DNA from: Candidatus Polarisedimenticolaceae bacterium
GTDB lineage: Bacteria; Acidobacteriota; Polarisedimenticolia; Polarisedimenticolales; Polarisedimenticolaceae
Assembly: GCA_963790785.1 (NCBI GenBank)
Contig: CAWBPP010000007.1
Location: 61,537-125,536 of the forward strand
DNA length: 64,000 bases
Reading direction: 5' to 3'
Part shown: piece after piece, positions 1 through 64,000 of the stretch
Layout of the letters: each line of letters opens with the position of its first letter
Numbering within the stretch: the stretch's first letter is position 1
Notes under the pieces: model-generated
Databases searched by the model: none
Told to the model about the DNA's origin: nothing
Seen by the model: the letters and a program-made list of their open reading frames with translations, nothing else
Program-made: the position numbers and the translations under genes

Positions 1-473
1 TCATCGAGAGCGTGGGTACCGGAGACCACGAACGGCTCCAGCCAGCTCATGCCGCACAGCGCTGCGGTCTGCCGCAACGGCAGTAGATAATCCCGCAGCG
101 CGTGCCGGTTCGATCCGGCCGGCGAGTACGACGCGGCGCTCCCCCCGGTGCTGGTGGCGACCATCAGCACCTTGCCCTGGAGTGCTCGCCCGTCCTGACC
201 GTACGCCCAGCCATGCTCCAGCACCAGGTCCTGCCACTCCTTGACCAGCGCCGGGCTGCTGTACCAGTAGAACGGGAACTGCAGCACCACGATGTCGTGC
301 TGCAGCAGAAGCTCCTGCTCCCGCCGGACGTCCACGTCAAAATCCGGGTACTCCTGGTACAGGTCGTGGAGCATGACGCCGGGAAGGTCCCGGATCGCAT
401 CGATCAGCCTGCGGTTGACCCGCGACTTCTCCAAAGTCGGATGGGCGAACAGGATCAGCACACGACTCTTCAT
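1..473 (-). CDS. NAD(P)H dehydrogenase (quinone), KefF/KefG-type flavodoxin-2 fold; C-terminus runs off window start
   Basis: Manual reverse translation from ATG at 473-471 gives MKSRVLILFAHPTLEKSRVNRRLIDAIRDLPGVMLHDLYQEYPDFDVDVRREQELLLQHDIVVLQFPFYWYSSPALVKEWQDLVLEHGWAYG..., typical flavodoxin_2/KefF. No stop before position 1, so it is absent from the ORF track. Confidence 0.8.
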   Translation of the reverse strand, partial: MKSRVLILFAHPTLEKSRVNRRLIDAIRDLPGVMLHDLYQEYPDFDVDVRREQELLLQHDIVVLQFPFYWYSSPALVKEWQDLVLEHGWAYGQDGRALQGKVLMVATSTGGSAASYSPAGSNRHALRDYLLPLRQTAALCGMSWLEPFVVSGTHALD

Positions 474-794
474 AGTCCGCACAGTATAGCGGGAAAACAG
501 GCTCAAAATCTCGAGTTCAAGCCGACGTCGGTGCCATCGCTGGTGACGTCCCCTTGTCGCAGCCCGACCTCCGAATCCCGGATCTTGACAGTGCCACCGA
601 TCCACCAGTTCCATCGCGCCCCGCGCTTGAACCGGTAGTGGTAGGTCAACCGCCACGAATTGAACCGGTAGGTGCCCTCGGTGAGAACACCGGCCGCATA
701 GGCTGCACCCGCGAACAGCACCGGGGATTCGAAGGTTCCGTTCTTCGACTGCCAGAGAGCACCTGCTTCCATCTCGATCTCGAACCGCGCACCT

Positions 795-1457
795 GTGTCG
801 ATCTTTGCCGTGCTGGAGTCCTACTGCCATCTCAGCGGCGACCTGTTCGGGTGGGAGATGCTGCCGGACGGCAAGCTCATGATCTGGATCGCCGACATGG
901 CCGGGCACGGTATCCGTGCCGGACTGGCTTCAGCCGTGCTCCGTGTGCTGATCGACAACCTTCCACAACAAAGCCAGGTCCACCTGTTCGTATACGAGCT
1001 GAACCGGGCTTTGCACGACTGTATCCGGCCGCTGCATCACAGTCTCTATGCCACTGTTTTTCTGATGACGCTGGATCACAGCGGTCGCGCGGTCTATTGC
1101 TCGGCGGCCCATCCGCCGAGCATGGTTCGCCGGCACGAAGACGGAATCGAACAGGTGGCTGCACTAGACCGGCCGGTGGGGTTGTTCGCCGACACGAGCT
1201 ATCGATCCCGGGAGTTTAAGTTGAATAAGGGGGATTGCATCCTGCTGTACACCGACGGCCTGGTCGAGGCCGAAGGGTACGACAGCGAGCCTTTCGGTCG
1301 CGAGCGCCTGGAGACACTACTTGGCAACATGTCCGATGGTCCCCGGGATTTGACGCAAGCGATCTACAATGAGATCACCAGTCGGCAGGACATCAACAAG
1401 CTGGACGACGATGTTACTTTTCTGGCGGTCAAGTTCCGTGGATCGGAGACATCGTAG
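795..1457 (+). CDS. PP2C-family Ser/Thr phosphatase, SpoIIE/RsbU-type catalytic domain only (no N-terminal sensor domain)
   Basis: GDLFGW...IADMAGHGIRAGLASAVLR and TDGLVEA motifs of the SpoIIE/PPM domain. GTG start. In-frame stops at 642, 669 and 699 upstream preclude an N-terminal extension. Confidence 0.7.
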   Translation: MSIFAVLESYCHLSGDLFGWEMLPDGKLMIWIADMAGHGIRAGLASAVLRVLIDNLPQQSQVHLFVYELNRALHDCIRPLHHSLYATVFLMTLDHSGRAVYCSAAHPPSMVRRHEDGIEQVAALDRPVGLFADTSYRSREFKLNKGDCILLYTDGLVEAEGYDSEPFGRERLETLLGNMSDGPRDLTQAIYNEITSRQDINKLDDDVTFLAVKFRGSETS

Positions 1458-1569
1458 ACCCGTGTCGGGCCGGATTGGGAAAGCACCTGTGGCCCGTAGC
1501 GGTAGCGGACCTCAAGGTCCGCAAAGGCAAGTTCGTCGGAGGATATGAGAGAGAAAATTTCCGTGTCGA

Positions 1570-2905
1570 TTGGTGTATGCTTCCGCCATCATGAGCGATC
1601 AACAACCCCCTGAATTTTCCGACCCGTTCCAGGATCCGATTCCGACCTCCGAGTTTTCGCAGGCCATCGAACCGGAGCATCCTCACTGGTCGCTGTGGTT
1701 GCCTTACCTGTTTGTGCGACCGCAGCTGTTTTTCCAGACGTTCGTCCTGCGTTCGATCCCGGTTCTTACCGTTCTGACGGCCTGGCTTTACGGTGTGGCG
1801 TCTGTTCTGGATCAAATCGGACCACAGGGCGATCTGTACGGCGGTGAAAACCCGATTTCGGATTTGATCGCTCAGAACTGGACCATCTATTGGATCTTCG
1901 CCGCGCTGATGGGCATACTGGGCGGTGTTTGCCTACGGGATCGGAGGCTGGTGGTACCGCCTGCGCCTGAGCTGGTGCGGCGCAGACAACCCGATCCCTA
2001 TCTTGCGCGCCGTGTCTACATCTTCTCCGCTCAGGCCTACGTCATACCCTATCTGCTCTACACGGCATGGGAGGTGACGGCCTATCCCAACCCGGCGGCT
2101 GCTGCAGCCGGTGACGATCTGACCAGCATTACGATTGTAGCCGCGATGTTTTGGTCGGTCTACGTCAGCTACCGCGGCGTCCGCACTGCCTTCGACGTGC
2201 GGCGCTGGGCCGCCCGCATCTGGTTCGCGATCCTGCCGACAGCGGTTTACGCTGTAGTGTTTGGCGCCGTGGTTGCCGCATCGCTGATGACCGACCTGCT
2301 GGTTTCCGCGCCGGATCTTCAGAATACCCAGCGTATCGAACGCGAGGGGTTTGCCTTGAACTACCCGGGCAACTGGGAGGTCGATCGGATTGACGAAGAT
2401 TACGATCCGGACGGCAACTTCGCCATCGAGCCACCTGTAGCAGACGCGCTGATCCGGTTCTCCTTCTATGAGGAAGCCATGGACTCGCAGGACTGTGTGG
2501 ACCAGACTCGCGACAATCTCTCGGACGCCTACACCCTCTCGGATCTGATCGGTGTCGATCACTGGGGCGACTACGATGGGGCCGGGTATCTGGGAAGCGT
2601 GAACATCATGCTGGGGGACTATGATATCTTGATATTCTGTTCCACCGAGCGGGCAAGACCGTTCGAGATCTTTCAAATCGTAGAAGAAAATGCTGCAGAC
2701 AAGCTGCAGCCCGGCTTCGATCTTATGCGTAACTCTCTGGAGCTGTATCCCGTGGAAGAGAGGCTGCCGAGTTTCCTGCCGAGGAACCCTGAGCCGAAGG
2801 GGGGGGCCATGAACGATCGCGAACAGACAAATGAATCCGTCCCGACCGAGAAAGAGGCTGCCGAAACACGGCTCCTGACAACCGGCTGCTCCCAAACGAT
2901 CGCCA
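1570..2905 (+). CDS. Yip1-family multi-pass membrane protein with ~200-aa C-terminal extracytoplasmic domain; 3' end uncertain (no in-frame stop until 3414)
   Basis: N-terminus HWSLWLPYLFVRPQLFFQTF and multiple hydrophobic segments typical of the Yip1 domain. Beyond ~2900 the frame reads Arg/Pro-rich off-frame text across the ydbS-like gene. Confidence 0.55.
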
Positions 2906-3400
2906 ATGGTCGACGGCGAGGACCATCACGTCGACCCCCGCTCGGTGCACGTCATCCGGATCATTGCCATCCCGGTGATCCTTGCCGCAGCGTTATTGCC
3001 CCTGGGGTTTCTTACCCTGGGCTGGGCTTTGGACGGGATCCCGACCCGCGTTTACCTTCCCCTCCTCGTTGCCTTGCTGGTCCTCGTCAGCCTGGCCCTG
3101 ATCATCGCCTTCCGTTTCCCCGCCGCTCGACACCGTCACCTGCGCTACCGGGTGGACCCGGACGGTCTGTGTATCCGGCGCGGCGTGTTCTGGCGCAAGA
3201 CGGTCTGGATCCCCATCACCCGGGTGCAGCACACCGACGTCTCCCAGGGACCGCTGCAACGAAGGTACGAGCTGGCCACGCTGACCGTGCACACCGCCGG
3301 CACCGTGGGGGCGTCGATACCGCTCCCCGGTCTCGAGCACGGCATCGCCCTCAGGCTGTCCGATCATCTGCAGCCGAACCGGGAACACGATGCAGGCTGA
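2906..3400 (+). CDS. YdbS-like membrane protein with bacterial PH (bPH_2) domain
   Basis: 164 aa. Two N-terminal TM helices followed by the bPH_2 core (RYRVDPDGLCIRRGVFWRKTVWIPITRVQHTDVSQGPLQRRYELATLTV). 11-nt overlap with the next gene, as in the Bacillus ydbS-ydbT pair. Confidence 0.7.
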   Translation: MVDGEDHHVDPRSVHVIRIIAIPVILAAALLPLGFLTLGWALDGIPTRVYLPLLVALLVLVSLALIIAFRFPAARHRHLRYRVDPDGLCIRRGVFWRKTVWIPITRVQHTDVSQGPLQRRYELATLTVHTAGTVGASIPLPGLEHGIALRLSDHLQPNREHDAG

Positions 3401-5025
3401 GGCTCGCCGGCTGAATCGCTGGTCCTGGATTTTTATCACTGCAGGGACGATCCGGGCGTTGATCGTACCGATGATCGCGGCGATCGTCGCCAGCGGCGGG
3501 GTACTGCTGTGGCGACCCGAGCTGCTGTTGCTCGTCATCGTGCCTTCGGGCATCTACGCGTTCATCCGGCAACGGGTTTATAACTACCGCTTTACCGACG
3601 GTGAGTTGATCGTGCGCGACGGGCTGCTGTTCCGCAACCTCCGGAAGATCCCCTATGAGCGGATCCACAACGTCGCCCTGGTCCGCAATCCGCTGCATCG
3701 GGTGTTGGGCGTCGCCACGGTGCGGATCGAGACCGCCGCCGGTGGGAAACCCGAAGCTCTCCTGAAGCGTTCTGTCCATCGACGCCGCGGAGGAGCTGCG
3801 TCGGATCACCCTCGACGAAACGCGCCAGGCGGTGGCCGATAGTGACGAAGAGAAGGCCGGGGATGAACCGCTGGTCAAGACGCCGGATCTGGAGCTGGCC
3901 CGCCTCGGCCTGATAAGCAACCGCGGCCTGGTGGTGGTTGCGGCGGTGGCCGGCGTTCTGACCCAGGCGGACTGGTGGCAGAACCTGCTTGAAGAAACGG
4001 ACTGGCTGCGCTTCTACGAATACGTGCGGGACCATGGTCCCGGCTGGATGCGCTGGCTGCTGGAATCCGGTTCCATCACCGCCAAGCTGCTGGTGGGACT
4101 GGCGGTGGTCCTGCTGTTTCTCGGACTGCTCCGGTTACTGTCCATCGCCTGGTACCTGGTCCGCTACAGGGGGTTCACACTGCAGAGGAAAAACGACGAC
4201 CTGCAGGCGGAGTACGGTCTGCTGACCCGCATCCAGTCGGTGATTCCGATCCACCGCATCCAGCTGGTGACGGTCTCGGCGACCTTGCTGCACCGCTGGT
4301 TCCACCGCGAATCCATCGAGGTCGAGACAGCCGGCGCCTCCGAGGAAGGTTCGGACCTGACCCAACAGCTGGCGGCCTCGGGTGTCAAGCTCACCCGCCA
4401 GTGGCTGGCGCCCATCGTTGCCAGCGAACGTTCCGCCGGGCTGATCCGGCAGATCATGCCGGAGATCGACCTGGATGCGGTGGCCTGGAGACCGATGGAA
4501 GCTCGGGCGGTGCGTCGAATCGTCCGGAGGTTTGCGGTGATCCTGGTGCCGGTGGGCCTGGTGGTGACGGCAGTGCTGACCTTCGCTCCGATCCCGGTAC
4601 ACGGTCTGCACGGCCTGTGGCTGCCGGGCCTGGGACTACCGTTGGTCTGGTTGATCGCCCGCCGCTGGGTGCACAGCGCCGGCTGGGCGCTGACCGATGA
4701 TGCGATTCTCTTCCGCAGCGGCTGGCCGGGACGCAGCACCAGCATGGTGCGTTTCGTGAACATGCAATCCGTCTTGATGCGGCAGTCACCGTTCGATCGG
4801 CGACACGGCATGGCCAGGCTGGTGGTGGACACGGCGGGCGCGAGCAGCATCGGCCACCGGATTGAAATCCCGTATCTCGATGCAGAGGTCGTCGCAAAGA
4901 CGCTGCGCCTGCCTCTACGCCGAGAGCTGCGCCACCGAGTTCCCCTGGTAGCAAAAGGCTTCCCACGGTCGGTGAGGAAAAACCGGACCCAGTGCGGACC
5001 GGCGTGTTCCAGGAAGACCTCATAG
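3390..5025 (+). CDS. YdbT-like membrane protein with repeated bPH_2 domains; frame break near 3762-3768 (likely 1-nt homopolymer indel)
   Basis: ORFs 3390..3842 and 3832..5025 are consecutive parts of one protein. Deleting one A of 'ctgaagcg' (3763-3766) joins ...GGKPEALL to SVLSIDAAEELRRITLDETRQAVADSDEEKAG... Confidence 0.65.
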
Positions 5026-5930
5026 TTTCCCTCGTCATCGGTGCGGGTCATATCCGCACCCGGTTCTTCAATGGTGGCGCTAATCGCTTCGAATGTCAGG
5101 TTCGCCAGTGGAATCGTCTCGTCACCCAGGTAGACTTTGCCGCCAAGTTGAATGACTCCACTGAAGTCGAAATCAACCATTGTGGTCCTTCCCGCGGAGA
5201 CTGCAACACGCTTAATGCGTGTCTTGCTGTCAGTCCCTTCCGATTCCCGGACATAGAGCTGAATGAAGTGTTCCCCCGGAGGTACCGAACTAAAATCAAA
5301 GTTGCCGAATTCGTCTACGGCCTGCTCGACGCTAGGTGTAGTATCGAACATTGTCGCAGTCGCGTTCTGGCCTGGAAGTAAGCCGTTAACTAGGCCTTGT
5401 ACATGACCGACCTGCTCGAGACGGAATTCGTACTCCGTGGTGCCGGCAAAACGGTTTACCGAGATCGATGCATCGGCCGCAGCGTATCCGGGCGCGAAGG
5501 CACGGAGTCTGTGCTCACCTGGTGCAACGCGGTCGAATCGATACCGTTCGTCTTCGTCGGCGGATGCGAGATACGTGACTCTCGACGGTTCGGAAGATTC
5601 CGCCGGACTCAACTCCACGAGAGCGGAATCAATCGGCTCCCCGGAGTCCGCAGAAACCACCGTGCTGGAAATGGCTCCCGTAGGCGGCAGGGTGACATCG
5701 ACCGCGCTGACGTCTGCTGCAATCGCCGAGGTGGCGGTGGATCCGGCCGGCTCCGGAACTGCCACGGTGATCGACAGCGGCAAACCCTGGCTTGAGCGCA
5801 GGGAGAAGCGACCGTCCTGCAAGGTGACGTAGCAGATTTCCGCTTGAGCCGGTGGCTCGTGCTGTAAGGTCGCAACAACATAGAGTGGTGGCTCGAGTCT
5901 GTCTTCCCGGGCCACGGTACCCCGTACCAC
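4990..5930 (-). CDS. Protein with carboxypeptidase-regulatory-like (CarboxypepD_reg) beta-sandwich repeats; 3' end uncertain
   Basis: N-terminal ~320 aa of ORF 4164..5930 read as real coding (YRFDRVAPGEHRLRAFAPGYAAADASISV; GNYEVFLEHAGPHWVRF). The distal part is antisense to the ydbT-like gene and reads as junk. No in-frame stop near 4990. Confidence 0.45.
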
Positions 5931-6054
5931 TCCTCCATGATTCGTAGCAACCTCGGCAGGATGTACGTTTCCATGCCCCCCTTTAATCGGTCCGGCACAT
6001 AAGCTAGGATGGCGAAATGAGCGTACATCCAGGCAGGAGTTTCAAGGGGAGTAC

Positions 6055-7578
6055 ATGCAGACAAACGGAGTCGCCTTCGACAACGAGAAGTATCTTAGAG
6101 ACCAGACCGACGCCATTCTGAAGAGGATCGACAGCTGCGGCAACAAGCTTTACCTGGAGTTCGGGGGCAAGCTGTTGTACGACCACCACGCCTCCCGCGT
6201 CCTCCCCGGTTTCGACCCTAACGTCAAGATGCGTCTGCTCAACAAGTTGGCCGACAAGGCGGAGATCATCATATGCATCTACGCCGGCGATATCGAGAGC
6301 AAGAAGATGCGCGCCGACTTCGGGATCTCGTACGACGCCGACACGTTCAAGCTGATCGACGATCTCCGGCACTGGGGCCTCCTGGTCCGCGCGGTGGTGA
6401 TAACCCGCTTCACCGGTCAGCCGGCGGCGGCGGCGTTCAAATCGAAGCTGGAGCGCCGCGGCCTCCAGGTCCACACCCACAAACCGATCGAGGGGTACCC
6501 GTCGGACATCGAGCGCACGGTCAGCGACGAGGGCTACGGCGCAAACTCGTTCATCGAGACTAAGCGCTCACTGGTGGTCGTCACCGCCCCCGGCCCCAAC
6601 AGCGGAAAGATGGCGACCTGCCTGTCGCAGATCTACCACGAGCACCGCCATGCAACGGACGCCGGATACGCCAAGTTCGAAACCTTCCCGATCTGGAACC
6701 TGGCCCTCAAGCACCCGGTGAACGCCGCGTACGAGGCGGCGACCGCCGATCTCCGGGACGTCAACCTGATCGATCCGTTCCACCTCGAGGCTTGCGAGAT
6801 CACGGCGGTCAACTACAACCGCGACGTCGCGGCGTTCCCGCTTGTGAAAAGAATCCTCGAGAAGATAACGGGAGCGCCCTCCATGTACCGCTCGCCGACG
6901 GAGATGGGCGTCAACTGCGCCGGGTTCGCCATCATTAATGACGATGCCGCCAGGGAAGCGGCAACCCAGGAGATCATTAGGCGCTTCTTCCGCTATGCGT
7001 GCGAGTACGTCTCCGGGCAGGCCGACCAGGAGACCATCAAGCGTATCGAAGCGCTGATGGAAGAGTACCAGGCGAAGCCGGAACACCGTTCCACCGTGCT
7101 CCCGGCCAGGGAGGCTGCCGGTGAAGCGGAGCAGAAGAATGAAAAAGGCCACGACGGAGTGTTCGTCGGCGCCGCATTGCAGCTTCCGGACGGATCCATG
7201 GCAACAGGAAAGAACTCACCGCTAATGCACGCCGCTTCGAGCCTGGTGGTCAACAGCATAAAGAAGATGGCCGGCATCCCGCACAACCTGGAACTGCTCG
7301 GCGACAACATCATCGGCTCCGTGGGGAACCTCAAGAAGGATATCCTCGGCGGCCACTCGGTAAGTCTCGATCTCGGTGAGGTCCTGGTCGCCTTGAGCAT
7401 CGGCGCCATGACCAATCCCACCGCCCGGATGGCGTTGGAACAACTCCCCAAGCTGCGCGGGTGCGAAGCTCACATGACCCACATCCCCACACCCGGGGAC
7501 GAGAAAGGCCTCCGCCGGCTCGGGGTCAACCTGACCAGCGACCCCCAGTTCGCCTCGGATAAGCTGTTCGTGGCGTAG
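6055..7578 (+). CDS. UPF0371 / DUF1846 family protein
   Basis: 507 aa with KLYLEFGGKLLYDHHASRVLPGFDPN, KFETFPIWNL, TAVNYNRD and TGKNSPL motifs, matching my recollection of streptococcal/lactobacillal UPF0371 proteins. Confidence 0.8.
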   Translation: MQTNGVAFDNEKYLRDQTDAILKRIDSCGNKLYLEFGGKLLYDHHASRVLPGFDPNVKMRLLNKLADKAEIIICIYAGDIESKKMRADFGISYDADTFKLIDDLRHWGLLVRAVVITRFTGQPAAAAFKSKLERRGLQVHTHKPIEGYPSDIERTVSDEGYGANSFIETKRSLVVVTAPGPNSGKMATCLSQIYHEHRHATDAGYAKFETFPIWNLALKHPVNAAYEAATADLRDVNLIDPFHLEACEITAVNYNRDVAAFPLVKRILEKITGAPSMYRSPTEMGVNCAGFAIINDDAAREAATQEIIRRFFRYACEYVSGQADQETIKRIEALMEEYQAKPEHRSTVLPAREAAGEAEQKNEKGHDGVFVGAALQLPDGSMATGKNSPLMHAASSLVVNSIKKMAGIPHNLELLGDNIIGSVGNLKKDILGGHSVSLDLGEVLVALSIGAMTNPTARMALEQLPKLRGCEAHMTHIPTPGDEKGLRRLGVNLTSDPQFASDKLFVA

Positions 7579-7605
7579 GAGCGGACGAGATGGAGGAACG
7601 GTCCC

Positions 7606-8406
7606 ATGGGGCCTGTTTGTAGATCGGTAGCGGTGCTCGTTCTTGCGGCATCCCTGGCCGGTTGCGGAGAAACCACTCCCCAGAAGGTGGAGCTTCCGCC
7701 TCCTGAAACCTTCACCTGGACCACCGGCCAGCCGATCTCGTTTTCACCGCCGCCGGAAGCGTGGAATCAATCCCGCTATCAGAACGGTGGCACGGAGGGC
7801 GTCAGCTTCGTCCTGGCCGGATCCAAGGGGGAGCAAATCTTCGTCGCCGAGCAGTTCTTCCTGGGCAGGCGGGATGGTTGCGGGAAGCTCCGGGAGATCC
7901 TGGAGAACCTCGAGGAGTTCGACCGCTCCAGCTTCCGTCGCGCCATCGGCAAGGCACGGCTGTACGCCCCGGAACCGTACAACGCCCACGAGGAACACAC
8001 CGTCGACGTTGTCAACGAGCTGTTGGATCATGCCGCCGAGGCGTTCTCGTGGGGGAACCTGGCTATTGCGCATGACCACATGCAGGAGGCGCTGGAGCAG
8101 GCCGGTACGATCCGGTATACCGTTGAGGAGACGGTGGATCAGGTCCTGTTCACCAGGGAGAGGAACACGGTCTACCCGTCGCTCCAGGTCGACGAGCCGG
8201 TGGCCGGCGAAGTCTCCGGCGAAACGGCGCGGATCGTGAAGTTCACGTTCGAGGGGCACGGAACCGCGATGATCGGAAGGCGTGTTTACGTGGTCAAGAA
8301 CAACCGCATGTTCGAGTTCGGCTTCCAGGGTATTCCGGAACACCTTGCACTGTTCGAGAGCATCCTCCAGTCGGTGACCTTCCCGCCGGGGAGTTGCGAG
8401 CATTGA
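7606..8406 (+). CDS. Lipoprotein of unknown function
   Basis: Signal peptide MGPVCRSVAVLVLAASLAGC with lipobox. No recognisable domain. Confidence 0.55.
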   Translation: MGPVCRSVAVLVLAASLAGCGETTPQKVELPPPETFTWTTGQPISFSPPPEAWNQSRYQNGGTEGVSFVLAGSKGEQIFVAEQFFLGRRDGCGKLREILENLEEFDRSSFRRAIGKARLYAPEPYNAHEEHTVDVVNELLDHAAEAFSWGNLAIAHDHMQEALEQAGTIRYTVEETVDQVLFTRERNTVYPSLQVDEPVAGEVSGETARIVKFTFEGHGTAMIGRRVYVVKNNRMFEFGFQGIPEHLALFESILQSVTFPPGSCEH

Positions 8407-9149
8407 AAACGACGTTGTGCGCTGCCGCCCTGACCGGCCTGCTGTGGACCGGCTGCGCCGGCGCGCCGGAACTCCCGACCTTGACCTCAACCGATATCGG
8501 CATCCACCCCGTCTCGTTCCAGACGCCCAAGGGCTGGGTCCACCTGGACCACGGCAGGGAGCACCGCTTCCACCGGGAACTGGCCCAGATCTCGGCGGCC
8601 GACCTGGGCCCGGTAACTGCCGCAGGGTACCTGCGGGAGCTGCGCCACGCCCACCGGCTGTTCCGCGACTACCGCTACGAAGATGCAGCCGCCCATCTTA
8701 AAAGTCTGGACCTGTTGCCGGCGTTCCCCGACGAGCACCTTCGGAAACGGTTTTTCCGATCATGGCGGAAGGCGATGAACGGCGGGCGCTCCGACGACAT
8801 TACCCATGCCGATGCGGTTGTCGCCTGGGAGTACATCCTGGAAGAGGTCGAACGGCTGCCTGAGCCTGACCTGGCCGTTCTGGTACAGAACCGGTTTCCG
8901 GCCATCGAGACGGCGGCGCACCGGGAGATTGCAGAGCGGACTGAGCTGGAGATCGATGGTCGAGCGGCGATCCGGCTGGAGAGCTGGGACCGTTTGAGCC
9001 ACGACCACCGCCAGGCGTTCCTGTTCGTGCTGAACCAAGGCAACCTGCTGATGTTCCGGATGGAGATCGGGGAGTATGCCGAGCTGAAGACGGCGTTCGA
9101 AACCCTGGCAGGCTCGCTGACGTTTCAGTCCGCCGACGCCACCTCGTAA
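8403..9149 (+). CDS. Lipoprotein of unknown function
   Basis: TTG start gives MKTTLCAAALTGLLWTGCAG (lipobox). Adjacent to and co-directional with the preceding lipoprotein gene. Confidence 0.5.
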   Translation: MKTTLCAAALTGLLWTGCAGAPELPTLTSTDIGIHPVSFQTPKGWVHLDHGREHRFHRELAQISAADLGPVTAAGYLRELRHAHRLFRDYRYEDAAAHLKSLDLLPAFPDEHLRKRFFRSWRKAMNGGRSDDITHADAVVAWEYILEEVERLPEPDLAVLVQNRFPAIETAAHREIAERTELEIDGRAAIRLESWDRLSHDHRQAFLFVLNQGNLLMFRMEIGEYAELKTAFETLAGSLTFQSADATS

Positions 9150-10180
9150 CGCAGCAGCTGCTGGGACCGGTCGTCCGGACCTCGCCGTTGCTGCCGGCCC
9201 ACCGCCCAGGCGTGCCGTTCGTCCAGGACGAAGATGGATCGTATCTCCTCGGACCCGACCCGCGCCTGGGTGCTCCAGGCCGTTCCGCCGTCGGTGGTCC
9301 ACAGCACCACCGCCGTGCCGCCGGTGCGTTCGAAGCCAACCACCCAGCCCCGCTTCCTGTCAATGAAAGCGACGTCCATAAGGGTGTCCAGGACGCTGCT
9401 GTTCTGGCGCTCCCAGCTTTTGCCGCCGTCTGCGGTGTGCAGGATGGTGCCGCCCTCCCCCACCGCCCAACCCTCGTTGTAGTTGACGAAGTCTACACCC
9501 CACAGGTGCGGCTTTTCCGACTCCGGTGCCTCCTGGACAACCCAGCTCTCACCGCCGTCGTTGCTGTACCGGATCAGCCCGTGCCGCCCGACCAACCAAC
9601 CCCGGTACCGATCGACGAACGATACCGCCTGGCCCGCGGCATCCTGAGGCTTCTTAGCATCGGGATCGAGTTTCAACGGCCCGCGCCAGGTCTCCCCACC
9701 GTCCTCTGTCCGCACCATCCCCCCGCTGCCGATGGCCCAGCCGTACTGATCGTCCACGAACTGCAGGTCCCGCAGGTGGGCCCAAACCCGGCCGCTGGAA
9801 ATCCGATGCCAGTGCTCGCCGCCGTCCCGTGTGCGGAGGATCTGGAAACCGTCCCCGACGATGAAGCCGGTACGCTCGTTCACAAACCAGACGCCGTTCA
9901 GGTGGAAGCTGGTCGCCCTCCCGGAAGGCGATGTCAGCCCGCTGTCGAATTTCCATGTCCGGCCTCCGTCGTCGGTCCGGCCCAGGATCCCGCCCTGGAT
10001 GTTGATGCCGCCACCGACGATGAAGCCGCGCTGCTCATCCAGGAAGAACAGATCCTGGAACTCGGCCCGGGTGCCCAGCTCCTGTTGTATCCAGAGCTCC
10101 GGAGGAAGTTCGCCCTGCTCTCCAGCACACGCCGTCAACAGGAGGGCGGCGACCACCGCGATCATTTTCCCCTTGTCCAT
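9125..10180 (-). CDS. Ycf48/HCF136-like BNR-repeat beta-propeller lipoprotein
   Basis: MDKGKMIAVVAALLLTAC lipobox, then repeated TDDGG.TW / S.DGG.SW BNR-like motifs (7 blades). Confidence 0.7.
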   Translation of the reverse strand: MDKGKMIAVVAALLLTACAGEQGELPPELWIQQELGTRAEFQDLFFLDEQRGFIVGGGINIQGGILGRTDDGGRTWKFDSGLTSPSGRATSFHLNGVWFVNERTGFIVGDGFQILRTRDGGEHWHRISSGRVWAHLRDLQFVDDQYGWAIGSGGMVRTEDGGETWRGPLKLDPDAKKPQDAAGQAVSFVDRYRGWLVGRHGLIRYSNDGGESWVVQEAPESEKPHLWGVDFVNYNEGWAVGEGGTILHTADGGKSWERQNSSVLDTLMDVAFIDRKRGWVVGFERTGGTAVVLWTTDGGTAWSTQARVGSEEIRSIFVLDERHAWAVGRQQRRGPDDRSQQLLRYEVASAD

Positions 10181-10506
10181 GAACCCTCCGAATGCCGTAC
10201 CGTGAGAATGTCGTCCCCGGTCCGGCAAAAGGCAAGATCCCCGGAGCCAGGAAGGTGAGGCTGCGCTCGTGGTTGATGGTGAGACCGATGCCGATGGCGC
10301 CGATACACCGGTTGACAGGATCCGACAATAGCTCTACTCTGCCAGCAGGTCCCCGGTCGCAATCAATCGTACAGAAACGAATTTTTGCTGGTCCGAAGCG
10401 GTACCAGAAGTGTGCCGCCACTGGACATCGATCCTGACCCGTTGTTGGAGTCACGGACCGGGAGCCCGACTATATGCTCTCCACGCGGGAGCAAGGAGTT
10501 TGAGAG

Positions 10507-10785
10507 ATGGGAAACAGAATTTACGTTGGCAACCTGCCCTTCAGCGCGGACGAAGCCTCGGTGAAGTCACTATTCGAACAGAACGACCGTGAGGTCACGG
10601 AGGTCAAACTGATCACCGACCGTGAGACCGGACGACCCCGTGGTTTCGGATTCGTCGAGATGAGCAACAGCGAACACGCCGACAAGGCGATCAGCGACCT
10701 GAACGGCTACCAGATGGACGGCCGGGCGCTGACTGTCAACGAAGCGAAAGAGCGCAGCGAAGGCGGCGGCGGACGACGCTACTAG
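10507..10785 (+). CDS. RRM-type RNA-binding protein with Gly/Arg-rich tail
   Basis: RNP-2 IYVGNL and RNP-1 RGFGFVEM. 92 aa. Confidence 0.9.
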   Translation: MGNRIYVGNLPFSADEASVKSLFEQNDREVTEVKLITDRETGRPRGFGFVEMSNSEHADKAISDLNGYQMDGRALTVNEAKERSEGGGGRRY

Positions 10786-10810
10786 TCGAACGCAGATACA
10801 ACCGTTAATG

Positions 10811-10845
10811 GCAAGGGACGCCCCCTGTGGGCGTCCCTTTTTTTC
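10811..10845 (+). terminator. Rho-independent terminator after the RRM gene
   Basis: GGGACGCCC-cctgt-GGGCGTCCC hairpin followed by TTTTTTT. Confidence 0.7.
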
Positions 10846-10950
10846 CCCGCAGATGCCCCGGCGTGGTACCGACCCAGCCAGTAACATACGGGCCGGTCCT
10901 TTCCGACGACGACGGCAAGCGGGTCGCGGAGTTCGTGTTAAGGTTGAAGG

Positions 10951-11523
10951 GTGGAGGCCTATATGGGGAGACATATGCAGCTCATCGCTCTTCTCGTCGC
11001 CGTTCTGGCGATCGACCCGATCCATGCCGGCGCCGATCGGTCCGCCTCGATGAAGACTGTGGCCGAGGTCGATCTTGAGCGGTACGTCGGCCGCTGGTAT
11101 GAAATCTCGCGCTTGCCGAACCGTTTCCAGAAAGGTTGTGCCGGCAACGTCACCGCCGAGTACGCCGTTCGTGACGACGGTCGCATCGACGTCGTCAACC
11201 GCTGCAGGACGACCGCTGGAGAGGAGATGAAGGCGGTGGGTGTCGCCCGGATCGTTGACGCAACGACCTGCGCGAAGCTCAAGGTGCGCTTTGCGCCCGC
11301 GTTCCTCTCGTTCCTCCCGATGGTCTGGGGCGACTACTGGATCCTTGATCTGGCGCCGGACTACCGCTACGTCGTCGTGGGCGAGCCGTCCCGCAGGTAT
11401 CTTTGGGTTCTGGCCCGCGAGCCGACGCTGGACGACGCGACCTACCGGGGCATTCTCGAACGGATCGAGGCGCAGGGATACGATCCGAACGACCTGGTCC
11501 GAACCGCGCACGACAACCTGTAG
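10951..11523 (+). CDS. blc: Bacterial lipocalin Blc
   Basis: Signal peptide, then the lipocalin signature DLERYVGRWYEISRLPNRFQKGC. C-terminus GYDPNDLVRTAHDNL. Exact start ambiguous (GTG 10951 / ATG 10963 / ATG 10975). Confidence 0.85.
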   Translation: MEAYMGRHMQLIALLVAVLAIDPIHAGADRSASMKTVAEVDLERYVGRWYEISRLPNRFQKGCAGNVTAEYAVRDDGRIDVVNRCRTTAGEEMKAVGVARIVDATTCAKLKVRFAPAFLSFLPMVWGDYWILDLAPDYRYVVVGEPSRRYLWVLAREPTLDDATYRGILERIEAQGYDPNDLVRTAHDNL

Positions 11524-11539
11524 GGCCTCGTTCCACAAT

Positions 11540-12028
11540 ATGGATCGCACCGGCAGAGGAGTAGTCAAGAAGATGAAATCCGAATGGACCGAAGTCGCAG
11601 CGGAGTGGTGTGGTGAACAGGCTTTCACCGGCAGGAACGAATCCGGCGGAACCGTTGCGATGGGCACTGTGGAGGAGGCACAAGCCTGCATTGCGCCCAT
11701 GGAGATGCTGCTGCTCGGGCTGGCCGGCTGCACCGGAGTCGACGTAGTCCTCATCCTTCGGAAAATGCGCCAGCCTCTCGCAAGAGTGCGTGTCGAGGTG
11801 CGGGCGAAACGGGCGGACAGCCATCCCAGGGTTTACACGGAGATCGAAATTACCTACCTGCTCTCCGGAGAGGAACTGAGCAAGCAGGCGATCGAAAAGG
11901 CAATCAAACTGTCGGAAGAGAAATACTGCTCAGCCAGCGCCATGTTGGAGATGACGGCGAAGATCCGTTCATCGTATCGCCTGGTCTCTGAAAGTGACGA
12001 CACCAAGGGGACGGCACTTCACTCGTAG
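11540..12028 (+). CDS. OsmC/Ohr-family protein (copy 1)
   Basis: PMEMLLLGLAGCTGVDVVLIL...EEKYCSASAML, the OsmC fold with conserved Cys pair. About 90% nt identical to 28917..29393 by eye. Confidence 0.8.
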   Translation: MDRTGRGVVKKMKSEWTEVAAEWCGEQAFTGRNESGGTVAMGTVEEAQACIAPMEMLLLGLAGCTGVDVVLILRKMRQPLARVRVEVRAKRADSHPRVYTEIEITYLLSGEELSKQAIEKAIKLSEEKYCSASAMLEMTAKIRSSYRLVSESDDTKGTALHS

Positions 12029-12890
12029 GCCTCGACCCTGTAAAAGCCGGCCGGGCTGCCGAGGGGGTCGTACGCGGACATAAGCGTCCCGTCGCCCACG
12101 ACACTCTGGAGGAGGGTCCAAGACGACTCGCTGAGGTCCGTCTTGTAGAGCACATCGTAATTCAAACCTACCTGTGTTTCGAACGAAATCTGGACGTCCG
12201 TCTCCGTGCGATAGAGCTGCAGCTCGATCTGCGGGCCGATGCCGCCAAGGGTCGTGAAGCCGTTGTCGTAGATCCTGATCCAGTCCACCCGGTATTCCGC
12301 CGGAAACGGTGCGGTGATCAGGCTGCTGTCTCCGGTGATGCCGGTGTAGTTGCCACCGACGGCCAGGTTCAGGAGGAGGAAGTGCGGCTGGTGGAACTCC
12401 TCGCCGTCGAAGCTCGCCGGGTCCGAGATGTCCATGGTCCAGATCCAGATGCCATCGATGTAGGTGGAAATATAGGTCGGTGTCCATTCCATGCGGTAGA
12501 TGTGGAACGAGTCGTTCAGATCGGTGGCCGACGTGTAGCTCAGTCCGTAGCCGGCGTAGTTGTCCTGAAATTCCCAGTGCGCCGCCGATCCGACACGCCG
12601 GTTGACCACTCCATCTGCGATCGCCGCTGCGCTCCCCATCTCGACGATATCGATCTCACCGCAGTCGGGCCAGCCGACGGTGGAGACGTTGTTTCCCAGC
12701 CGCAGATCCCCTCGGCACAGCCGTCGCCGATGGCGAAGGTCCAAACCGAGTTTTGGAGGGTCGAAACGGAACTGAATTCCTCGCTCCATAACAGCGTCTG
12801 GGCGCTGGACGGTCCGGCCAGGAACAGCGCGACGGCTGCAAGAAGCAAGGTTCGCCCCGGGCCAGGCCGCAGATATTCACATATCTTCAT
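12019..12890 (-). pseudogene. Glycoside hydrolase family 16 (laminarinase-like) gene with ~0.2 kb internal deletion and frame break (copy 1)
   Basis: Signal peptide + AQTLLWSEEFSS... (ORF 12540..12890) and ...VSTVGWPDCGEIDIVEMGS...FYRVEAYE (ORF 12019..12789) are in different frames. Versus the intact paralog 29423..30508, ~70 aa are missing between two CCCAGC direct repeats. Confidence 0.7.
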
Positions 12891-13300
12891 AGTGCCCTTG
12901 AATGTACCGTGATCGCTTGAAAGCTGCCAGCGACCCCTGTTTGCGGTCGGTCTGCCTGATTATCGACGTGAGTTGTGATGAAGGCATGGGGTTCTATTTC
13001 GCCAAACCCACGACGTTCAGGGAGCCCATTTTCAAGGTCGGGCGGGCCGACTACTACGCGGTTGATCATACGCCCACGTATCTTTGGGAAAGCGCGTCGC
13101 GCGCCATCTCCGCCGCCCTGATCGTGCACATACCCTCGGTGGTGGCAGGCCGGGAAAGCTGGCAACAGAACGAGACGATTCGGAGGGCCGTAAACATCGA
13201 CGCCGGCGTCGTGGTGAAACCCGCCATCCTGTCGTTTCAACACCGGCAGCCGAACTATCCGCACGCCTCGTTGTGATCCTGCCGGTTCTGCGCGATTCAC

Positions 13301-13426
13301 CGGACTCTGAGTCCGATACGGGAGTCCGTGGTTGCAAGATTTCTGCGGAATGACTGTGTTTTTCGTGTCCGTAGAGTCCGCTGCAGTTTGGCTGTTTCAT
13401 CCTCGATGTCAATTTTTGGCCACTCC
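13301..13426 (+). repeat. U-repeat copy A (starts with palindrome CGGACTCtGAGTCCG)
   Basis: About 80% identical over ~115 nt to 26846..26964. Shares gagtccg-acgggag-ggttgcaag-tgtgtttttcgt-tccgtagag-atgtca(a/c)tttttgg with copies at 16157 and 24568. Confidence 0.6.
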
Positions 13427-13561
13427 GGAACTGAGGCGGGCCTTACTTCGGCTCGTTAGAAACGCCGGCTATAATTCCTATCCGTTTTCATGCCGGTGGT
13501 GGCGAGTGTGGTGTTGACATATTATCTCTGACCGGACAAAAATCTAAATTCGCAGCTCGAA

Positions 13562-14608
13562 ATGCTTGTCCGCTATGAGGCAGTGACTTTGAATCCGATG
13601 AAATTGCGCCAACTTAGTACCGTTTTAAACTGCCTTATATGGACCTTGCTCCCCTTGATTATTGGTCTGGTAGTTACCGGTTTCGCCATGGGACCGATCT
13701 TCAAGATCCTGCCGCACGACCTGATGCGCGTCAATACCATCCTGCGTGCCCTGGACAACGATAATCACGAACCACAGGGAGTGCTTTTCGGCAATAGCGT
13801 TGCCATGAACGGATTCGACACTCGGCGTCTCGGTGAATTACTTTCTGATGGAGGTGAGATACTAAACCTGAGTTCAACCGGGCAAACGCTTCCCGAGAGT
13901 CTTTTGTATTACCAGGAACTCCCTTCTTCCGTCACACGGATCATCCAGGTCGTCATGCCGATGACACTGGAGAAGCAACAAAAACTCAGAGAAGATACAT
14001 ATAACGCCTTCTATTTTTATGGATACCGCCCAGAAAGTGCGATGTCGGAGATGATACGGGGAAGTGCCGGTGAGGCTGCGTATGAACTGTTGAACCGCTC
14101 TAATATATGGCATCGCTTCCACGGTCGGTGGGTGCTCCGACAATGGATCGATACCGGGGTCAGGAGTTTCCTGCGAACTGACCTGAACCTCGGTCGAGCA
14201 AGGAATGATCTTTATTATCCCGCTCCTTACACCAGGAGAATCCCGCCCCAGAAAACTGCCAGGCTGCTTGAGCTTTGGAAGGAGCCCCGTGAGGATGAAC
14301 GACTCCGGGTGTCGCCTTCCGCACGCAATACACTCCGGATGATGGCGGATTATGCCGCCCGTACCGACCGGGAATTCTACCTGGTGGTGGCGCCGATGCA
14401 CCCGGAACTGCGGGAACACTTCGGCGAGAGATTCTTCCGGGATATCGGTGAATTGCGCAGGTACCTCGGGTTGGTTTCCAGCGACGGCATAATCGATGCA
14501 ACGGCGTTACTGCAGGAGAGCCAGTTCATCGATCACGCCCACCCCACGGCCGAGGGGGCCAGGCTCCTGGAGGCGATGGTCGCTTCCTCAATCGAGGATG
14601 GCGCCTGA
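13562..14608 (+). CDS. Membrane-anchored partner protein of MBOAT acyltransferase (SGNH/DltD-AlgJ-like, tentative)
   Basis: N-terminal TM helix, GVLFGNSVAMNGFD block resembling SGNH block I. Immediately upstream of, and 1-nt overlapping, the MBOAT gene. Lower GC than surroundings. Confidence 0.4.
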   Translation: MLVRYEAVTLNPMKLRQLSTVLNCLIWTLLPLIIGLVVTGFAMGPIFKILPHDLMRVNTILRALDNDNHEPQGVLFGNSVAMNGFDTRRLGELLSDGGEILNLSSTGQTLPESLLYYQELPSSVTRIIQVVMPMTLEKQQKLREDTYNAFYFYGYRPESAMSEMIRGSAGEAAYELLNRSNIWHRFHGRWVLRQWIDTGVRSFLRTDLNLGRARNDLYYPAPYTRRIPPQKTARLLELWKEPREDERLRVSPSARNTLRMMADYAARTDREFYLVVAPMHPELREHFGERFFRDIGELRRYLGLVSSDGIIDATALLQESQFIDHAHPTAEGARLLEAMVASSIEDGA

Positions 14609-16048
14609 TGCTGTTCTATTCTCCGGAGTTCCTGGTATTCTCCCTGGCGCTTCTCGCCTTGCTGGGGCTTATCCACCGCCAGGCGCCAAGAAAAGTTCTT
14701 CTGCTGGTAAGTAGCTACATCTTTTACATGTGGTGGAATCCCGCCTTCATCCTGTTGATCATATTTTCGACTGTAGTCGATTACCTGGTCGGACGCAGGA
14801 TGGCGGTCACCGATCACACGGGGAAAAGAAGGCTGTTGCTGGTGACCAGCCTGGTCGCCAATCTGGGCCTGCTCGGTACCTTCAAGTACGCGGGGTTCTT
14901 TCAGGAAAATCTCCTGGCCGCTCTTAGGCTTCTCGGCACCGAACCTGGCTGGACTTCGTTGCATATCGTTCTTCCAGTAGGAATCTCCTTCTACACTTTC
15001 CAGACCATGAGTTACACCATCGATCTCTACCGGCGGGAGATCGGTGTCTGTCGTTCGCCTCTCGACTTCGCACTGTTTGTGGCGTTCTTTCCACAACTGG
15101 TGGCCGGTCCGATCGTCCGCGCCCGTGATTTTCTTCCTCAACTACTCGAACCAATCAAATTGTATGTGGATCGCAAGACACTCCTCCTGATTCTCAGGGG
15201 ATTGGCCAAGAAGGTCCTTATCGCCGACAACATCGCAGGATTCGCCGATGTCGTGTTCGAGAACCCGGGCAGTTATCCGAGCACGGTTATCTGGTTTGGC
15301 ACCATCTGCTTCACAATACAGGTCTACTGCGACTTCTCGGGGTACTCCGACATAGCCATCGGTGTGGCGCGGATCCTCGGTTTTCGCCTGCCCCTTAACT
15401 TCAACCGGCCCTACTTCGCAAGCAACCCGAACGAATTCTGGAAGAGATGGCACATAAGTCTTTCTACATGGCTGCGGGATTACCTGTACATTCCCCTGGG
15501 CGGGAACAGGGGCGGTACCGTCAAGTTGTACCGCAATCTGATGCTGACAATGCTTCTGGGCGGGTTATGGCACGGTGCCAATTGGAACTACATCCTGTGG
15601 GGTTTTCACCACGGCCTACTGCTCGTAGGGCACCGACTGTGGCGTGGTTTCAGAGTGAAATATTTCGGTGAGAGTAAAGGTTCTCCCGGTCACTTTACGA
15701 CAGTAATCTCCATTCTGTTCACGCAGTATTGCATAATGCTTACCATGATCACCTTCCGAGTCTCCGACCTGAGTCAGACGCTGCCGACGCTTAAGAAGTT
15801 CATCTTCTTCGACTTCGATTTCGGATTGACGAGCATAGGGATCGGGTCGATGTCGCTGTTCAGCACGCATCGTCCTGGTGGCGTTATTCCTGGTCCTGCA
15901 TGTGAACGCCAAGTTCAAAGGTGATTTCGAAACAAGAATGTCCAGGTTGCCGAACCTGGTCTACGCGGTGCCGTTGGTCATAATCGGGATAGCCTTTTTT
16001 ATCCTGTGGCCGATGCAGGAGGCGCCGTTCATATACTTCCAGTTCTGA
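14608..16048 (+). CDS. MBOAT-family O-acyltransferase (AlgI/DltB-like); frame break near 15871-15876
   Basis: MBOAT motifs (FWKRWHISLSTWLRDYLYIPLGG, conserved His in LWHGANWN). The called ORF ends at 15924, but removing one C from tcgtCCtgg restores ...STHRLVALFLVLHVNAKF...PFIYFQF* ending at 16048, a typical AlgI C-terminus. Confidence 0.75.
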
Positions 16049-16065
16049 GTCAAACGCCACTGCTT

Positions 16066-16195
16066 AATGGGCCCGGAAGGACTCCCTCCTCCGCTAACGC
16101 TTCGGAGGGCAGGCGACGCCGAAGGCGCGCGGAGCAACCTGGGACCGACGGATTATGAGTCCGCTTCAGCAGTGCGTGGTTGCAAGGTTTTTAAG
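16066..16195 (-). repeat. Degenerate tRNA-Met 3' fragment carrying a ~51-nt insertion, plus partial U-repeat copy B
   Basis: aacctgggaccgacggattatgagtccg (16136-16163) is identical to the tRNA's internal 3' portion. 16069-16105 resembles 24655-24704. gagtccg...ggttgcaaggttttt follows at 16157. Confidence 0.55.
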
Positions 16196-16340
16196 GAGCA
16201 AGGTTCGCACCGGGCCAAACCGCTGATCTCCAAAGATCGTCGGAATCTTCATCCGCCATGCTCCTGTAGCAGCCGACAGATAGCAACATGGACCCTACAA
16301 GTGTGATCGTCACGAAACGAAGAAAGAACTTCCTTGGGGA

Positions 16341-17117
16341 TCAGCTTTGTGGCGGCCAAGGCAAAAAGGCGCTGGTCCTGCGAGCGTACGCGCCGTATTC
16401 CGGTTTCGTCTCCGACAAGCTTTTCTCCAGCAGGCTGACTCCCGAGACCTTGAGCAGCAGGAAGGTCATCAGGATCGGGCTGGCGATCGTCCATAGCGAG
16501 CCCGGTGCCGAGAGCGCAATCAGGAATAAGCCCCACCAGACAACGGTGTCTCCGAAATAGTTCGGATGCCTGGTGTAGCGCCAGAGCCCGCTCTGCATGA
16601 CTCGGCCGCTGTTGCCCGGGTCGTTCTTGAACCGGGCCAGCTGCAGGTCTCCTACCGTCTCGAACAGGAAGCCGATGGCGAACAGGACGGTGCCGGCCGC
16701 GTCGAGCCAGGTTAATTCGTCAGGTTGGACCGCGTGCTGCGCAACGAGAAGGGGCGCGGAGACGAACCAGAGTATCGATGCCTGGAGCAAAAAGATGGCG
16801 AACAGGCTCCAGAGGGCGAAGTTCCGGGAATGTCTCTTGCGCATGTCCTGATAGCGATAGTCTTCGCCGCGGCCGATGCTTCGCACCAGGATGTGAAGCG
16901 ACAACCTCAGCCCCCAGAGGCTGACCAAGGCGACCGTGAGAACCTTGCGTACGGTCATGGCATCGGAAGTTAAGAAATAGAACCAGGCCACCACCACGAA
17001 GCCGAGTCCCCAGAATATATCGATGATGCCGGCATCACGCCGGACCAGGCTGAGCAGCCAGACCAGCGTCATCATGCAGAGGGCGAGAAGCAGGGCGATG
17101 GCAAATGTCGTCAGCAT
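16341..17117 (-). CDS. DUF1295 family polytopic membrane protein (methyltransferase/5-alpha-reductase-like fold)
   Basis: 258 aa, ~7 TM helices, C-terminal RHPNYFGD motif. Last gene of the co-directional operon that starts at 21430. Confidence 0.6.
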   Translation of the reverse strand: MLTTFAIALLLALCMMTLVWLLSLVRRDAGIIDIFWGLGFVVVAWFYFLTSDAMTVRKVLTVALVSLWGLRLSLHILVRSIGRGEDYRYQDMRKRHSRNFALWSLFAIFLLQASILWFVSAPLLVAQHAVQPDELTWLDAAGTVLFAIGFLFETVGDLQLARFKNDPGNSGRVMQSGLWRYTRHPNYFGDTVVWWGLFLIALSAPGSLWTIASPILMTFLLLKVSGVSLLEKSLSETKPEYGAYARRTSAFLPWPPQS

Positions 17118-17171
17118 GGCAGGTCAGGCTGCCTTCCTTAACAGCAGTTTCTCGATCAGCGTGACTCGCAT

Positions 17172-18182
17172 TCACCGGCTCCTTTCGAACAGGTAATGGC
17201 CGACCATCCACTCCTCGCCGCCGCCGTAGGCGAATAGTTCCTCGCAGGCCATGAAGAACATACGCCAACGACGGATCCAGCGACTGGCCCGGGACGCCCC
17301 GTAGACCGAGCGGAATATTTCCAGGATGTGGTCATGCCGGGTGTCGAACAGATCCAGCCAAGCCCGTAGGGTTTTGGCGTAGTGGTTGCCGTTGACCTGC
17401 CAGCGATGCGTGACAGAGAGATCTTCCGTAAAGCGATCGAACAGATCCCAAGAGGGCATCATGCCGCCGGTGAAGAAATATCTCGCCATCCAGTCGTCAT
17501 CGCCGTCGATCTCGAAGAAATAGGGGATCGCTCGATGGCAGAAGATGTGAACAAACAGCTTGCCCTCCGGGCTCAGCCAGGAAGCGATTTTTTTAAGCAG
17601 CAGCCGATAGTTCCGCATGTGCTCGATCATCTCCACCGAGACGACGCGATCGAAGCGCTGGTCGGTGTCGAATTCGTTAATGTCCGCCGTCAGGACCTCT
17701 ATGCCGGCGAGTCCCCGCCTCTCGGCCTCCGCCTCGATGAACTCTTTCTGGGAGGATGAGTTCGATATGGCGGTTATCCTGCAATCCCTGTACATCTCGG
17801 CGACCCAGAGCGTCGTGGAGCCCCAGCCGCAGCCGAGATCGAGAACCTTCATGCCGTTTTCGATCCCGGCCCGCCTGCAGGTCAGCCGGAGCATCGACTC
17901 TTCGGCTGCGTCGAGATCCTGGACGCCCTGTTCCCAGAGGCAGCTGCTGTACTTGAGCCTCGGTCCCAGGACCCGCTTGAAGAAACCGGCCGGGAGCTCG
18001 TAGTGTTGCGCATTGGCCAGGTCGGTCCCGAGCGCGAGTGGGCTCTCGAGCATCTTCGGAACCAGGTCGGCCGCGACACCGCTCTCCTTCCGCAGACGTC
18101 CACGCAGCAGTCCGCGGATCCCCAAGCGGACCATGAAGTCGGGGAGGAGGCCCCGTTCGGCGGTCTCGGCACTCCAGTTCAT
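17172..18182 (-). CDS. Cyclopropane-fatty-acyl-phospholipid synthase family SAM-dependent methyltransferase (paralog 1)
   Basis: SAM motif VLDLGCGWGS; CMAS-family C-terminus HYAKTLRAW...FMACEELFAYGG. Confidence 0.85.
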   Translation of the reverse strand: MNWSAETAERGLLPDFMVRLGIRGLLRGRLRKESGVAADLVPKMLESPLALGTDLANAQHYELPAGFFKRVLGPRLKYSSCLWEQGVQDLDAAEESMLRLTCRRAGIENGMKVLDLGCGWGSTTLWVAEMYRDCRITAISNSSSQKEFIEAEAERRGLAGIEVLTADINEFDTDQRFDRVVSVEMIEHMRNYRLLLKKIASWLSPEGKLFVHIFCHRAIPYFFEIDGDDDWMARYFFTGGMMPSWDLFDRFTEDLSVTHRWQVNGNHYAKTLRAWLDLFDTRHDHILEIFRSVYGASRASRWIRRWRMFFMACEELFAYGGGEEWMVGHYLFERSR

Positions 18183-18183
18183 T

Positions 18184-19386
18184 TCAGATCCTCAACGGCT
18201 TGGCCAGCAGCAGCTGGGCATTGTCGACCGTGCGTTCGAGAAAACCGCCTTCGCAGTAGCAGAGGTAGAACTCCCACATCCTGATGAAGCGGTCGTCGTA
18301 CCCGAGCCGGCGTATCCGATCCAGCCTGTCGAAGAAATTTCGGCGCCAGTGCCGGAGTGTAGTGGCGTAATGGGGGCCGATCTCCTGCAGGTCGGCCACC
18401 TTCATGTCGGTCACCCGTCCGAGCGAATCGCGCATTGCGGAGACCGAGGGCAGGAAGCCGCCCGGGAATATATAACGCTGAATGAAATCGACCGAGCGCC
18501 GGTAGCTTTCGTACAGGCGGTCGGCTATTACGATCGCCTGCAGCAGCATCACTCCGTCCGGTTCCAGCAGCTCGCTGCAGGTCCGGAAATAGTGATCGAG
18601 ATAGCGCTCACCCACCGCCTCGATCATTTCTATGGATACCACCTTCCTGAAGCGCCGGTTCAGGCGCTTAGGCAGATCGCGGTAATCCTCGAGCAGGACG
18701 GTGATCCTGTTCGCCAGACCGGCCTGGCGGATCCGCTCCATCGCCATCTTGCGCTGCTCGCCGGAGATGGTCGTTGTTGTGACCCGGCAGCCGAAGTTGC
18801 GTGCTGCATGAATCGCAAGGCCGCCCCAGCCGGTACCGATCTCCAGTAGCTCGTCCTCCGGGCAAAGTTCCAGCTTGCGACAGACCAGATCGATTTTGTG
18901 ACGGGAAGCCTCTTCCAGAGGGCTGCTTTCACACGGAAAGATGGCGCAGGAGTACATCATCGCAGGATCGAGGAATGTTTCGAACAGTTCGTTGCCGAGA
19001 TCGTAGTGGCGGGCGATGTTTCTGCGGCTTCCGAGGCGGGTGTTGCTCCTGCTCCAGTGCAGGAATTTCCGCAATGGTGCGGTCAGCCGCGCCGTGCCCT
19101 TCTCCATGCCCTGGTTGAGCTCCTGGTTGCAGGCGATTATGCGGACCACGCTGGTGAGATCATCGCTGCTCCAGAGGCCGTCCATGTAGGCCTCCCCCGC
19201 TCCGACGGAACCTCCCAGAACGACGTCGGCGTAAAAGGCCGGGTCATGCACCTTGATGGTTGCGGTCAGCGGGCAGCGGTCGGTGGGAGAGCCGAAGGAT
19301 TCTCTGCGGCCGCCATCCTCCAGCACGATGCGACCGTGTTGCATTGCTCTCAAGCCACGGCGAAACAGGCTGTGCATCGGGTTCAT
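18184..19386 (-). CDS. Cyclopropane-fatty-acyl-phospholipid synthase family methyltransferase (paralog 2; UfaM/Cfa-like)
   Basis: [25 protein letters not shown] motif and ...[10 protein letters not shown]...[16 protein letters not shown] tail. Start ATG 19386-19384 overlaps the upstream gene's stop (ATGA). The ORF-track extension to 19932 is off-frame text. Confidence 0.85.
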
Positions 19387-20162
19387 GATCCGCTCCCGGC
19401 GGTGGTCCCCGGATGCGGCTGGAATGGCACTTTCTTGAGCCAGAGCCTGACCGCCTGATAGTAGATCGCCAGGAAGACCTGCAGCGTCATGAGGGGATAA
19501 AGGAAGAGAACGCTTGCCAGGGAGCCGCCGTTGATCTCTCTCCGTTCCAGGTTGAGGGTGGCGTCGAAATGCTTTTGGCCGGTCCGCCGGTTCTCGATGT
19601 GTGCCGTCAGCCGCTTCCCCGGCGGCGTCAGCGCGAAGGAATACTCGAAATCCATTTCCATGAATGGTGAAACATGGAAGCTTTTGGGCCGGCGGCAACG
19701 GAGGCTCGCGCCTTCCTTCCGGGGCTCGAAATCGGCCAGGACGTAGCAGTATCGTTCGTTCCAGGGGGTGTTGTGCACCTCGGCCACGATCGCTTCCACC
19801 CTCAAGCCGGAGCGATCGAAGCAGTAGAAGAAACTGACCGGGTTGATGCAGATACCGAAGTACCTGAGGTGGGTGAGAACCCTGATCGGGCCCTCCGGCC
19901 GCTTGCCGGTCCGCTCTTCCACCAGATTGCACACCGTGTTCTGGAGGGAAACGGCGGGATCGCCGAAATGGTCTTTTCTACGGAACCAGGCCAGCGCCGG
20001 CCGGCGCGCCGACCAGAACCACCTCTTCCTGAACAGCTCACCCAGCTCTTCAAGATCGAGGTACATCATGAAAAGCGGATAACGGAAGGCATGCCGGACC
20101 GGTGCGATGCGGTGGTGCCGTACGTGGCCTCGGTAGATGGCGCTGTCTCTCTCGCGCATCAT
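19383..20162 (-). CDS. DUF1365 family protein (UfaO-like)
   Basis: 259 aa, [31 protein letters not shown]-terminus characteristic of DUF1365. Start/stop coupled to both flanking genes. Confidence 0.8.
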
Positions 20163-21430
20163 TCCAGCCCGCAGCCGAAATGGCGGCCGACCCTGAGTGC
20201 GCTGACGACCCCATCCTCGTGAAAACCGTTGCGCCAGTAGGCACCGCAGTAATGGGTCCGGTTGACACCGCTGATCTCGCCATGCCTCTCCTGCGCCTCC
20301 AGCGATTCCGGGGTGAAGAGCGGATGCGAGTACTCCATCCGGCGGATCACCTGCGATGGATCGACTGCGCCGTTCTCGTTCAGGCTGACGCAGACGGGAC
20401 TTTCCGTGCCGAGGTTCTGCAGCCGGGACATGTCGTAGGTCAATGTGACCCGGTCCGCTTTCATGGCCGGTATCCTGTAGTTCCAGCTGGCCCGCGCCCT
20501 GCGATTGACGGGGAGCATGAACCCGTCCGTGTGCAGCACCGCGTCATTCTTCTGATACGGGATGACCGCAAGAAGCCGCCTCTCGCTCTCGGTCGGATCG
20601 GCCAGGAGCTTCAGCGCCTGGTCACTGTGCGTACCGATGACGACTTCGTCATACAGCTCCGGTGCCCCATCGGCAGGAATGAGCTCGACGCCGCCGGGCA
20701 GCCGCCTGACCGAGCGGACCGGGGTCGAGGTCCGGATGCGCTCCCGGAAAGATCGGACCAGCGGCTCGACATATCGTTGCGAGCCGCCGCTGATCACGCG
20801 CCATTGCAGGTGGCCGATCATTCCGAGCAAGCCGTGGTTCCGGAAGAAGCGGATGAAGAAATGGGCCGGAAAGTCCAGCGTCCGCTCCGGTCCGGCCGAC
20901 CAGATCGCGGCAGCCATCGGCACGATGTAATACTCGACGAATCCTCTGCCGTAGCGCTGCGCCTGGAGGAACTCGCCCAGGGTGGGGGCCATGACGCCCT
21001 GATCCAGCAGAATGGGCGCTTCCTTGTTGAACCGGACGATGTCCCGCAGCATCCGGTAGAAGGCGGGGCGAACCAGGTTGCGCCTCTGGGCGAACAGTGT
21101 GTTGAGGGAGGTTCCGCAGTACTCCAGGCCGGTCCGTTCGCAAGAGACGCCGAAGCTCATACTGGTCGTCTCGCTGTCGACGCCCAGTTGATCGAGCAGC
21201 TTGACGAAATTGGGGTAGGTGACCTCGTTGTAGACCACAAAACCGGTGTCCACATCCAGCTCCCGACCCTCTAGCTCGATGCCGGTCGTGCTGGCGTGGC
21301 CACCGACCCGGTCGGCCGCCTCGAACAGCGTGATGTCATGCGCCTGTTGGAGCAGATAGGCAGAGACAAGCCCTGAGATTCCTCCCCCGATGATCGCTAT
21401 GTTGGAACGTTTGCCGCGCCCGCGTCCCAT
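20159..21430 (-). CDS. FAD-dependent amine-oxidase-like oxidoreductase (UfaD-like desaturase family)
   Basis: [25 protein letters not shown] Rossmann GxGxxG at the chosen start (ATG 21430). amino_oxidase-like length. Confidence 0.8.
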
Positions 21431-21482
21431 TTCTGCTCCAAATGATAGAAATATATAGTGCTTGTTCGTTTCTATGCCTGCG

Positions 21483-21511
21483 ATGATAAAGTATGGGGCG
21501 CATCGTGTCAA
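21483..21511 (-). promoter_or_regulatory. Putative sigma70-type promoter of the lipid-modification operon (TTGACA-N17-TATCAT)
   Basis: On the minus strand: TTGACA at 21511-21506, TATCAT at 21488-21483, 17-nt spacer, ~45 nt upstream of the start codon. A TAGAAA-N17-TTTCTA inverted repeat lies at ~21443-21472. Confidence 0.3.
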
Positions 21512-21633
21512 TGTTTTGTATACTACATGTTATGGACAAATGTCACTTTCCGGCGAACGGCCGACTTCATAGGGTTTATTCGATTATGCAGGAACTCTCT
21601 TTAAACAGGAGCATAACGTTCCGGCCGGCGCGG

Positions 21634-22740
21634 ATGTTCGTTCTCCTTGCGCATCTCCTCATGGTGCTGGGGGCGGCAGGAGGACAGGTCCGCGCCGCGG
21701 ATATCACCGTCAACCTCGATCAGGCGCCACAGGGAGGAGAAGTCGTCTTGCTGCTGTTCGACTCGGCCAATGCGTTCGGCGACTTTCGGGACCCTGTGAG
21801 GTCCGAGCCGTTTGCGGCCGACGGCCGGACGAGCTTCACGCTGGGTGAGGTCCCGGCCGGGGACTACGCACTGCTGGTGCATCACGACGCCAACGGCAAC
21901 GGCATCATCGACAAGAACTTCATCGGTATCCCGACCGAGCCGATCGCGTTTTCCAACGGATACCGCCCGAAAGGGCCACCGAGTTATCAGCGCGCGCGGT
22001 TCACGGTCGGTCCGACCGAAGACGTGGAGATCGATCTGGAGCTTTTTCAGGCACTGGGCAGGCGGGGACAGGTCGGTGTGGGGCTTGGAGCGATCGGTCG
22101 CAGCAGCCCGTACCGGGACTATAGTGGCGGCGTTTATCAGGTGATCCCGGCGATCACCTACAACGGCGACCGCCTCCAGCTTTTCGGCCCCAACCTCCAG
22201 GTCGGTATCGTGGGCAGCGGCATGCTGCGGCTGGCCGGGACCCTCTCCTACCGGATCGGGGTGTACGAGGAGTCGGACAGCCCCTTTCTCGCCGGCTTGG
22301 GTGACCGCAAGAGCGCGATCATGGTCGGCCTTGCGATGGAGGCCGAACTGCCGCAAGGCATCGATCTTTCCCTGGGATACGAACACGACATCTTCAACCG
22401 GATCGGCGGAGGCGGCGCCAAGCTGAGCCTCGACAAGGCGTTCTCCCTGGGGATCTTCAGGATCACACCGGAAGTCGGAGTGAACTGGCTATCCTCCGAA
22501 CTCTCGAACCACGACTTCGGCATCCCGCCGGCAGCAGCAACCCTTGAGCGACCCGCTTACGAACTGGACGATACCGTCAGTTTCGAGGTCGGCCTGTCCT
22601 CGCTCATCGAGATCTCTCGCGATTGGCTCATTGTCCTGAACCTCGCGGTGGAACAATTCGACGATGAGGTCAAGAACAGCCCGATCATGGTCGATAATCA
22701 GGTCGTCAAGGGTTTCTGCGGTCTGAACTACGTCTTCTGA
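21634..22740 (+). CDS. Fusion of DUF2141 domain and MipA/OmpV-family outer-membrane protein
   Basis: Signal peptide MFVLLAHLLMVLGAAGGQVRA, then DUF2141-like AGDYALLVHHDANGNGIIDKNFIGIPTEPIAFSNG, then ~250 aa resembling MipA/OmpV. Alternative start ATG 21586. Confidence 0.55.
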   Translation: MFVLLAHLLMVLGAAGGQVRAADITVNLDQAPQGGEVVLLLFDSANAFGDFRDPVRSEPFAADGRTSFTLGEVPAGDYALLVHHDANGNGIIDKNFIGIPTEPIAFSNGYRPKGPPSYQRARFTVGPTEDVEIDLELFQALGRRGQVGVGLGAIGRSSPYRDYSGGVYQVIPAITYNGDRLQLFGPNLQVGIVGSGMLRLAGTLSYRIGVYEESDSPFLAGLGDRKSAIMVGLAMEAELPQGIDLSLGYEHDIFNRIGGGGAKLSLDKAFSLGIFRITPEVGVNWLSSELSNHDFGIPPAAATLERPAYELDDTVSFEVGLSSLIEISRDWLIVLNLAVEQFDDEVKNSPIMVDNQVVKGFCGLNYVF

Positions 22741-22749
22741 TGTCTCCTG

Positions 22750-22888
22750 AACCGACGGAGAAGAGATGAAGGCGGCGGGTGTCGCCCTGATCGTCGACGA
22801 GGCGACTTATCGGGGCATTATTCAGCGGATCACGGCCCAGGGCTACGATCCTAACGACCTGGTCCGAACCGTTCAGGACAACCGCTAG
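22750..22888 (+). pseudogene. Remnant of a blc lipocalin paralog (5'-truncated, internal deletion)
   Basis: Encodes EEMKAAGVALIVDE|ATYRGIIQRITAQGYDPNDLVRTVQDNR*. This matches blc residues ...EEMKAVGVARIVD and ATYRGILERIEAQGYDPNDLVRTAHDNL* with the middle ~55 aa missing. Confidence 0.7.
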
Positions 22889-23301
22889 CTTCCGATCCCC
22901 AGCCAACGGCCGATGCCATACCCGGCGCTGGAGACGAGCGCCGACAGGCAGCTGCCCCAGATCATGTCCACCACGACCACCACCACCGGGAAATTCTTGA
23001 ACAGCGCGAGGCAGGTCAGGTCGAAAGCGGCGTAAGCCACAAACCCCATGAAGGCTCCGAGGGTTATGGCTTGCCACAACGATCCGGCCGACAAGCCGGG
23101 CTGAACCGCGAACACCAGTAGTCCGGCGATGAAGATGAGATAGAAAAGGATCGCCGGCACCCATCGCACTTGCCCGGCAAGCAGGTGACCGAGATGACGA
23201 TTGTAAAATTCGACGGCGACGACGCCAAGCCAGACGAGGTCGATCACGAAGAAAACGATCGCCGTCAACAGATAGAGCTTCAGGAAGTCGGTCACGCCCA
23301 T
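22885..23301 (-). CDS. DUF2177-like small membrane protein
   Basis: 138 aa, four hydrophobic helices. Assignment from memory of the family, not computed. Confidence 0.5.
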   Translation of the reverse strand: MGVTDFLKLYLLTAIVFFVIDLVWLGVVAVEFYNRHLGHLLAGQVRWVPAILFYLIFIAGLLVFAVQPGLSAGSLWQAITLGAFMGFVAYAAFDLTCLALFKNFPVVVVVVDMIWGSCLSALVSSAGYGIGRWLGIGS

Positions 23302-23451
23302 GGTCTCCTCCCGGTTACTGCCGCCCTTACCCTATCGCGATTTTTTGCTGACGGCCATGAGAATGATCTGCCCCCTTACAGGCCCAGCAAGAGAGGCAGG
23401 TCAACCCGAAGCCTTCGCCGTCGTGCTCGCGATCGGGCTCTTTGTACCCTT

Positions 23452-24480
23452 TCATGTCGTCGCGTCCTCCAAAAACCGTCGCGCCAGCTCACGGCCCGAC
23501 CGCCAGGCGGCCTGCATGCCCCCGCCGGGAGAGAAGCTTTCGCCGGCGAGACCCAACCGTCTCCCGCCGGACAGAGCGATCATCCTCGGGCCGGCCAGTT
23601 CCCCCCCGCTTGCGACCCGCGCAAAGCGCCAGCGATGGGTTTGAACCGTCTCCGGCTTTGCAGCCCAGGAACCGGCCACCTTGCTCACTTCCCCGAGCAT
23701 GGCGGCGGACCATTCGGTCTCGGGCCGCTCCCACTGCCCGTGCGACCAGGCCGGCAACGCCTGCAGCACCAGGACGGTGCGATCGGTTTGCTCACGCTTG
23801 CTGGAGTCGTGACTGATTCCTTGGATGACATCCGAATCCGCGGGGAACGACATATCCCAGTCGGGCGCCGGACCGTTCTTCGGGTAGAGCGCGATCACGG
23901 TCAGCGAGGAAACGAAGCCGGTCTCGCGGAGCAGCAAGCGCAGGGACTCGAACTCGCTGGACTCGTCCCGGCAGGAATTCAGCAACTCCAGGGCCTGAGG
24001 CGTGGGGATGCTCAGCACGAGATCGCGGGCCGTCAATTCCTGCCCCACCTCGTTCACGATTCGCCAACGTTCGGCCGTGGAGCCGACGGAGACCACACGC
24101 GAGTTCAGTCGCACGTCGAGACCGGCGGCAAGCCACTTCGGAAACACCGTCAAGCCCTTCGTGTAGGTTAGACGCCAATCCCCGTCGCGAAAGGCGCTCG
24201 GCTGAAAGGGAGTTCCCGTCCCGCGGATGCGTCGGGGCCATCCGGCGATGATGTCGTCACCGGCGGCGGATTCCAGCGATGCCAACAACGCCGCGTCACT
24301 GCCGTGGAAGAAGGTCAGCCCATGATCGACCACGCAACCATCTACACGGCGTGTTGCACAGCGCCCACCGACCCCGCGGCTCTTCTCGAGCACGATGACG
24401 CGCAGGCCCGCCTCGACAAGTTGCCGGGCGCAGGTCAGACCGGCGATACCTGCGCCCACGACGAGAACATCGGCATACAT
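23452..24480 (-). CDS. Renalase-like NAD(P)/FAD-dependent oxidoreductase (COG3380 type)
   Basis: [21 protein letters not shown]...[11 protein letters not shown] dinucleotide-binding N-terminus. 342 aa. Confidence 0.7.
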
Positions 24481-24567
24481 GTGACCTGTCCCCTATTAAC
24501 CGGTCCAGCGTGTGAGTTAGGATAGCGCGCTTCGAACTTGAGAGTAGGTGGTGTTCAAATCAAAGTG

Positions 24568-24704
24568 GTCACTTTTTGGACACTTTTTGAATTCGGACAG
24601 ACTTCCTACAGCGTAGCAGTGATCTGTAAGGATAGTCGCTGCAACGACTTCGAATGGTGGGCCCACCAGGACTCCCTCCTCCGCTGACGCTTCGGAGGGC
24701 AGGC
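24568..24704 (-). repeat. Distal U-repeat fragment + 20-nt copy of tRNA-Met 3' end + GC hairpin
   Basis: gtcactttttggacactttt (24568-24587) is identical to 26945-26964. TGGTGGGCCCACCAGGACTC (24655-24674) equals tRNA 31326-31345. ccctcctccgctgacgcttcggaggg hairpin is shared with 16084-16109. Confidence 0.6.
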
Positions 24705-24917
24705 CCTACCCTGCATCACCTCCTCTGTGCAGGGACACGGCCTTTGCTGCGGCGGAAATCGAACCCGATCACGCCTTTGTCGAGATCCTTTTTGGCGAGT
24801 TGGCGCGCTAAACTGGATGCTCACAAAGCCGCGGGAAGGCAGGGTTCAGCAAGCGACCTTGGGTTCCGCGAACACTTTGTCCTCCGAGCGCATCTATACG
24901 GACAGGAGGAAGCGATT

Positions 24918-25505
24918 GTGAAACTGCAGGAGAGCTGGCTGATCTGGCGGCTGCAAAGTGGGGACCGGGAGGCATCCCGGGAGCTGATCCGGACCCACCA
25001 TCAGGCCGTCTACAGCTATCTCCGGCGGTTGTGCTCCGATGCGGCGCTGGCGGAGGACCTGACCCAGGAGACCTACACCCGGGCCTGGTCCGCCGTGAGT
25101 GGGCTGCGGCGAGTGGTTTCGCTGCGAGCCTGGCTGCTCACGATCGCAAGAAACCAGTTTCTCCAGCGCGTGCGCAGGCGCAGAGTGCAGGAGACCCCGA
25201 TTGACTACGCTCCCGATCCTATCGATCCGGCGCCAAGCGCTCTGGCGGCCGCGGCGGACGCAGAGCGCGACGCCCGGCTCCACGACGCGGTGGACCGGCT
25301 CGAGTCCGGATTGCGTGAGACCGTGGCACTGCACTACTTCCAGGAGCTGAGCCTCCGGGAGGTCGGTTCTGTGCTCGGACTGCCCACGGGGACCGTCAAG
25401 TCGAGGTTGAACCGCGCCCTCCGTTCCCTGCGATGTGTGCTGAATCAAAAGGAGGCGAATCATGAAAGACCGACGGCTCGAAAAGAAACTGCGGGCGGCA
25501 TCTGA
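24918..25505 (+). CDS. ECF (group 4) sigma-70 factor
   Basis: Region 2 (RELIRTHHQAVYSYLRRL...DLTQETY) and region 4 (YFQELSLREVGSVLGLPTGTVKSRL). GTG start assumed. The track ORF 24654..25505 has a non-coding-looking extension. Confidence 0.85.
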   Translation: MKLQESWLIWRLQSGDREASRELIRTHHQAVYSYLRRLCSDAALAEDLTQETYTRAWSAVSGLRRVVSLRAWLLTIARNQFLQRVRRRRVQETPIDYAPDPIDPAPSALAAAADAERDARLHDAVDRLESGLRETVALHYFQELSLREVGSVLGLPTGTVKSRLNRALRSLRCVLNQKEANHERPTARKETAGGI

Positions 25506-26637
25506 TCGACCCGCACCGGCGGATCTTCAGCGGCGCCTCGATGCGGCGATCCCAGAATCCTTCGGACGCCCGAGGACCGTGCGGATCGCGGAGGGAATCT
25601 TTGCCATGACCAAATGGGGAATGATCGTTGCGGCGCCCACGGTGCTCGCTATGTGGCTGGTGGGCAGCATCATCTTGGGTCCGACTGCCCCCGTCGCCTT
25701 CGCCGGGGTTCTGGAACCGGTAGTCGCAGGAACGTCCGATGCGGCCCTGGTGCACTACATCCTTCACAGGCTGACCCGCGAGGGAGAGGACTTCTCCTTC
25801 GTTGAACTCGACGGCCCGGGTTTGACCGTGGAAGTGTGGGTCGAAGCGCCCCAACCCACAGGCGAGCCCGCGCGCTACCGCATGGGCAAATCCGACCGCG
25901 TCATCGCCTACGACGGGCAGCAGACGGTGCTGCATATGACGAAAATGAACGATGCTTACCGCTACGAGGGCGTCAACACGCGCGGCGCCGCACTATGGCC
26001 GGCGGGCTGGATCCGCGAGCTGCGCGAGCATCCCGGAGACGACGTGAAACAGCTGCTCTATGAAGAGGCGGAAGGCGAGGCTCGCCTCGTCTACAGCGAA
26101 TCAGGTGTGGACACCTCGCCGCTGCCAAAGGCGTTTCTCGGAGACTACGACCGGGAAACCGAGCTGCGGTGGTCACTGGACACCCATGCCATGACCGGCC
26201 TGAAGACCTGGGTCCTCATCGGCGGAAAGCGCGTGCTTTACTCCGAGCTGCTCGCTATCGAGTATCTGCCTCCGGCAAAACCGGAATCGTTCCAAATCGT
26301 GCTGCCGGACGATGTGCGCTTCGGCGGCGTGAAGGAGGGCACCGCCGAGGAAAACGCTTTGGGACCGGTGGATGTGGCCCGGGGCCTGTTCGAGGCGGCC
26401 CGGTGGAAGGACCAGCACTTCCTGGAGACCTACGTCCCGTCGCCGGCCACCGTTGACTGGGCGATGCAGGCACCGGAATTCGAGATCCTCTACATCGGCG
26501 AGCCGTTCCGGACCGGAGGCTACGCCGGTGTGTACGTGCCCTACAAGATCCGGATCGATGGAAAGATCAAGGAACGGCAGCTCGCGCTGCGAAACGACAA
26601 TCCTGAGCGTCGCTGGGTGTTCGACGGCGGGATCTGA
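25462..26637 (+). CDS. Membrane-anchored anti-sigma factor (single TM; no ZAS/ChrR motif)
   Basis: MKDRRLEKKLRAASDRPAPADLQRRL N-terminus typical of anti-sigma N-domains. TM MIVAAPTVLAMWLVGSIILG. Overlaps the sigma gene. Confidence 0.55.
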   Translation: MKDRRLEKKLRAASDRPAPADLQRRLDAAIPESFGRPRTVRIAEGIFAMTKWGMIVAAPTVLAMWLVGSIILGPTAPVAFAGVLEPVVAGTSDAALVHYILHRLTREGEDFSFVELDGPGLTVEVWVEAPQPTGEPARYRMGKSDRVIAYDGQQTVLHMTKMNDAYRYEGVNTRGAALWPAGWIRELREHPGDDVKQLLYEEAEGEARLVYSESGVDTSPLPKAFLGDYDRETELRWSLDTHAMTGLKTWVLIGGKRVLYSELLAIEYLPPAKPESFQIVLPDDVRFGGVKEGTAEENALGPVDVARGLFEAARWKDQHFLETYVPSPATVDWAMQAPEFEILYIGEPFRTGGYAGVYVPYKIRIDGKIKERQLALRNDNPERRWVFDGGI

Positions 26638-26644
26638 TACCCAA

Positions 26645-26676
26645 CCGGGGGGCAGGCATTCTCCTGCCCCCCGATT
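26645..26676 (+). terminator. Putative terminator after anti-sigma gene
   Basis: GGGGGGCAGG-cattctc-CTGCCCCCC hairpin. Weak T tract. Confidence 0.4.
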
Positions 26677-26803
26677 CCTTGATAGCACCGTATCTGCGCC
26701 TCCAGGAATCGACTCTTTCGCATACCCTCAAGACCCTCCCTTTATGAGATATCCTCACTATAAGCGGGCCAGGATAGTGGGAACACGTCACAATCACATA
26801 GCT

Positions 26804-26852
26804 TGGTGGGCCCACCAGGACTCGAACCTGGGACCGACGGATTATGAGTCCG
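26804..26852 (-). repeat. Exact 49-nt copy of the tRNA-Met 3' end (att-like site)
   Basis: TGGTGGGCCCACCAGGACTCGAACCTGGGACCGACGGATTATGAGTCCG is identical to 31326-31374. Confidence 0.85.
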
Positions 26853-26964
26853 AAACGGGAGAACGGGGTTGCAAGGTTTTTGCTGAATGATTGTGTTTTT
26901 CGTATCCGTAGAGCCCGTTGAAGTGTGACTTCTCCATCCTCAATGTCACTTTTTGGACACTTTT
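26846..26964 (+). repeat. U-repeat copy C
   Basis: gagtccgaaacgggagaacggggttgcaagg...tgtgtttttcgtatccgtagag...atgtcactttttggacactttt. See copy A. Confidence 0.6.
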
Positions 26965-27045
26965 CAGGGATGACGGTCCGGTCCGCAGGAACGGCCCGCA
27001 GAGAAAGGTTCAACACCAACTTCAACCGACGCGGAGTCCACTGCA

Positions 27046-28110
27046 TTACTTTTGCCTGTTCTTCATGACTGATTTGATCATCTTCCCAAAACTCCTGTCC
27101 TGCTTTCTCTTTTCCAAATATGACATTTGGTTGAATTCCGATTCTTTTTTCATCTTCAGGTAATTTTGATAGCGTTGTTCGGACAGATCCCCTGTATTTA
27201 TAGCCGCCAGTATTTCACAGCCTTTTTCATTGGTGTGAGAACAGTCACTGAACCTGCATCTCTGGGCATAGTCCAGTATTTCCGAGAAAGTTTCATCCAG
27301 GCCGTCATCTGCCGACATGGTTCCAAGCTCTCTCATTCCCGGAGTATCTATTATCATTGCCCCGCTTTCCAACCGAACCAGGTGACGGCTTGCTGTAGTA
27401 TGTCGGCCTTTGCTTTGAATTTTACTTACAGGCTGCGTTTCAAACTTTTCCTCGCCCAATATGCAATTGAGCAAGGTAGTCTTGCCAACACCAGATGATC
27501 CCAACAGGCAATATGTAGAGCCACTCTGCAATGACCCGATAATCGAATCGATATTCTCTCGGTTCAGATTGCTGAACTCCATCACGGCGGTATGAGGAGC
27601 GATATCCAGCACACTTTTTTTAATGTCCGCAACTTCTTCCTTGGAAATCAGGTCGCTCTTACTCAGCAGGACCATCGGTTCGATGCCACTTTCATGGACC
27701 ATAACCAGATAGCGCTCCAATCTTCGCAGGTTGAAATTGTCATTCAAAGATTGAAGAATGAAGGCAACGTCAATGTTTGCGGCTATCAACTGGAAATCAA
27801 CCAGCTTGCCGGCTGTTTTTCTTTTTAGAAGCGTTTTTCTGGGGAAGACACCATAGATAATTGCGTGGGTGTCATCGTCATAATAATCTGCATATACCCA
27901 GTCACCGGCAGTGGGAAGTTCACTGGCAGACGCGATACAATAAAGAAGGTTTCCAGACAATTCGGCAAATATCTCCTTCGTTCCTTGCGTCACGGTGTAG
28001 CTGTCTTTATGCACAGAAACTACCCGTGCAACTCCATGAGCGGCAATCTGTTCATCGTCCGCTCGACTCTTGAACCAGTCGCTGTACCCTATGCTTTCCA
28101 AATTGCTCAT
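27046..28110 (-). CDS. rsgA: Ribosome small-subunit-dependent GTPase RsgA/YjeQ, in a markedly AT-rich segment
   Basis: OB-fold N-terminus, permuted GTPase (SKSDL, GSSGVGKTTLLN, DTPG), C-terminal Zn finger CRFSDCSHTNEKGC. Local GC is far below the window norm (23 G+C in 60 nt at 27061-27120). Confidence 0.85.
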   Translation of the reverse strand: MSNLESIGYSDWFKSRADDEQIAAHGVARVVSVHKDSYTVTQGTKEIFAELSGNLLYCIASASELPTAGDWVYADYYDDDTHAIIYGVFPRKTLLKRKTAGKLVDFQLIAANIDVAFILQSLNDNFNLRRLERYLVMVHESGIEPMVLLSKSDLISKEEVADIKKSVLDIAPHTAVMEFSNLNRENIDSIIGSLQSGSTYCLLGSSGVGKTTLLNCILGEEKFETQPVSKIQSKGRHTTASRHLVRLESGAMIIDTPGMRELGTMSADDGLDETFSEILDYAQRCRFSDCSHTNEKGCEILAAINTGDLSEQRYQNYLKMKKESEFNQMSYLEKRKQDRSFGKMIKSVMKNRQK

Positions 28111-28156
28111 GATGCACTCTAGGTCTCTTGCACCTGACGGGGTTGGACACGCCAGC

Positions 28157-28729
28157 TTAACTGCCGGTGGGCTTTATTCGTCCGGCAATTACCAGACCTA
28201 CTAAAGTCCAGGTGATGACATTGTTGACTGCCAGAAACACCAGGTAATCTTTGGGTTGGGGCCCAAAGCTCATCTGCAAAACATCATCGTACAGAGACAC
28301 TATCAAACCGATGAACAGTACGAACAAGACCCGCCTGGAGTATCGTGCCATTATCGTTGCGGACGTTACGGACAGCATCCAGGCGGCGATCAATGGAACA
28401 ACAAGTATTACCAATATCGGGATCAGGAACGAGACCGAGGCTGGATCTCCGTGAGTGCCGCCTGAATACATGATCGAAAAAACCGGCTGACTCCTGTAAT
28501 CAGGCAACAACTTTTCCTCTTCCCGGGATAAATAGGGGCAGGCATAGGTGCCGGCTTCTTTGATGTTGTCTTTGAGTACTTTATGGATTTCCAGCTGGTT
28601 GGGCGCAATCCTGTGCACCATATTGCTCTTCAAGGGGATCATGGCGTTAGACAAAAACAGCCATACAAACATGACTGCACTCCCTAGCAATCCGGCGATA
28701 ATCACGTCTTTTCTCACGGGGCACCTCAC
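28157..28729 (-). CDS. Hypothetical polytopic membrane protein
   Basis: 190 aa, several hydrophobic helices, no recognisable motif. Low GC. Confidence 0.45.
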   Translation of the reverse strand: MRCPVRKDVIIAGLLGSAVMFVWLFLSNAMIPLKSNMVHRIAPNQLEIHKVLKDNIKEAGTYACPYLSREEEKLLPDYRSQPVFSIMYSGGTHGDPASVSFLIPILVILVVPLIAAWMLSVTSATIMARYSRRVLFVLFIGLIVSLYDDVLQMSFGPQPKDYLVFLAVNNVITWTLVGLVIAGRIKPTGS

Positions 28730-28911
28730 TATGGTTCAAGCCTGTCAAATCTGTCTTTGGTTATCTCCGCTTTCACCTTTCCCGTGTGAGCAATGCCTGC
28801 GGGCTCAAACAGCATCAGCTTGACATGCCCCCTAGGAACTACACGATGTTCTACACCACTCTGAACGATGTAAAACTCCCCTTTCGCGCGCACCTGATCA
28901 GTGTACTCCAT
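28729..28911 (-). CDS. Small cupin-like protein (possibly truncated)
   Basis: 60 aa. EFYIVQSGVEHRVVPRGHVKLMLFEPAG resembles cupin motif 2 (PxGxxH). Weak. Confidence 0.3.
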   Translation of the reverse strand: MEYTDQVRAKGEFYIVQSGVEHRVVPRGHVKLMLFEPAGIAHTGKVKAEITKDRFDRLEP

Positions 28912-28916
28912 GTATT

Positions 28917-29393
28917 TTGATCCATGAAGATACGTTCGATATTATGGGTTCTTCCAGCATAGGAGTGACCCGCAAGATAAAACCTGAATGGCCCGAAGTC
29001 GCCGCGGAATGGTCCGGTGATCAGACTTTCACCGGTAGCAGCGCAACCGGTGGAACCGTCGAGATGGCCCCGGCGCAGGAACGGCACGACTGCGTTGCAC
29101 CGATGGAGATGCTGCTGCTCGGCCTGGCCGGCTGCACCGGAATCGACGTCGTCCTCATTCTTCCAAAAATGCGCCAGCCTCTCGAAAGTCTGCGTGTCGA
29201 AGTGCGGGCGAAACGGGCGAAAAGCCATCCCAGGGTCTACACGGAGATCGAAATCACCTACATGCTTTCCGGAGAGGAACTGAGCGAGCAGGCGATCAAA
29301 AGGGCGATCGAACTTTCGGAAGAGAAATGCTGCTCGGTCAGCGCCATGCTGGGCAGCATGGCAAAGATCCGTTCGTCGTATCGATTGATCTAG
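28917..29393 (+). CDS. OsmC/Ohr-family protein (copy 2)
   Basis: PMEMLLLGLAGCTGIDVVLIL...EEKCCSVSAML. Paralog of 11540..12028. Confidence 0.8.
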   Translation: MIHEDTFDIMGSSSIGVTRKIKPEWPEVAAEWSGDQTFTGSSATGGTVEMAPAQERHDCVAPMEMLLLGLAGCTGIDVVLILPKMRQPLESLRVEVRAKRAKSHPRVYTEIEITYMLSGEELSEQAIKRAIELSEEKCCSVSAMLGSMAKIRSSYRLI

Positions 29394-29422
29394 GGAAGTG
29401 ACGCCGTCAACGGTTCCCCGAT

Positions 29423-30508
29423 TCACTCATAAGACTCGACCCTGTAGAAGCCGGCCGGGCTGGTGAGCGGGTCGAACACCGACATGACGGTCCCGTCACC
29501 CGCGACACTCTGGAGGAAGGACCAGGATGACTCGCCCAGGTTCGTCTTGTAGAGCACGTCGTAGTTCATGCCTGCCTGTGTTTCGAACGAAATCTCGACG
29601 TCCGTCTCCGTGCGTGAGAGGTGCAGCTCGATCTGTGGTCCGATACCACCAAGGATCGTGAAGCCGTTGTCGTAGATCCGGATCCAGTCGACCCGGTACT
29701 CCGCCGGGAACGGCGCGGTGATCAGGCTGCTGTCTCCGGTGATGCCGGTGTAATTCCCGCCGACCGCCAGGTTCAGGAGGATGAAGTGCGGCTGGTGGAA
29801 CTCCTCGCCGTCAAAGCTCCCAGGGTCCGAGATGTCCATGGTCCAGATCCAGATGTCGTCGATGTATGTGGCGATATAGTCCGGCGTCCATTCCATACGG
29901 TAGACGTGGAACGAGTCGTTGAGGTCGGTGGTCGACGTGTAGCTCAGTCCGTAGCCGGCGTAGTTGTTCTGGTATTCCCAGTGCGCGGCAGACCCGACGC
30001 GCCGGTTGACCACTCCGTCCGCGATCGCCGATGCGCTCCCCATCTCGACGATGTCGATCTCACCGCAGTCGGGCCAGCCGGCGGTGGAGACGTTGTTTCC
30101 CAGCGTCCAGAACGCCGGCCACAAACCGTCGGCCAGGTCGGACAGCTGAATCCGCGCCTCGATGGTGCCGTATTGCACCGTGAGCCGGTCGGCGGTCTTG
30201 ATCCGGCCGGAAGTGAAGCTATCGCCCTGCCGCAGGGCGGTGATGATGAGCTGCCCTCCTTCCACCCTGACATTGTCCGGGTCGCTGGTATATACCTGGA
30301 ACTCGTTGTTGCCCCAGCCGCAGATGCCCACAGCGCACCCATCGCCGAGGTCGTAGGTCCACACGGAGCTTTCCAAGGCCGAACTGGAGCTGAATTCCTC
30401 GCTCCATATCAAGGTTTGGGCGCTCGATGTGCCGGTCAGGAATAGAGCGACCGCTGCAAAGAACAAGGTTCGCTCCGCGCCAAACCGCATATATCCAAAA
30501 ATCTTCAT
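29423..30508 (-). CDS. Secreted glycoside hydrolase family 16 beta-glucanase (laminarinase-like), intact copy
   Basis: Start chosen at MKIFGYMRFGAERTLFFAAVALFLTGTSSA (signal peptide), GH16 catalytic motif EIDIVE. The track start at 30700 adds non-coding-looking text. Confidence 0.8.
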   Translation of the reverse strand: MKIFGYMRFGAERTLFFAAVALFLTGTSSAQTLIWSEEFSSSSALESSVWTYDLGDGCAVGICGWGNNEFQVYTSDPDNVRVEGGQLIITALRQGDSFTSGRIKTADRLTVQYGTIEARIQLSDLADGLWPAFWTLGNNVSTAGWPDCGEIDIVEMGSASAIADGVVNRRVGSAAHWEYQNNYAGYGLSYTSTTDLNDSFHVYRMEWTPDYIATYIDDIWIWTMDISDPGSFDGEEFHQPHFILLNLAVGGNYTGITGDSSLITAPFPAEYRVDWIRIYDNGFTILGGIGPQIELHLSRTETDVEISFETQAGMNYDVLYKTNLGESSWSFLQSVAGDGTVMSVFDPLTSPAGFYRVESYE

Positions 30509-30706
30509 ATTGCCCATAAATGTACCGTGATCGCTGGAAAGGTGCCAGAGACGGACCAGTTCACCGCTCCGGCGGGCATTAGACCGGCCACGTTCGTTTG
30601 ACCTCAGGTATTTAGCGGCGGAACGGGAATCCAGATTCAAACAATCCCTTTTAACCGCGCCCCGCCGGTGCTTCCCCAAGACCGGTCTTTGTGGTTTCAT
30701 CTATCC

Positions 30707-31324
30707 ATGCATCACGAGCGCTTCATCCCGGCTGCCTCCGGTCCGGCCTTGGTCCGACGCGGCGCCGTCGCGCTCTTACTCATCGGCGGGATCTGTTGCC
30801 TGGTCGCCGGCTGTTCACAGATCGGAACCGATAGAGCCCGGCAGCGCTTGCTTGCGGACCTTCTCCTCGAGCGAGCGGACAACCTCGACCGCTCTGCTCG
30901 GCTGACCATTGCCGGTTCGCTGGTACACGCTGAGGCCGAGTACTCAGTGGACGCCCTTCTCCTGATGGCGGTCGTCGAACAGGAGAGTCACTTCAGGCCG
31001 CGCGCGGGGAGCAGGAAGGGTGCGCTGGGGTTGATGCAGATCCGGCCCGCAACGGCGAGCGACGTCGCCAAGCGCCACGGGATTGCCTACCGCAGAGCGA
31101 AGGACCTCTACGATCCCGCAATAAACATTGATATCGGTGCGGCCTACCTGGCGGAACTCGAGGAGTCTTTTGGGTCGTGGGAGCTGGCACTGGTCGCTTA
31201 CCACCGCGGCCCCCGGAATTTGCGGAAAGCGAGCGCAGGAGGAAAACCGGTGCGTTCCCGCTATGCCACGCGAGTGATGAAGCGCTACCGGCGCTTTCGG
31301 GAACTTTGTAGTTCCGAATTCTGA
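30707..31324 (+). CDS. Lytic transglycosylase (SLT domain) lipoprotein
   Basis: LLLIGGICCLVAGC lipobox; SLT catalytic block ESHFRPRAGSRKGALGLMQI; AYHRGP. Confidence 0.75.
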   Translation: MHHERFIPAASGPALVRRGAVALLLIGGICCLVAGCSQIGTDRARQRLLADLLLERADNLDRSARLTIAGSLVHAEAEYSVDALLLMAVVEQESHFRPRAGSRKGALGLMQIRPATASDVAKRHGIAYRRAKDLYDPAINIDIGAAYLAELEESFGSWELALVAYHRGPRNLRKASAGGKPVRSRYATRVMKRYRRFRELCSSEF

Positions 31325-31325
31325 A

Positions 31326-31402
31326 TGGTGGGCCCACCAGGACTCGAACCTGGGACCGACGGATTATGAGTCCGTTGCTCTAACCAACTGAGCTATAGGC
31401 CC
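31326..31402 (-). tRNA. tRNA-Met (anticodon CAT; tRNA-Ile2/lysidine type not excluded)
   Basis: Reverse complement GGGCCTATAGCTCAGTTGGTTAGAGCAACGGACTCATAATCCGTCGGTCCCAGGTTCGAGTCCTGGTGGGCCCACCA folds as a cloverleaf (7-bp acceptor, T-arm CCAGG/TTCGAGT/CCTGG, anticodon loop CTCATAA, encoded CCA). Confidence 0.85.
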
Positions 31403-31436
31403 GGAAGCTGCGGTTGCATTCTAGCAAAGGTGGCTA

Positions 31437-32564
31437 TCAGGCGTCCGGAGGATCCTGGGGCTCAGGCTCCTGCGGCAGCATGGCCTCTTGAGCGGTCTTT
31501 CCGAACGACGTCAGCCCACCCAGGGCGCCGAGGCCCATGGATTCCACGGCGGAGGACGGGACAATGATCATCGACCCTTTGCGGCGGAGCCCCTCGTAGA
31601 CCATGTTCATCGCCCGGAGGTGCAGGGCCACCGGGTTGTCCTTGTAATGTTCCGATGCGGCGGCAAATTTCTCGGCGATCTCGGTTTCGGCGGTGCCGAG
31701 GATGATGCGGCTCTGCCGCTCCCTTTCCGCCTGGGCCCGGCGGGACATGGCGTCTTCGAGGCCTTTGGGAATAATGATGTCCCTGATCTCCACTGCCTGG
31801 GTGGTAACGCCCCAGGCGGAGGTTTTCTCGTCCAGGACTTTCTGGATCTCGGAGCCTAATCGGTCCCGTTCCGAGAGCAGTTCCGCCAGGTCGTGCTTGC
31901 CGATGGCGTTCCGGAGGGCGGTCTGGGCCGACAGCACCACCGCTTTCTGGAAGTCCTCCACCTCCAGGACCGCTTTCTCCGCATCCCACACCAGCCAGAA
32001 GCTGATGGCGTCCACGTTCACCGGAACGGTGTCGGCGGTCAGGGTGGTCTCGGCGGAGAAGTCGCTCACCCTTATGCGCTGGTCGACAAACTGGGCGATC
32101 TTGTCGATTACCGGCATGATGAAGAACAGGCCGGAAGGTTTCAGCTTGCGGAACTTGCCGAACCGCAACAGCACCGCCCGCTCCCACTGGTAGGCGATCT
32201 GGACCGTGGTGGACAGAACCATGGCGGCCATCGCGGTGAGCAGCAGCACCTCGCTCTCCGGCCTCATGGTCAGGTAGATAATCAGGCAGTCGGCGACGCC
32301 CAGGATCACCACCGCCTCCCAGATCTGGGCCATCCGGAAGGAAGCGGCCATGACCAGGGCCGAGCCCAGGGCCAGAACCACCGCAGCCACGGTAAACGGG
32401 TACATGGAGAGATGGATCACCAGGCCGATCACGAAGATCGCTACCAGCAGCAACGCGTTCAACGGGGCGAACCGGAAATCGGCCCGGTCGCTCATGGCGA
32501 ACTTCTCCAGGGAGAGGTTGGCCAGGCTGGAAGTGAATTCCTTCGGTTTGGCTTCTGTCTTCAT
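31437..32564 (-). CDS. SPFH/Band-7 (stomatin-prohibitin-like) membrane protein
   Basis: N-terminal TM segments, then SPFH core (PVNVDAISFWLVWDAEKAVLEVEDFQKAV...ERERQSRIILGTAE). Confidence 0.8.
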   Translation of the reverse strand: MKTEAKPKEFTSSLANLSLEKFAMSDRADFRFAPLNALLLVAIFVIGLVIHLSMYPFTVAAVVLALGSALVMAASFRMAQIWEAVVILGVADCLIIYLTMRPESEVLLLTAMAAMVLSTTVQIAYQWERAVLLRFGKFRKLKPSGLFFIMPVIDKIAQFVDQRIRVSDFSAETTLTADTVPVNVDAISFWLVWDAEKAVLEVEDFQKAVVLSAQTALRNAIGKHDLAELLSERDRLGSEIQKVLDEKTSAWGVTTQAVEIRDIIIPKGLEDAMSRRAQAERERQSRIILGTAETEIAEKFAAASEHYKDNPVALHLRAMNMVYEGLRRKGSMIIVPSSAVESMGLGALGGLTSFGKTAQEAMLPQEPEPQDPPDA

Positions 32565-32938
32565 GACGACTCCTCCTTCAGCTGGCGAAGGCCGTCCAGC
32601 AGATCGTGCGGTGTAAACCCGTAAGACGATGCACGGGCCAGCATGTCGGTGAGGATCTGGTCCAGCATCCGCTGCCGTTCCAGCTGGTCGATGGCAGGGG
32701 CCCTGGTTCCGACGAAAGTGCCGGACCCCTGCTGGGTCTCGATAACCCCCTCGATCTCCAGCTGGCGGTACGCCCGGACCACCGTGTTCGGGTTGATGGA
32801 CAGGTCCACCGCCAGTTGCCGGACCGTGGGAAGCCGGTCGCCGGGGGACAGGTCTGACCGGGCAATGGCGTATTTCACCTGTTCGATAATCTGACGGTAG
32901 AAAGGAACGCCGCTCTGGCTGTCGATAACCGGTTTCAC
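32561..32938 (-). CDS. GntR-family transcriptional regulator, short YtrA-like subfamily
   Basis: 125 aa. HTH PFYRQIIEQVKYAIARSDLSPGDRLPTVRQLAVDLSINPNTVVRAYRQLE. 4-nt overlap with the SPFH gene. Confidence 0.85.
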   Translation of the reverse strand: MKPVIDSQSGVPFYRQIIEQVKYAIARSDLSPGDRLPTVRQLAVDLSINPNTVVRAYRQLEIEGVIETQQGSGTFVGTRAPAIDQLERQRMLDQILTDMLARASSYGFTPHDLLDGLRQLKEESS

Positions 32939-33048
32939 GGTACCTCCGTGTTCTTGTTCTATTGTTATAGAGAACTAGTACACTAAAACAAGACGATTTT
33001 CAAGATAAAATGGAAATTTCTAAGAATCAGCCGAAAAATAAAGCTTTT

Positions 33049-33450
33049 TTAGCGCTCGATCTGATGCCCAGCCCGCTCCAGGACCCGGCAGGCGTCGCCC
33101 AGGTCCCCTTCCCGGACCAGGAGGAAATCGGTGGACCAGGTCGCCATGGGGAAAATGCTGATCCCGGCGGTGGCCAGCGGGCCGGCCAGGGCGGACATGA
33201 TCCCGGTCAGGCTGAAATCGAAGGTCCCCAGCAGTTCCAGGCAGCGCCAGCCCGGCTCCGCTTCCCACGCCGGGTCGACGTGGGCCGACGACACCACCAT
33301 CGACCATTCCTCGGAGGTGCGGGTTAGGGAAAAGAAGTTGCCGGCCGGTTCCATCCCCGGAGCAGGCTCGTCCGCCGGCAGGCGGCAGACCGACAGTTGG
33401 TCCGGAAGGATTTTGAGAGTCAGGCGTCGCATCGTATCCCCTCTATGCAA
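33049..33450 (-). CDS. ACT-domain protein
   Basis: 133 aa; C-terminal GIMSALAGPLATAGISIFPMATWSTDFLLVRE resembles ACT-type ligand-binding fold. Confidence 0.5.
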   Translation of the reverse strand: MHRGDTMRRLTLKILPDQLSVCRLPADEPAPGMEPAGNFFSLTRTSEEWSMVVSSAHVDPAWEAEPGWRCLELLGTFDFSLTGIMSALAGPLATAGISIFPMATWSTDFLLVREGDLGDACRVLERAGHQIER

Positions 33451-33809
33451 TGATATCGCCGATGAATGTACATCAGGAACAACAGGAAGCCGAGCGTTTG
33501 CTGGCGGGGCTGGAAAACGGCGGGATGACCACCGAGTCCGCCCAGGTGATCGCCCAGGATCTGGACCCGGTGCTGATCTATGTCATCGTCCGGTTTTTGC
33601 GGGAGACCTACCCGGCCTCCGACACGGCGGCAACCGCAGTGCTGGAACGCGTGGTGGCCATGACCTCCAACCCGGCCATCATAAGGAACTGCAAGATCGG
33701 AGAACAGGACCCGATCAGCCGCTGGTTCGTAATGGACTACACCTTCCGGGAGTTCCGGGGCCGCGGTCCGGAACTGATCGCCCTAATCGCCGACAAGCTG
33801 GACAGCTGA
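33450..33809 (+). CDS. Hypothetical protein
   Basis: 119-aa ORF, GC3-rich, divergent from the ACT gene. No motif recognised. Confidence 0.4.
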   Translation: MISPMNVHQEQQEAERLLAGLENGGMTTESAQVIAQDLDPVLIYVIVRFLRETYPASDTAATAVLERVVAMTSNPAIIRNCKIGEQDPISRWFVMDYTFREFRGRGPELIALIADKLDS

Positions 33810-33810
33810 C

Positions 33811-34830
33811 CTAAAGGTACTTGGCCAGGAAAGCGTAGATCGCCCGGCGGGATTCATGGGCCACCGGGGTGTCCATCCGGTTGAAGCTGTGGCCTCCCGG
33901 TACATCTTCGTAGATCTTGTATTCGAATTTCTTGTCCGCCGCCTTGAGCTGGGCGATGAGGTGCTCCACTTCCAGCACGTGGACGTCGTTGTCGTTGGTA
34001 TTGGTGTGGATCAGCAGCGGCGTTTGCAGCTTGTGGGCGTTCCAGGCCGGGGAGCGGCGGCGGTACTCCTCCACGTCCTCGAAGGCGGTCTTGCCGATGT
34101 GGTAATCGACAGAGTACAGGTCCCGGTACCCCTGGTCCTGGTACCCCATTCGCGCGACCAGGTCGGAAACCGGCACCCCGGCGTAGGCTACCTGGAATTT
34201 TTCCGGGTGGTCGAACACCGCCATCAGCGCGATCAGACCACCGTGGCTCCAGCCCAGGATGCCGACCCGGTCCGGGTCGGCGAACGGCATCACCGACAGC
34301 GCCCAGTCCCGGGCCGCTACCGTGTCGTCCACCTCGAGACCGCCGTAATCGATGGATTCGTAGTAGTCCTGCCCGTAACCGGTGGAGCCGCGATACTCCG
34401 GCGCCACCACCACGTACCCCTCGGCCATCAGTTCGCGGACCATATGGGTGTAATAGGTGCCGAAGTCGGAGTGAACGCCGCCGTGGGGGAGCAGGAGCAG
34501 CGGGTGTTTCTTCCCCTTGTCCAGGTTCTTCGGGACGAAGGTGTACGCCCACATCTTGAACGGGTGCCGGGCCGGTTCGATGCCGTAGCCGACCTCGCCG
34601 TCGGGATCCGGCACCGTGGGGATGAACACCTTGTCGATCTCCGCCACATCCCCCACCCGCTGGAACCACAGCAGGTCGTCGACCTTCTTGCCGACGGAAT
34701 CGAGGGTAAAAGACAGGGATTCGAGCTTTTGCTCCAGCTTGTCGATCCGATGGGCGGCGTCATCGGCAACGACCGGAAATACGAAAAGCAGCAGGAGCGG
34801 TGAAACAGGCAGATGGCGATGCGTTTCATG
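33811..34830 (-). CDS. Alpha/beta-hydrolase, S9 (prolyl oligopeptidase/dienelactone hydrolase-like) family; start region ambiguous
   Basis: Nucleophile elbow GWSHGG; PEYRGSTGYG. An ATG (34830) giving MKRIAI is one frame off from the signal-peptide-like LPVSPLLLLFVFPVVADDAA, suggesting a 1-nt indel near 34805-34815. Confidence 0.7.
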   Translation of the reverse strand, partial: HETHRHLPVSPLLLLFVFPVVADDAAHRIDKLEQKLESLSFTLDSVGKKVDDLLWFQRVGDVAEIDKVFIPTVPDPDGEVGYGIEPARHPFKMWAYTFVPKNLDKGKKHPLLLLPHGGVHSDFGTYYTHMVRELMAEGYVVVAPEYRGSTGYGQDYYESIDYGGLEVDDTVAARDWALSVMPFADPDRVGILGWSHGGLIALMAVFDHPEKFQVAYAGVPVSDLVARMGYQDQGYRDLYSVDYHIGKTAFEDVEEYRRRSPAWNAHKLQTPLLIHTNTNDNDVHVLEVEHLIAQLKAADKKFEYKIYEDVPGGHSFNRMDTPVAHESRRAIYAFLAKYL

Positions 34831-34904
34831 GCAGATCTCCCCCAAGACAAGAGTACCGATGTCAATTTTAGTCCGACATCCTCCGTTGAGGTACAATCTC
34901 ACCC

Positions 34905-35831
34905 ATGTCATGGAACGATATCGGAACTTGGTTCACCGGTGAAAGCGGGATTCCGCCGGAGATCCTGGATAAACTGATCCTGTCGGCGGTGGTGATCGTC
35001 GTCTTCGTCGTGCTGCGATCCGTCACCGCCTGGATCGCCCACAAGCGGATCGAGAGCGTCAAGGCCCGGTACCATACCGGCAAAGTCGTCACCTATACGA
35101 TCACCGTCCTGGGGATCCTGTTCCTGGGCTCGATCTGGTTCTCCGGCTTCCGCAACGTCAGCACCTACCTGGGGCTGCTGTCCGCCGGCCTGGCCATTGC
35201 TCTCAAGGACATGCTGGCCAGCATCGCCGGGTGGTTTTACATCCTGGCCCGGAGACCGTTCGAGGTCGGCGACCGCATCGCCGTCGGGGAGCATTCCGGA
35301 GACGTCATCGACCAGCGGCTGTTCCGGTTCTCCATCCTGGAGATCGGCAACTGGGTCGGATCGGACCAGAGCACCGGCCGGGTGATACATATCCCCAACA
35401 GCCTGGTTTTCATCAGCCCCATCGCCAACTACACTTCCGGCTTCAACTACATCTGGAACGAGCTGGCGATTCAGGTCACATTCGAAAGCAACTGGCGCAA
35501 GGCGAAAGAGATCATCGGCTCCATCGCCATACGGCATTACTCCGAGACAGGCCGTTCGGCGGAGAAAGCGATCAAGCGGGCGGCCAGGTCCCAGATGATC
35601 GTCTATGCAAATCTCGACCCGAAGGTCTGGACCAGCGTGGCGGACAGCGGTGTGCTGCTGACGCTGCGGTACCTGTGCGACCCGCGCAAGCGGCGGAGTA
35701 CCTCCGAGGTGCTGTGGGAGGAGATCCTGGACGCCTTCGGCAAGGCCGACGACATCGACTTCGCCTACCCGACCATCCGGCGGTACATCAACACCGAGGA
35801 AGGGAAGTCTGAAACCGGCGGGCCGCAATAA
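34905..35831 (+). CDS. MscS-family mechanosensitive channel
   Basis: TM helices followed by the MscS beta-domain (FEVGDRIAVGEHSGDVIDQRLFRFSILEIGNW...VIHIPNS). Confidence 0.8.
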   Translation: MSWNDIGTWFTGESGIPPEILDKLILSAVVIVVFVVLRSVTAWIAHKRIESVKARYHTGKVVTYTITVLGILFLGSIWFSGFRNVSTYLGLLSAGLAIALKDMLASIAGWFYILARRPFEVGDRIAVGEHSGDVIDQRLFRFSILEIGNWVGSDQSTGRVIHIPNSLVFISPIANYTSGFNYIWNELAIQVTFESNWRKAKEIIGSIAIRHYSETGRSAEKAIKRAARSQMIVYANLDPKVWTSVADSGVLLTLRYLCDPRKRRSTSEVLWEEILDAFGKADDIDFAYPTIRRYINTEEGKSETGGPQ

Positions 35832-35845
35832 TTGAAGGAGCCGGC

Positions 35846-37129
35846 TTGAAAGGGATTCTGCGCCTGTGGGCGCCGATGGCCGGTACGTGGCTGATGATGT
35901 CCCTGGAGCCGCCGTTCCTGGCGGCGGTCATCGCCCGCCTGGCCGATCCGAAGGAGAACCTGGCCGCCTTCGGTGTGTCGTTCGCCGTGGCGGTGCTGGT
36001 AGAGGCGCCGATCATCATGATCCTCAGCGCCTCCACCGCCCTGGTGCAGGGACCGGTGTCGTACCGCCGGCTCCGCAATTTCACCTACGGGATCAACGCA
36101 GTCCTTACCATCGCCATGGTGGTCATGCTGGCGACGCCGCTGTGGCGCTGGCTCGCCACCGACCTGCTGCGGCTCCCCGGAACCGTAGCCGGCCTGACCT
36201 GGACCGCGCTCCTGATCCTGGTCCCCTGGCCGGCGGCCATCGGGTACCGCCGGTTTTACCAGGGCCTCCTGATCCGGCAGGGCAGCACCCGTCTGGTGGC
36301 GTACGGCACGGTGGTCCGCATGGTGTCGGTCACCCTGACAGTCATCCTGCTGTTCCTGTTCTCCGATCTCTCCGGAGCACTGGTGGGAGCCTGGGGACTG
36401 ACCCTCGGTGTTTCCGCCGAGGCGGTGGCCAGCCGGTTCATGGCGAGGTCGGCGGTGCGGGAGTGCAAGGATGCGGAGGCCGATACGATCTCGTATCACC
36501 GCATCGCCAGGTTCTACTGGCCGCTGGCCATGACCTCGGTGATCGGTCTGGCCGCCCATCCGGTTGTGACCTTTTTCATGGGACACGCCCGGTTCCCGCT
36601 GGAGTCTTTGGCGGTGCTGCCGGTAGTGAACTCGCTGTCGTTCATCTTCCGCGCCGTGGGGATCTCGTACCAGGAGGTGGCCATCGCAGTGTTGGCCCGG
36701 GATCGCGGGAGCTTCCCGCTGGTGGCCCGGTTCGCCGGCTGGCTGGCCGCCCTCGCCTCCCTGGCCATGGCGCTGATCGTGTTCACGCCGCTGGCCTCGG
36801 TCTGGTTCCGGACCCTGTCCGGTCTTTCGGCGGAACTCACCGGTTTCGCCCTGACTCCGGCCAGGATCCTGGTGCTGCTGCCGGCCATGTCGGTGATCCT
36901 GTCCCTGCAGCGGGCGATCCTGGTCCACGGCCGGCACACGGCGCCGATCACCTGGGCCACCGTTCTCGAGATCGGCGGCATCGTAGCGGTGCTATGGTTC
37001 GGCACCGCCCAGCTGAACCTGGTGGGGGCGACGGCGGCGGCGATTGCGTTCATCGCCGGCCGCGTCGCATGTACAGTGGCGCTGATCCCGTCAACCGGTG
37101 CAGCCGCCCGGGCTGCGATCACTAGTTGA
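35846..37129 (+). CDS. MOP-superfamily (MATE/MurJ/polysaccharide-flippase-like) membrane transporter
   Basis: 427 aa, ~12 predicted TM helices. No soluble domain. Confidence 0.55.
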   Translation: MKGILRLWAPMAGTWLMMSLEPPFLAAVIARLADPKENLAAFGVSFAVAVLVEAPIIMILSASTALVQGPVSYRRLRNFTYGINAVLTIAMVVMLATPLWRWLATDLLRLPGTVAGLTWTALLILVPWPAAIGYRRFYQGLLIRQGSTRLVAYGTVVRMVSVTLTVILLFLFSDLSGALVGAWGLTLGVSAEAVASRFMARSAVRECKDAEADTISYHRIARFYWPLAMTSVIGLAAHPVVTFFMGHARFPLESLAVLPVVNSLSFIFRAVGISYQEVAIAVLARDRGSFPLVARFAGWLAALASLAMALIVFTPLASVWFRTLSGLSAELTGFALTPARILVLLPAMSVILSLQRAILVHGRHTAPITWATVLEIGGIVAVLWFGTAQLNLVGATAAAIAFIAGRVACTVALIPSTGAAARAAITS

Positions 37130-37676
37130 GTTTTTTGCTCTTCCAGTACTTGGTGCCGGCGATGTCGGCCTGCAGCATCAGGCCTGCCTCGGTGATCTGG
37201 TACACCGCCATGCCGTTCTTGAACGTGGTGCCGGCGGAGGCGCCGGCGGTGCCTGCCACCGCGTTGGCCTGGGCGTCGGCCTGCCAGCCATGCTCAACGA
37301 AATCGTTGAACCGCTTGGAGTCCTGGAACAAGAACACCAGCTGGTACTTCTGGCCGCCGAGTCCGAGGTTCAGGCCGACAGTCCCCATTTTCATGAAGGT
37401 CCGGGCGCCGGTGGACTTGTTCACCGCCACGCCCTGGCCTCCGCCGCCGGAGATCATAAGCGACAGTTTCAGGTTGTCGAACACGGCATAGCCGTACGCC
37501 TTGTCGAACAACTCCTGCGCCTTCGGTTTCTCTGCCAGAAGCTCCTGGATAGTGGCGTCTGCCATTTCGTTGATCCGGGCCCGCTTCTCGTCCTTGCTGA
37601 CCATCTTGGTGCCCTTGGACGCGGCCGGGAGGATGCACAACGCAAACATCACAAGCAGAATGAGGGTCTTTCGCAT
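37122..37676 (-). CDS. SYLF (Ysc84-like) domain lipoprotein
   Basis: Signal peptide/lipobox, then GGGGQGVAVNKSTGARTFMKMGTVGLNLGLGGQKYQLVFLFQD. Confidence 0.7.
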   Translation of the reverse strand: MRKTLILLVMFALCILPAASKGTKMVSKDEKRARINEMADATIQELLAEKPKAQELFDKAYGYAVFDNLKLSLMISGGGGQGVAVNKSTGARTFMKMGTVGLNLGLGGQKYQLVFLFQDSKRFNDFVEHGWQADAQANAVAGTAGASAGTTFKNGMAVYQITEAGLMLQADIAGTKYWKSKKLN

Positions 37677-37721
37677 GGGAGGGTCTCCTTAGGTTACCCC
37701 TTTCCCTTGCATTGTACATGA

Positions 37722-37832
37722 TGGGACAGTCCCCTGCGCAGAAGGGGACAGTCCCCTGCGGGGACAGTCCCCAATGACGGGACCATCCCCTGCGCAGAAG
37801 GGGACAGTCCCCTGAGGGGACAGTCCCCCCAA
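37722..37832 (+). repeat. Tandem array of six GGG(G)ACAGTCCCC units with short spacers (two ~56-nt super-repeats)
   Basis: gggacagtcccc at 37723, 37745, 37761, (gggaccatcccc) 37779, 37801, 37817. Spacers tgcgcagaag / tgcg / aatgac / tgag. Lies between the protease 3' end and the SYLF gene start. Confidence 0.85.
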
Positions 37833-40800
37833 TCAGAGTCCCTCCTGGTCGCAGGCGTTAACCGCCAGCACCAGGTAGTAGTAGCTGTTGAGGGTGCCGC
37901 CCTCGCCGGTATCCTCATGGCTCAGCCGGTCGGTCTCCGCCAGCAGGACGAACGTGGCCGGATCCGGCGATGTGGAACGGTAGATGCGGTACAGGACGGC
38001 GTCCGCCACCGCCGGCCAGCTCAACCGCACGTGGGCGTAGTTCACCAGATCGGCCTGCACCGGCGTCACTTCCCCGGGGATCCCCTGGCTGCTGGTGTTG
38101 GACGTTGCCGCATAGGCGGTATTGGAGTCGGTTACCCCGCTGTTGTTCGGCCCGGATCCGCAGGTTTCATCGGTTTCGGCCCGGACCAGGTAGGACAGCG
38201 GCACGCCGTCCGGCGCCGTAACATCGACGTACGACAGGGCGGCAACACCGGAAGCGACCATGTTGAGGGTGGACGGCGTAAAGCCGGGAGTAGTGTCCCG
38301 GTACACGGCGTAGGTCCCGCTCCCGCCGGAACCCCAACCGACCGCTTCGTCCCAGGAGACGATGACGCCACCGGCTCCGCAGGCGTCGCCGTCCAGCGCC
38401 GAGAGAACGCCGTTGAACGCAGGCGGCGTTACGCAACCGCCGCAGGCGGCGAAGTCCGGCAGACTGCCGTCCTTCAGGATGACGTCATCGATGTTCCATC
38501 CGGAGGAGACGCCGTCGTCGCCAAAAGGTCTCTGGTTGTCGCCGATGATGCCGAATGCGATGTTAACCGCTCCCTGGCCGTCTATCTGGGCGGAAACATC
38601 AAACACGCTGACACTGTAGGCATCGTCGGTGATGTCGGAACCGATGCTGTTGAACACCGTGCTGCCGCCGACGGTGATGGTGGCGTCGTCATCGCTGCGG
38701 ACGTTGAGGTAACGCATGATCCGCAACTCTGAATCGGTCCAGCTTGCCGCGTCAAGGGTCGGCGATGTGGCGGTGGGGGACAGTTGGTGCTCGTAGTCAC
38801 CGTCGTAAGAGTCCAGCCCGCTCAGGTCGTTCCCCAGCACACCGGCATTGTTGTACGCCGCGGTGGGGTCGGCGTTGCCGTCGCTGCCCCCTAAGCCTAG
38901 GGGCAGTCCGATTTCGAAGTCGCCCCCGAGATCCCAGCCGTTGACGCCGTTTTCAAAAGTCTCCCGGTAGTACAACCCCGGGATATCCCAGGTGCTGAAC
39001 GGGTGGGGCGAGCCTGCGGCGTCGGACACCGCCGTGTTGCCGTTGGCGTCGGTGGAGCTGACTCTGAAATACAACTGCTGGCAGATGTCGGCGCTGTTGA
39101 CCGCCACCGTGTGCAGGGTCGTCAACGTTGCGCTGCTCTCGACATTGCCCAGGGCGGTGGTCGTTCCCCACTCCACCACCGTGTCTCCCGGCTCCAGGGT
39201 CTCGAAGCTGACGGTGAAACGCTGATCGGTGAGGCCGGCGACCTTCAGGTTCCGGATAACCGGACCACCGCAATCCATGGTGGCAGAAGAGAATGATACG
39301 GCGGTGGCGCCGGCGCCGTCATCCTGGTCCCGGTAGGTGCCGGTGACCAGGTCGCCATGGGTGATCTGCAGCATGCCGTCGTAGGCGGGAGTGCCGGTGG
39401 CCAAAATAATCGAGCCGCCGAAAAAGGCGCTGTTGGCGTCGAGCTCGGTGGCGATTACCGTTTCCGGATCGGTCTCCGTGCTGCTGCTGAAAGTAACGGT
39501 CACCGTCTCCACCAGCCCCGGATCGGTGTTCAGGTCCAGGTCGGCCAGTTCGAAGGTCAGGGTTTCGCCGCAGGCGTAGGACGCTGCGTCCAGCATGATC
39601 CGGCCGGCATGACAGGGCTGCGGCCCCTGGCCGAAGTCCCCGTAGGTTTCGAAGTAGAAGTACTGGCCTCCGTTGTTGTCGGAGGCGGTGTTCCCCGATG
39701 GGTCGGTGGACAGTACCTCGTAATAGTAGATGGTGCAGGATTCCAGACCGGACAACAGGACCTGATGCGCGGTGACATCGGTGGCGCCGTCCACCGGATT
39801 GGCAGGCGGCGTGCCGTCGCCCCACCGCACCGTGCTGTTCGCCGGCTCGGAGGTGGTCCAGCTCACCGTGGCGCCGGTGTCGGTGATGTTCTCTACGCCG
39901 ACGCCGGAGATGATCGGGCCGAGACAGTCGGCCGATGCCGTGCTCTGCAACACCACGTCGATGCCGCCCTCACCGTCGTCGGCGTCGATGTACTCGGCGG
40001 TGATGACGTCGCCGTTGGACACCGTAAGCAACCCGTCGGCTGCCGCCGCCGCCGCTGTTGTCGGGATGCTGCCTGCGTACTTGCCCGAGCCGGCGGCGTT
40101 TCCGTGAGAATCGCCGTTTCCGGTGCGGTCTCGGTTTCTGACCAGATCGTCACCGTCAGGGTGCTGTCATCATGGTTGAGGTCCTGCACCCGCATCTGAA
40201 TGTCGAAGTCCTGGCAGGCGTAGGTCGGCTGGCTGAATATCACGTGGGCGTCAATCTGTTGGGCCGACGCCCTCCAGGCATGCGGACAGCGCTCCGGTGC
40301 AGACCGGGTTCGATCCGATCGGCTCCACCCGGTAGAATTCGGGAAGACCGTTCACCAGCCCGTCGTCCAGGTAGGTGGTAGCGGTCACTTCTGCCAGAGG
40401 TACCTGGGAGCGGTCACAGCCGTGCTCGTTGCGGTAGATCCGGTAGGAGGCTGCGTTGGCTACCGGGTTCCAGTTCAGCTCGAGGCCGTTGGACCACGGC
40501 TGGGTTGTGACCACCGGGGCATCCAGGACCGGGCAGGACCCGTTGCTCTGGTTCTCCGGATCCGATGCCGCACCACAGGCGATGTCATGCCGGTCAAAGG
40601 CGGAAAAAATCGCCGCCGCATGAGGGGTGCCGTTGTTCAGGTTGCCGTCGTCATCGTCCTGCAGCCGCAGCTGGTGGTACCAGGTATCGACGCCGCAACT
40701 GTCCGAATCCGGGAGTGTGCAGTTGTACACATTGCCGCCGGAGCCGGGGCGGGATTCGTAGAACAGCCGCTCCGCCAGCTGCCAGGAGGTGGCGGCGTCC

Positions 40801-42559
40801 AGCCCCGAAGCCGGCAGGTCCCGCATCGCCAGGTCGAACATCGCCTCCGCCGGCACGTAGCTGCCGCAGTGTATCTCCTTGCCGCAAGGATCGCTGCCGG
40901 TCGGGCAATAGGACGGCCAGGAAACCGGTGGGAGTGGCCGGGGTATGGGCGATCCGCTTGTCCCAGTCCATGTCCCGGACGCCGGTGCAATCAGACAGGT
41001 GTCGCCATAGCCGGTGCACTGCACCGCGGCCGGAAGCCCCGGCCGATGCAGGATTCATGGTTCTCGAACAGCGCCACCACATCGGCATAGACTCCGACGG
41101 GTTGTCGTAGCCACCGCCATCATTGGCGTCCAGGCCATGGCCCCACTCGTGGGCAATGATGCTCTGGATCTGGCCGGTGTTGCCGCAGCCGTTGCCGGCG
41201 CGGTACATGTTGAGGGTTGCCGCCCCAGGTGGCGTTGCAGGTGGAGTTGACGTTGGTCCGGATCTCCAGGGTGTTCTGGAGCCAGCTGTTGGCAGGCAGC
41301 CAGTATTGGACCTTCTGGATCAACCGCCCGATGTTGTAGAACGCCGACCGGGCGGCGTCGGTGTTGCCTAGCGAGGCGCCGGGCGCCACTTCGCAGTTGA
41401 TCCCTGCGGAGACGCCGAGATCCAGTTCCCCGTCGCAGGTCACCGTCGCCGCAACCGGGCCACACTGGTCGTTGAGAAAAATGTACGGTCCATGCAGATT
41501 GGTCTCGATGGTGTCGCCCGGGGTAGCGCACTCGTAAAGGCCGGACCCGTTGGTTATCTGGTCTGCGGCGCCGTTGATGCTGTAGTCGGCGAACGGCATC
41601 GGGTAGTTGTCGGTGAGGCAACCGTCGTTGGCGCAGTCACCGTTGTCGGTAACCGGGCTGAGCCAGCCACGAATACGGCTGTACTTGGTATCGTTGAAAA
41701 ACGCTACGATCTCGCCAGTGTGGGCGTCGACTTCGCCGACCCAGGTCGGATCGTAGTCCGGGTCGACAAAGGTGAAGCGGTAGATCAGCACATGATCGTA
41801 CCCTGCGCCTATCTCGCCCTGCCAGGCTCGGCCGGATGCGCCGGCAGGATCCAGGGTCACCAGGTGCAGGGACGGCTCTTCCAGGTCGACGTACAGGTGG
41901 GGACCGCCGATCCCCAGGTAGGAGTCCAGGTTCGCCCGGGCTTCCTCCACAGGGATCGCCGGCACGGCACTCGCCCGTACCCGGTCCCAGCCGGAGGCGC
42001 CGAACGATACCAGGTTGCCGTTTGAGATATGGAAACTGAAGCGGGCGCCGTCTACCGGAACGCTGTCCACCACCTGGCGGAAAGCGATCTGCCAGACCTG
42101 TTCAGCGCGCTGCACGGTCGCTTCCCGGTCCAGGACCAGTTGGCTGCCCCAGTTCCCAAGGAGTTCCGGCCGGGCGGCCAAGAACTCACGGGCCAATTTT
42201 TCCAATTGAGGCAGACTCGCCGCCGCGCCTTCCAGGTCGTTGCCGGCGCCGGGGATCCACGGAATCCCCTGGCCGCTGGCCAGGGCCGGCAGGCCGGAAC
42301 GGGTGTCCAGCCGGACAGTCCAGCCGCCGTGCTGCTCGTCTATGAAAGCTGCCCAGCCGACACGCAGAGGGTGACCCTGGGGCAGGAAGCTGCTTTGCAT
42401 GGTGCCGACGCCGATGGCGCCGCCCGATCTCGCCTTGGCAAAAATGGAGAGTTCGTGGCCTGGCCCGGGATCCGGCACCTGGACGGCCAAGATGGCCGGG
42501 GCCAGGATCAGGGCGAGGACGAGAAAGGCACACACCGGTACGAACATGCGACAGATCAT
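37833..42559 (-). pseudogene. Secreted thermolysin/fungalysin-like (M4/M36-type) zinc metalloprotease with PepSY-like propeptide and FN3/PKD-like C-terminal repeats, split over at least five frames
   Basis: The segments in order are:
- 41120..42559: signal peptide, then YRFTFVDPDYDPTWVGEVDAHTGEIVAFFN (PepSY), then NATWGGN;
- 40651..41208: AHEWGHGLD (HExxH);
- 40251..41024 and 39893..40243;
- 37833..40031: repeated FN3-like GATVSWTTSEPANSTVRWG.
The frame switches at ~41150, ~40990 and ~40245 (stop), with ~40100 back. Confidence 0.6.
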
Positions 42560-42700
42560 GCTGGTTGCTCCCGTGGTCTGCTGAACCGGTATGTATGTAC
42601 ACCATAAATGGCGTTTTGGCAGGGATTAGTACATTTAGCTGGAAAAAGTGCGCTTTTTAGCGCGATGATGCATCAATGCATGGGCGCTATCTGGACCGGT

Positions 42701-43222
42701 TCATCCCCCCGGCAGATCCCGGAGCTTCACCCGCTGCAGCTCCCCGTTCCCCCAGCGACGTTGCAAGTCGGCCAGCTGTTCCTCAGAGGGACCGATGACC
42801 CAGCACGATTCCCGGGGCAGATCCTCAAGCGGCTCCCCTTCTTCGTTCAGGGGGCAGATGTCCCGGAACTCCCGGACGGAGCCATCGTCCCGGGTTTCGG
42901 TCCAGCTCAACGGGAGGCCCTGGGTGCGGCAGACGTACGGCCGGCAATCGTAGATCAGGCAATTGTTCTCATCGTCGAGGAAAGCGCACGCCCCCTTAGG
43001 GTGGGGGGTCATCACCGACAACAGAACCTTGTGGCGGCGGCGAATCCGCTCCGCCTCCACTTCGAACACCGCAAAATCATCCACGCAGCAGTCGGCGCAG
43101 CCGGACCGGCACTCCATGCGCTCGGCGTGGATCTTCGCGACCCTTGCTGCTGCCCGGTCCACTGCGGCGTGGAACGCTTCCAGTTCCTCCAGAACCTGGT
43201 CCAGGTCGCCGCGCTGGGCCAC
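42701..43222 (-). CDS. YkgJ-family Zn/Fe-chelating domain protein (CxxCxxCC)
   Basis: CRSGCADCC and CAFLDDENNCLIYDCRPYVCR. 5 nt downstream of rpoD, probably co-transcribed. Confidence 0.7.
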   Translation of the reverse strand: MAQRGDLDQVLEELEAFHAAVDRAAARVAKIHAERMECRSGCADCCVDDFAVFEVEAERIRRRHKVLLSVMTPHPKGACAFLDDENNCLIYDCRPYVCRTQGLPLSWTETRDDGSVREFRDICPLNEEGEPLEDLPRESCWVIGPSEEQLADLQRRWGNGELQRVKLRDLPGG

Positions 43223-43227
43223 CTGGC

Positions 43228-44964
<1,737 letters not shown>

Positions 44965-45006
44965 AAGAGGCTATCCCTCTCGACCTTGCGCGCTCATGCA
45001 GTGCGA

Positions 45007-46788
45007 TCACGTAAGGGCGTCGATCTGTCTGGCCAAATGCGTTTGTTGCATCAACAACGCGTCCAACGTGGACTGATCCTGCGTTTTTCGAATCGCTTCC
45101 TGCACTTCCTTCCGTTGCCGAACAAGGTGTTCCCGGCGCATCGTTTTCAGGCACGCATCGGCCTCTTCCATACCGCCGGACGGCTCGTCGTCAAACGCGA
45201 GTTGCGTCAGAAGCTTCTGGTCCTCGATCCCCCCCGTCTTCTCCAGGGCCTCAAGCACCGCCGGATAGTCCACGTATTGTCCGCTTTCCTCCAATTTCAG
45301 GATGGTCTGTACAATACCTGAAATTCTCGATCCTTCCAGTTCGGCCTCGTGGCCGCTCTCCAGCATCTTCGCCCGAATGTCGTGCGACGCCAGCAACAGG
45401 GCCAGCAGGCGGCGCTCCACCTGGCGCACTTCCGGCGCTCTCTCTGATTTACCGCGATAGCTGAGATCTGGCCGGGCCTGTTTCAGGGCTGCGCGGAGTT
45501 CTTGCAGCACAAGGTCGTCATCTATGCCCAGGGTGTCGGCCAGCCGGCCGGCCCAGGAGACACGCTCAATCGGGTTCGCCATCCTGGCGATATGGGGCAG
45601 GACAGCATTCACCGCCTCGATTTTCTCCCGAGCCGAGCCAAGGCTCCGCCCCCGGCTTTCCCGGTTCACCATCCACTCGATGTACTCCGGCGCCTGCCGG
45701 ACCAGCCCGGCATAGGTTTCCGCACCGTGCTCGCTGATGACGTCGTCCGGATCCTGCCCTTCGGGCAGATCGACCATCCGGACCTCGAAACCCTGCTCCA
45801 GCAGCAGATCCAGGGACCGGACCGCCGCCTTGGAACCGGCGGCGTCGCCATCGTAGGAGACGATGACCCGCCGGGTGTACCGTCCCAGCAACCTAGCCTG
45901 GGCTTCGGTAAAAGCGGTACCCAGGGAGGCGACCCCCTGCTGAAAACCGGCCTGCACCAGGGCGGCCAGATCCATGTACCCCTCCACCACGATGGCGTAC
46001 CCTTCCCGCCGGATCGCCTCCCGGGCCAGATGCAATCCATAGAGGTGCTCCCCCTTGGTATACGCAGCTGTTTCCGGCGAGTTCAGGTATTTCGGCTCCC
46101 GTTCCTCCACCGGCGGGATCGCCCGGCCGCCGAAAGCGATGATTTTGCCGTACAGATCCTGGATCGGGAAGATGATCCGGTTGCGGAACCGGTCGTATTC
46201 GCCGCTGCCGTCCTTCCTGGGGGAGGCGAGACCGGCCTCAACCAGTTCGGACGGGGCGAACCGTTTGCCGGTGAGCTGGTTACGGAGGTGATCCCAGCCG
46301 TCGGGAGCGAAACCCACCGACAAGGTGTCCAGGGTTGCGGCGGACAGGTTCCTGGATTCCAGGTATCGGCGCGCCTGGGCGCCGGCGCGCTCCTGCAGCA
46401 TCTTCCGGTAAAAGTCCCGCGCCGCCTGGTTCGCTTCGAGAATGCGCACCTTGCGGTCGGTCTGCACGGAGCCGGAGCGGTCGCCTCGGGTCACGGGGAT
46501 CGGGATGCCGTTCTGCTCCGCCAGGATCCGTACCGCCTCGGGGAACTCCACCTGCTCGTACAGCATGACGAACTTGAACAGGTCGCCGCCGGTCTGGCAG
46601 CCGAAGCAGAAAAACAGCTTGCGTTCGGGATCAACGTGAAAGGAGGGTGTTTTTTCCTGGTGGAATGGACAAAGACCCCGGAAGCGGGAGCCTGCAGGCT
46701 TGAGAGGAACGTATTCGGAAACGACGCGAACGATGTCTACCGCACTGCGGACGGTTTCAACGAAATCACGAGTCAGTGTTCCCGACAA
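45007..46788 (-). CDS. dnaG: DNA primase
   Basis: Zn-ribbon CPFHQEKTPSFHV...FFCFGCQTGGD, TOPRIM domain. Confidence 0.95.
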   Translation of the reverse strand: MSGTLTRDFVETVRSAVDIVRVVSEYVPLKPAGSRFRGLCPFHQEKTPSFHVDPERKLFFCFGCQTGGDLFKFVMLYEQVEFPEAVRILAEQNGIPIPVTRGDRSGSVQTDRKVRILEANQAARDFYRKMLQERAGAQARRYLESRNLSAATLDTLSVGFAPDGWDHLRNQLTGKRFAPSELVEAGLASPRKDGSGEYDRFRNRIIFPIQDLYGKIIAFGGRAIPPVEEREPKYLNSPETAAYTKGEHLYGLHLAREAIRREGYAIVVEGYMDLAALVQAGFQQGVASLGTAFTEAQARLLGRYTRRVIVSYDGDAAGSKAAVRSLDLLLEQGFEVRMVDLPEGQDPDDVISEHGAETYAGLVRQAPEYIEWMVNRESRGRSLGSAREKIEAVNAVLPHIARMANPIERVSWAGRLADTLGIDDDLVLQELRAALKQARPDLSYRGKSERAPEVRQVERRLLALLLASHDIRAKMLESGHEAELEGSRISGIVQTILKLEESGQYVDYPAVLEALEKTGGIEDQKLLTQLAFDDEPSGGMEEADACLKTMRREHLVRQRKEVQEAIRKTQDQSTLDALLMQQTHLARQIDALT

Positions 46789-46862
46789 GCCGCCCCCTTC
46801 CCTTGTCGATCCGGCCGGACGGCCGTGGTGGCCCGTCCGGCCGGCATGAACAGCGGTAACTG

Positions 46863-47069
46863 CTACGCGTTCATTTTCCGCTCCTGGGCCAATCGCTTCA
46901 GGAGCTTCTTGCGCGCAGCCAGCGTCTTGCGTTTCCGTTTGACACTAGGCTTCTCGTAGTGCTGCCGTTTCTTGATCTCCGTCAAGATTCCGGATTTTTC
47001 ACACTTACGCTTGAAGCGCTTCAGGGCATTTTCGAGACTTTCGTCTTCCCGTACCTTGATAAGCGGCAT
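46863..47069 (-). CDS. rpsU: 30S ribosomal protein S21
   Basis: [29 protein letters not shown]. Confidence 0.9.
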
Positions 47070-47309
47070 CGTATTTACAGTCACCCCGCTTTCATACCTG
47101 TATTGACTTCCACCCTATGCCGGGGGAAACCGGGTAAACCAAACCATTATTCTATCGGTTCAGCGGGAAATCGTCAAGATTCCGGGGTGTTTTGGGGTTG
47201 CGGAGCGAGAACGGCGCCTTTCCCACTACAGGGTGCTTATGGGTGTTTCGCGGCGGAATCCAGCCGTTAAGTGTCATTGTTCGGTGCAGGTTGACCAGGG
47301 TCAGGCAGG

Positions 47310-48065
47310 TCAGCGGGCCGGCCGGCGGTTTATCAGGGCGGCAGCGTACCCCCCTCCAAAGCCGTTGTCGATATTGACCACGGTCAAACCGGCAGCACAG
47401 GAGTTCAACATGGAAAGCAGGGCCGCTTCACCCCGGCCACCGTGACCATACCCGGTGCTGGTGGGGACCCCGATCACCGGGCAATCAGTGAGTCCCGAAA
47501 CCACCGACGGGAGCGCCCCTTCCATCCCGGCGACCACCACGAGCACCCTGGCGGTGGTCAACTGCTCGCGGTAGGCCAACAGCCGGTGCAGCCCGGCCAC
47601 GCCAACATCGTAGATCCGCTCAACAGCGTTCCCCATGACCTCGGCGGTAAGCGCCGCCTCGGCGGCCACCGGAATGTCGGCGGTGCCGGCGGAGATGACC
47701 ACGATCCCTTTCTTGCCCCGGGCCCGCTTTGCCGGGCGCCAGATGATAGCCGAAGCATCGTCGTGATACTCGGCGCCGGAGTGCGCCGCGGCGACCAGGT
47801 CGTACACCTCCCGGTGGACACGAGTCACCAGAACGGTCTGCCGTGCCTTTTTGACCCGGCCAACGATCTCCACGATCTGCTCCGGCTTTTTCCCCGGCCC
47901 GTAAATCACCTCGGGGAAACCACGGCGGATCGCCCGGTGCAGATCCAGGGTAGCGAACTCAAGGTGCGCCACGTCGGCCTGGCGGATCTGCCGGATCGCT
48001 CCCGCGATGCCGAGAGAACCGGCGCGGACCTGTTCCAGAAGTTGCTTGAGTTCCTTCCGTTCCAA
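47310..48065 (-). CDS. PurE-like (AIR-carboxylase fold) LarB-family protein, putative nickel-pincer cofactor biosynthesis carboxylase/hydrolase
   Basis: 251 aa with N-terminal extension plus PurE-like core (VVISAGTADIPVAAEAALTAEVMG). No larC/larE seen in the window. Confidence 0.55.
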   Translation of the reverse strand: MERKELKQLLEQVRAGSLGIAGAIRQIRQADVAHLEFATLDLHRAIRRGFPEVIYGPGKKPEQIVEIVGRVKKARQTVLVTRVHREVYDLVAAAHSGAEYHDDASAIIWRPAKRARGKKGIVVISAGTADIPVAAEAALTAEVMGNAVERIYDVGVAGLHRLLAYREQLTTARVLVVVAGMEGALPSVVSGLTDCPVIGVPTSTGYGHGGRGEAALLSMLNSCAAGLTVVNIDNGFGGGYAAALINRRPAR

Positions 48066-48130
48066 TGCCGTATCTCCTTGACCTTACTGCCAAAAACGCC
48101 CTAGGATAGGCGCTTCAGAAGGGAGCACCC

Positions 48131-48502
48131 GTGTCAGATCACCACTCGGAACGCCGCACGCACCAACGGATCGAACATACCATCGAGTTCGAAGGGGTTC
48201 ACGGCGAACACAACGCCGTCGCCCGCATGGTGGCGAGCAACCTCTCACTCGGCGGGGTCTATTGTACCTCGTGCACCGACTTCCCGGAGATGACACGGCT
48301 CGGCGTCAAGATCGCTCTCCCGGGCAACAGCGAACTGAATGTGGAAGCGGTAGTGGTCCGACGCAGAGCACTGCCGTCCCCAAGTGGCGGCGACGAGCGG
48401 TATGAGCTGGCGTTGTTCTTCACAAGCATCACCGAGGACGAGAAGGCGCTGTTGTCCGACTACCTGCAGGCGACGTCACAGCCGGCACAATCGAAAAATT
48501 AA
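48131..48502 (+). CDS. PilZ-domain protein (c-di-GMP binding)
   Basis: RxxxR (ERRTHQR) and N/DxSxxG (SNLSLGG) motifs. 123 aa. Confidence 0.75.
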   Translation: MSDHHSERRTHQRIEHTIEFEGVHGEHNAVARMVASNLSLGGVYCTSCTDFPEMTRLGVKIALPGNSELNVEAVVVRRRALPSPSGGDERYELALFFTSITEDEKALLSDYLQATSQPAQSKN

Positions 48503-48675
48503 TTCGTCGAAAACCCTTAAGGCCCTTGACACTCCGCGCGGTTCGCGCTGTAATCGCTGTGGTGGTGCGGACTTTCCGCGACCACTCCGTGAAAAACCGT
48601 GTCAGGGTTCTTCAATTGTCGCTTGAAGATTCACGGAAGGCAACTGTTGGCATCCTTTAGAAAGAGGTGGAAATC

Positions 48676-48951
48676 GTGAACAAGGCAACACTCATCGACA
48701 TGATCGCCAAAGACGCCAGCATCACCAAGACTGCCGCCGCCACGGCCGTGGACAGCATGACTACCGGCATCACCAAGGCTCTGAAAAAGAACCAGCGTGT
48801 CACGCTGGTCGGATTCGGCACCTGGAGTGTGACCAAGCGGAAAGCCCGCATCGGCCGCAATCCGCAGACCGGTGAAGCGATCAAGATCAAGGCGAAAAAG
48901 GCCATCCGCTTCAAAGCAGGCAAGCAGCTGGACAAGGCGCTGAACAAGTAG
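48676..48951 (+). CDS. hup: Nucleoid-associated protein HU
   Basis: MNKATLIDMIAKDASITK...RNPQTGEAIKIKAKKAIRFKAGKQL. GTG start at 48676. Confidence 0.9.
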   Translation: MNKATLIDMIAKDASITKTAAATAVDSMTTGITKALKKNQRVTLVGFGTWSVTKRKARIGRNPQTGEAIKIKAKKAIRFKAGKQLDKALNK

Positions 48952-48974
48952 CAACCCACCAAGAGATCGCACCA

Positions 48975-49007
48975 GCCCGGGATGATCCTTCGTCCCGGGC
49001 TTTTTTA
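48975..49007 (+). terminator. Rho-independent terminator of hup
   Basis: CCCGGG-atgatccttcgt-CCCGGG followed by TTTTTT. Confidence 0.7.
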
Positions 49008-49147
49008 TATGGGGACATTTATATATGGGGACATTCTGCTTTATCTTTCAATAATCGAACCGGCCTGTCCCGTTTGGCGAGAAGGAGCGACGGCGGATAA
49101 TTATTGAAAGATAAAGCAGAATGTCCCCATTTAATGTCCCCATTTAA
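49007..49147. repeat. AT-rich ~47-bp-arm inverted repeat (MITE-like palindrome) with internal ATGGGGACATT direct repeats
   Basis: Left arm atatggggacatttatatatggggacattctgctttatctttcaataat. Right arm is its reverse complement with 29/29 identity in the inner part. 44-nt GC-rich loop. Confidence 0.75.
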
Positions 49148-49148
49148 T

Positions 49149-49640
49149 TTATTCCACGACGACCAATGCGCCGCCGGATTCCACCGTCTGGCCCGGTTCG
49201 ACTTTGACGGCTGTAATCTTGCCGTCCTTCGGTGACTCGATCTCGTTCTCCATCTTCATCGCTTCGACGACGACCAGACCCTGGCCTTCGGTAACTGCGT
49301 CGCCTTCCTTCACCAGTACCCGGACCACCCTGCCCGGCATCACCGACTCCACCGTCTGGGGTCCTTCCCGGGCGCCGCTCATTTCCCGGGCCTGGCGCCC
49401 GGCGTCGGTGAACTGGACCTGCTGCTCCGAAGCGCCGTGACGGATAACGTACCCGTCGCCGGCTACCTCCACCGAGACCTCGTAGGACACGCCGCCGATC
49501 AGAATGGAGTAGAAATCCCCTTCAAGCTTGTCGGCGTTCACCAGCTTGCTCGCGCCGTCGATCTCCACCAGGTAATCTTTATCCTGGCGTTCGATGTTGA
49601 CCTCGTGGATCTCGTCTCCCGCCCTGGCTGTGATCTTCAT
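49149..49640 (-). CDS. Biotin carboxyl carrier protein of acyl-CoA carboxylase
   Basis: Biotinyl-lysine motif EAMKMENEI in the C-terminal lipoyl-like domain. ATGA overlap with accC. Confidence 0.85.
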   Translation of the reverse strand: MKITARAGDEIHEVNIERQDKDYLVEIDGASKLVNADKLEGDFYSILIGGVSYEVSVEVAGDGYVIRHGASEQQVQFTDAGRQAREMSGAREGPQTVESVMPGRVVRVLVKEGDAVTEGQGLVVVEAMKMENEIESPKDGKITAVKVEPGQTVESGGALVVVE

Positions 49641-51157
49641 GATCTCCACGCTCCTCCGCGATGCACCCACTTCCAGTACGAGCGGGTTCCGCCGCCCTTC
49701 ATCTCGGACGCCCGGGCCGAACGCTGTTCCAGTTCACGGAAGTGGGCCACCGACGCGGCGATGACGGCGATCTCCTTCAACCAGGTGTCCTGCCCCGGCG
49801 TCAGGAGCTCCGGATGCTCTTCCAGGTAACCGGTGTGCAAATCGCCGGCCACGAAATCCTCCGAGTCCATCAACTTGCGATGGAACGGCACCGAAGTACG
49901 GATGCCGTCGGCGCGAAACTCGTCGAGGGCGCGGCGCATCCGTGCAATCGCCTGCGGGCGGTCGGCGGCCCAGACCACCAGCTTGGCCAGCATCGGATCA
50001 TAGAAGATCGGGATCTCGTAACCGGCGTAGACGCCGCCATCGTACCGGACACCCGGCCCCTGGGGCGGCCGCAGGCCCCGGATCGTCCCTGGCGATGGCA
50101 TGAAGTTCCGTGTCGGATCTTCGGCAATGATACGGCACTCTATAGAGTGGCCCCGCAGCTCGATGTCTTCCTGGGCGAACGGCAGCTTCCCGCCGGCGGC
50201 GATCTCGATCATGGTCCGCACCATATCGATGCCGGTGACCATCTCGGTTACCGGATGCTCCACCTGCAGGCGGGCGTTGACTTCCATGAAATAGAAGGAT
50301 CCGTCAGCGCTCCGCAGGAATTCCACCGTTCCGGCGGAACTGTAGCCGGCCGCCTGGGCAGCTTTTACCGCCAGTTCTCCGATCATCACCCGATCTTCGG
50401 GCGTCACCACCGCCGACGGGCTTTCCTCAATCAGCTTCTGGTGCCTACGCTGGATGGAGCACTCCCTCTCCCCCAGGTGGACGCAGTTGCCGTGCTGGTC
50501 CGCGAACACCTGGACCTCGATATGTCGCGGCTTCACCACGAGCTTCTCGAGGAACACGGTGTCGTCGCCGAAGGCCGAGGCCGCCTCGCCCTTGGCCTGG
50601 GCCAGAAGGGAAGGGAGTTCGTCTGCGGCATGCACTATCCGCATCCCCTTTCCGCCGCCTCCGGCGGATGCCTTCAGCAACACCGGATAACCGATCTCCT
50701 CGGCCTGGGCCAGCACCTGGTCCTTGTCGTCGGTCAGGGGAGGTGTACCCGGCACCACCGGCACACCGGCGTCCATCATCAGCTTCCGGGCCCGGACCTT
50801 GTCGCCTATGGCTTCCATCGACTCGGCGGTCGGACCTATGAACACTATTCCGGCCTCTTTACAGGCTCTGGCGAAACCGGAGTTCTCCGACAGGAAGCCG
50901 TACCCCGGGTGGATCGCTTCGGCGCCGGTCTCTCTGGCCGCATCCAGGATGCGGTCGATGCGCAGATACGACTCGGTGGATGGCGGCGGGCCGATACGGA
51001 CAGCCTCCATCGCCATGCGAACGTGCAAAGCGTCCCGATCGGCGTCGGAATACACGGCCACCGTCCGGATATTCATCTCGTGGCAAGCTCTTATGATCCG
51101 GACCGCGATCTCGCCACGATTGGCGATCAAGATTTTTTTAAAGGGGGATGTTGCCAT
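49637..51157 (-). CDS. accC: Biotin carboxylase subunit
   Basis: [39 protein letters not shown]; ATP-grasp. Confidence 0.9.
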
Positions 51158-52685
51158 GTTTCTTCCTGGGGTTTTCGTCCCGCTTGTTTTCCAGGAGGCG
51201 CAGGGAGGCGATCAGTTTGGACCGGGTCACCGACGGCTCGATCACTTCGTCCACGTACCCGCGCTCCGCCGCAATGTACGGGCTGGCGAATTTGGTGCGG
51301 TACTCGTCCGCCAGTTCCCGGCGCACCGCATCGGGATCTGTGGCGTCGGCGATCGCCCGGCGGTTGATGATGTTTACGGCGCCGTCGGGTCCCATCACCG
51401 CAATCTCCGCCGTGGGCCAGGCGAAATTGAAATCGGTGCGGATGTGCTTGGACGCCATGACGCAGTACGCGCCGCCGTACGCCTTGCGCGTAATCACCGT
51501 GATCTTCGGCACCGTCGCCTCGGCGTAGGCGTACAGCAGCTTGGCGCCGTGAACGATAATGCCGCGGTACTCCTGGTCGGTGCCGGGGAGGAAGCCGGGT
51601 ACATCCTCGAAGGTGATCAGCGGGATGTTGAAGCAATCGCAGAACCGGACGAAACGTGCGCCCTTCACCGAAGCGTCGATGTCCAGCACGCCGGCCAGCA
51701 CCGCCGGCTGGTTGGCGATGATGCCCACCGCTTGCCCGCCCAGACGGCCGAAGCCGACAACGATGTTCCGGGCGAAATGCTCATGGACTTCCAGGAACCG
51801 GCCGTCGTCCACCACTGCGGTAATGACCTTCTTGATGTCGTACGGCTGGTTCGGGTTCAGCGGCACCACCGAATTCAGAGTGTCCTCCCGGCGGTCTTCC
51901 GGATCGTCGGTAGGCGCCGGCGGCGGGTCTTCCATGTTGTTGGACGGCATGAACGACAGCAGTTCCCGTATCAGCAACAGGGCGTCCCGGTCATCGTCGG
52001 TGGCGAAGTGGGCCACCCCGGATTTGGAGTTATGGGTCATCGCCCCGCCCAGCGCTTCCTTGGTGACCTCTTCGTGGGTAACCTGGCTGATGACGTCGGG
52101 ACCGGTGATGAACATGTAGGACGTGTCCTTCACCATCACGGTGAAGTCGGTGATCGCCGGGGAATAAACCGAACCGCCGGCGCACGGACCCATGATCGAC
52201 GAGATCTGCGGCACCACGCCGGAGGCGATGGTGTTCCGCAGGAAGATATCGGCATAGCCGGCCAGGGAAACCACCCCTTCCTGGATCCGGGCGCCTCCGG
52301 AGTCGTTGAGCCCGATGATCGGGGCGCCGACCTGCATCGCCATGTCCATCAGCTTGCAGATCTTCTCGGCGAACGCCTCCGAGAGGGAGCCGCCGAACAC
52401 TGTGAAGTCGTGGGCGAACACGAACACGGCCCGGCCGTCGATCCGGCCATGGCCGGTAACCACGCCGTCGCCGGGAATGCGCTGGCTGTCCATGCCGAAG
52501 TCATGGTTGCGATGAACCACCAGCGCGTCGAACTCCTGGAAGGAACCGGGATCCAGGAGGGCGTCGATGCGCTCCCGCGCGGTGAGTTTGCCCGCCGCGT
52601 GCTGTTTCGCGATTCTGGCTTCGCCGCCGCCCTGGCGGCTGTCTTCGTAGCGCTTCCTAAGCTCTTCCAATCGTTTCGCTTCCAT
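51138..52685 (-). CDS. Acyl-CoA carboxylase carboxyltransferase subunit (PccB/AccD5-like)
   Basis: [14 protein letters not shown]...[18 protein letters not shown]...GGARIQEG...; ~515 aa. Confidence 0.9.
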
Positions 52686-52692
52686 GGTTCCC

Positions 52693-53333
52693 TCAGGAGG
52701 ACATCGTTTTCCAATCGGCCATGAATTGCTCAAGACCGCTATCGGTTAGCGGGTGCTTGATCATCTGGGTCACCACCTTGTACGGGATAGTGGCCACGTC
52801 GGCGCCGGCCAGGGCCGCTTCCACCACATGCATCGGTGACCGGATGGAGGCGGCCAGGATCTCGGTCTCAAAATCGTAGTTGTCGTAGATCACACGGATC
52901 TGCCGGATCAGGTCCATGCCCTCATGGGAGATGTCATCCAGCCTGCCTACGAACGGACTGATGAACGAAGCGCCGGCCTTGGCCGCCATCAGCGCCTGGT
53001 TCGGCGAGAAGCACAGCGTGACGTTGACCTTGATCCCCTTGTCCCGCAGTTCCTTGCAGGTCTGCAGGCCTTCTATCGTCAGCGGCACCTTGATGGTGAT
53101 GTTCGGGTGGATCTTCGCAAGCTCAAGACCCTGCTCCAGCATGCCGTCCCGGTCCAGGGCGACGACCTCGGCGGAGATCGGACCGTTGACGATGCTGCAG
53201 ATCTCGCGCAGCACCTGGTGGAAGTCACGGCCTTCCCGGGCCACCAGGCTCGGGTTGGTGGTTACGCCATCCAGGATCCCGAGGCTGGCCGCCTCCCGGA
53301 TCTCGTCTACGTTGGCCGTATCAATAAAGAATT

Positions 53334-53337
<4 letters not shown>
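52693..53337 (-). CDS. tal: Short transaldolase (Fsa/TalC subfamily)
   Basis: [31 protein letters not shown]...FISPFVGR; 214 aa. Confidence 0.85.
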
Positions 53338-58228
<4,891 letters not shown>

Positions 58229-58371
58229 TCACCGTCTCTGCCGCGCGTCACCCCATCGCCGGCCCCATCGGGCCTGGGCGCGGGATCCCGCCGGGAACGA
58301 AAGGGCGGTGAGTAGGGGGAACCGCCCGGTCTCTAATACCACGGGACATTAAGATGATATTCTAGCGCGAA

Positions 58372-59484
58372 TCAGACGATGACGGAAACGGTCCCGTCCT
58401 GCACCCGGACATGGCGGAACGGTACGCCCAGGCGGAGGGCGGAATCCTCCTTGGAAGTAGCCACGATCGCCTGGAACCCCCCTGAATACAGATACTTGGC
58501 AAGCACCGCGCCCCGCTCCTCGTCCAGATCGGCATCGAAGTCGTCCATGAGAAAAACCGGAGCTTCCTCCAGGACCTCCTGGAGACGAGCCAGCTTGGCC
58601 AGTTTCAGGGCGACCATCGCACCCCGGACCTGGCCGGCGGACCCGAATTTCCGCAGATCGATGCCGTCCATCTCCACCACCAGATCATCCCGATGGGGCC
58701 CCGAAGCTGTGAACCCGAGGCCGACATCCCGGTCCCGGTTTTTCGCAAGGGCGGCCAGCAGGCTCTCCTCGTACGCCGACGGGGCCGCCTCCCGGCAGGA
58801 GGCCGGCGAAGGCAGATAGCGCAGGGTCAGGTCGGCGCCGTCGGGATAGAGGCGCCGGCAAGGGTCTCCCAGCTTGCCGGCCAGGAGAACGGCGTACTCC
58901 CGGCGAAACCGGTGGACCCGGCCGGCCGTCTCGGCCAGCCGCTGGTCCCAGGCCTGGAGTTGGCGTGAGGCAGAACTGCTGCCGGCCATCCCGCGAAGCA
59001 GTGCGTTGCGCTGGGCCCGTACCTGACGGTACTCACCCAGCACCCGCAGGAAAGACGGGGTGAGGCTGACGATCCCGCGATCCAGGAACCGGCGCCGCTC
59101 GTCGGGACCGCCGCGCAATACCTGCATACGCTCGGCGGTCAGGTCCACCAGGCCGAGACGGCCGATGTAGTGCTCGAACTGCAGGTGAAGTCCGTCGGCA
59201 AGCAGAGCCCTGTCCGGGCCATCCTGAATCACCGCCAGGCTGGACTCGCCGCCGCGCCAGGCGAAGGTTCCGGCCACCCGCATGGGGCCGCCGGACCAGG
59301 AAACTAATTCATCCGGTTTCCTGGTTCTGAAGGAACGGCCGGTGGCCAGCAGATAGATCGATTCCAGGATGCTGGACTTACCCTGTCCGTTCCGGCCGGA
59401 CAGGACGGTGAGACCTGCATCCAGATCGCAAGAAACTGCGCGCAGGTTCCTCAGGCGATCGGATTCGACCTTCCTGAGCCACAC
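58372..59484 (-). CDS. recF: DNA replication and repair protein RecF
   Basis: Walker A GRNGQGKSSILE; position between dnaN and gyrB. Confidence 0.9.
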   Translation of the reverse strand: MWLRKVESDRLRNLRAVSCDLDAGLTVLSGRNGQGKSSILESIYLLATGRSFRTRKPDELVSWSGGPMRVAGTFAWRGGESSLAVIQDGPDRALLADGLHLQFEHYIGRLGLVDLTAERMQVLRGGPDERRRFLDRGIVSLTPSFLRVLGEYRQVRAQRNALLRGMAGSSSASRQLQAWDQRLAETAGRVHRFRREYAVLLAGKLGDPCRRLYPDGADLTLRYLPSPASCREAAPSAYEESLLAALAKNRDRDVGLGFTASGPHRDDLVVEMDGIDLRKFGSAGQVRGAMVALKLAKLARLQEVLEEAPVFLMDDFDADLDEERGAVLAKYLYSGGFQAIVATSKEDSALRLGVPFRHVRVQDGTVSVIV

Positions 59485-59496
59485 CCGATCGGGAAC

Positions 59497-60645
59497 CTAC
59501 AGGAGGTGCATCGGCATGATGACGTAGCGGTAGTCGGTGGTCCCCGCCGGTTCGGGGCGCAACTGCCCCGGCTTGTCGCCGGCGCTGCCGCTCGGTCCCT
59601 CGCCTTCCTTCACCGGGTCGAGTTCCAGCAGAACGTTGGCGGTGCCGACCACGTTCAGAAAATCCTGGAAGTACCGGGCATTAAACCCTATGTCCACCGC
59701 GTCTCCGTCGTAATCTACCGGCAGCGCTTCCTGGGCGTTGCCCATGTCCGACTCATAGCTCAGTTCCAGTTTGCCGGCGGCAAGGGAGAACCTCACCGCC
59801 TTCCCGTAACGGTCACTGGCCATGAGGGAGACCCGGCGCACCGCAGCAAGCAGGTCCGCGGTAGGCACCGCCACCGAGAGGGCGCACGACTCCGGCATGA
59901 CGTTCTCAAAGCTTGGGAACGGACCTTCCGGAATAGTGGAGACCATTTCATGGCCGGCCAGCCGGAAGAACACGTGGTTACCCTTCATCCCGAACTCTAC
60001 CTTTTCTTCGTCTGTAAAATCGGCAGACAGTTTCATGACCTCGGCCAACGCCTTGCGAGGGACTATGACCTGAATCTTCCCCCCGGGAACGTCCAGATCC
60101 ATCTGCTGCTGGCAATAAGCCAGACGATGGCCATCGGTGGCCACCAGGAGGATCCCCGATGATTCCACCCGCAGCAAGGCGCCGTTCAGGGAGTACCTGG
60201 GGTCTTCCATGGTGATTGCAAAAGAAACACGTTCAATCATTGAGCGCAGGAGTTTGCCGGGCAGACTGACCGGAACCTTCCCCAGTTCGGGGAAGTCCGG
60301 GAAATCGTCCGGCGCATGGCCGGCCAGTTTGAAACGGGATCGTTCGCAGGAAATAGCCATCTGGTTATTGTCCTGCAATTTGAACTGGACCTCGGCGTCG
60401 GCCAGGGACCTGGCGATGTCCAGCAACTTGGCGGCAGGCAGGGTAACTGTGCCATTCTTCACCACCGTGGCCGTTACCGCCCCCCGTATGCTGACTTCCA
60501 GGTCACTGGCCCGGATGTGCAGTCCATCTTCTTTCGCTTCCAGAAAGAGATTGGCAAGGATCGGCAGCGTCGCTCGTTTTTCAACGACACCTGCGATGGT
60601 CTGCAATTCGTGAACGAGATCGTTCTTTCGGATCACGAACTCCAT
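59497..60645 (-). CDS. dnaN: DNA polymerase III beta sliding clamp
   Basis: MEFVIRKNDLVHELQTIAGVVEKRATLPILANLFLEA. Confidence 0.95.
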   Translation of the reverse strand: MEFVIRKNDLVHELQTIAGVVEKRATLPILANLFLEAKEDGLHIRASDLEVSIRGAVTATVVKNGTVTLPAAKLLDIARSLADAEVQFKLQDNNQMAISCERSRFKLAGHAPDDFPDFPELGKVPVSLPGKLLRSMIERVSFAITMEDPRYSLNGALLRVESSGILLVATDGHRLAYCQQQMDLDVPGGKIQVIVPRKALAEVMKLSADFTDEEKVEFGMKGNHVFFRLAGHEMVSTIPEGPFPSFENVMPESCALSVAVPTADLLAAVRRVSLMASDRYGKAVRFSLAAGKLELSYESDMGNAQEALPVDYDGDAVDIGFNARYFQDFLNVVGTANVLLELDPVKEGEGPSGSAGDKPGQLRPEPAGTTDYRYVIMPMHLL

Positions 60646-60893
60646 GATAGGTCCTTCTCTCCGATCTATCCCTTCAAACTATTCATCAAGAGATAGAGAC
60701 AGTAGTAACAGTAACGGCGTGGAAACTGCGGAAGGAAGCACAACCACCTTGTTTGCTATCGGTTGTCAAAAGCTCCCGATGCGGATGGATTGCGGATGCC
60801 TTATCGCGTTGGTCCACTCCTTCTCATTCTTCCTCAGGATCTGTCGAATGTCCACAATCGTTCCACCGCTCGGTTTGTTGAAAAGTAGCAAAT

Positions 60894-62297
60894 CTAATTC
60901 AGGTTCTGTTCAAAATTTTCCAGCAGGCGCTGAAACTCGCTGTCCTTCTTCTTACGAAGTTCTATCTTCTGAATGGCGTGGATCACCGTGGAGTGATGCT
61001 TGCCGCCGAACTGGCGTCCGATCTCCGGAAGAGAGCAGTTGGTCAGTTGCTTGCACAGGTACATCGCTATCTGCCTGGGGAAAGCGATGCGCTGGCTGTT
61101 GTTCCGGGATTTGATTTCGTTGTTCTTTAGGTTGTAATAATTACAGATTACCCGCTGGATCTGTTCCAGGGTCACTGCCGGGGAGTTGGGCGCCAGGAAC
61201 TCTTTGAGGGTTTCACGGGCCAGGTCCAGATCGATTTCCCGTCCGGTCATGGAGGCGTAAGCGATCACCCGGATCAGCGCTCCCTCCAGTTCCCGGATAT
61301 TGGATTTACAGTTGGATGCGATGAGCAGGGAGACGTCGTCAGGGACGTTGGCTTGTTCCGCCTCCGCCTTTTTCAGGATGATCGCGACCTTGGTTTCCAG
61401 GTCCGGCGGCTGGATGTCGGCGATGAGTCCCCACTCGAACCGGCTGCGCAGGCGTTCTTCCAGGGTCGGAATATCCCGGGGCGGGACGTCGCTGGTGAGT
61501 ACGATCTGCTTCCCGCCGTCGTACAGGGCGTTGAAAGTGTGGAAGAACTCCTCCTGGGTGCGCTCCTTGCCTGCGAGGAACTGGATGTCGTCAATAAGGA
61601 GAATATCGATGTTGCGGTACTTGGCTTTGAAGTCCAGGGCTTTCTCGAAGCGGATCGAGTTAATCAACTCGTTCATGAACTGTTCCGACGACAGGTAGAC
61701 CATCCGGGCCGCCGGGTTCTGCACCCGGACCCGGTTGCCGATGGCCTGCATCAGATGGGTCTTGCCCAGGCCGACGCCGCCGTAGATGTACAGGGGGTTG
61801 TAGCTGTGGGTCGGCTGGTCGGCCACCGCCATGGCGGCGGCATGGCTGAACTGGTTGCAGGACGAGACCACGAAGTTGTCGAATGTGTACCGGGTGTTCA
61901 ACCGTGGCTGGAGATGGCCCGGGCCGACTGCCGGCTCCGGATTCTTTCTCAGGAGCGCCGTTTTCTTCATCGCCGGACCCTCCGGCAGGAACTGTACCGA
62001 CAGCCCGGAACGTTTGAGATCTTTTAAAACATTTTGAATTATTCCGTTGTAATTGGTCCGCAACCACTCGGCGAACCAGCTGTTGGGAACCCGCACCGAT
62101 ATGCTGGAAGGATCCTCGCTGATGAAGCGGGTCGGCCGGAACCAGGTGTTGTAGGAATGGGTGTTGACCTTGGCGCGTACACGCTCCAGGATCTGGTTCC
62201 AGGTGTTGGTTTCCGTGGTCACTTCCAAGGCTTGAATCTCCCGGCCCGCCCTATGTGTGGCGCCGATGGAACGCCTATTTGCCAACAGGTTTTCCAC
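60894..62297 (-). CDS. dnaA: Chromosomal replication initiator DnaA (N-terminal start uncertain)
   Basis: AAA+ GGVGLGKTHLMQAIGN; C-terminal HTH. The true start may be an internal non-ATG codon near LEVTTETNTWNQIL. Confidence 0.95.
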   Translation of the reverse strand: MENLLANRRSIGATHRAGREIQALEVTTETNTWNQILERVRAKVNTHSYNTWFRPTRFISEDPSSISVRVPNSWFAEWLRTNYNGIIQNVLKDLKRSGLSVQFLPEGPAMKKTALLRKNPEPAVGPGHLQPRLNTRYTFDNFVVSSCNQFSHAAAMAVADQPTHSYNPLYIYGGVGLGKTHLMQAIGNRVRVQNPAARMVYLSSEQFMNELINSIRFEKALDFKAKYRNIDILLIDDIQFLAGKERTQEEFFHTFNALYDGGKQIVLTSDVPPRDIPTLEERLRSRFEWGLIADIQPPDLETKVAIILKKAEAEQANVPDDVSLLIASNCKSNIRELEGALIRVIAYASMTGREIDLDLARETLKEFLAPNSPAVTLEQIQRVICNYYNLKNNEIKSRNNSQRIAFPRQIAMYLCKQLTNCSLPEIGRQFGGKHHSTVIHAIQKIELRKKKDSEFQRLLENFEQNLN

Positions 62298-62944
62298 ACG
62301 TGTGGAAAACCCACAAAACCGCTAAATCTCACATTTGCATGATGTTCGGAACACGGGCTCGAAACAGGGCCCGAGAGTTATGTTAACTGAAAAGGAGGTG
62401 CTCTGTAAAGTGTTGAGAAAACAGACGTTTGTCGCAATGACCAAGGTGGCGTCCACAGCTTCAAAGCCCCCACATGGCCTGGGTTGAACAGGCCGACCAG
62501 TAGCCGGAAACCGATTGCATTGACCCGTGCAGAGTCGAACAGACGGGCGAGGTTAACACACGGTGGAAACCGTCCACAATGACGAAAAAGGTCTGTGGGG
62601 TGCCACGTGTCCGGTGCACCCCTAAAGCTGCCCTGTGTTCTCGTTGCAGACAAAGCTGTTAGGCGCCCGCAGGCTGTCGTCCGACCCGGCTGAAAAATTT
62701 TTCCTCCACCCCTCCCAGCCGCCCGGATCGGCCTCCCTGAAAAGGGGACATTGCACATTATCTTTAAATTCTTAGCCGATCTTAGGTGCCGCGTGTATCA
62801 CTCCCTCCCAGCTATAAGAATTGCAGTCTAGCGTGTAATGTCCCCGGTTGTGGTCCCGGCTTGACAGGTTTCTCGCACCTAAATAAGATGTCGGTTTGCA
62901 TACGGCCGATTCCGAGAGAAAACGGATACCGAGGGATAGCGATC
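62286..62944. promoter_or_regulatory. oriC: DnaA-box-like 9-mers plus AT-rich DNA-unwinding element between dnaA and rpmH
   Basis: Inverted box pair TTTTCCACA / TGTGGAAAA at 62290-62309. Further box-like sites at ~62451, ~62562-62580 and 62701. AT-rich cattatctttaaattcttag at ~62757-62776. One more box-like TGTCCACAA lies in the dnaN-dnaA spacer (~60850). Confidence 0.6.
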
Positions 62945-63079
62945 ATGAAACGTACGTTTCAGCCGAACAACCGGAAGCGTCACAAAAAGCACGGCTTCCT
63001 GAGCCGGATGAAGAGCAAGGGGGGCAAGTGTGTCATCGCCAGGCGGCGCAGAAAGGGACGGCAACGTCTCGGGGTGTAA
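62945..63079 (+). CDS. rpmH: 50S ribosomal protein L34
   Basis: [44 protein letters not shown]. Confidence 0.9.
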
Positions 63080-63425
63080 TTCTTTCCCGCCCAAGCTTCG
63101 ACTCACAAGCCGCCGTCAGTTTCAGGCGGTTTATAAACAAGGCCGCCGGACCGGGACCGCGTCATTCACCATGTTCGGGCTCTCGAACGACCAGGCCGGT
63201 CCTAGGCTCGGCATCACCGTTACGCGGAAGGTCGGGAACGCCGTCAGACGGAACCGGATCAAACGAGTGTTCCGTGAAATCTTCCGGCAAAACTTGCACC
63301 AGCTCGATGCGGCCCTGGACCTGGTGATCAATGCTCACCGGGGGATCGATGCCGACGGGTTCCGCAATCTGGAGAGCGAGTTCCTGCTCAGTTTCAGGCG
63401 TCTCGCCCGGGGGACCAGGATGTGA
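63030..63425 (+). CDS. rnpA: RNase P protein component (start codon uncertain; ORF overlaps rpmH 3' end by ~50 nt)
   Basis: [17 protein letters not shown]...[25 protein letters not shown]. The only standard start upstream of the conserved N-terminus is GTG 63030, inside rpmH. Confidence 0.75.
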
Positions 63426-63670
63426 AGGTCAGGACTCCGGTCATCGGACTCCTCCGCTTCTACAAGGCGGCGATCTCGCCCTACCTGCCGCCGGCCTGCC
63501 GCTTCGAGCCGACTTGTTCCGTTTACGCCGCCGAAGCCGTGGAACTCCACGGCGTTATGCGCGGCAGCTATCTGGCCGTCCGCCGGCTGCTCCGTTGCCA
63601 TCCGTTCCACAAGGGCGGTTTCGATCCGGTCCCTCCGGCCGGTTCCCCCAGCGCCGGTCCAGCCCGGTAG
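63422..63670 (+). CDS. yidD: Membrane protein insertion efficiency factor YidD
   Basis: [34 protein letters not shown]. Confidence 0.85.
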
Positions 63671-63705
63671 AATCAGGGCCTTCAGCCCGACGAGAAGAAT
63701 GACCC

Positions 63706-64000
63706 GATGGAAAAACGTGCACTGATCGCCATAGCCCTCTCCTTCCTTATCATGCTTGCATGGCAGGCCTGGTTTGCTCCGGAGCCCGCCCCGGTGGGCG
63801 CCGCCCCGGCGCAACCGGCGGATACGATCCACCGGCCGGCTTCCGACACGGAGACGTTACCCGCCGCAGAGCCGGAGATTACCGGGGAGCCGGAACCGTT
63901 GCTGGAGGCGATGGCGGATACGGCGGAACGGCAGGTGCGGTACGAGAGCGATCTGTTCGACATCACCCTGTCCAACCGCGGGGGGCGGGTGCTGTCCTGG
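63706..64000 (+). CDS. yidC: Membrane protein insertase YidC (N-terminal part; continues beyond window)
   Basis: MEKRALIAIALSFLIMLAWQAWFAP signal anchor, periplasmic domain begins. No stop before the window end. Confidence 0.85.

Follow-up and report, generated by a model that had tools for sequence, protein, structure and literature searches.

Functional Origin of the Region

How did a series of functionally distinct gene blocks, separated by partial copies of one tRNA gene, come to lie on the 3' side of that gene? We studied this question in the window, i.e., the whole stretch of 64,000 nt (64 kb) that was analysed. Our preferred answer, which we rate at roughly three in four, is that repeated tyrosine-recombinase integrations at the 3' end of a single tRNA(CAU) gene produced a fossil array of small genomic islands, which covers about 11.5-31.3 kb. 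The array would be both tandem and nested, and it is either fossil or possibly trans-mobilisable (CIME-like).

The Target tRNA Gene and Its Displaced Copies

The candidate integration target is the intact tRNA gene with a CAT anticodon at 31326-31402 on the minus strand (ARAGORN; 75 bits for the Rfam tRNA family), which encodes CCA at its 3' end. The initial annotation named it tRNA-Met. We compared the gene with E. coli, where its best full-length match (79%) is annotated as tRNA-Ile. Its acceptor stem is GGGCCUA/UGGGCCC, i.e., it has the pairs C4:G69 and C5:G68, which we take to be the TilS determinants of the tRNA-Ile2 identity rules. Both features point to a different identity, that is, the gene is probably a tRNA-Ile2 (CAU, lysidine type) and not a tRNA-Met. 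In several phyla it adjoins rpoD.

Searching the window for repeats of this gene, we recovered the three partial copies of its 3' end that had been described before. The first, repeat AB (26804-26852, minus strand), is an exact 49/49 copy of tRNA positions 29-77, starting in the anticodon stem and reaching CCA, for which 0 occurrences are expected by chance (100 shuffles). Repeat A (24655-24674, minus strand) is an exact 20/20 copy of the last 20 nt of the tRNA, i.e., from the T-loop to CCA; its identity to the tRNA spans 23 nt because 'GAA' precedes both copies. The third one, the composite repeat U1 (16066-16163, minus strand), consists of part B (16136-16163, minus strand, 28/28 identical to the tRNA), a 51-nt T-loop insertion with hairpin X', and part A' (16066-16084, minus strand, 14/19 identical), after which ATTAAGCA takes the place of CCA. 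The count of three has to be raised, since a decayed AB repeat at 13267-13315 (minus strand, 30/49 identical) had been missed, which is the oldest visible copy. No further significant copy turned up when the tRNA was searched against the 64-kb window with short-word blast.

All five tRNA-derived fragments are direct repeats in the orientation of the gene, are found exclusively on its 3' side, and none of them is expected by chance. Their identity to the gene drops with distance in the order given above (from 49/49 via 20/20 and 28/28 plus 14/19 down to 30/49). They begin either at tRNA position 29 (anticodon stem) or at position 58 (inside the T-loop). Islander lists the anticodon loop, the T-loop, and the T/acceptor junction as crossover subsites of island integrases, and describes the signature of such insertions as a regenerated target plus a displaced fragment (PMC4383910). 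The window shows both, i.e., displaced fragments in the same orientation opposite an intact tRNA as well as end-points at recognised subsites. Judged by its sequence, the AB repeat at 26804-26852 is such a displaced fragment or att site, separating the cassette next to the tRNA (E1) from older cassettes.

The 28-nt core B is conserved, i.e., among the matches listed in a scan of genome collections it matches the target tRNA in many phyla. Exact AB matches occur in Gammaproteobacteria genomes and had hinted at an origin in that group, which we rejected since the full-length RpoD proteins of these genomes are just 43-47% identical to that of the window. Named database matches to the window's proteins are MAGs of Acidobacteriota, Thermoanaerobaculia, and Gemmatimonadota.

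Cassettes and Their Cargo

The region had been described as a chain of four cassettes. The serial layout holds, while both the count and the arrangement change: we distinguish five units, one of which (E3) is a nested insertion that splits the AB repeat at its T-loop. E1 (26853-31325, 4.47 kb) carries perfect 49-bp direct repeats at both ends. Repeat comparison places an AT-rich arm at 26853-26961, followed by an RsgA GTPase (27046-28110, minus strand; gene call and profile match), a 190-aa membrane protein that looks multi-pass (28157-28729, minus strand), and genes called as OsmC (28917-29393, plus strand), GH16 (29423-~30540, minus strand), and an SLT transglycosylase (30668-31324, plus strand). 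The nested unit E3 (24675-26803, 2.13 kb) has perfect 20-bp repeats at both ends. It starts with hairpin X (24675-24704) and a second hairpin up to ~24745, and the gene calls give an ECF sigma factor (~24912-25505, plus strand) and its conserved 391-aa partner (25462-26637, plus strand).

E2 (16164-24654, 8.5 kb) is bounded by B (28/28) and A. According to repeat comparison, it begins with an arm (16164-16192) and a 49-nt piece that resembles the GH16 upstream region (16193-16241). Its main content is a lipid-modification cluster of DUF1295, two CMAS/CFA-synthase genes, DUF1365, amine oxidase, DUF2141-MipA, DUF2177, and an FAD oxidoreductase; self-comparison also revealed a lipocalin-gene relic (22751-22888) that duplicates an intact lipocalin gene. 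The boundary between the ECF and lipid cassettes may split functionally linked genes, as suggested by a relative with an 85%-identical partner protein, in which the sigma pair lies between CsgG and radical-SAM/CMAS genes, i.e., near a CMAS-type methyltransferase.

E4 (13316-16065, 2.75 kb) is low in GC throughout and comprises an arm (13316-13424, from repeat comparison) and two called genes on the plus strand, namely a 348-aa protein of unassigned family (13562-14608) and an MBOAT/DltB-like acyltransferase (14608-15924). The most distant unit E5 (11529-13266) is a truncated E1-like module, i.e., a duplicate of OsmC plus GH16. It contains the second OsmC copy (~11.55-12.03 kb, plus strand, by similarity to the E1 copy), a GH16 pseudogene with an internal deletion and a frameshift (12013-12863, minus strand), the C-terminal 226 residues of which are 88% identical to the E1 copy at the amino acid level, and the relic of an alanine dehydrogenase gene (3' fragment, 12902-13276, plus strand). 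Gene relics are thus found at the joints, i.e., the GH16 pseudogene, the alanine dehydrogenase fragment, and the lipocalin relic.

The gene blocks named in the initial annotation are correct, including OsmC at 28917-29393 on the plus strand. Cassette contents are found in other contexts elsewhere. Screening the cargo of unassigned function with NCBIfam, PADLOC, and PHROGs revealed no hidden recombinase, defence or phage genes; the only matches of the cargo were RsgA, DltB-like, and generic SLT.

Composition and Codon Usage

We also assessed GC content and codon usage for each cassette, a check that had been proposed for this region. GC is 45-50% at 27-29 kb, and E4 as well as the arm-proximal half of E1 range at 45-56% compared to about 62%. 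The E1 genes for RsgA, the membrane protein, and SLT show CAI values of 0.38-0.48 versus 0.654 +/- 0.06 for core genes, and E4 has a CAI of 0.41-0.45 with a GC3 of 0.63-0.67. That is, both E4 and the half of E1 next to its arm stand out as foreign in composition, with CAI at 0.38-0.45 against 0.65. The check turns out negative for E2, E3, and GH16: the lipid cassette E2 is near the host (CAI 0.53-0.61), and the codon usage of E3 and GH16 is likewise host-like. With E2 and E3, half of the array is near the host in codon usage, and the lipid and ECF cassettes are therefore not obviously foreign. In organisms that seem to be related, homologues of GH16 (75-77% identity) are frequent, and part of the cargo may stem from relocation of native DNA and not from import.

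Shared Sequence Modules

Beside the tRNA-derived cores, the cassettes share further modules. The AT-rich arm next to B is present in three copies (13316-13424, 16164-16192, and 26853-26961), i.e., it is common to E4, E2, and E1, and the decayed AB repeat at 13267-13315 directly adjoins an arm which is 82% identical to that of E1. E1 and E2 are also alike at their opposite ends ('cgaattctgaa' and 'cgacttcgaa', respectively). The arms of different cassettes are 72-86% alike while the cores are exact, which fits independent insertions of related elements and not a duplication in place. Hairpin X is found twice, at 16085-16114 and at 24675-24704, and is joined to A at the identical position of the T-loop each time. 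Both copies lie within a 47-nt match of 91% identity, and the X|A junction at 24674/24675 is the same as at 16084/16085.

The 20-mer GTCACTTTTTGGACACTTTT occurs exactly at 24568-24587 (plus strand) and again at 26945-26964 in E1's arm, with a degenerate copy at 13408-13427 in E4's arm. The flanks of these copies are otherwise unrelated, and the 20-mer is possibly an arm-type protein-binding site. We also considered arm plus AB as a structured RNA or tRNA-like gene and rejected this candidate: arm folding is no better than for shuffles (z = 0.23), the two-sequence consensus is weak, and Rfam reports only tRNA. In viral contigs, neither the 49-mer nor the B+arm and X|A junctions had a match, and the same was found for the B+arm junction and the tRNA promoter plus 5' end in metagenome collections. 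The lack of matches for arms and junctions counts against the island reading.

In an alternative scenario, the array grew without any site-specific recombination: the tRNA-distal region would have been duplicated in place through tandem segmental duplication together with unequal crossing-over, and would then have diverged and suffered deletions, while occasional gene conversion from the tRNA gene kept some of the fragments exact. OsmC plus GH16 is indeed present twice (11529-12934 vs. 28933-30552, 80-85% identical), the arms three times, the lipocalin relic duplicates an intact gene, and E2, E3, and GH16 are host-like. Nevertheless, we consider this scenario very unlikely. The fragments end on two integrase subsites and not at arbitrary positions, the low-GC cargo differs from unit to unit, and exact cores lie beside arms of 72-86% identity; by our own arithmetic, a 49/49 match at about 15% divergence has a probability near 3e-4.

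The same paralogy bears on the quality of the assembly. The source appears to be an uncultured-organism assembly with few close relatives, contigs of relatives often break at this tRNA, and GC falls sharply at 26853, which could indicate a chimeric or collapsed metagenome join at 26.8 kb, i.e., an array that mixes strains or loci. Related sequences are found on both sides of this point (arms at 13.3/16.2 vs. 26.85 kb, OsmC plus GH16 at 11.5 vs. 28.9 kb), a pattern that a random join would not give. Furthermore, the A-E3-AB junction structure shows no internal conflict, one public contig (181,993 bp) carries the proteins from 12, 26, and 32 kb alike, and the largest k-mers used by common assemblers exceed a 49-nt repeat in length. 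An assembly artefact is thus extremely improbable.

Related Loci at the Same tRNA

Next to the window itself, we investigated relatives at the same tRNA. The closest one having sequence past the tRNA is L122 (along with L121). For both, synteny with the window holds between 39.4 kb and the tRNA (its 5' side) and is lost at the 3' end. Past its tRNA, L122 shows unrelated genes and its own displaced fragments (at 1745, 4873, 4943, and 5058). These fragments carry the T-stem version CCTGG, as in the window and in the loci L127/L128, while the functional tRNA of L122 has a different, self-consistent T-stem (GGAGG/CCTCC). Replacement of the 3' half of the gene by an incoming element should give just such a difference, and the compensatory T-stem changes are a further argument against duplication in place.

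U1 is homologous to L122 4842-4968 (68% over 133 nt), and the distal ~90 nt of E3 are homologous to L122 4992-5085. In total, att-like units with hairpins are 67-88% identical between the window and L122, while no DNA match to the window was detected for the other L122 sequence downstream of its tRNA. Paired changes keep both hairpins intact between two L122 copies of the T-loop insert. As a long shot, the 47-51-nt hairpin insert, which is present in T-loops of tRNA fragments in two genomes, could be a tiny T-loop-targeting mobile element.

Over 3.7 kb, L127 and L128 share 99.7% identity before they part inside the 3' end of the tRNA, a pattern that resembles an occupied/empty polymorphism. 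That the difference falls exactly at this position again speaks against duplication in place. L128 shows a 'GGGCCC-ATTAAGCA' junction after its tRNA, which is the same as in U1. An interpretation of ATTAAGCA as native chromosomal flank was discarded, i.e., the end of an older element explains it equally well or better. The contigs of three other relatives stop 8-111 nt past the neighbouring Band_7 gene.

As a positive control, we used locus L032, where the same tRNA and a fragment starting at the anticodon loop enclose 4 kb with a Phage_integrase gene, located 36 nt from the tRNA fragment. Among the matches listed, at least 9 of 119 loci with this tRNA have a related integrase beside it, and islands with tyrosine integrases flank the same tRNA in other phyla. 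The subsite end-points, the loss of synteny, the L127/L128 pair, and the integrases elsewhere support the initial proposal of repeated site-specific integration at the tRNA. The same gene order with the same fragments, i.e., an old structure inherited vertically, was not found in the relatives compared, where none that spans the locus exceeds 85% protein identity and the polymorphism is seen at the tRNA, not for these particular cassettes.

The Missing Recombinase

Pfam detects no recombinase or transposase family among the called genes of the 64-kb window, and no excisionase, integration/excision or transfer genes were found therein. Screening the window for an integrase remnant via tblastn, using nine tyrosine integrases from the same tRNA in other genomes, gave noise only. 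The initial statement that the window encodes no integrase, excisionase or transposase is thus borne out by Pfam and tblastn. Without an integrase or remnant in 64 kb, we infer the recombinase and do not see it; the lost enzymes would have been tyrosine integrases. The array should no longer move by now, barring an integrase that is encoded elsewhere and uses the intact repeats.

Given such an enzyme, encoded elsewhere or incoming, the cassettes could still be alive, i.e., cis- or trans-mobilisable CIMEs that are excised, shuffled, and re-inserted via the 49-bp/20-bp repeats. The repeats of E1 and E3 are perfect, and B of U1 is kept (28/28) while the adjoining A' is decayed; perfect short repeats could, however, merely be young. 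Likewise in favour, the att-like units are conserved with L122 (67-88%) next to unmatched sequence, the ATTAAGCA copy lies outside a strict age order, as permuted units would give, and integration at this tRNA is apparently ongoing in a related population (L127/L128). The CIME concept and accretion are documented as well (PMC5704250). With no integrase seen in 64 kb and no circular-junction or empty-site sequences for these cassettes, we nonetheless regard their mobility as unlikely. It is a long shot that the locus forms a living cassette platform, in which an integrase located elsewhere or transiently present captures, permutes, and excises integrase-less cassettes via the tRNA-derived cores together with U1, U2, X, and the 20-mer. 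If true, an uncultured lineage would possess an integron-like system that is based on tRNA att sites.

Proposed History of the Array

For the preferred fossil island array, we propose that each crossover took place inside the tRNA gene, such that the gene was rebuilt from the element-borne copy and the former 3' end, with everything behind it, was shifted further downstream per integration. Crossover at the anticodon loop, presumably used by E5, E4, E2, and E1, would leave 49-nt AB fragments. A T-loop crossover, as suggested for E3, would leave 20-nt A fragments next to a GC-rich hairpin. E3 would then have inserted into the AB fragment that separates E2 from E1, and the 51-nt scar of the copy at 16066-16163 may go back to a similar event. 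Outward from the tRNA, the units E1, [E3], E2, E4, and E5 would be ordered roughly from youngest to oldest, and later internal deletions would have taken out the recombinase genes and parts of the cargo. Since the ATTAAGCA-type copy sits mid-array and not at the far end, and the T-loop insertion site is common with L122, the history has to include rearrangements and the order is not unique.

In a poorly sampled lineage, accretion and decay would thereby have provided one tRNA gene close to the replication origin with a 20-kb accessory patchwork. Its functions cover lipid modification, an ECF sigma pair, an MBOAT acyltransferase, an extra RsgA, and OsmC with GH16.

Comparison with Known Systems

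Integrons resemble the array in layout only, i.e., small promoter-poor cassettes, recombination-site repeats, and the newest cassette next to the primary site. The window has no intI, attI or attC hairpins, its repeat cores are tRNA-derived direct repeats, and several cassettes are multi-gene. Rfam screens for attC or other families (gathering thresholds for the whole window, an E-value threshold for 10-32 kb) gave tRNA only, besides sub-threshold noise.

A closer likeness is found for the CIMEs of ICESt1-related Streptococcus elements, which lost their integration/transfer genes, kept attL and attR, and accrete in tandem at the 3' end of the target gene (PMC5704250). The cassettes studied here are likewise stacked at a target gene 3' end, with att ends kept as direct repeats (E1 49/49, E3 20/20, E2 with B 28/28 and A) and integration/transfer genes absent. 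They differ in that no resident ICE/IME, conjugation genes or oriT are present, that mobilisation is putative here, and that the lineage is distant and uncultured with a tRNA(CAU) as target.

In tandem arrays of tRNA islands, newer elements are found nearest to the gene, the cargo is diverse, and recombination within the array gives hybrids (PMC4383910, PMC7192596). Arrays of three or more islands are rare, with only 4 among the 3919 islands in Islander (PMC4383910). Like those of the Islander/TIGER catalogues, our array combines an intact tRNA and direct 3' fragments with anticodon-loop and T-loop crossovers and diverse cargo. In contrast to them, its units are very small (2-8.5 kb) and one is nested inside another's repeat. 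The catalogues furthermore demand an integrase gene per unit, which is found in none of the five units (0/5), such that integrase-requiring island finders would overlook the whole array. The known mode of island formation is left unchanged, and the array adds to it a clean example of nested anticodon-loop and T-loop insertions with exact junction sequences.

The target tRNA gene and its displaced copies

The window's sole tRNA gene (31326-31402, minus strand; found by ARAGORN and Rfam) has a CAT anticodon. The initial annotation called it tRNA-Met; it is probably tRNA-Ile2 (CAU via lysidine) instead, given an acceptor stem with C4:G69 and C5:G68 and a best E. coli match annotated as tRNA-Ile. 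Several phyla have this tRNA immediately behind rpoD; here, the distance to rpoD (43228-44964) is 12 kb and filled with genes (31.4-43.2 kb).

We divide the gene into A, its last 20 nt read on the plus strand (TGGTGGGCCCACCAGGACTC), i.e., the acceptor 3' strand with CCA and half of the T arm; B, the adjoining 29 nt that reach through the anticodon stem-loop; and C, the remainder. Three displaced copies had been described before and are all confirmed, while shuffled sequences are expected to yield none: an exact AB copy (26804-26852, 49/49), an exact A copy (24655-24674, 20/20) and a split copy B-X'-A' (16066-16163), where a 51-nt insertion separates B (28/28) from a diverged A' (14/19). Self-comparison and alignment add a decayed AB as fifth copy (13267-13315, 30/49). 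The repeat search proposed for the tRNA, run as short-word BLAST against the whole window, gave no further significant copy. Every copy has the gene's orientation and is located exclusively on its 3' side. Fragments start at tRNA position 29 (i.e., with the whole anticodon stem-loop) or 58 (inside the T-loop), and identity to the gene drops with distance in the order given.

Anatomy of the array

Outward from the tRNA (ABC), the order is E1, AB, E3, A, E2, B-X'-A', E4, decayed AB and E5, where E1-E5 denote the five cassettes. E1 (26853-31325) carries SLT, GH16, OsmC, a membrane protein, RsgA and an AT-rich "arm"; E3 (24675-26803) a 391-aa partner protein, an ECF sigma factor, hairpins and a GC-rich hairpin X; E2 (16164-24654) an eight-gene lipid-modification cluster, a relic of the GH16 upstream region and an arm; E4 (13316-16065) an MBOAT/DltB-like protein, a 348-aa unknown protein and an arm; and E5 (11529-13266) an alanine dehydrogenase fragment, a GH16 pseudogene and OsmC. 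Lipocalin, RRM and BNR genes follow beyond E5. The rsgA gene of E1 (27046-28110, GC 45%) is a second copy that scores above the TIGR00157 RsgA cut-off; islands do not usually carry a ribosome-biogenesis GTPase.

The related arms, which contain GGTTGCAAGGTTTTT, adjoin three of the tRNA copies: 13316-13424 is 82% identical to 26853-26961, and 16164-16192 matches the first ~30 nt only. Since the tRNA-proximal ends of E1 (cgaattctgaa, then A) and E2 (cgacttcgaa, then A) are alike as well, E1, E2 and E4 look like related elements with differing cargo. E3 is nested rather than serial, because perfect 20-bp A repeats stand at both its sides and it interrupts the AB repeat of the E2/E1 boundary exactly in the T-loop. 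X meets A at the identical T-loop base in two copies (GGACTC followed by CCTCCTCCGCT; 16085-16114 and 24675-24704), both within a 47-nt match of 91% identity.

Secondary repeats are frequent. The stretch 11529-12934 duplicates 28933-30552 at 80-85% identity and carries the second OsmC gene and the GH16 pseudogene, the protein sequence of which matches the E1 copy at 88% in its C-terminal 226 residues. A 49-nt piece of the GH16 upstream region (16193-16241) is fused straight to the arm, and 12902-13276 holds the 3' fragment of the alanine dehydrogenase gene. Inside the lipid cluster, a lipocalin (Blc-like) relic with an internal deletion (22751-22888) shares 82-84% identity with its intact counterpart at the array's left edge (10951-11523), such that the accessory region may in truth extend left beyond 10951. 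The 20-mer GTCACTTTTTGGACACTTTT occurs exactly at 24568-24587 and 26945-26964 and degenerate at 13408-13427, with otherwise unrelated flanks. Its copies stand on opposite sides of the tRNA-derived cores, an arrangement that would be expected of candidate arm-type binding sites in an attP.

Integration, duplication or misassembly

Repeated site-specific integration at the tRNA, as initially proposed, is supported by the subsite end-points, the decay with distance and the exact cores next to diverged arms. Crossover sites in tRNA genes are the anticodon loop, the T-loop or the T/acceptor junction, and a regenerated gene plus a displaced fragment mark the island ends (PMC4383910). The fragment starts at 29 and 58 coincide with these sites, which favors integration over duplication. 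Under the proposed mechanism, new elements would enter at the intact gene and thereby displace the older ones outward, and the observed decay of identity is what this would produce.

That the fragments arose by mere duplication is very unlikely. Besides starting at recognized integrase crossover sites, the cores are exact while the adjoining arms of different cassettes are only 72-86% identical; by our own arithmetic, a 49/49 match at about 15% divergence has a probability near 3e-4. Furthermore, the composition of E4 and of the arm-proximal half of E1 is foreign. A chimeric assembly at 26.8 kb is unlikely, since self-comparison finds the sequences on both sides to be paralogous to each other. 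Within the integration reading, the mid-array ATTAAGCA-type copy and the shared T-loop insertions show, as we read them, rearrangements of uncertain order.

Composition and cargo

The suggested GC and codon-usage check supports foreign origin for part of the array only. The deviating parts are E4 and, in E1, the arm-proximal half (GC 45-56% vs. about 62%; CAI 0.38-0.45 vs. 0.654 +/- 0.06), while codon usage in E2 and E3 is close to that of the host. GH16 homologues of 75-77% identity are moreover common in seemingly related organisms. Some cargo may thus stem from relatives, or be native DNA that moved. Elsewhere, cargo of the array has other neighbors; a GH16 of 75% identity, for instance, lies in a GH17/MFS/TonB-receptor locus.

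The repeats had been described as dividing functionally distinct gene blocks. This agrees with the cassettes as anatomized, except perhaps for the ECF/lipid boundary at 24.66 kb. The 391-aa partner family has about 100 homologues and no Pfam domain. In the gene list of a relative's contig (JGI 3300042731, protein P0123), a partner protein 85% identical to that of E3 lies with its sigma factor between CsgG and radical-SAM/CMAS-type methyltransferase genes. The CMAS neighbor hints at a functional link between the sigma pair and the lipid genes, and at regulation of lipid methyltransferases by the pair; the boundary may thus not divide unrelated functions.

Integrases at this tRNA

The absence of integrases and transposases from the window holds up: a search of all plausible ORFs in the 64 kb gave no match to Pfam integrase, resolvase or transposase families. 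Searching the window by tblastn with nine integrases found at this tRNA elsewhere returned only noise; NCBIfam, PADLOC and PHROGs gave nothing mobile except a generic SLT domain, and the intergenic gaps are too short for a concealed recombinase. It is unlikely, but conceivable, that the array is serviced in trans or reflects a tiny element targeting T-loops.

Elsewhere, the same tRNA does have integrases. Conservation of the 28-nt B core across phyla makes a genome scan with it unspecific; the scan yielded at least 119 loci holding this tRNA. In a Thermoleophilaceae locus, the tRNA and a fragment starting at the anticodon loop bracket 4 kb with a Phage_integrase gene, whose end is 36 nt from the fragment. 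Related integrases lie beside the tRNA in at least eight more of these loci (including L111, with an AB identical to that of the window), mostly directly downstream of the tRNA 3' end. In E. coli, the closest tRNA is followed after 160 nt by P2-like prophage genes. Another locus (L106, 1282-3426), integrase-less too, has two 3'-half copies of this tRNA 2.1 kb apart that bracket a zinc-finger protein and a pseudouridine synthase gene, with a Fic/DOC gene just outside.

Relatives at the locus

The Band_7 protein next to the tRNA has no homologue above 83% identity except itself, i.e., close relatives are lacking. One relative's locus (L121) is syntenic from 39.4 kb down to the tRNA (70-90% amino-acid identity), inside which its contig stops. 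L122, another assembly with the same Band_7 protein as L121, continues past the tRNA with protein kinase, methyltransferase and MarR genes, none of the three present in the window. It has tRNA fragments of its own, namely an A copy (1745-1766) and a B-insertion-A'-A series (4873-5079). L122 4842-4968 matches window 16190-16061, with the T-loop insertion at equal position and the same GGGCCC-ATTAAGCA end, and 4992-5085 matches 24738-24649. That is, att-like hairpin modules are conserved between the two genomes.

The 47-51-nt insert occupies the identical T-loop position in fragments of both genomes (L122 1704-1750 and 4897-4942; window 16085-16135). Paired changes between the two L122 copies keep both hairpins (GGCGC-TTC-GCGCC vs. 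GGGGC-TTC-GCCCC; GCCCC/GGGGC vs. GCCC/GGGC). T-loop-type elements could have left the insert as a scar, or it could itself be a tiny mobile hairpin element.

The displaced L122 fragments share the T stem CCTGG with the window and with two further loci (L127, L128), while the functional L122 tRNA has a different, internally complementary T stem (GGAGG/CCTCC), as predicted by 3'-half replacement from an incoming element. Over 3736 nt, L127 and L128 share 99.7% identity, and their divergence starts within the tRNA 3' end: L128 continues with GGGCCC-ATTAAGCA, L127 with GGGCCC-ACCA and AT-rich DNA. One more C/T difference lies in the variable loop. We read this divergence as an occupied/empty polymorphism within one population. 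In three other relatives, contigs end 8-111 nt past Band_7, which fits a variable or repeated region there.

Other features of the window

The window adjoins the replication origin (gyrA, gyrB, recF, dnaN, dnaA and rnpA at 53334-63425); the low-GC patch at 60-63 kb is the dnaA/oriC region and no island. Between a Ysc84-like and a 732-aa gene, two tandem 55-nt units of GGGACAGTCCCC-type palindromes (37718-37828) are 93% identical. Between PilZ and biotin-carboxyl-carrier genes, a 173-nt palindromic stretch (48990-49162) holds an AT-rich inverted repeat with 34-nt arms (97% complementary) and a 44-nt spacer.

Comparison with known systems

The array lacks all defining parts of an integron, and the integrase criterion separates the array from Islander-type islands. 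It resembles tandem arrays of integrative elements (PMC7192596). A closer match is given by cis-mobilizable elements (CIMEs), which [quoted passage not shown] and are stacked via accretion (PMC5704250). What stands out here is the number of five integrase-less units, the T-loop insertion nested in an anticodon-loop repeat, and the conservation of hairpin modules between genomes.

What the first reader, a model, noticed from the sequence alone, without database searches (positions are those of the whole stretch)
13301..26964. Novel ~120-nt dispersed 'U' repeat family that co-occurs with the tRNA fragments
Four copies (13301-13426 full; 16157-16195 partial; 24568-24587 distal part only; 26846-26964 full) share gagtccg-acgggag-N5-ggttgcaag-N-ttt-N-tgc-N-gaatga-N-tgtgtttttcgt-N-tccgtagag ... 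atgtca(a/c)tttttgg(a/c)cac at about 80% identity. Copy A begins with the perfect palindrome CGGACTC-t-GAGTCCG. Copies B and C begin exactly where the tRNA-derived sequence ends (GAGTCCG is the last heptamer of the 49-nt tRNA block). The MBOAT island (13.4-16.1 kb) is bracketed by copies A and B as direct repeats. This looks like the arm of an attachment site or the end of a small non-autonomous element rather than a promoter, but a structured sRNA is not excluded.
Basis: seen in the sequence. Interest (0 to 1): 0.55.

Follow-up and report, generated by a model that had tools for sequence, protein, structure and literature searches.

The report
Island-end repeat beside tRNA-Met fragments
The ~112-nt "U" repeat is real, but it is most likely leftover end sequence of foreign DNA islands that inserted one after another into a single tRNA-Met gene, which is a common and well-understood kind of genomic scar.

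Summary
There are two full copies of a ~112-nt sequence (13316-13426 and 26853-26964, 82% identical, no indels), one 5' stub (16164-16195) and one 20-nt 3' stub (24568-24587). All lie on the + strand within 13.7 kb, downstream of the window's only tRNA gene, tRNA-Met(CAT) at 31326-31402 on the minus strand.

Wherever U's proximal end survives, it starts at the same tRNA position, the 5' edge of the anticodon stem. It replaces the tRNA 5' half. This is the expected anatomy of the junction far from the intact tRNA when elements integrate into a tRNA gene, so U is element-side flank (attachment-site arm).

- The adjoining tRNA pieces are 49/49 and 28/28 identical to the gene, while the U copies differ by 18%. 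That argues against a simple old duplication.
- Cargo next to U differs between copies and is foreign: a Gammaproteobacteria-like RsgA at 45-50% GC, and an MBOAT module whose 92%-identical relative lacks U.
- I found no signal for coding, RNA structure, a promoter or a MITE.
- U was not found in the genome, metagenome, viral, phage or plasmid collections searched.

The main weakness is that the 64-kb window encodes no recombinase, so the islands are decayed or mobilised in trans. Best description: a decayed tandem island array at a tRNA hot spot. Ordinary; low interest.

The parts
31326..31402 (-). Intact tRNA-Met(CAT) gene and integration hot spot. Its 3' 49 nt (31326-31374, anticodon stem to CCA) is the repeated core.
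   Evidence: ARAGORN; Rfam RF00005, 75 bits. The Band7-tRNA-Met synteny and the tRNA upstream sequence are shared with relative L008.
26804..26852 (-). 49-nt fragment of the tRNA-Met 3' part, 49/49 identical to the gene (core copy C).
   Evidence: D5.
26853..26964 (+). U copy C (full). It starts where the tRNA 5' half would be.
   Evidence: D3, 12, 13, 49.
13301..13315 (-). Degenerate tRNA anticodon stem-loop remnant (cggactctgagtccg against cggattatgagtccg, 13/15).
13316..13426 (+). U copy A (full), 82% identical to C.
16136..16163 (-). 28-nt tRNA-Met fragment (T-loop to anticodon stem), 28/28 identical to the gene (core copy B).
   Evidence: D4/D5, 39, 75.
16164..16195 (+). U copy B, first ~30 nt only. 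It is joined to a GH16 N-terminal gene fragment (16193-16241) at a CAAGGTT microhomology, consistent with an internal deletion of a C-like island.
   Evidence: D4/D6, 39, 49, 77.
16068..16135 (-). Rest of tRNA fragment B: acceptor/T-stem remnant (16068-16084) separated from 16136-16163 by a 51-nt GC-rich hairpin insert in the T-loop (16085-16135).
   Evidence: D16, 73. The same architecture occurs in L008.
24568..24587 (+). U copy D: the distal 20 nt only, identical to 26945-26964.
   Evidence: marginal on its own.
24655..24704 (-). tRNA 3'-terminal 20 nt (24655-24674, 20/20) followed by the same GC-rich hairpin as at 16085-16114. Its left flank (24623-24654) is 80% conserved in relative L015.

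Best explanation
U is the element-side flank (attachment-site arm) of integrative elements that target the tRNA-Met(CAT) gene at the anticodon stem-loop.

When such an element integrates, the intact tRNA is rebuilt at one end. The other end carries a tRNA 3' fragment joined to element DNA in place of the tRNA 5' half. That element DNA is U.

Several related elements, or one element followed by accretion or duplication, piled up downstream of the tRNA. They then lost their recombination genes and suffered deletions. What remains is core+U junctions A, B and C and the stub D.

- Shown: the repeat itself, its fixed junction with the tRNA, its fixed orientation, its sharp distal boundary, the different foreign cargo beyond it, and the absence of RNA, coding or promoter signals.
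- Inferred: that U once carried (or still carries) binding sites for an integrase and DNA-bending proteins, and that a recombinase encoded elsewhere, or since lost, made the junctions.
For: 1. The junction is at the same tRNA nucleotide in B and C, with a degenerate remnant in A. All four copies share one orientation.

2. The 49-nt block runs from the 5' side of the anticodon stem to CCA. From my own knowledge (Williams 2002, NAR 30:866), this matches the anticodon-loop class of tRNA integration sites.

3. The tRNA pieces are 49/49 and 28/28 identical to the gene, while U A versus C is only 82% identical. At 18% divergence the chance of 0 changes in 77 nt is about 2e-7. So the cores are younger than, or maintained separately from, the U copies. 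This is expected if diverged elements each recombined with the tRNA.

4. Cargo differs and is foreign.
- The RsgA gene beside U-C lies in a 45-50% GC patch of a 58-66% GC genome. It is 80-87% identical to proteins that, where a source names them, come from Gammaproteobacteria. The host's Band7 protein resembles proteins named from Thermoanaerobaculia and Gemmatimonadales MAGs.
- The gene beside U-A has a 92.4%-identical relative, contig L015. Its homology starts 27 nt beyond U-A's end and it has no U.

5. U is therefore a discrete module with a shared distal end in A, C and D.

6. The same tRNA-Met locus in relative L008 also carries integrase-less DNA bounded by tRNA-Met fragments. Those fragments differ from L008's own tRNA in the T-stem.

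7. Tandem islands at Dehalococcoides ssrA show the same thing: a conserved motif next to each direct repeat that does not align with the target gene, and many islands without an integration module (PMC3146451).
Against: - No tyrosine or serine recombinase was found anywhere in the 64-kb window. Pfam, NCBIfam and PHROGs were run on the larger ORFs, and no unassigned gap in the 10-31 kb array is long enough for an intact one.
- U has no clear set of repeated arm-type motifs conserved in both copies. The only one is GAGTCCG / GAG(T/C)CCG, 65 nt apart.
- No intact element carrying U was found in any collection.
- The island between U-C and the tRNA contains genes with native-like GC (OsmC, GH16, SLT).
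- The equal divergence of U (82%) and of the OsmC-GH16 paralogues (80-85%) would also fit one duplication of a larger unit.
Confidence: 0.6

Rival explanations
1. In-situ segmental or tandem duplication. A single ancestral core+U junction, together with the OsmC-GH16 module, was copied by unequal crossing-over between tRNA-core repeats and then diverged. The U copies are passive passengers with no present function. This rival concerns how the copies multiplied. It still allows U to have begun as element-end DNA.
For: - U (82%) and the OsmC-GH16 paralogues (11529-12934 versus 28933-30552, 80-85.5%) are about equally diverged.
- GH16 occurs three times in register with the array.
- No recombinase is present in the window.
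Against: - The tRNA cores next to B and C are 100% identical to the gene over 77 nt, while U differs by 18%. This would need gene conversion of very short tracts.
- Cargo between junctions is unrelated from unit to unit: MBOAT, the cyclopropane-fatty-acid cluster, and RsgA.
Confidence: 0.25
2. U encodes a small structured RNA or a cis-regulatory leader, on either strand.
For: - An RNAalifold consensus on the + strand keeps all 35 predicted pairs, two of them with changes on both sides.
- On the minus strand U would be followed by a tRNA-like 3' end.
Against: - Single-sequence folding z-scores are -0.97, +1.54, +0.02 and -0.27.
- Consensus energies fall inside the null made by placing the same number of substitutions at random (103/400, 198/400, 51/400 and 86/400 null alignments fold as well or better).
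- No Rfam hit.
- No promoter-like or terminator-like site falls within U-A or U-C.
- Neighbouring genes have opposite orientations in A and C.
- B and D are truncated at different ends.
Confidence: 0.05
3. U is a REP or MITE-like selfish repeat that happens to lie near tRNA fragments.
For: Short length, non-coding, sharp ends.
Against: - Only four copies in 64 kb, all within 13.7 kb and all in one orientation.
- Every copy that keeps its proximal end is fused to the same tRNA position.
- The internal inverted-repeat scan found nothing conserved in both copies, and I saw no terminal inverted repeats or target-site duplication on inspection of the ends.
- No copies in the 32.7 kb of core chromosome to the right, or in any collection searched.
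Confidence: 0.04

Closest known systems
Tandem genomic islands and cis-mobilizable elements (CIMEs) formed by site-specific accretion at the 3' end of tRNA genes (ICESt1/ICESt3-type elements; reviewed in PMC5704250)
   Same: An array of segments, each bounded by a direct repeat of the tRNA 3' part. The segments lack integration genes but keep att-flanking sequence. There is unrelated cargo per segment and signs of decay and deletion.
   Different: - No functional partner element or integrase is visible here.
- Excision and mobilisation are untested.
- The host is an uncultivated lineage known only from a MAG.
- The conserved flank is seen on only one side of the core.
Dehalococcoides ssrA-specific tandem genomic islands (PMC3146451)
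   Same: Multiple tandem islands downstream of one small-RNA gene. [quoted passage not shown] About half of those islands have no integration module.
   Different: - The target there is tmRNA, with a T-loop crossover, a 20-bp repeat and a serine recombinase (DsiB).
- Here the target is tRNA-Met with a 49-nt block starting at the anticodon stem, a ~112-nt conserved flank and no recombinase identified.
attP arms of tRNA-integrating phages and islands with anticodon-loop crossover (own knowledge: Williams 2002, NAR 30:866; lambda-type heterobivalent integrases)
   Same: An identity block from the anticodon stem to the 3' end, with about 100 bp of element-specific DNA beside the core on the tRNA-5' side. 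This is the length scale of a P arm.
   Different: Arm-type repeats, IHF or Xis sites and the integrase itself are not demonstrable here.

Membership tests
Attachment-site junction of a tRNA-integrating element (element-side arm) | Direct repeat of the tRNA 3' part at the far end of the inserted DNA, with non-tRNA sequence replacing the tRNA 5' half | tested here: met
   49/49 (26804-26852) and 28/28 (16136-16163) identity to 31326-31374. U follows in place of the 5' half.
Attachment-site junction of a tRNA-integrating element (element-side arm) | Inserted DNA is foreign or variable relative to related genomes | tested here: met
   - 45-50% GC patch containing a Gammaproteobacteria-like RsgA.
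- The hyp348 module is 92% identical in L015 in a different context.
- Relative L008 has different DNA downstream of the orthologous tRNA.
Attachment-site junction of a tRNA-integrating element (element-side arm) | A site-specific recombinase encoded in or next to the element | tested here: not met
   No Phage_integrase, resolvase or other recombinase family hit in any ORF scanned across the 64-kb window. One encoded elsewhere in the genome cannot be excluded.
Attachment-site junction of a tRNA-integrating element (element-side arm) | Repeated arm-type recombinase-binding motifs in the flank | tested here: inconclusive
   Only GAGTCCG / GAG(T/C)CCG, 65 nt apart, recurs in both copies. With two full copies there is little power.
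Attachment-site junction of a tRNA-integrating element (element-side arm) | Excision or integration activity (circular form, empty site) | not testable with these tools
   Needs reads or experiments.
Cis-mobilizable element (CIME) array | Segments that keep both att sites but have lost integration and transfer genes | tested here: met
   Segments 13316-16163 and 26853-31325 are bounded by tRNA-core copies and encode no recombination or transfer genes.
Cis-mobilizable element (CIME) array | Mobilisation in cis by an adjacent functional element | not testable with these tools
   No functional element lies in the window, and the source contig outside the window was not retrievable.
Structured small RNA | Folding more stable than shuffles, and substitutions that preserve pairing more than chance | tested here: not met
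   z-scores -0.97 to +1.54. Consensus energies are within the null, 51-198 of 400 null alignments folding as well or better. No Rfam hit.
MITE / REP repeat | Many dispersed copies, terminal inverted repeats or palindromic units, target-site duplication | tested here: not met
   - Four copies at one locus, all in one orientation.
- No inverted motif within U conserved in both copies.
- None in the collections searched.

The most novel reading that the evidence does not exclude
The core+U junctions are still active recombination sites. They would define integrase-less gene cassettes (MBOAT pair, cyclopropane-fatty-acid cluster, RsgA-OsmC-GH16) that a tRNA-Met-specific recombinase encoded elsewhere captures and shuffles in trans. 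The result would be an integron-like cassette array anchored on a tRNA gene about 31 kb from dnaA in an uncultivated lineage.
Probability: 0.08. Interest if true: 0.55.

Novelty: new member of a known kind. Interest (0 to 1): 0.2.

Why it matters
U and the tRNA fragments mark the borders of horizontally acquired segments. This helps annotate about 18 kb of this MAG as a decayed island array, and it flags the tRNA-Met gene as an integration hot spot shared with at least one related lineage. The mechanism is the familiar one of tRNA-targeted integration and accretion, so this does not change any general picture. The only open point of wider interest is what made the junctions, given that neither this locus nor the related one encodes a recombinase.

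Tried and rejected
**Searches for U elsewhere**
- blastn against phages and plasmids matched only the tRNA part.
- The pattern GGTTGCAAG-N14-18-TGTGTTTTTCG gave 4 hits in GTDB genomes (the two GC-rich ones read and unrelated; about 5 expected by chance), 1 chance hit in JGI metagenomes and none in IMG/VR.
- Three further U patterns found nothing in IMG/VR.
- These scans need exact matches to conserved blocks, so copies diverged by more than about 10% would be missed.

**Source genome**
- The 181,993-nt source contig could not be retrieved, so a genome-wide copy count was impossible.

**Neighbours of homologous proteins**
- Band7 relatives: only L008 keeps the tRNA, and its island arm shows no significant similarity to U.
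- RsgA relative at 87% identity: no U and no tRNA nearby.
- hyp348 relative L015: no U.

**Other readings tested and rejected**
- Coding: mismatches fall 6/9/7 over the three codon positions, transitions to transversions are 11:11, and most frames have a stop in at least one copy.
- Promoter or terminator: none found within U.
- RNA structure: not supported.
- I first thought the gene left of U-A was an SLT paralogue, and that GH16-SLT-core-U was the repeated unit. This was wrong: 12902-13276 is an alanine dehydrogenase/PNT C-terminal fragment, and paralogy with the 28.9-30.6 kb region stops at 12934.
- I also considered that the shared TGCAACC between U and the tRNA's own upstream region meant homology. 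A 7-mer match at these lengths is at chance level.
Full report
**What is there**

The window has one tRNA gene, tRNA-Met(CAT), at 31326-31402 on the minus strand. From its sequence it may be a tRNA-Ile2-type CAU tRNA; that is my own reading and was not tested.

Its 3' 49 nt run from the 5' side of the anticodon stem to CCA. They recur as follows:
- 49/49 identical at 26804-26852;
- 28/28 identical at 16136-16163;
- as a 13/15 degenerate anticodon stem-loop at 13301-13315;
- the last 20 nt alone recur at 24655-24674.

- full copies at 13316-13426 (A) and 26853-26964 (C), 82% identical over 124 nt without indels when the tRNA remnant is included;
- a stub of about 30 nt at 16164-16195 (B);
- the last 20 nt of C, repeated exactly, at 24568-24587 (D).

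A profile built from A and C finds nothing else in the window or in 14 fetched loci. All copies are on the + strand. Two refinements apply. The 'perfect palindrome' that opens copy A is the decayed tRNA anticodon stem-loop. And 'dispersed family' is too strong for two full and two partial copies at one locus.

**Surroundings**

To the right of the tRNA lies core chromosome: Band7/slipin, GntR, then rpoD, dnaG, gyrA, gyrB, recF, dnaN and dnaA.

To the left lies a mosaic:
- SLT transglycosylase, GH16, OsmC, a 190-aa unknown and an RsgA GTPase (27.0-31.3 kb);
- an ECF sigma factor and an unknown gene (24.7-26.6 kb);
- a cyclopropane-fatty-acid-type cluster (16.3-24.5 kb);
- an unknown gene plus an MBOAT acyltransferase (13.6-15.9 kb);
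- a second, partly broken OsmC-GH16 pair that is 80-85% identical to the first (11.5-12.9 kb), followed by a truncated alanine-dehydrogenase/PNT fragment.

A 49-nt piece of the GH16 N-terminal region is fused to U-B at a CAAGGTT microhomology. So B looks like a C-type segment that lost its interior.

GC falls to 45-50% at 27-29 kb, against 58-66% elsewhere. The RsgA there is 80-87% identical to a large family of proteins. Where a source names them, they come from Gammaproteobacteria. The host's Band7 protein is closest to proteins named from Thermoanaerobaculia and Gemmatimonadales MAGs.

**What U is not**

- Not coding. The 22 differences fall 6/9/7 over the three codon positions, transitions equal transversions, and most frames have a stop in at least one copy.
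- Not supported as an RNA. Folding z-scores are -0.97, +1.54, +0.02 and -0.27. RNAalifold consensus energies for A+C are matched or beaten by 51 to 198 of 400 null alignments that carry the same number of randomly placed substitutions. There is no Rfam hit.
- No sigma-70-like promoter or intrinsic terminator falls within U.
- The neighbouring genes point in opposite directions in A and C.
- It has none of the marks of a MITE or REP.

**What U most likely is**

The tRNA is on the minus strand. An element that recombines with the tRNA's 3' part therefore ends up to its left. The intact tRNA is at the right junction. At the left junction a tRNA 3' fragment is joined to element DNA where the tRNA 5' half would have been. 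U occupies exactly that position in all three junctions that are not the gene itself.

The block of identity, from anticodon stem to CCA, is the form expected for elements that cross over in the anticodon loop (my own knowledge: Williams 2002).

Three further points support an element-end module rather than passenger DNA.

1. The tRNA pieces beside B and C are identical to the gene over 77 nt, while the U copies differ by 18%. At that divergence the chance of no change in 77 nt is about 2e-7. So the cores were made or renewed separately from the divergence of U, as when diverged elements each recombine with the tRNA.
2. U has a sharp distal end shared by A, C and D, with unrelated cargo beyond it. 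Contig L015 from another sample is 92.4% identical to window 13453-14428. This homology starts 27 nt past U-A, and L015 has no U. The nearest RsgA relative (87%) also has no U and no tRNA nearby.
3. The orthologous Band7-tRNA-Met locus in relative L008 (79% Band7 identity) also carries integrase-less DNA bounded by tRNA-Met fragments. The T-stem of those fragments differs from L008's own tRNA, so this tRNA is a recurrent target.

**Weak points**

- No recombinase is encoded anywhere in the window. No unassigned gap in the 10-31 kb array could hold an intact one.
- The only internal motif kept in both copies is a second GAGTCCG-like heptamer 65 nt into U.
- No intact U-bearing element was found in phage, plasmid, viral, GTDB-genome or JGI-metagenome collections.
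- Those scans need exact matches to conserved blocks, and the source contig outside the window could not be fetched. Absence elsewhere is therefore only weakly established.
- The similar divergence of U and of the OsmC-GH16 paralogues leaves room for one duplication of a larger unit. I rate that rival at 0.25. It changes how the copies multiplied, not what U originally was.

**Comparison with known systems**

The closest descriptions are two.
- Tandem arrays formed by site-specific accretion, in which decayed, integrase-less cis-mobilizable elements keep their att sites (PMC5704250).
- The tandem ssrA islands of Dehalococcoides. There a conserved motif beside each direct repeat fails to align with the target gene, and 15 islands lack an integration module (PMC3146451).

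This locus works like those. Membership of an active CIME array cannot be claimed because mobilisation and a recombinase are not shown.

**Verdict**

A real repeat, best read as relic island-end sequence at a tRNA-Met integration hot spot. It is a new example of a known kind and of low general interest. Confidence in the main reading is 0.6.

Noticed in passing
window 16068-16163 and 24655-24704; L008 1712-1766 and 4873-4961: A second kind of tRNA-Met junction. The T-loop of the tRNA fragment is split (AGGTT | 47-51 nt GC-rich double hairpin | GAGTCCTGGTGGGCCCA). The 30-nt hairpin CCTCCTCCGCT(A/G)ACGCTTCGGAGGGCAGGC occurs twice in the window with 0 expected by chance. A related hairpin and related inserts occur in relative L008. 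This could be the arm of a second, T-loop-targeting element family, or a small hairpin insertion element.
   Followed up: partly
L008 1582-5079 (GCA_024712245.1, JANIFF010002698.1): In a relative, the orthologous Band7-tRNA-Met locus has a serine/threonine kinase gene bounded by the tRNA and three tRNA-Met fragments. The T-stem of the fragments (CCAGG/CCTGG) matches the window's tRNA rather than L008's own (GGAGG/CCTCC). The flank before one fragment has direct repeats ACTCTACGCAA x2 and CCCTGGACA x2. No integrase is present there either.
   Followed up: partly
window 27046-28110 (minus strand) and 27000-29000: The RsgA-type GTPase lies in a 45-50% GC patch. It is 80-87% identical to a very large, tightly conserved 354-aa family that, where a source names it, comes from Gammaproteobacteria. 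This looks like a recent inter-phylum transfer of what is normally a housekeeping ribosome-biogenesis gene.
   Followed up: partly
window 11212-12934 vs 22751-22888 and 28933-30552; 12902-13276: A mosaic of paralogous pieces: a lipocalin 3' end copied at 22751-22888 (83-88%), an OsmC+GH16 pair duplicated at 80-85% with the left GH16 copy shortened (256-aa ORF against 425 aa), and a 5'-truncated alanine dehydrogenase/PNT gene fragment ending 24 nt before copy A.
   Followed up: partly
L015 1-75 vs window 24623-24683: The 32 nt to the left of the tRNA 3' fragment at site D (containing a GTCG...CGAC hairpin) are conserved at 80% in a contig from another sample. There they sit about 450 nt upstream of the hyp348 module. 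That contig starts too late to show whether a U stub precedes it.
   Followed up: no
window 37718-37828 and 49005-49147: A 55-nt tandem direct repeat (93%) rich in GGGACAGTCCCC palindromes at 37.7 kb. Also a 143-nt region at 49.0 kb that matches its own reverse complement at 78%. Both lie in intergenic DNA of the core chromosome part.
   Followed up: no
window 60894-64000: dnaA-dnaN-recF-gyrB-gyrA lie on the minus strand, with dnaA starting at 62297. The replication origin is probably just right of 62.3 kb, so the tRNA-Met island array lies about 31 kb from the origin.
   Followed up: no

Follow-up and report, generated by a model that had tools for sequence, protein, structure and literature searches.

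In R. palustris CGA009, ufaD, ufaO, ufaM and fufM correspond to RPA2571, RPA2570, RPA2569 and RPA0924, respectively (Lemke 2020, PMC7380195), and the three genes ufaD-ufaO-ufaM suffice for the formation of 9M5-FuFA. FufM, a distant CMAS paralogue that is 26% identical to UfaM, has a reported identity of 37.9% to Arabidopsis At4g33110/LIME1, a protein annotated as putative CNMT. In vitro, FufM needs no partner to C-methylate 9M5-FuFA, and it is inactive on 18:1. The UfaD of R. sphaeroides, which is FAD/amine-oxidase-like, is RSP1091, and its UfaO, by literature definition a DUF1365 protein, is RSP1090. This species does not need its operon-linked CMAS, RSP1089, to make furan fatty acids, and its UfaM gene is at an unlinked position. 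Homologues are also found in plants, including Arabidopsis UFAM1/UFAD1 (At3g23510), UFAO1 (At1g30130) and LIME1/FUFM1 (At4g33110), although the furan products of the Arabidopsis proteins are hypothesis only. In Chlamydomonas, CFA1, a CNMT-like CFA2, DUF1365, DUF1295 and DUF2177 are co-induced by singlet oxygen.

Gene content of the operon

The window, which is the whole 64-kb stretch of DNA analysed here, carries five minus-strand genes of the same direction (g1 to g5, spanning 21430..16341). Their products are, in order, an FAD amine-oxidase-like protein, a DUF1365 protein, two CMAS methylases of 400 and 336 aa, and a DUF1295 membrane protein:

20159..21430, minus strand: g1, UfaD-like FAD-dependent fatty-acyl desaturase with an amine-oxidase fold, 423 aa (Pfam and primer-derived peptides)
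19383..20162, minus strand: g2, UfaO-like DUF1365 protein, 259 aa, ATGA overlap with g1 (Pfam)
18184..19386, minus strand: g3, long CMAS-family SAM methylase, 400 aa, ATGA overlap with g2 (Pfam)
17172..18182, minus strand: g4, short CMAS-family methylase of the coclaurine-N-methyltransferase-like / FufM-like branch, 336 aa (Pfam and PDB match)
17124..17171, minus strand: 15-codon ORF MRVTLIEKLLLRKAA, DUF1475 gene remnant (alignment with L021)
16341..17117, minus strand: g5, DUF1295 polytopic membrane protein of the steroid-5-alpha-reductase / PEMT / ICMT superfamily, 258 aa (Pfam)

An earlier, sequence-only reading of this DNA had described a co-directional five-gene set. All five genes indeed lie on the minus strand and belong to the families it named, the domain assignments being strong, with the CMAS, DUF1365, Amino_oxidase and DUF1295 profiles it listed for checking each matched in the expected gene. 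Genes g1 to g4 are translationally coupled, and both ATGA start/stop overlaps placed at 19383-19386 and 20159-20162 are real (g2/g3 at 19386-19383, g1/g2 at 20162-20159). The 1-2 nt gaps it reported hold for g3/g4 (1 nt) but not for g4/g5, where a 54-nt spacer contains the gene remnant. The module had been drawn as far as 21511, where the open frame of g1 has only its most distant TTG. The real start of g1 is at 21430, and the resulting 423-aa length matches the L021 orthologue from end to end (78% identity). This gene has a GGAG ribosome-binding site.

Characterised UfaM, UfaD, UfaO and FufM were compared with the window proteins through short primer-derived peptides rather than full-length identities. 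Two such peptides of UfaD, (D)MSFG and FHEDGL, occur at the expected positions in g1 (residues 91-94 and 403-408, respectively). The protein matches Amino_oxidase PF01593 (4e-22) and NAD_binding_8, and its nearest solved structure is LkcE (1e-43). The product of g2 matches DUF1365 PF07103 at full length (2e-82, profile positions 1-233 of 235); a structure search found no solved relative of it. The last gene, g5, matches DUF1295 PF06966 (1e-76), Steroid_dh (2e-9) and PEMT (1e-7), while its PDB match to SRD5A2 is weak.

In the closest relatives, a 111-aa DUF1475 gene occupies the g4/g5 position, and the N- and C-terminal codons of the spacer ORF align with L021 around one 288-nt gap. By this alignment the ORF is a DUF1475 remnant, left by a clean in-frame 288-nt deletion. 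Both the DUF1475 and the DUF2878 genes of close relatives are absent from this locus.

Upstream region and genomic context

The following features were recognised upstream of g1 and elsewhere in the window:

21483..21511, minus strand: sigma-70-type promoter-like site, TTGACA-17 nt-TATCAT (11/12 consensus positions)
21515..21540, no strand: imperfect palindrome TTTGTATACTACATGTTATGGACAAA, arms 75% complementary, directly upstream of the -35
22885..24480, minus strand: DUF2177 membrane protein (22885-23301) and 342-aa FAD oxidoreductase (23452-24480) (family search)
24919..26637, plus strand: ECF sigma factor (probable GTG start 24919, end 25505), then a 391-aa protein without family match (family searches)
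10951..12028, plus strand: Blc-type lipocalin (10951-11523), then an OsmC-like protein (~11690-12028, domain ~11690-11965) (family search)

The promoter-like site, the only one of sigma-70 type in 16000-21800, is located inside an intergenic region of ~155 nt, with its -10 element ending 53 nt before the start codon of g1, and may function as the promoter of the operon. The adjacent palindrome is a candidate operator, on a speculative basis. The sequence-only reading had placed the locus in a sigma-E/ChrR framework and proposed a search for an ECF-type promoter upstream of g1; our results do not support this framework. A TGATCC-N16-CGTA motif was not found upstream of g1 with up to 2 mismatches allowed, and the near-consensus sigma-70 site was found instead. 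Moreover, the protein encoded after the ECF sigma factor gave no ChrR, zf-HC2 or cupin match, and the sigma factor itself is just 31% identical to a ChrR-paired sigma-E. The pair is not of the sigma-E/ChrR type, and transcription of the operon probably starts from the sigma-70-type promoter (21511-21483) and not from an ECF11 promoter.

The neighbours listed earlier (lipocalin, OsmC, DUF2177, FAD oxidoreductase and ECF sigma genes) are all present. Lipocalin genes also lie within the equivalent clusters of L003, L024 and L025, and DUF2177 and FAD oxidoreductase genes adjoin the DUF1295 and short CMAS genes of R. johnstonii pRL12. DUF2177 is singlet-oxygen-induced in Chlamydomonas. Here, the two genes may form one regulon with the operon. 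The proposed "mosaic island" context is not supported, with rpoD-dnaG, rsgA and tRNA-Met in the same window.

The two methylases and the proposed pathway

The five-gene set was found in 11 other loci, cultured Ralstonia among them. The order of oxidase, DUF1365, long CMAS, short CMAS and DUF1295 is shared by L002, L021, L023 and one JGI contig, and L003, L019, L022, a second JGI contig and Ralstonia wenshanensis p56D2 have the same genes differently arranged. These clusters often adjoin genes for photolyase, lipocalin, SDR, MerR-B12 or ECF sigma. The arrangement is not due to chance, as independent genomes repeat the gene order, with 65-78% identity between the proteins. Natural fusions join DUF1295 to the short, g4-like CMAS (four cluster representatives), the long CMAS to the short CMAS, the oxidase to both CMAS proteins, and DUF1365 to the oxidase and both CMAS proteins. 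Together with the recurrence of the cluster, they argue for one pathway that involves all five families.

Taken together, these features suggest that the operon, which is chromosomal, most likely turns the common unsaturated lipids of the membrane into methylated furan fatty acids that guard against singlet oxygen. It is likely to be a UfaM/UfaD/UfaO-type pathway of phospholipid acyl-chain modification with a FufM-like second methylase. The reaction order given here for g1 to g4 is inferred throughout from characterised homologues. By SAM-dependent methylation, g3 would convert a cis-monounsaturated acyl chain of a membrane phospholipid (cis-vaccenate) into a methyl-branched trans-olefin, which the FAD enzyme g1 would desaturate to a conjugated methyl-diene. 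The DUF1365 protein g2 would then close the furan ring with O2 to give a 9M5-FuFA-type monomethyl furan fatty acid, and g4 would put a second methyl on the ring (9D5-FuFA type). In this scheme g5 would be the membrane partner of g4, possibly as a membrane anchor or as an NADPH- or SAM-binding subunit, and the products could act in the membrane as singlet-oxygen scavengers or signals.

The furan-fatty-acid module proposed in the earlier reading is supported by the order ufaD-ufaO-ufaM in R. palustris, which is that of g1-g3, and its description of UfaD as amine-oxidase-like and UfaO as a DUF1365 protein was correct for RSP1091 and RSP1090. Gene g3 (CMAS PF02353, 2e-83) occupies the position that UfaM has in R. 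palustris, and its RSVDF (residues 297-301) resembles the primer-derived UfaM peptide REVDF at the expected position. Position alone is no proof of a UfaM-type enzyme, because in R. sphaeroides the operon-linked RSP1089 is unneeded and UfaM is encoded elsewhere. The same observation is compatible with an operon that makes cyclopropane or other non-furan acyl chains, in which g3 would be a plant-type cyclopropane synthase and g1 and g2 would process its product or be accessory. The active-site residues do not reveal the product of g3, since Gln at the E. coli H266 position (120/120 closest g3 homologues) and Ser/Cys at C139 are also the substitutions of the plant cyclopropane-making enzymes, such as the cotton cyclopropane synthases (oxidase-CMAS fusions). 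We nevertheless regard this explanation as quite improbable. Between g1 and g3 lies a full-length UfaO-type DUF1365 gene, translationally coupled to them, and the CMAS in the identical position in R. palustris is UfaM, in a set of three genes sufficient for 9M5-FuFA. In addition, the operon-linked cfa of P. syringae gives the best match to RSP2144/UfaM, and g3, 38% identical to E. coli Cfa, falls under the NCBIfam Cfa equivalog cut-off (287 vs 400 bits).

The "two tandem CFA-synthase paralogs" of the earlier reading are both of the CMAS family, but the term is imprecise, as g3 and g4 are only 29% identical and belong to separate subfamilies. Gene g4 (CMAS, 2e-42; predicted model with pLDDT 90) has plant CNMT 6GKV as its top PDB match (3e-77, 42% identity), compared with only 105 bits for E. 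coli Cfa. It is no Cfa duplicate but a member of the coclaurine-N-methyltransferase-like branch. Judging by its primer-derived peptides, FufM has ~350 aa and, close to the C-terminus, the sequence DEWGV, similar to EEWMV in g4; the branch has the C-terminal motif [DE]EWxV. The suggestion that the second methylase is FufM-like is thus supported indirectly, through the branch, the FufM-At4g33110 identity and this motif.

Alternatively, g4 and g5 could form a separate two-component membrane enzyme merely co-located with ufaDOM, g4 being no furan dimethylase. One possibility is a methylase with an NADPH reductase that would yield a saturated methyl-branched chain, as in sterol C24-methyltransferase/ERG4 or BfaB/BfaA. 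Alternatively, the enzyme could N-methylate an amine-containing lipid. The pair does occur by itself in L020 and, lacking DUF1365 and long CMAS genes nearby, on pRL12, so that it may act on something other than furan fatty acids. Its two proteins are fused in the four representatives mentioned above, and DUF1295 is related to steroid 5-alpha-reductase, PEMT and ICMT. Furthermore, g4 retains 3/3 CNMT active-site residues of amine methylation (E184, E187 and H188, equivalent to E204, E207 and H208), which are invariant in its family, and the C-terminal RSATL of RPA0923, beside R. palustris fufM, differs from the C-termini of the DUF1295 proteins found here. On the other hand, FufM, which alone among characterised bacterial enzymes is linked to this branch, C-methylates 9M5-FuFA with no partner, the short CMAS is also fused to ufaDOM-type proteins, and the pair lies within a ufaDOM cluster in most loci. 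A separate enzyme is therefore considered unlikely, and dimethylation by g4 is the preferred function.

Comparison with described systems

E. coli Cfa (PDB 6BQC) shares with g3 the CMAS fold, the N-terminal lipid-binding region and residues E239, I268 and Y317, whereas its bicarbonate ligand H266 is replaced by Gln and H240 by Ala, and g3, unlike Cfa, shares an operon with an oxidase and a DUF1365 gene. The plant and algal homologues (Arabidopsis, cotton, Sterculia and the Chlamydomonas SAK1 regulon) belong to the same protein families as the operon products, and the plant enzymes have H266Q and C139S in common with the g3 family. However, their oxidase and CMAS are fused in one polypeptide, while g1 and g3 are separate, and the cotton and Sterculia enzymes make cyclopropane rings.

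In Rhodobacter (Cereibacter) sphaeroides, RSP1091-RSP1087, part of the sigma-E/ChrR core regulon with RSP2143-2144, has UfaD, UfaO and a ~400-aa CMAS in the order found here, and lipocalin-type and oxidoreductase genes lie nearby in both cases. That operon is divergent from rpoE-chrR and has an ECF11 promoter, in contrast to the sigma-70-like promoter here, and as described it has no DUF1295; FufM is absent from R. sphaeroides. All five families are present in one cluster of Ralstonia wenshanensis p56D2 (KOL96_07130-07165), at 30-47% identity to the window proteins, with the DUF1295 and short methylase genes swapped. Its first genes encode a MerR-family regulator and FolE, and genes for DUF2878, lipocalins and photolyases flank it. 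This and similar Burkholderiaceae clusters carry generic annotation.

A close characterised counterpart is that of R. palustris CGA009 (PMC7380195), in which ufaD-ufaO-ufaM equals g1-g3 in order and domain types, and primer-derived peptides of RPA2571, RPA2569 and RPA0924 match g1, g3 and g4. A distant second CMAS is present there too, FufM standing to UfaM at 26% much as g4 to g3 at 29%. In R. palustris, fufM is located at a separate locus after RPA0923, whereas here the FufM-like gene is inside the operon and is followed by DUF1295. The operon is a fresh example of a widespread, partly characterised gene cluster and not a new type of system.

Gene layout and proposed function

Five minus-strand genes encode proteins of the families claimed by the sequence-only reading, with Pfam assignments as expected:

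g1, 21430..20159, minus strand: 423 aa, Amino_oxidase (4e-22) and NAD_binding_8 (8e-14); UfaD-like FAD amine oxidase
g2, 20162..19383, minus strand: 259 aa, DUF1365 (PF07103, 2e-82, profile positions 1-233 of 235); UfaO-like
g3, 19386..18184, minus strand: 400 aa, CMAS (2e-83); long methylase
g4, 18182..17172, minus strand: 336 aa, CMAS (2e-42); short methylase
g5, 17117..16341, minus strand: 258 aa, DUF1295 (1e-76)

The ATGA overlaps noted earlier at g1/g2 and g2/g3 are real. Gaps of 1-2 nt had also been described, which is true of the g3/g4 spacer (1 nt) but not of the g4/g5 spacer (54 nt). The operon does not start at 21511 as first read: g1 starts at ATG 21430, behind a GGAG ribosome-binding site, and from this codon it has 423 aa, the same length as its closest orthologue. 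The coding status of the five frames is supported by their GC3, which is 0.79-0.80 in all of them.

The g4/g5 spacer contains a 15-codon ORF, MRVTLIEKLLLRKAA (17124-17171, minus strand). In alignment with L021, a locus from a close relative, the first five codons of this ORF match one end of a 111-aa DUF1475 gene and its last ten codons match the other, and a single clean 288-nt in-frame gap separates the two versions. By this alignment the ORF is evidently an in-frame remnant of the 111-aa DUF1475 gene, which is kept at the same position in the closest relatives. These relatives also carry a convergent DUF2878 gene, of which neither a copy nor a remnant was found in the window. Directly downstream of g5 lies a low-GC patch (0.54-0.57; 13562-15924, plus strand) encoding a 348-aa protein without family match and an MBOAT acyltransferase. 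As the patch occupies the DUF2878 site of the relatives, it may be an insertion.

Furan fatty acids scavenge radicals and singlet oxygen with high potency and attract nutritional and industrial interest. To our knowledge, the bacterial pathway to them has been worked out only in two alphaproteobacteria. Judging from homologues, the most likely function of g1 to g5 is to turn acyl chains of membrane phospholipids into methylated furan fatty acids. In such a pathway, g3 would methylate the acyl chain, g1 would desaturate the methylated chain, g2 would close the furan ring with O2 and g4 would add a second methyl group, while g5 would be an uncharacterised partner of g4.

Relation of g1 to g4 to characterised enzymes

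In R. sphaeroides, the FAD/NAD-binding desaturase UfaD is encoded by RSP1091, and RSP1090 encodes UfaO, a 250-aa DUF1365 protein that inserts O2-derived oxygen and forms the furan ring (Lemke 2020, PMC7380195). The next gene of that operon, RSP1089, encodes a CMAS protein of about 400 aa which is not required, and UfaM (RSP2144) is encoded elsewhere (PMC7380195). In R. palustris, the three genes follow one another as RPA2571 (ufaD), RPA2570 (ufaO) and RPA2569 (ufaM), and FufM converts the monomethyl 9M5-FuFA to the dimethyl 9D5-FuFA (PMC7380195). UfaM is a cis-vaccenate 11-methyltransferase, and the reaction of UfaO is the O2-dependent step from 11Me-10t,12t-18:2 to 9M5-FuFA.

Like UfaD, the g1 product has an N-terminal FAD/NAD-binding fold of the amine-oxidase/phytoene-desaturase type, and LkcE aligns with it over its full length (1e-43). 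The comparison with UfaD itself was made on primer-derived peptides alone, 11 residues in total at consistent positions: (D)MSFG of RSP1091, at about residue 96, matches g1 91-94, and FHEDGL, from close to the C-terminus of RPA2571, corresponds to g1 403-408 (FHEDGV). These matches, and those of g3 and g4 below, lie at the expected positions, but orthology cannot be proved from such very short stretches. The g2 product is a full-length DUF1365 protein, the domain by which UfaO is defined (Lemke 2020, PMC7380195); no solved structural relative of it was found. Its gene directly follows g1 with an ATGA overlap, as UfaO follows the UfaD-type oxidase in RSP1091-1090 and RPA2571-2570, and the oxidase-then-DUF1365 order recurs in 9 other loci.

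The two methylases had been described as tandem CFA-synthase paralogs. Both are indeed CMAS proteins, but they are only 29% identical and belong to separate subfamilies. Identity to E. coli Cfa is 38% for g3 and 28.5% for g4. Canonical Cfa was tested for by the NCBIfam equivalog score together with the five bicarbonate-site residues C139, E239, H266, I268 and Y317. By this test neither protein is a canonical Cfa: g3 scored 286.6 bits and g4 159.6 bits against a cut-off of 400, and at the bicarbonate site g3 has Gln for H266, while g4 has Ser for C139 and Phe for I268. Among the 120 closest homologues of g3, the H266 position is Gln in all, the H240 position is Ala in 119, and the C139 position is Ser (75) or Cys (40) in 115. 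Cotton cyclopropane synthases share H266Q and C139S (PMC3132707). H266Q was considered as evidence against cyclopropanation by g3 and was rejected, since true plant cyclopropane synthases have the same substitution; being common to those enzymes, H266Q and C139S/C are silent on the product of g3. The active-site residues place g3 in the clade of oxidase-associated CMAS proteins. It is encoded together with genes of the ufaD and ufaO types, as UfaM is in R. palustris, at the position of RPA2569, and the RPA2569 primer-derived peptide REVDF corresponds to RSVDF at g3 residues 297-301. The main uncertainty on g3 is whether it is of the UfaM type, with a methyl-olefin as product, or a paralogue of the RSP1089 type, to which RPA3082 is a further non-essential counterpart.

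The best solved relatives of g4 are plant coclaurine, pavine and tetrahydroprotoberberine N-methyltransferases. For coclaurine N-methyltransferase (CNMT, 6GKV) the match is 3e-77, with 42% of 294 aligned residues identical, whereas E. coli Cfa reaches only 105 bits. [quoted passage not shown] This predicted active-site match shows common ancestry and mechanism with the plant CNMTs, not an alkaloid function. FufM (RPA0924) is 26% identical to UfaM (Lemke 2020, PMC7380195) and is reported to be 37.9% identical to Arabidopsis At4g33110/LIME1 (PMC10940516), which is annotated as a putative CNMT (PMC3388832). Like FufM, g4 is thus a short CMAS methylase that falls in the CNMT/LIME-like branch, remote from UfaM. 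Through this chain of similarities, the earlier suggestion that the second methylase could be FufM-like gains support.

Primer-derived FufM peptides are MSGLASL at the N-terminus, DEWGV about 340 residues in and RLKPA at the C-terminus; from their positions FufM is a short protein of about 350 aa. At the level of these peptides only, DEWGV aligns with the C-terminal [DE]EWxV motif of the g4 family, which in g4 is EEWMV at 323-327. A search for the FufM termini MSGLASL and RLKPA in 270 homologues of g4 (120 close ones and 150 cluster representatives) found neither, and RPA0924 (Q6NBA4) is not in this set. Reference junctions were also rebuilt from the primers of the Lemke 2020 supplement. Neither the RPA0923/0924 junction (with wobble Ns) nor the RSP1090/1089 junction 26-mer had a match in genome contigs. 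The 13 metagenome-contig matches to the fufM 5' 21-mer were all discarded as unrelated (7-codon frames or non-CMAS proteins).

Comparative loci, fusion proteins and the DUF1295-methylase pair

Homologue searches with g3 and g4 returned more than 8000 matches each; at E<=1e-30 the matches to g4 comprise 696 clusters (50% identity). The lineage of the window is sparsely sampled; its best matches have 65-83% identity and all come from metagenomes or MAGs. The comparison took in eleven other loci. The order oxidase, DUF1365, long CMAS, short CMAS, DUF1295 is found in L002 and L023, and with an extra DUF1475 gene ahead of DUF1295 in L021 and one JGI contig; L019 has the first four genes of this order. 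All five families occur in other orders in L003, L022, a second JGI contig and Ralstonia wenshanensis p56D2, accompanied by MerR-B12 or MerR, lipocalin, fatty-acid desaturase, DUF2878, SDR and photolyase genes. L020 has DUF1295 and the short CMAS only.

Several cluster representatives matching g4 are fusion proteins:

P0251, P0254, P0260, P0351: DUF1295 + short CMAS, about 600 aa
P0264, P0280: long CMAS + short CMAS
P0274, P0288: amine oxidase + CMAS + short CMAS
P0324: DUF1365 + amine oxidase + CMAS + short CMAS, 1840 aa

Fusions seen in a single case may be gene-calling artefacts; the DUF1295-methylase fusion occurs in four separate clusters. Taken together, the fusions and the synteny argue for a single pathway that involves all five genes of the operon, with DUF1295 as the probable partner of the short methylase.

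What this pair does could be read differently. DUF1295 resembles steroid 5-alpha-reductase, PEMT and ICMT, and therefore could bind NADPH or SAM. The genes for DUF1295 and the CNMT-like short methylase lie side by side in locus after locus, often with translational coupling, and several lineages have them fused. It is conceivable, if rather unlikely, that the two form an obligate membrane pair carrying out a lipid modification besides, or instead of, furan dimethylation, since the pair is also found without UfaO or UfaM nearby. One possibility would be methylation followed by NADPH-dependent reduction. In Chlamydomonas, CFA1, the CNMT-like CFA2, DUF1365, DUF1295 and DUF2177 are co-induced by singlet oxygen (PMC4067076). 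If the lipid-modification reading were true, the product of the pair would be a new component of a conserved singlet-oxygen lipid response from bacteria to algae and plants. Within the preferred reading, furan fatty acid synthesis, the true roles of g4 and g5 are a main uncertainty because the pair can occur without UfaO.

Regulation, genomic setting and known systems

The 155-nt region upstream of g1 contains a sigma-70 promoter-like site, TTGACA-17-TATCAT (11 of 12 positions), and the operon is apparently driven by this predicted housekeeping-type promoter. An imperfect 26-nt palindrome, TTTGTATACTACATGTTATGGACAAA (21515-21540), abuts the -35 element and is a possible operator. An Rfam search of the operon and its leader gave no match. 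Divergent from the operon, a plus-strand gene (21586-22740) encodes a signal peptide and a DUF2141 domain fused to a MipA/OmpV-type outer-membrane domain, a combination that none of the related loci examined has beside the operon.

Control by sigma-E/ChrR, as proposed earlier, is not supported. The ECF11 consensus is TGATCC-N16-CGTA (PMC5507510); the search for such a promoter upstream of the operon (21431-21600, minus strand, up to 2 mismatches) found none, and motif counts over the whole window are at chance level (65 vs 52 +/- 7 expected). The sole exact match in the window, TGATCCAGAACAGACGCCACACCGTA (1789-1814, minus strand), lies antisense within a long ORF (1570-3414) with no obvious gene downstream, about 0.1 exact matches being expected by chance. 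No ChrR-type partner was found either: the 391-aa protein encoded after the ECF sigma factor has no Pfam or NCBIfam match even at E<=1, and pRL12 ChrR used as query gave nothing in the window. The sigma factor itself is of generic type, 31% identical to pRL12 sigma-E. No LitR/MerR-B12 regulator was matched by tblastn in the window. Both the window (24919-26637, plus strand) and L021 (16888-18910) have, no more than a few kb from the operon, an ECF sigma gene followed by genes for family-less proteins; the two sigma factors are only 29% identical. A lineage-specific regulator pair may replace sigma-E/ChrR in both.

The mosaic island context that had been suggested is not borne out, since the operon does not depart from the window mean in GC content (0.59-0.61) and has core genes nearby:

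27046-28110: rsgA, a core gene
31326-31402: tRNA-Met
43228-46788, minus strand: housekeeping rpoD (578 aa) and the primase gene dnaG, at a distance of about 22 kb from the operon

These genes indicate chromosomal core DNA. The setting is therefore core chromosome interspersed with low-GC patches, and no island is evident.

The locus belongs to a known and widespread kind, expected rather than surprising to a specialist. It compacts the full gene set, including the rarer FufM-type methylase, into one operon from an uncultured lineage, so that these five genes would be a handy cassette for making mono- and dimethyl furan fatty acids in a heterologous host. Accessory DUF1295, DUF2878 and DUF1475 genes travel with the pathway, some organisms having DUF1295 and the second methylase as one fusion protein, and the interest lies in the function of these accessory genes, not in the locus itself.

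The account of the literature in the sequence-only reading proved correct, and the order g1-g2-g3 is the ufaD-ufaO-ufaM order of R. palustris. In R. sphaeroides, by contrast, UfaM is unlinked to ufaD-ufaO, whereas the window has g3, the candidate UfaM-type methylase, within the operon. The Rhizobium johnstonii 3841 conjugative megaplasmid pRL12 (L025, 618853-633838) carries a partial version of the module, with a g1-like FAD oxidoreductase (44% identical), coupled DUF1295 and short CMAS, lipocalin, TspO, FolE and SDR genes, and with neither DUF1365 nor a long CMAS at the locus. A ChrR/sigma-E pair and DUF2177 adjoin these genes.

Follow-up and report, generated by a model that had tools for sequence, protein, structure and literature searches.

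RsgA is usually seen as a vertically inherited ribosome-assembly factor, and Gammaproteobacteria generally carry an rsgA gene of the E. coli type. For CpgA, the RsgA of B. subtilis, a second, metabolite-proofreading activity is described (PMC12445079). Integron gene cassettes can also insert outside integrons (SALINs, attG sites; Loot et al., bioRxiv 10.1101/2022.09.11.507474).

The 64-kb stretch of acidobacterial DNA analysed here, referred to as the window, contains an RsgA-type GTPase gene within an AT-rich block of ~2 kb. The block is foreign DNA within an acidobacterial chromosome and is a mosaic, wherein the left part (27042-28138) holds the GTPase gene and the right part (28148-28911) is an unrelated fragment. 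The explanation that we favour, and consider probable, is that of a foreign mosaic with a decayed integron cassette for an accessory RsgA-type GTPase on the left and unrelated DNA on the right. A sequence-only reading of the same stretch recognised the block and suspected its foreign origin. It missed the vehicle of the gene, which is probably an integron cassette.

An AT-rich block next to a tRNA-Met repeat

The block at 26853-28915 has a G+C content of 47.7%, compared with 61.5% in the remainder of the window, and is the lowest in G+C among all stretches of 2063 nt (mean 61.1%, sd 3.3%), lying ~4 SD below the mean. The sharp drop in composition claimed by the sequence-only reading thus reappears in the sliding-window G+C as the minimum of the window, and the 38% given for 27061-27120 was recomputed as 38.3%. 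Codon composition follows the same direction: GC3 falls to 0.51 in the GTPase gene and 0.62 in the membrane-protein gene, while most host genes have 0.72-0.88. The host, an uncultured bacterium and probably an acidobacterium of the Polarisedimenticolaceae type, was assigned by its GyrB, which is ~70% identical to that of Polarisedimenticolaceae; the 64 kb that contain the block also include dnaA, gyrA and gyrB. Comparison of the block DNA with plasmid records and E. coli DNA gave zero matches, and a scan for promoters and terminators stayed at chance level.

An intact tRNA-Met gene (CAT) on the minus strand at 31326-31402 is the source of repeated 3' fragments. One of these is a direct repeat of 49 nt at 26804-26852, identical at 49/49 nt to 31326-31374, which reaches from the tRNA 3' end as far as the anticodon stem and forms the left limit of a tRNA-proximal variable segment; the block begins directly after it, at 26853, as had been stated. 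Each tRNA-Met fragment is followed by a repeated, non-coding 'arm', here at 26853-26975 (45.5% G+C), which lies outside the cassette and is 82% identical to 13316-13440 and 86% identical to 16164-16192. A search for this arm in metagenome contigs gave no match, and the tRNA was the sole match to Rfam. The right limit of the AT-rich patch is set by a host-like block encoding OsmC and GH16 proteins (Pfam) at 28933-30552, a diverged duplicate of 11529-12934 (80-85% identity). Together, the ORFs of 26853-31325 encode RsgA, the membrane protein, a cupin fragment, OsmC, GH16 and SLT proteins; a tyrosine or serine integrase gene is absent from them.

The GTPase and its relatives

The GTPase gene is intact, lies on the minus strand at 27046-28110 and encodes 354 aa. 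The protein scores 162.8 bits on TIGR00157 (cutoff 100) and 163.4 bits on the RsgA_GTPase profile PF03193 (cutoff 30; 5.8e-48). The motifs follow the circularly permuted order G4-G1-G2-G3, with SKSD at 150, GSSGVGKT at 204, GRHTT at 235 and DTPG at 255; all are present in the window copy and are invariant or nearly so across 85 relatives. Profile scores and motif order thus agree with the proposed complete, circularly permuted RsgA/YjeQ-type GTPase. The Cys4 zinc finger assigned earlier has to be corrected: the zinc site is C-x4-C-x-H-x5-C, formed by C285, C290, H292 and C298 (CCHC), and is invariant in the 85 sequences. The OB fold named in the sequence-only reading is a putative one: alignment with solved RsgA structures begins at residue 68 and leaves out residues 1-67, and the AlphaFold model is poor (pLDDT 52 overall and <50 over residues 1-112; shallow alignment). 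On the E. coli-type equivalog NF008931, the protein reaches 171.8 bits, below the cutoff of 360. Membership in a defence system was rejected, as PADLOC matched the generic P-loop only.

The clade to which the GTPase belongs is very conserved, with 78-87% amino-acid identity in >100 database proteins. Its members are mostly from Gammaproteobacteria, mainly marine and sediment hosts wherein the gene is chromosomal, with scattered copies in at least five other groups, and the copies are nearly always AT-richer than their host. In an NJ tree, the window copy lies deep within the gammaproteobacterial clade as sister to L004, a copy on a metagenomic contig (87% amino-acid and 86% nucleotide identity), separate from the Polarisedimenticola copy L019 and from the copies of other Acidobacteriota. 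The native RsgA of Blastocatellia, which is syntenic and compositionally native, is ~50% identical to the window GTPase and likewise lies apart from it in the tree. The phylogeny proposed for finding a donor lineage therefore leads to a clade dominated by Gammaproteobacteria. Nucleotide homology to all 87 fetched loci of relatives is confined to 27042-28144, ending at 27042 on one side and at 28134-28144 on the other, and the neighbours of the gene differ at every relative locus examined. The nesting of the gene within this clade and the end of homology at its borders bear out the suggested horizontal acquisition.

Residence in the acidobacterial genome has left its own trace. Polarised changes amount to 68 AT>GC and 16 GC>AT in the window lineage, compared with 8 and 17 in the sister lineage, which further supports horizontal acquisition. 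A Polarisedimenticola MAG has its own, similarly ameliorated copy (GC3 0.60). The pairwise dN/dS is 0.12 (dS 0.58), and on sequence grounds the window gene is under purifying selection. Of the codon changes on the window branch, 74 are synonymous and 32 non-synonymous, and the non-synonymous rate of this branch is ~3x higher than that of the sister branch, which could reflect relaxed constraint.

The view that an rsgA on an island or plasmid is unusual did not hold, since full-length homologues of RsgA occur on 193 plasmids in PLSDB. Matches between the window DNA and those plasmid records with rsgA paralogues were sought and not found. A phage origin of the GTPase was rejected, since relatives in phage records and viral contigs are at most 41% identical.

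Evidence for a probable integron cassette

In relatives of the GTPase, attC hairpins occur at the gene borders, together with inverted core boxes, GTTAGGTGCA upstream and TGCACCTAAC directly after the stop codon. With ≤2 mismatches, the upstream box is found in 13/24 clade members (null 0.9%) and the downstream box in 10/23 (null 0.2%); both are essentially missing in clades of <72% identity. The attC sites were detected with our own heuristic, not with IntegronFinder, and the calls carry a sizeable false-positive rate in GC-rich DNA; a strict regular expression missed real sites, and a relaxed genome-wide hairpin scan, which over-calls in GC-rich coding DNA, was left out of the array counts. 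The clearest case is that of L001/L012 (contig OY829894.1), wherein ~10 attC-type repeats of roughly 120 nt each extend across 13 kb. One attC stops 17 nt short of the start codon, another begins 3 nt after the stop, with hairpin z-scores of -11.2 and -9.4, and the neighbouring cassettes of L001 encode TIR proteins and BrnT/BrnA. In L015, a 58-nt attC lies 3 nt past the stop codon (z = -5.1), and in L004, L010 and L009 attC hairpins end in the upstream box (z = -5.8, -3.6 and -3.1, respectively). A complete attC is demonstrable in a minority of relatives only; one relative, L012, lies within an array of ≥10 attC sites, and others stand singly among housekeeping genes. An integron integrase was seen in none of the fetched loci, and intI was absent from the 17 kb of the L012 locus that were covered. 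The VCR-like repeats on a Vibrio plasmid do not flank the rsgA of that plasmid, and RsgA-family cargo in integron cassettes was not found in the literature searched. Since homology ends at the gene borders and relatives have attC sites and core boxes there, the clade is, as judged from sequence, a lineage of integron gene cassettes.

Part of this arrangement is retained in the window copy. Its cassette leader, at 28111-28138 on the minus strand, ends in a putative remnant of the R' core, GTCAGGTGCA, at 28129-28138, which differs by one mismatch from the clade consensus and lies at -28 from the GTPase start, the same position as in L004. The mismatch hits the GTT triplet of the GTTRRRY core, which here reads GTC. 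The R'' box has 5/10 mismatches, and the GC-rich spacer (61%) at 26976-27041, between the arm and the end of cassette homology 3' of the GTPase, is without an attC hairpin (folding z = -0.78). As no attC hairpin, intI or attI was found in the 64-kb window, the cassette status of this copy rests on its cassette-borne relatives and one 10-nt box.

The membrane protein and the cupin fragment

The right part of the mosaic encodes a membrane protein on the minus strand at 28157-28717. It is polytopic, as had been noted, with four TM helices; its length is more likely 186 aa than the 190 aa first given, because comparison with the family favours the start at 28717. It does belong to a family, of ~98 database proteins, but one that is uncharacterised. 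The structure prediction is confident (pLDDT 90.8), with four helices and a small extracytoplasmic helix/hairpin insert predicted. Nucleotide homology of the gene to L088 covers 28148-28727 only.

The adjacent ORF, at 28729-28911 on the minus strand, encodes a C-terminal Cupin_2 fragment of 60 aa with an in-frame stop just upstream. Against Cupin_2 (PF07883) it reaches 13.5 bits (cutoff 27.2) and covers profile positions 41-65 only, compared with 49 bits for its homologue P0342 (123 aa). In alignments with ~120-aa proteins, residues 10-59 of the fragment pair with residues 73-122, so that it corresponds to the last 50 codons, roughly the C-terminal 40%, of a Cupin_2 protein. The partial profile match and the alignment to residues 73-122 of P0342 identify the ORF as a truncated remnant, in agreement with the cupin-like fragment described before. 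Cassette marks were sought around both genes and none was seen.

Proposed explanation and alternatives

Relatives of the GTPase gene are bounded by the R' core of the upstream attC and by their own attC after the stop codon, which suggests that integron integrases can excise and insert a gene of this clade as a single-gene unit. Such mobility would account for its occurrence in several phyla, for the different neighbours at each locus and for the low G+C. In the window, the mosaic would be lodged in a tRNA-Met-linked variable chromosomal region, and the GTPase gene, with its attC lost and no integrase nearby, would now be fixed in place; its gain in G+C points to a long residence there. Transcription probably takes place jointly with the upstream membrane-protein and cupin-fragment genes. 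By homology, the protein may act like other RsgA proteins, stimulated by the 30S subunit in late small-subunit maturation, and may serve the host as an accessory extra copy.

A xenologous replacement, wherein the native copy was lost and the acquired gene became the only, housekeeping RsgA of the host, is unlikely. In favour of it, the gene has stayed intact and evolves under purifying selection, it shares the broad SKxD subfamily of the native RsgA of other Acidobacteriota and could thus plausibly substitute for it, and no other rsgA was found within the 64-kb window, the only part of the genome inspected. However, the 172 bits obtained with NF008931 are far below the cutoff of 360, which, together with the E. 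coli-type rsgA that Gammaproteobacteria generally carry, suggests that the clade would be an extra copy there; the RsgA homologues on 193 plasmid records also count against replacement. Somewhat less probable still is that the cassette-encoded protein has no role in ribosome assembly and provides another selectable trait, such as tolerance to 30S-targeting drugs or toxins, phage defence or a CpgA-like phosphatase side activity. The cargo of integron cassettes is typically of conditional use and includes phage defence (bioRxiv 10.1101/2024.07.02.601719). The neighbouring TIR and BrnT/BrnA cassettes of L001, the extreme conservation of a mobile gene (dN ~0.1, dS saturated) and the second activity of CpgA fit such a trait. 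Against this, all RsgA hallmarks are kept, and PADLOC gave no significant match beyond the generic P-loop.

The possibility that the GTPase and the membrane protein were acquired together as a two-gene module, with the GTPase repurposed at the membrane, was raised by the sequence-only reading. The two AT-rich genes share a strand, with 46 nt between them. However, a tblastn search with the membrane protein and cupin against the 87 loci around RsgA relatives gave no match. Conversely, two loci of membrane-protein homologues contain no RsgA and adjoin adenylate cyclase and Ser/Thr kinase genes instead. Further, the homologies stop at the border of each gene and come together within the 46-nt spacer, where the cassette core box lies. 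The idea of a membrane partner was therefore abandoned as very improbable, and the right part would be an unrelated fragment rather than a functional partner of the GTPase. Hardly credible, finally, is an artefact, in which a gammaproteobacterial fragment was misjoined or misbinned into an acidobacterial MAG contig. The source is indeed a metagenome-assembled contig (181,993 bp) and the composition jump is sharp, but host-like DNA flanks the block on both sides within one contig, and even the nearest known relative of the gene shares only 86% of its nucleotides. Its strong AT>GC bias is as expected from a long stay in a GC-rich genome, and the Polarisedimenticola MAG independently has a similarly ameliorated copy (GC3 0.60).

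Significance

On the favoured explanation of a foreign mosaic with a decayed cassette, one RsgA clade behaves as mobile cargo, a single-gene cassette with ~80% protein identity across Gammaproteobacteria. The window would show the end state of such spread, an attC-less fossil outside an integron, in a phylum with little-studied integrons, and purifying selection on the GTPase outlasts the decay of its recombination site. The clade offers an entry point to the benefit that an extra RsgA brings to the cell and to the non-resistance functions traded by chromosomal integrons. For annotation, it carries the warning that 'rsgA' calls based on TIGR00157 can be accessory xenologues. A bolder and rather doubtful proposal is that integrons spread a near-invariant RsgA-type GTPase across phyla as portable modification or protection of the ribosome, e.g., as rescue or proofreading of 30S subunits that aminoglycoside-like compounds, toxins or phages attack. 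A family of housekeeping assembly factors would then include a branch that is mobile and conditionally beneficial, with the acidobacterial copy as a domesticated example.

Comparison with known systems

Like RsgA/YjeQ/CpgA proteins (EngC), the GTPase has a permuted G4-G1-G2-G3 domain followed by a CCHC zinc-binding domain, and it aligns to solved RsgA (2yv5, 2rcn, 1t9h, 5uz4) over residues ~68-322. Unlike characterised RsgA, which it matches at E ~1e-32 only, with ~30-35% identity, it has SKxD rather than NKxD as G4, an N-terminus of 67 residues unaligned to the structures and a basic C-terminal tail. It falls below the cutoffs of both the E. coli-type (NF008931) and the cyanobacterial-type (NF008932) equivalogs, and its gene, in contrast to housekeeping rsgA, is mobile and accessory and not syntenic. 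It resembles the PGAP-annotated rsgA paralogues of plasmids and chromids, e.g., in Vibrio alginolyticus (NZ_CP135970.1), Nostoc PCC 7120 (NC_003267.1) and Leptospira (NZ_CP012032.1), which align over its full length (residues 3-354), share the annotation and are accessory on mobile replicons. However, at 35-40% identity these form a different clade.

As in tRNA-linked genomic islands, a direct repeat of a tRNA 3' part bounds a segment with compositionally foreign genes, and repeated arms follow successive tRNA fragments. Unlike in such islands, the scanned ORFs of the 64-kb window include no integrase gene, the tRNA-proximal half (OsmC, GH16, SLT) is of host-like composition, with duplicates elsewhere, and the AT-rich patch makes up only 2 kb of the 4.5-kb segment. 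With integron cassettes and SALINs, the GTPase gene shares a single promoterless ORF and a short leader that starts at a putative core site (G|TT in the cassettes); as in integron cassettes, the attC of its relatives begins directly after the stop codon. The window copy differs from SALINs in having no attC, a GTC rather than GTT core and no nearby integrase, and would be a fossil, one step further decayed than a SALIN.

An AT-rich block beside a tRNA-Met repeat

The block at 26853-28915 has a G+C content of 47.7% against 61.5% in the remaining window, the lowest among all 2063-nt windows (mean 61.1%, sd 3.3%). This confirms the sharp drop that the sequence-only reading had described directly after a 49-nt tRNA copy, and the 38% it gave for a 60-nt stretch was measured at 38.3%. 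The copy itself (26804-26852, immediately before the block) exactly repeats the 3' part of tRNA-Met (31326-31402, minus strand), the sole tRNA gene within the window. To the right, from 28933, the DNA is homologous to the OsmC and GH16 gene pair at 11529-12934 with 80–85% identity. Read along the minus strand, the block comprises a 60-codon cupin-fragment ORF (28911-28729), a membrane-protein gene of 186 codons (28717-28157; family alignment prefers the GTG at 28717 over that at 28729), a 46-nt spacer (28156-28111), the 354-codon ORF of the GTPase (28110-27046), a GC-rich spacer of 66 nt (27041-26976) and a 123-nt non-coding arm (26975-26853). GC3 is 0.51 in the GTPase gene and 0.62 in the membrane gene, compared with 0.72–0.88 for most other genes of the window.

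The GTPase and its relatives

The encoded GTPase is a true member of the RsgA family. Its profile scores are 162.8 bits with TIGR00157 (cutoff 100) and 163 bits with PF03193; it aligns over residues ~68-322 with solved RsgA/YjeQ structures (E ~1e-32), and carries its motifs in permuted order, SKSD150, GSSGVGKT204, GRHTT235 and DTPG255, which upholds the RsgA/YjeQ-type circularly permuted GTPase first proposed. The first 67 residues fall outside the structural alignment, and the OB fold given by the sequence-only reading is putative. The zinc site proposed as Cys4 instead reads CCHC (C285-x4-C290-x-H292-x5-C298). Motif and zinc-site residues are invariant or nearly so across 85 relatives. With the RsgA equivalogs of E. 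coli type and of cyanobacterial type, the protein stays far under either cutoff.

The best 120 database proteins are 77–100% identical to the GTPase, nearly all of them 354–358 aa long. On one-genome-per-species contigs, copies at least 73% identical are mostly from Gammaproteobacteria, including Enterobacterales, Thiotrichaceae, Sedimenticolaceae, Psychromonas, Thiomicrorhabdus, SAR86 and Kangiellaceae. Further copies occur in Zetaproteobacteria, Desulfocapsaceae, Bacteroidota (Labilibaculum, Sphingobacterium), a Spirulina and another acidobacterium, Candidatus Polarisedimenticola svalbardensis.

A probable mobile integron cassette

At the nucleotide level, the window matches every other locus only within 27042-28144, a unit consisting of the ORF, 4 nt past its stop and 24–34 nt ahead of its start, and the gene neighbours differ at each locus examined. 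When the flanks were aligned, two 10-mers stood out as conserved and complementary to each other: GTTAGGTGCA, located at -24 to -38, and TGCACCTAAC, which directly adjoins the stop codon. They agree with the core sites of integrons, R' (GTTRRRY) and R'' (RYYYAAC). Allowing two mismatches at most, 13 of the 24 distinct members of the clade have the upstream box (0.9% by chance) and 10 of 23 the downstream box (0.2% by chance); among the ~56 sequences of distant clades the corresponding counts are two and zero.

On a Sedimenticolaceae chromosome (L001/L012, OY829894.1), the gene lies amid ~10 copies of a 116–122-nt imperfect palindrome, each starting YTAAC and finishing GTTAG. One copy ends 17 nt ahead of the ATG and another starts 3 nt past the stop, with folding z-scores of -11.2 and -9.4 for the two. 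By heuristic calling, the method used throughout, these palindromes are the attC sites of a cassette array. A 58-nt attC likewise starts 3 nt past the stop in Psychromonas (L015, z = -5.1), and attC hairpins whose end lies in the upstream box were called at L004 (z = -5.8), the nearest relative of the window gene, and at L010 (-3.6) and L009 (-3.1). Other genes of the Sedimenticolaceae array (L001, 1-13065) encode two TIR-domain proteins, a BrnT/BrnA toxin-antitoxin pair and a flavodoxin-like protein, and IS3/ISL3 transposases are inserted within it. No integron integrase was seen in the window or the fetched loci. From its attC sites, core boxes and confined homology, the GTPase gene probably travels as an integron cassette. 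The literature searched contained no report linking RsgA to integron cassettes; the RsgA-type GTPase cassette lineage is widespread and previously unremarked.

Horizontal origin and amelioration

The window holds dnaA, dnaN, recF, gyrB, gyrA and dnaG, and the DNA is therefore chromosomal; with GyrB ~70% identical to named Polarisedimenticolaceae sequences, the host is probably of Polarisedimenticolaceae type. In a neighbour-joining tree built on p-distance-type corrections, the window GTPase is sister to metagenomic copies (L004-L006; 87% amino-acid and 86% nucleotide identity), and together they are nested deep within the gammaproteobacterial clade. The P. svalbardensis copy (L019) is not its sister, and Blastocatellia RsgA, ~50% identical, is placed far away. 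The Blastocatellia gene (L074, L077 and L086, at ~8001-9060), of the long SKxD type, keeps its synteny from genus to genus and has the G+C content of its flanks, and so looks vertically inherited; Acidobacteriota as a phylum probably owe their vertical RsgA to it. Several other members of these distant clades lie 10–19 G+C points under their flanks (e.g., L059, L063, L084 and L085). As the window GTPase groups within the gammaproteobacterial clade and apart from the acidobacterial copies, its phylogeny contradicts the host lineage.

The related P. svalbardensis MAG (locus L019, 445-3253; JACXWD010000011.1) has its own cassette-type GTPase, 75% identical to that of the window in amino acids, with a GC3 of 0.60 and the core box GTTAGGTGCG at -27. 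The gene adjoins an IS110-family transposase in a genomic context different from the window's, and the copy suggests an independent acquisition.

Within the clade, GTPase genes average 5.9 G+C points under their flanks (23 members); 17 of the 23 are more than 2 points under and one is above. Polarised substitutions number 68 AT>GC against 16 GC>AT on the window lineage, and 8 against 17 on the sister lineage. Such a bias marks an AT-rich import that is ameliorating within a GC-rich genome, and it argues against the block being an assembly chimera. Together, the phylogeny and the import signature in composition and substitutions sustain the initial claim of horizontal acquisition. Between window and sister genes dN/dS is 0.12 (dS 0.58); codon changes on the window branch comprise 74 synonymous and 32 non-synonymous ones, against 74 and 9 on the sister branch, so that constraint on the window branch is relaxed about threefold yet still clear.

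The window copy as a probable fossil cassette

The window retains the upstream box as GTCAGGTGCA (28129-28138), with one mismatch to the consensus, at -28 as in L004. The box lies just 18 nt past the stop codon of the membrane gene, and homology to relatives of the latter stops at 28148; two foreign pieces thus meet at a cassette core. Downstream, R'' is reduced to TGCA, no attC hairpin follows the gene (z = -0.78), and relatives cease to match 4 nt past the stop. The ORFs scanned across the 64 kb included no integrase, and the copy is read as a fossil cassette no longer able to move.

The membrane protein, given as 190 aa by the sequence-only reading, is polytopic as stated and 186 codons long from its preferred start. 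AlphaFold models four transmembrane helices with a short helix or hairpin insert between helices 1 and 2 (pLDDT 90.8). Consistent with the lack of a recognisable family noted earlier, no Pfam or NCBIfam family was matched and no meaningful structural neighbour was found in the PDB; its ~98 database relatives are all 'hypothetical', with named sources including Gemmatimonas, Zixibacteria and KSB1. The closest relative of the gene (84% nucleotide identity) matches over the gene only, with unrelated neighbours. The 60-aa ORF, rightly seen as a cupin-like fragment, matches the last ~50 residues of ~120-aa proteins, one a clear Cupin_2 protein. An in-frame stop just upstream marks it as a truncated remnant, cut off where the AT-rich block ends on the right. 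The membrane protein and the cupin are both absent from all 87 loci that surround RsgA relatives, which speaks against the suggested partnership of GTPase and membrane protein.

The cassette might have inserted at a non-canonical site behind the membrane gene in a donor, from which ~2 kb of DNA later passed to the host; alternatively, the foreign pieces may have arrived in separate events.

The surrounding tRNA-Met region

The arm recurs beside tRNA-Met fragments at ~13.3 kb (13316-13440, 82% identical) and ~16.1 kb (16164-16192, 86%), and an exact 20-nt piece of it also occurs at 24568-24587. It had no match in metagenome contigs and may be an island end or part of an att site. The stretch 26853-31325 looks like the innermost unit in a series of tRNA-Met-associated insertions. 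The 49-nt repeat bounds the segment, as expected of the island in which the GTPase was thought to lie. However, the stretch has no integrase and its tRNA-proximal half (OsmC, GH16, SLT) is host-like in composition, so that 'island' is only partly apt.

Several further features were noted in the window. At 16067-16163, a tRNA-Met 3' fragment is interrupted in its T-loop part by a 51-nt insert. A 47-nt direct repeat (16068-16114 and 24658-24704, 91% identical), made of the tRNA terminal bases and 30 nt of that insert, brackets an 8.6-kb cluster of cyclopropane-fatty-acid synthases, DUF1365 and amine oxidase; it resembles a second, nested segment that is bounded by repeats and lacks an integrase. 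The OsmC and GH16 pair occurs twice (11529-12934 and 28933-30552), with GH16 truncated in the first copy, and may be a diverged duplication or tRNA-flanking DNA imported from a related strain. The first copy is followed by a 124-aa ORF (12902-13276) matching only C-terminal alanine dehydrogenase/PNT, and then by the degenerate tRNA fragment and arm. Right after the arm at 13316-13440, a milder low-GC patch (13562-15924; 53.7% G+C, GC3 0.62–0.67) encodes a 348-aa protein without a Pfam family and an MBOAT-family O-acyltransferase. An intergenic tandem 55/56-nt repeat (37718-37828, 93% identical) is built from GGGACAGTCCCC palindromic units. An origin-proximal gene set (dnaA, recF, gyrB and gyrA, assigned by position or Pfam) lies at 53334-62297, placing the variable region only ~30 kb from the likely replication origin; the stretch at 43-47 kb holds dnaG and rpoD-like sigma-70 genes.

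Function and comparison with known cassettes

The GTPase ORF is intact and under selection, with cassette mobility in its history and no conserved partner. In Gammaproteobacteria, where most of the clade is found, the housekeeping RsgA is of the E. coli type, and the GTPase does not pass the E. coli-type equivalog NF008931; the cassette GTPase is therefore probably supernumerary there. Full-length RsgA homologues are found on 193 plasmid records, so accessory copies are not rare, contrary to the earlier view that an island-borne RsgA is unusual. The protein most likely acts, as its family membership would predict, like other RsgA proteins on late intermediates of the 30S subunit, and would be an additional copy, although in the host it may either replace or supplement a native rsgA. 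It may instead have a non-canonical role, such as shielding the ribosome against drugs or toxins, defence against phages, or a phosphatase side activity like that of CpgA (PMC12445079).

The added value lies in the vehicle, a decayed member of an integron-cassette lineage encoding an RsgA-type GTPase. At loci L010 and L013, the GTPase gene sits amid ordinary chromosomal genes (ClC channel, PGI, argA), and these isolated copies resemble two forms that Loot et al. describe (bioRxiv 10.1101/2022.09.11.507474), isolated cassettes outside integrons (SALINs) and insertions at attG sites.
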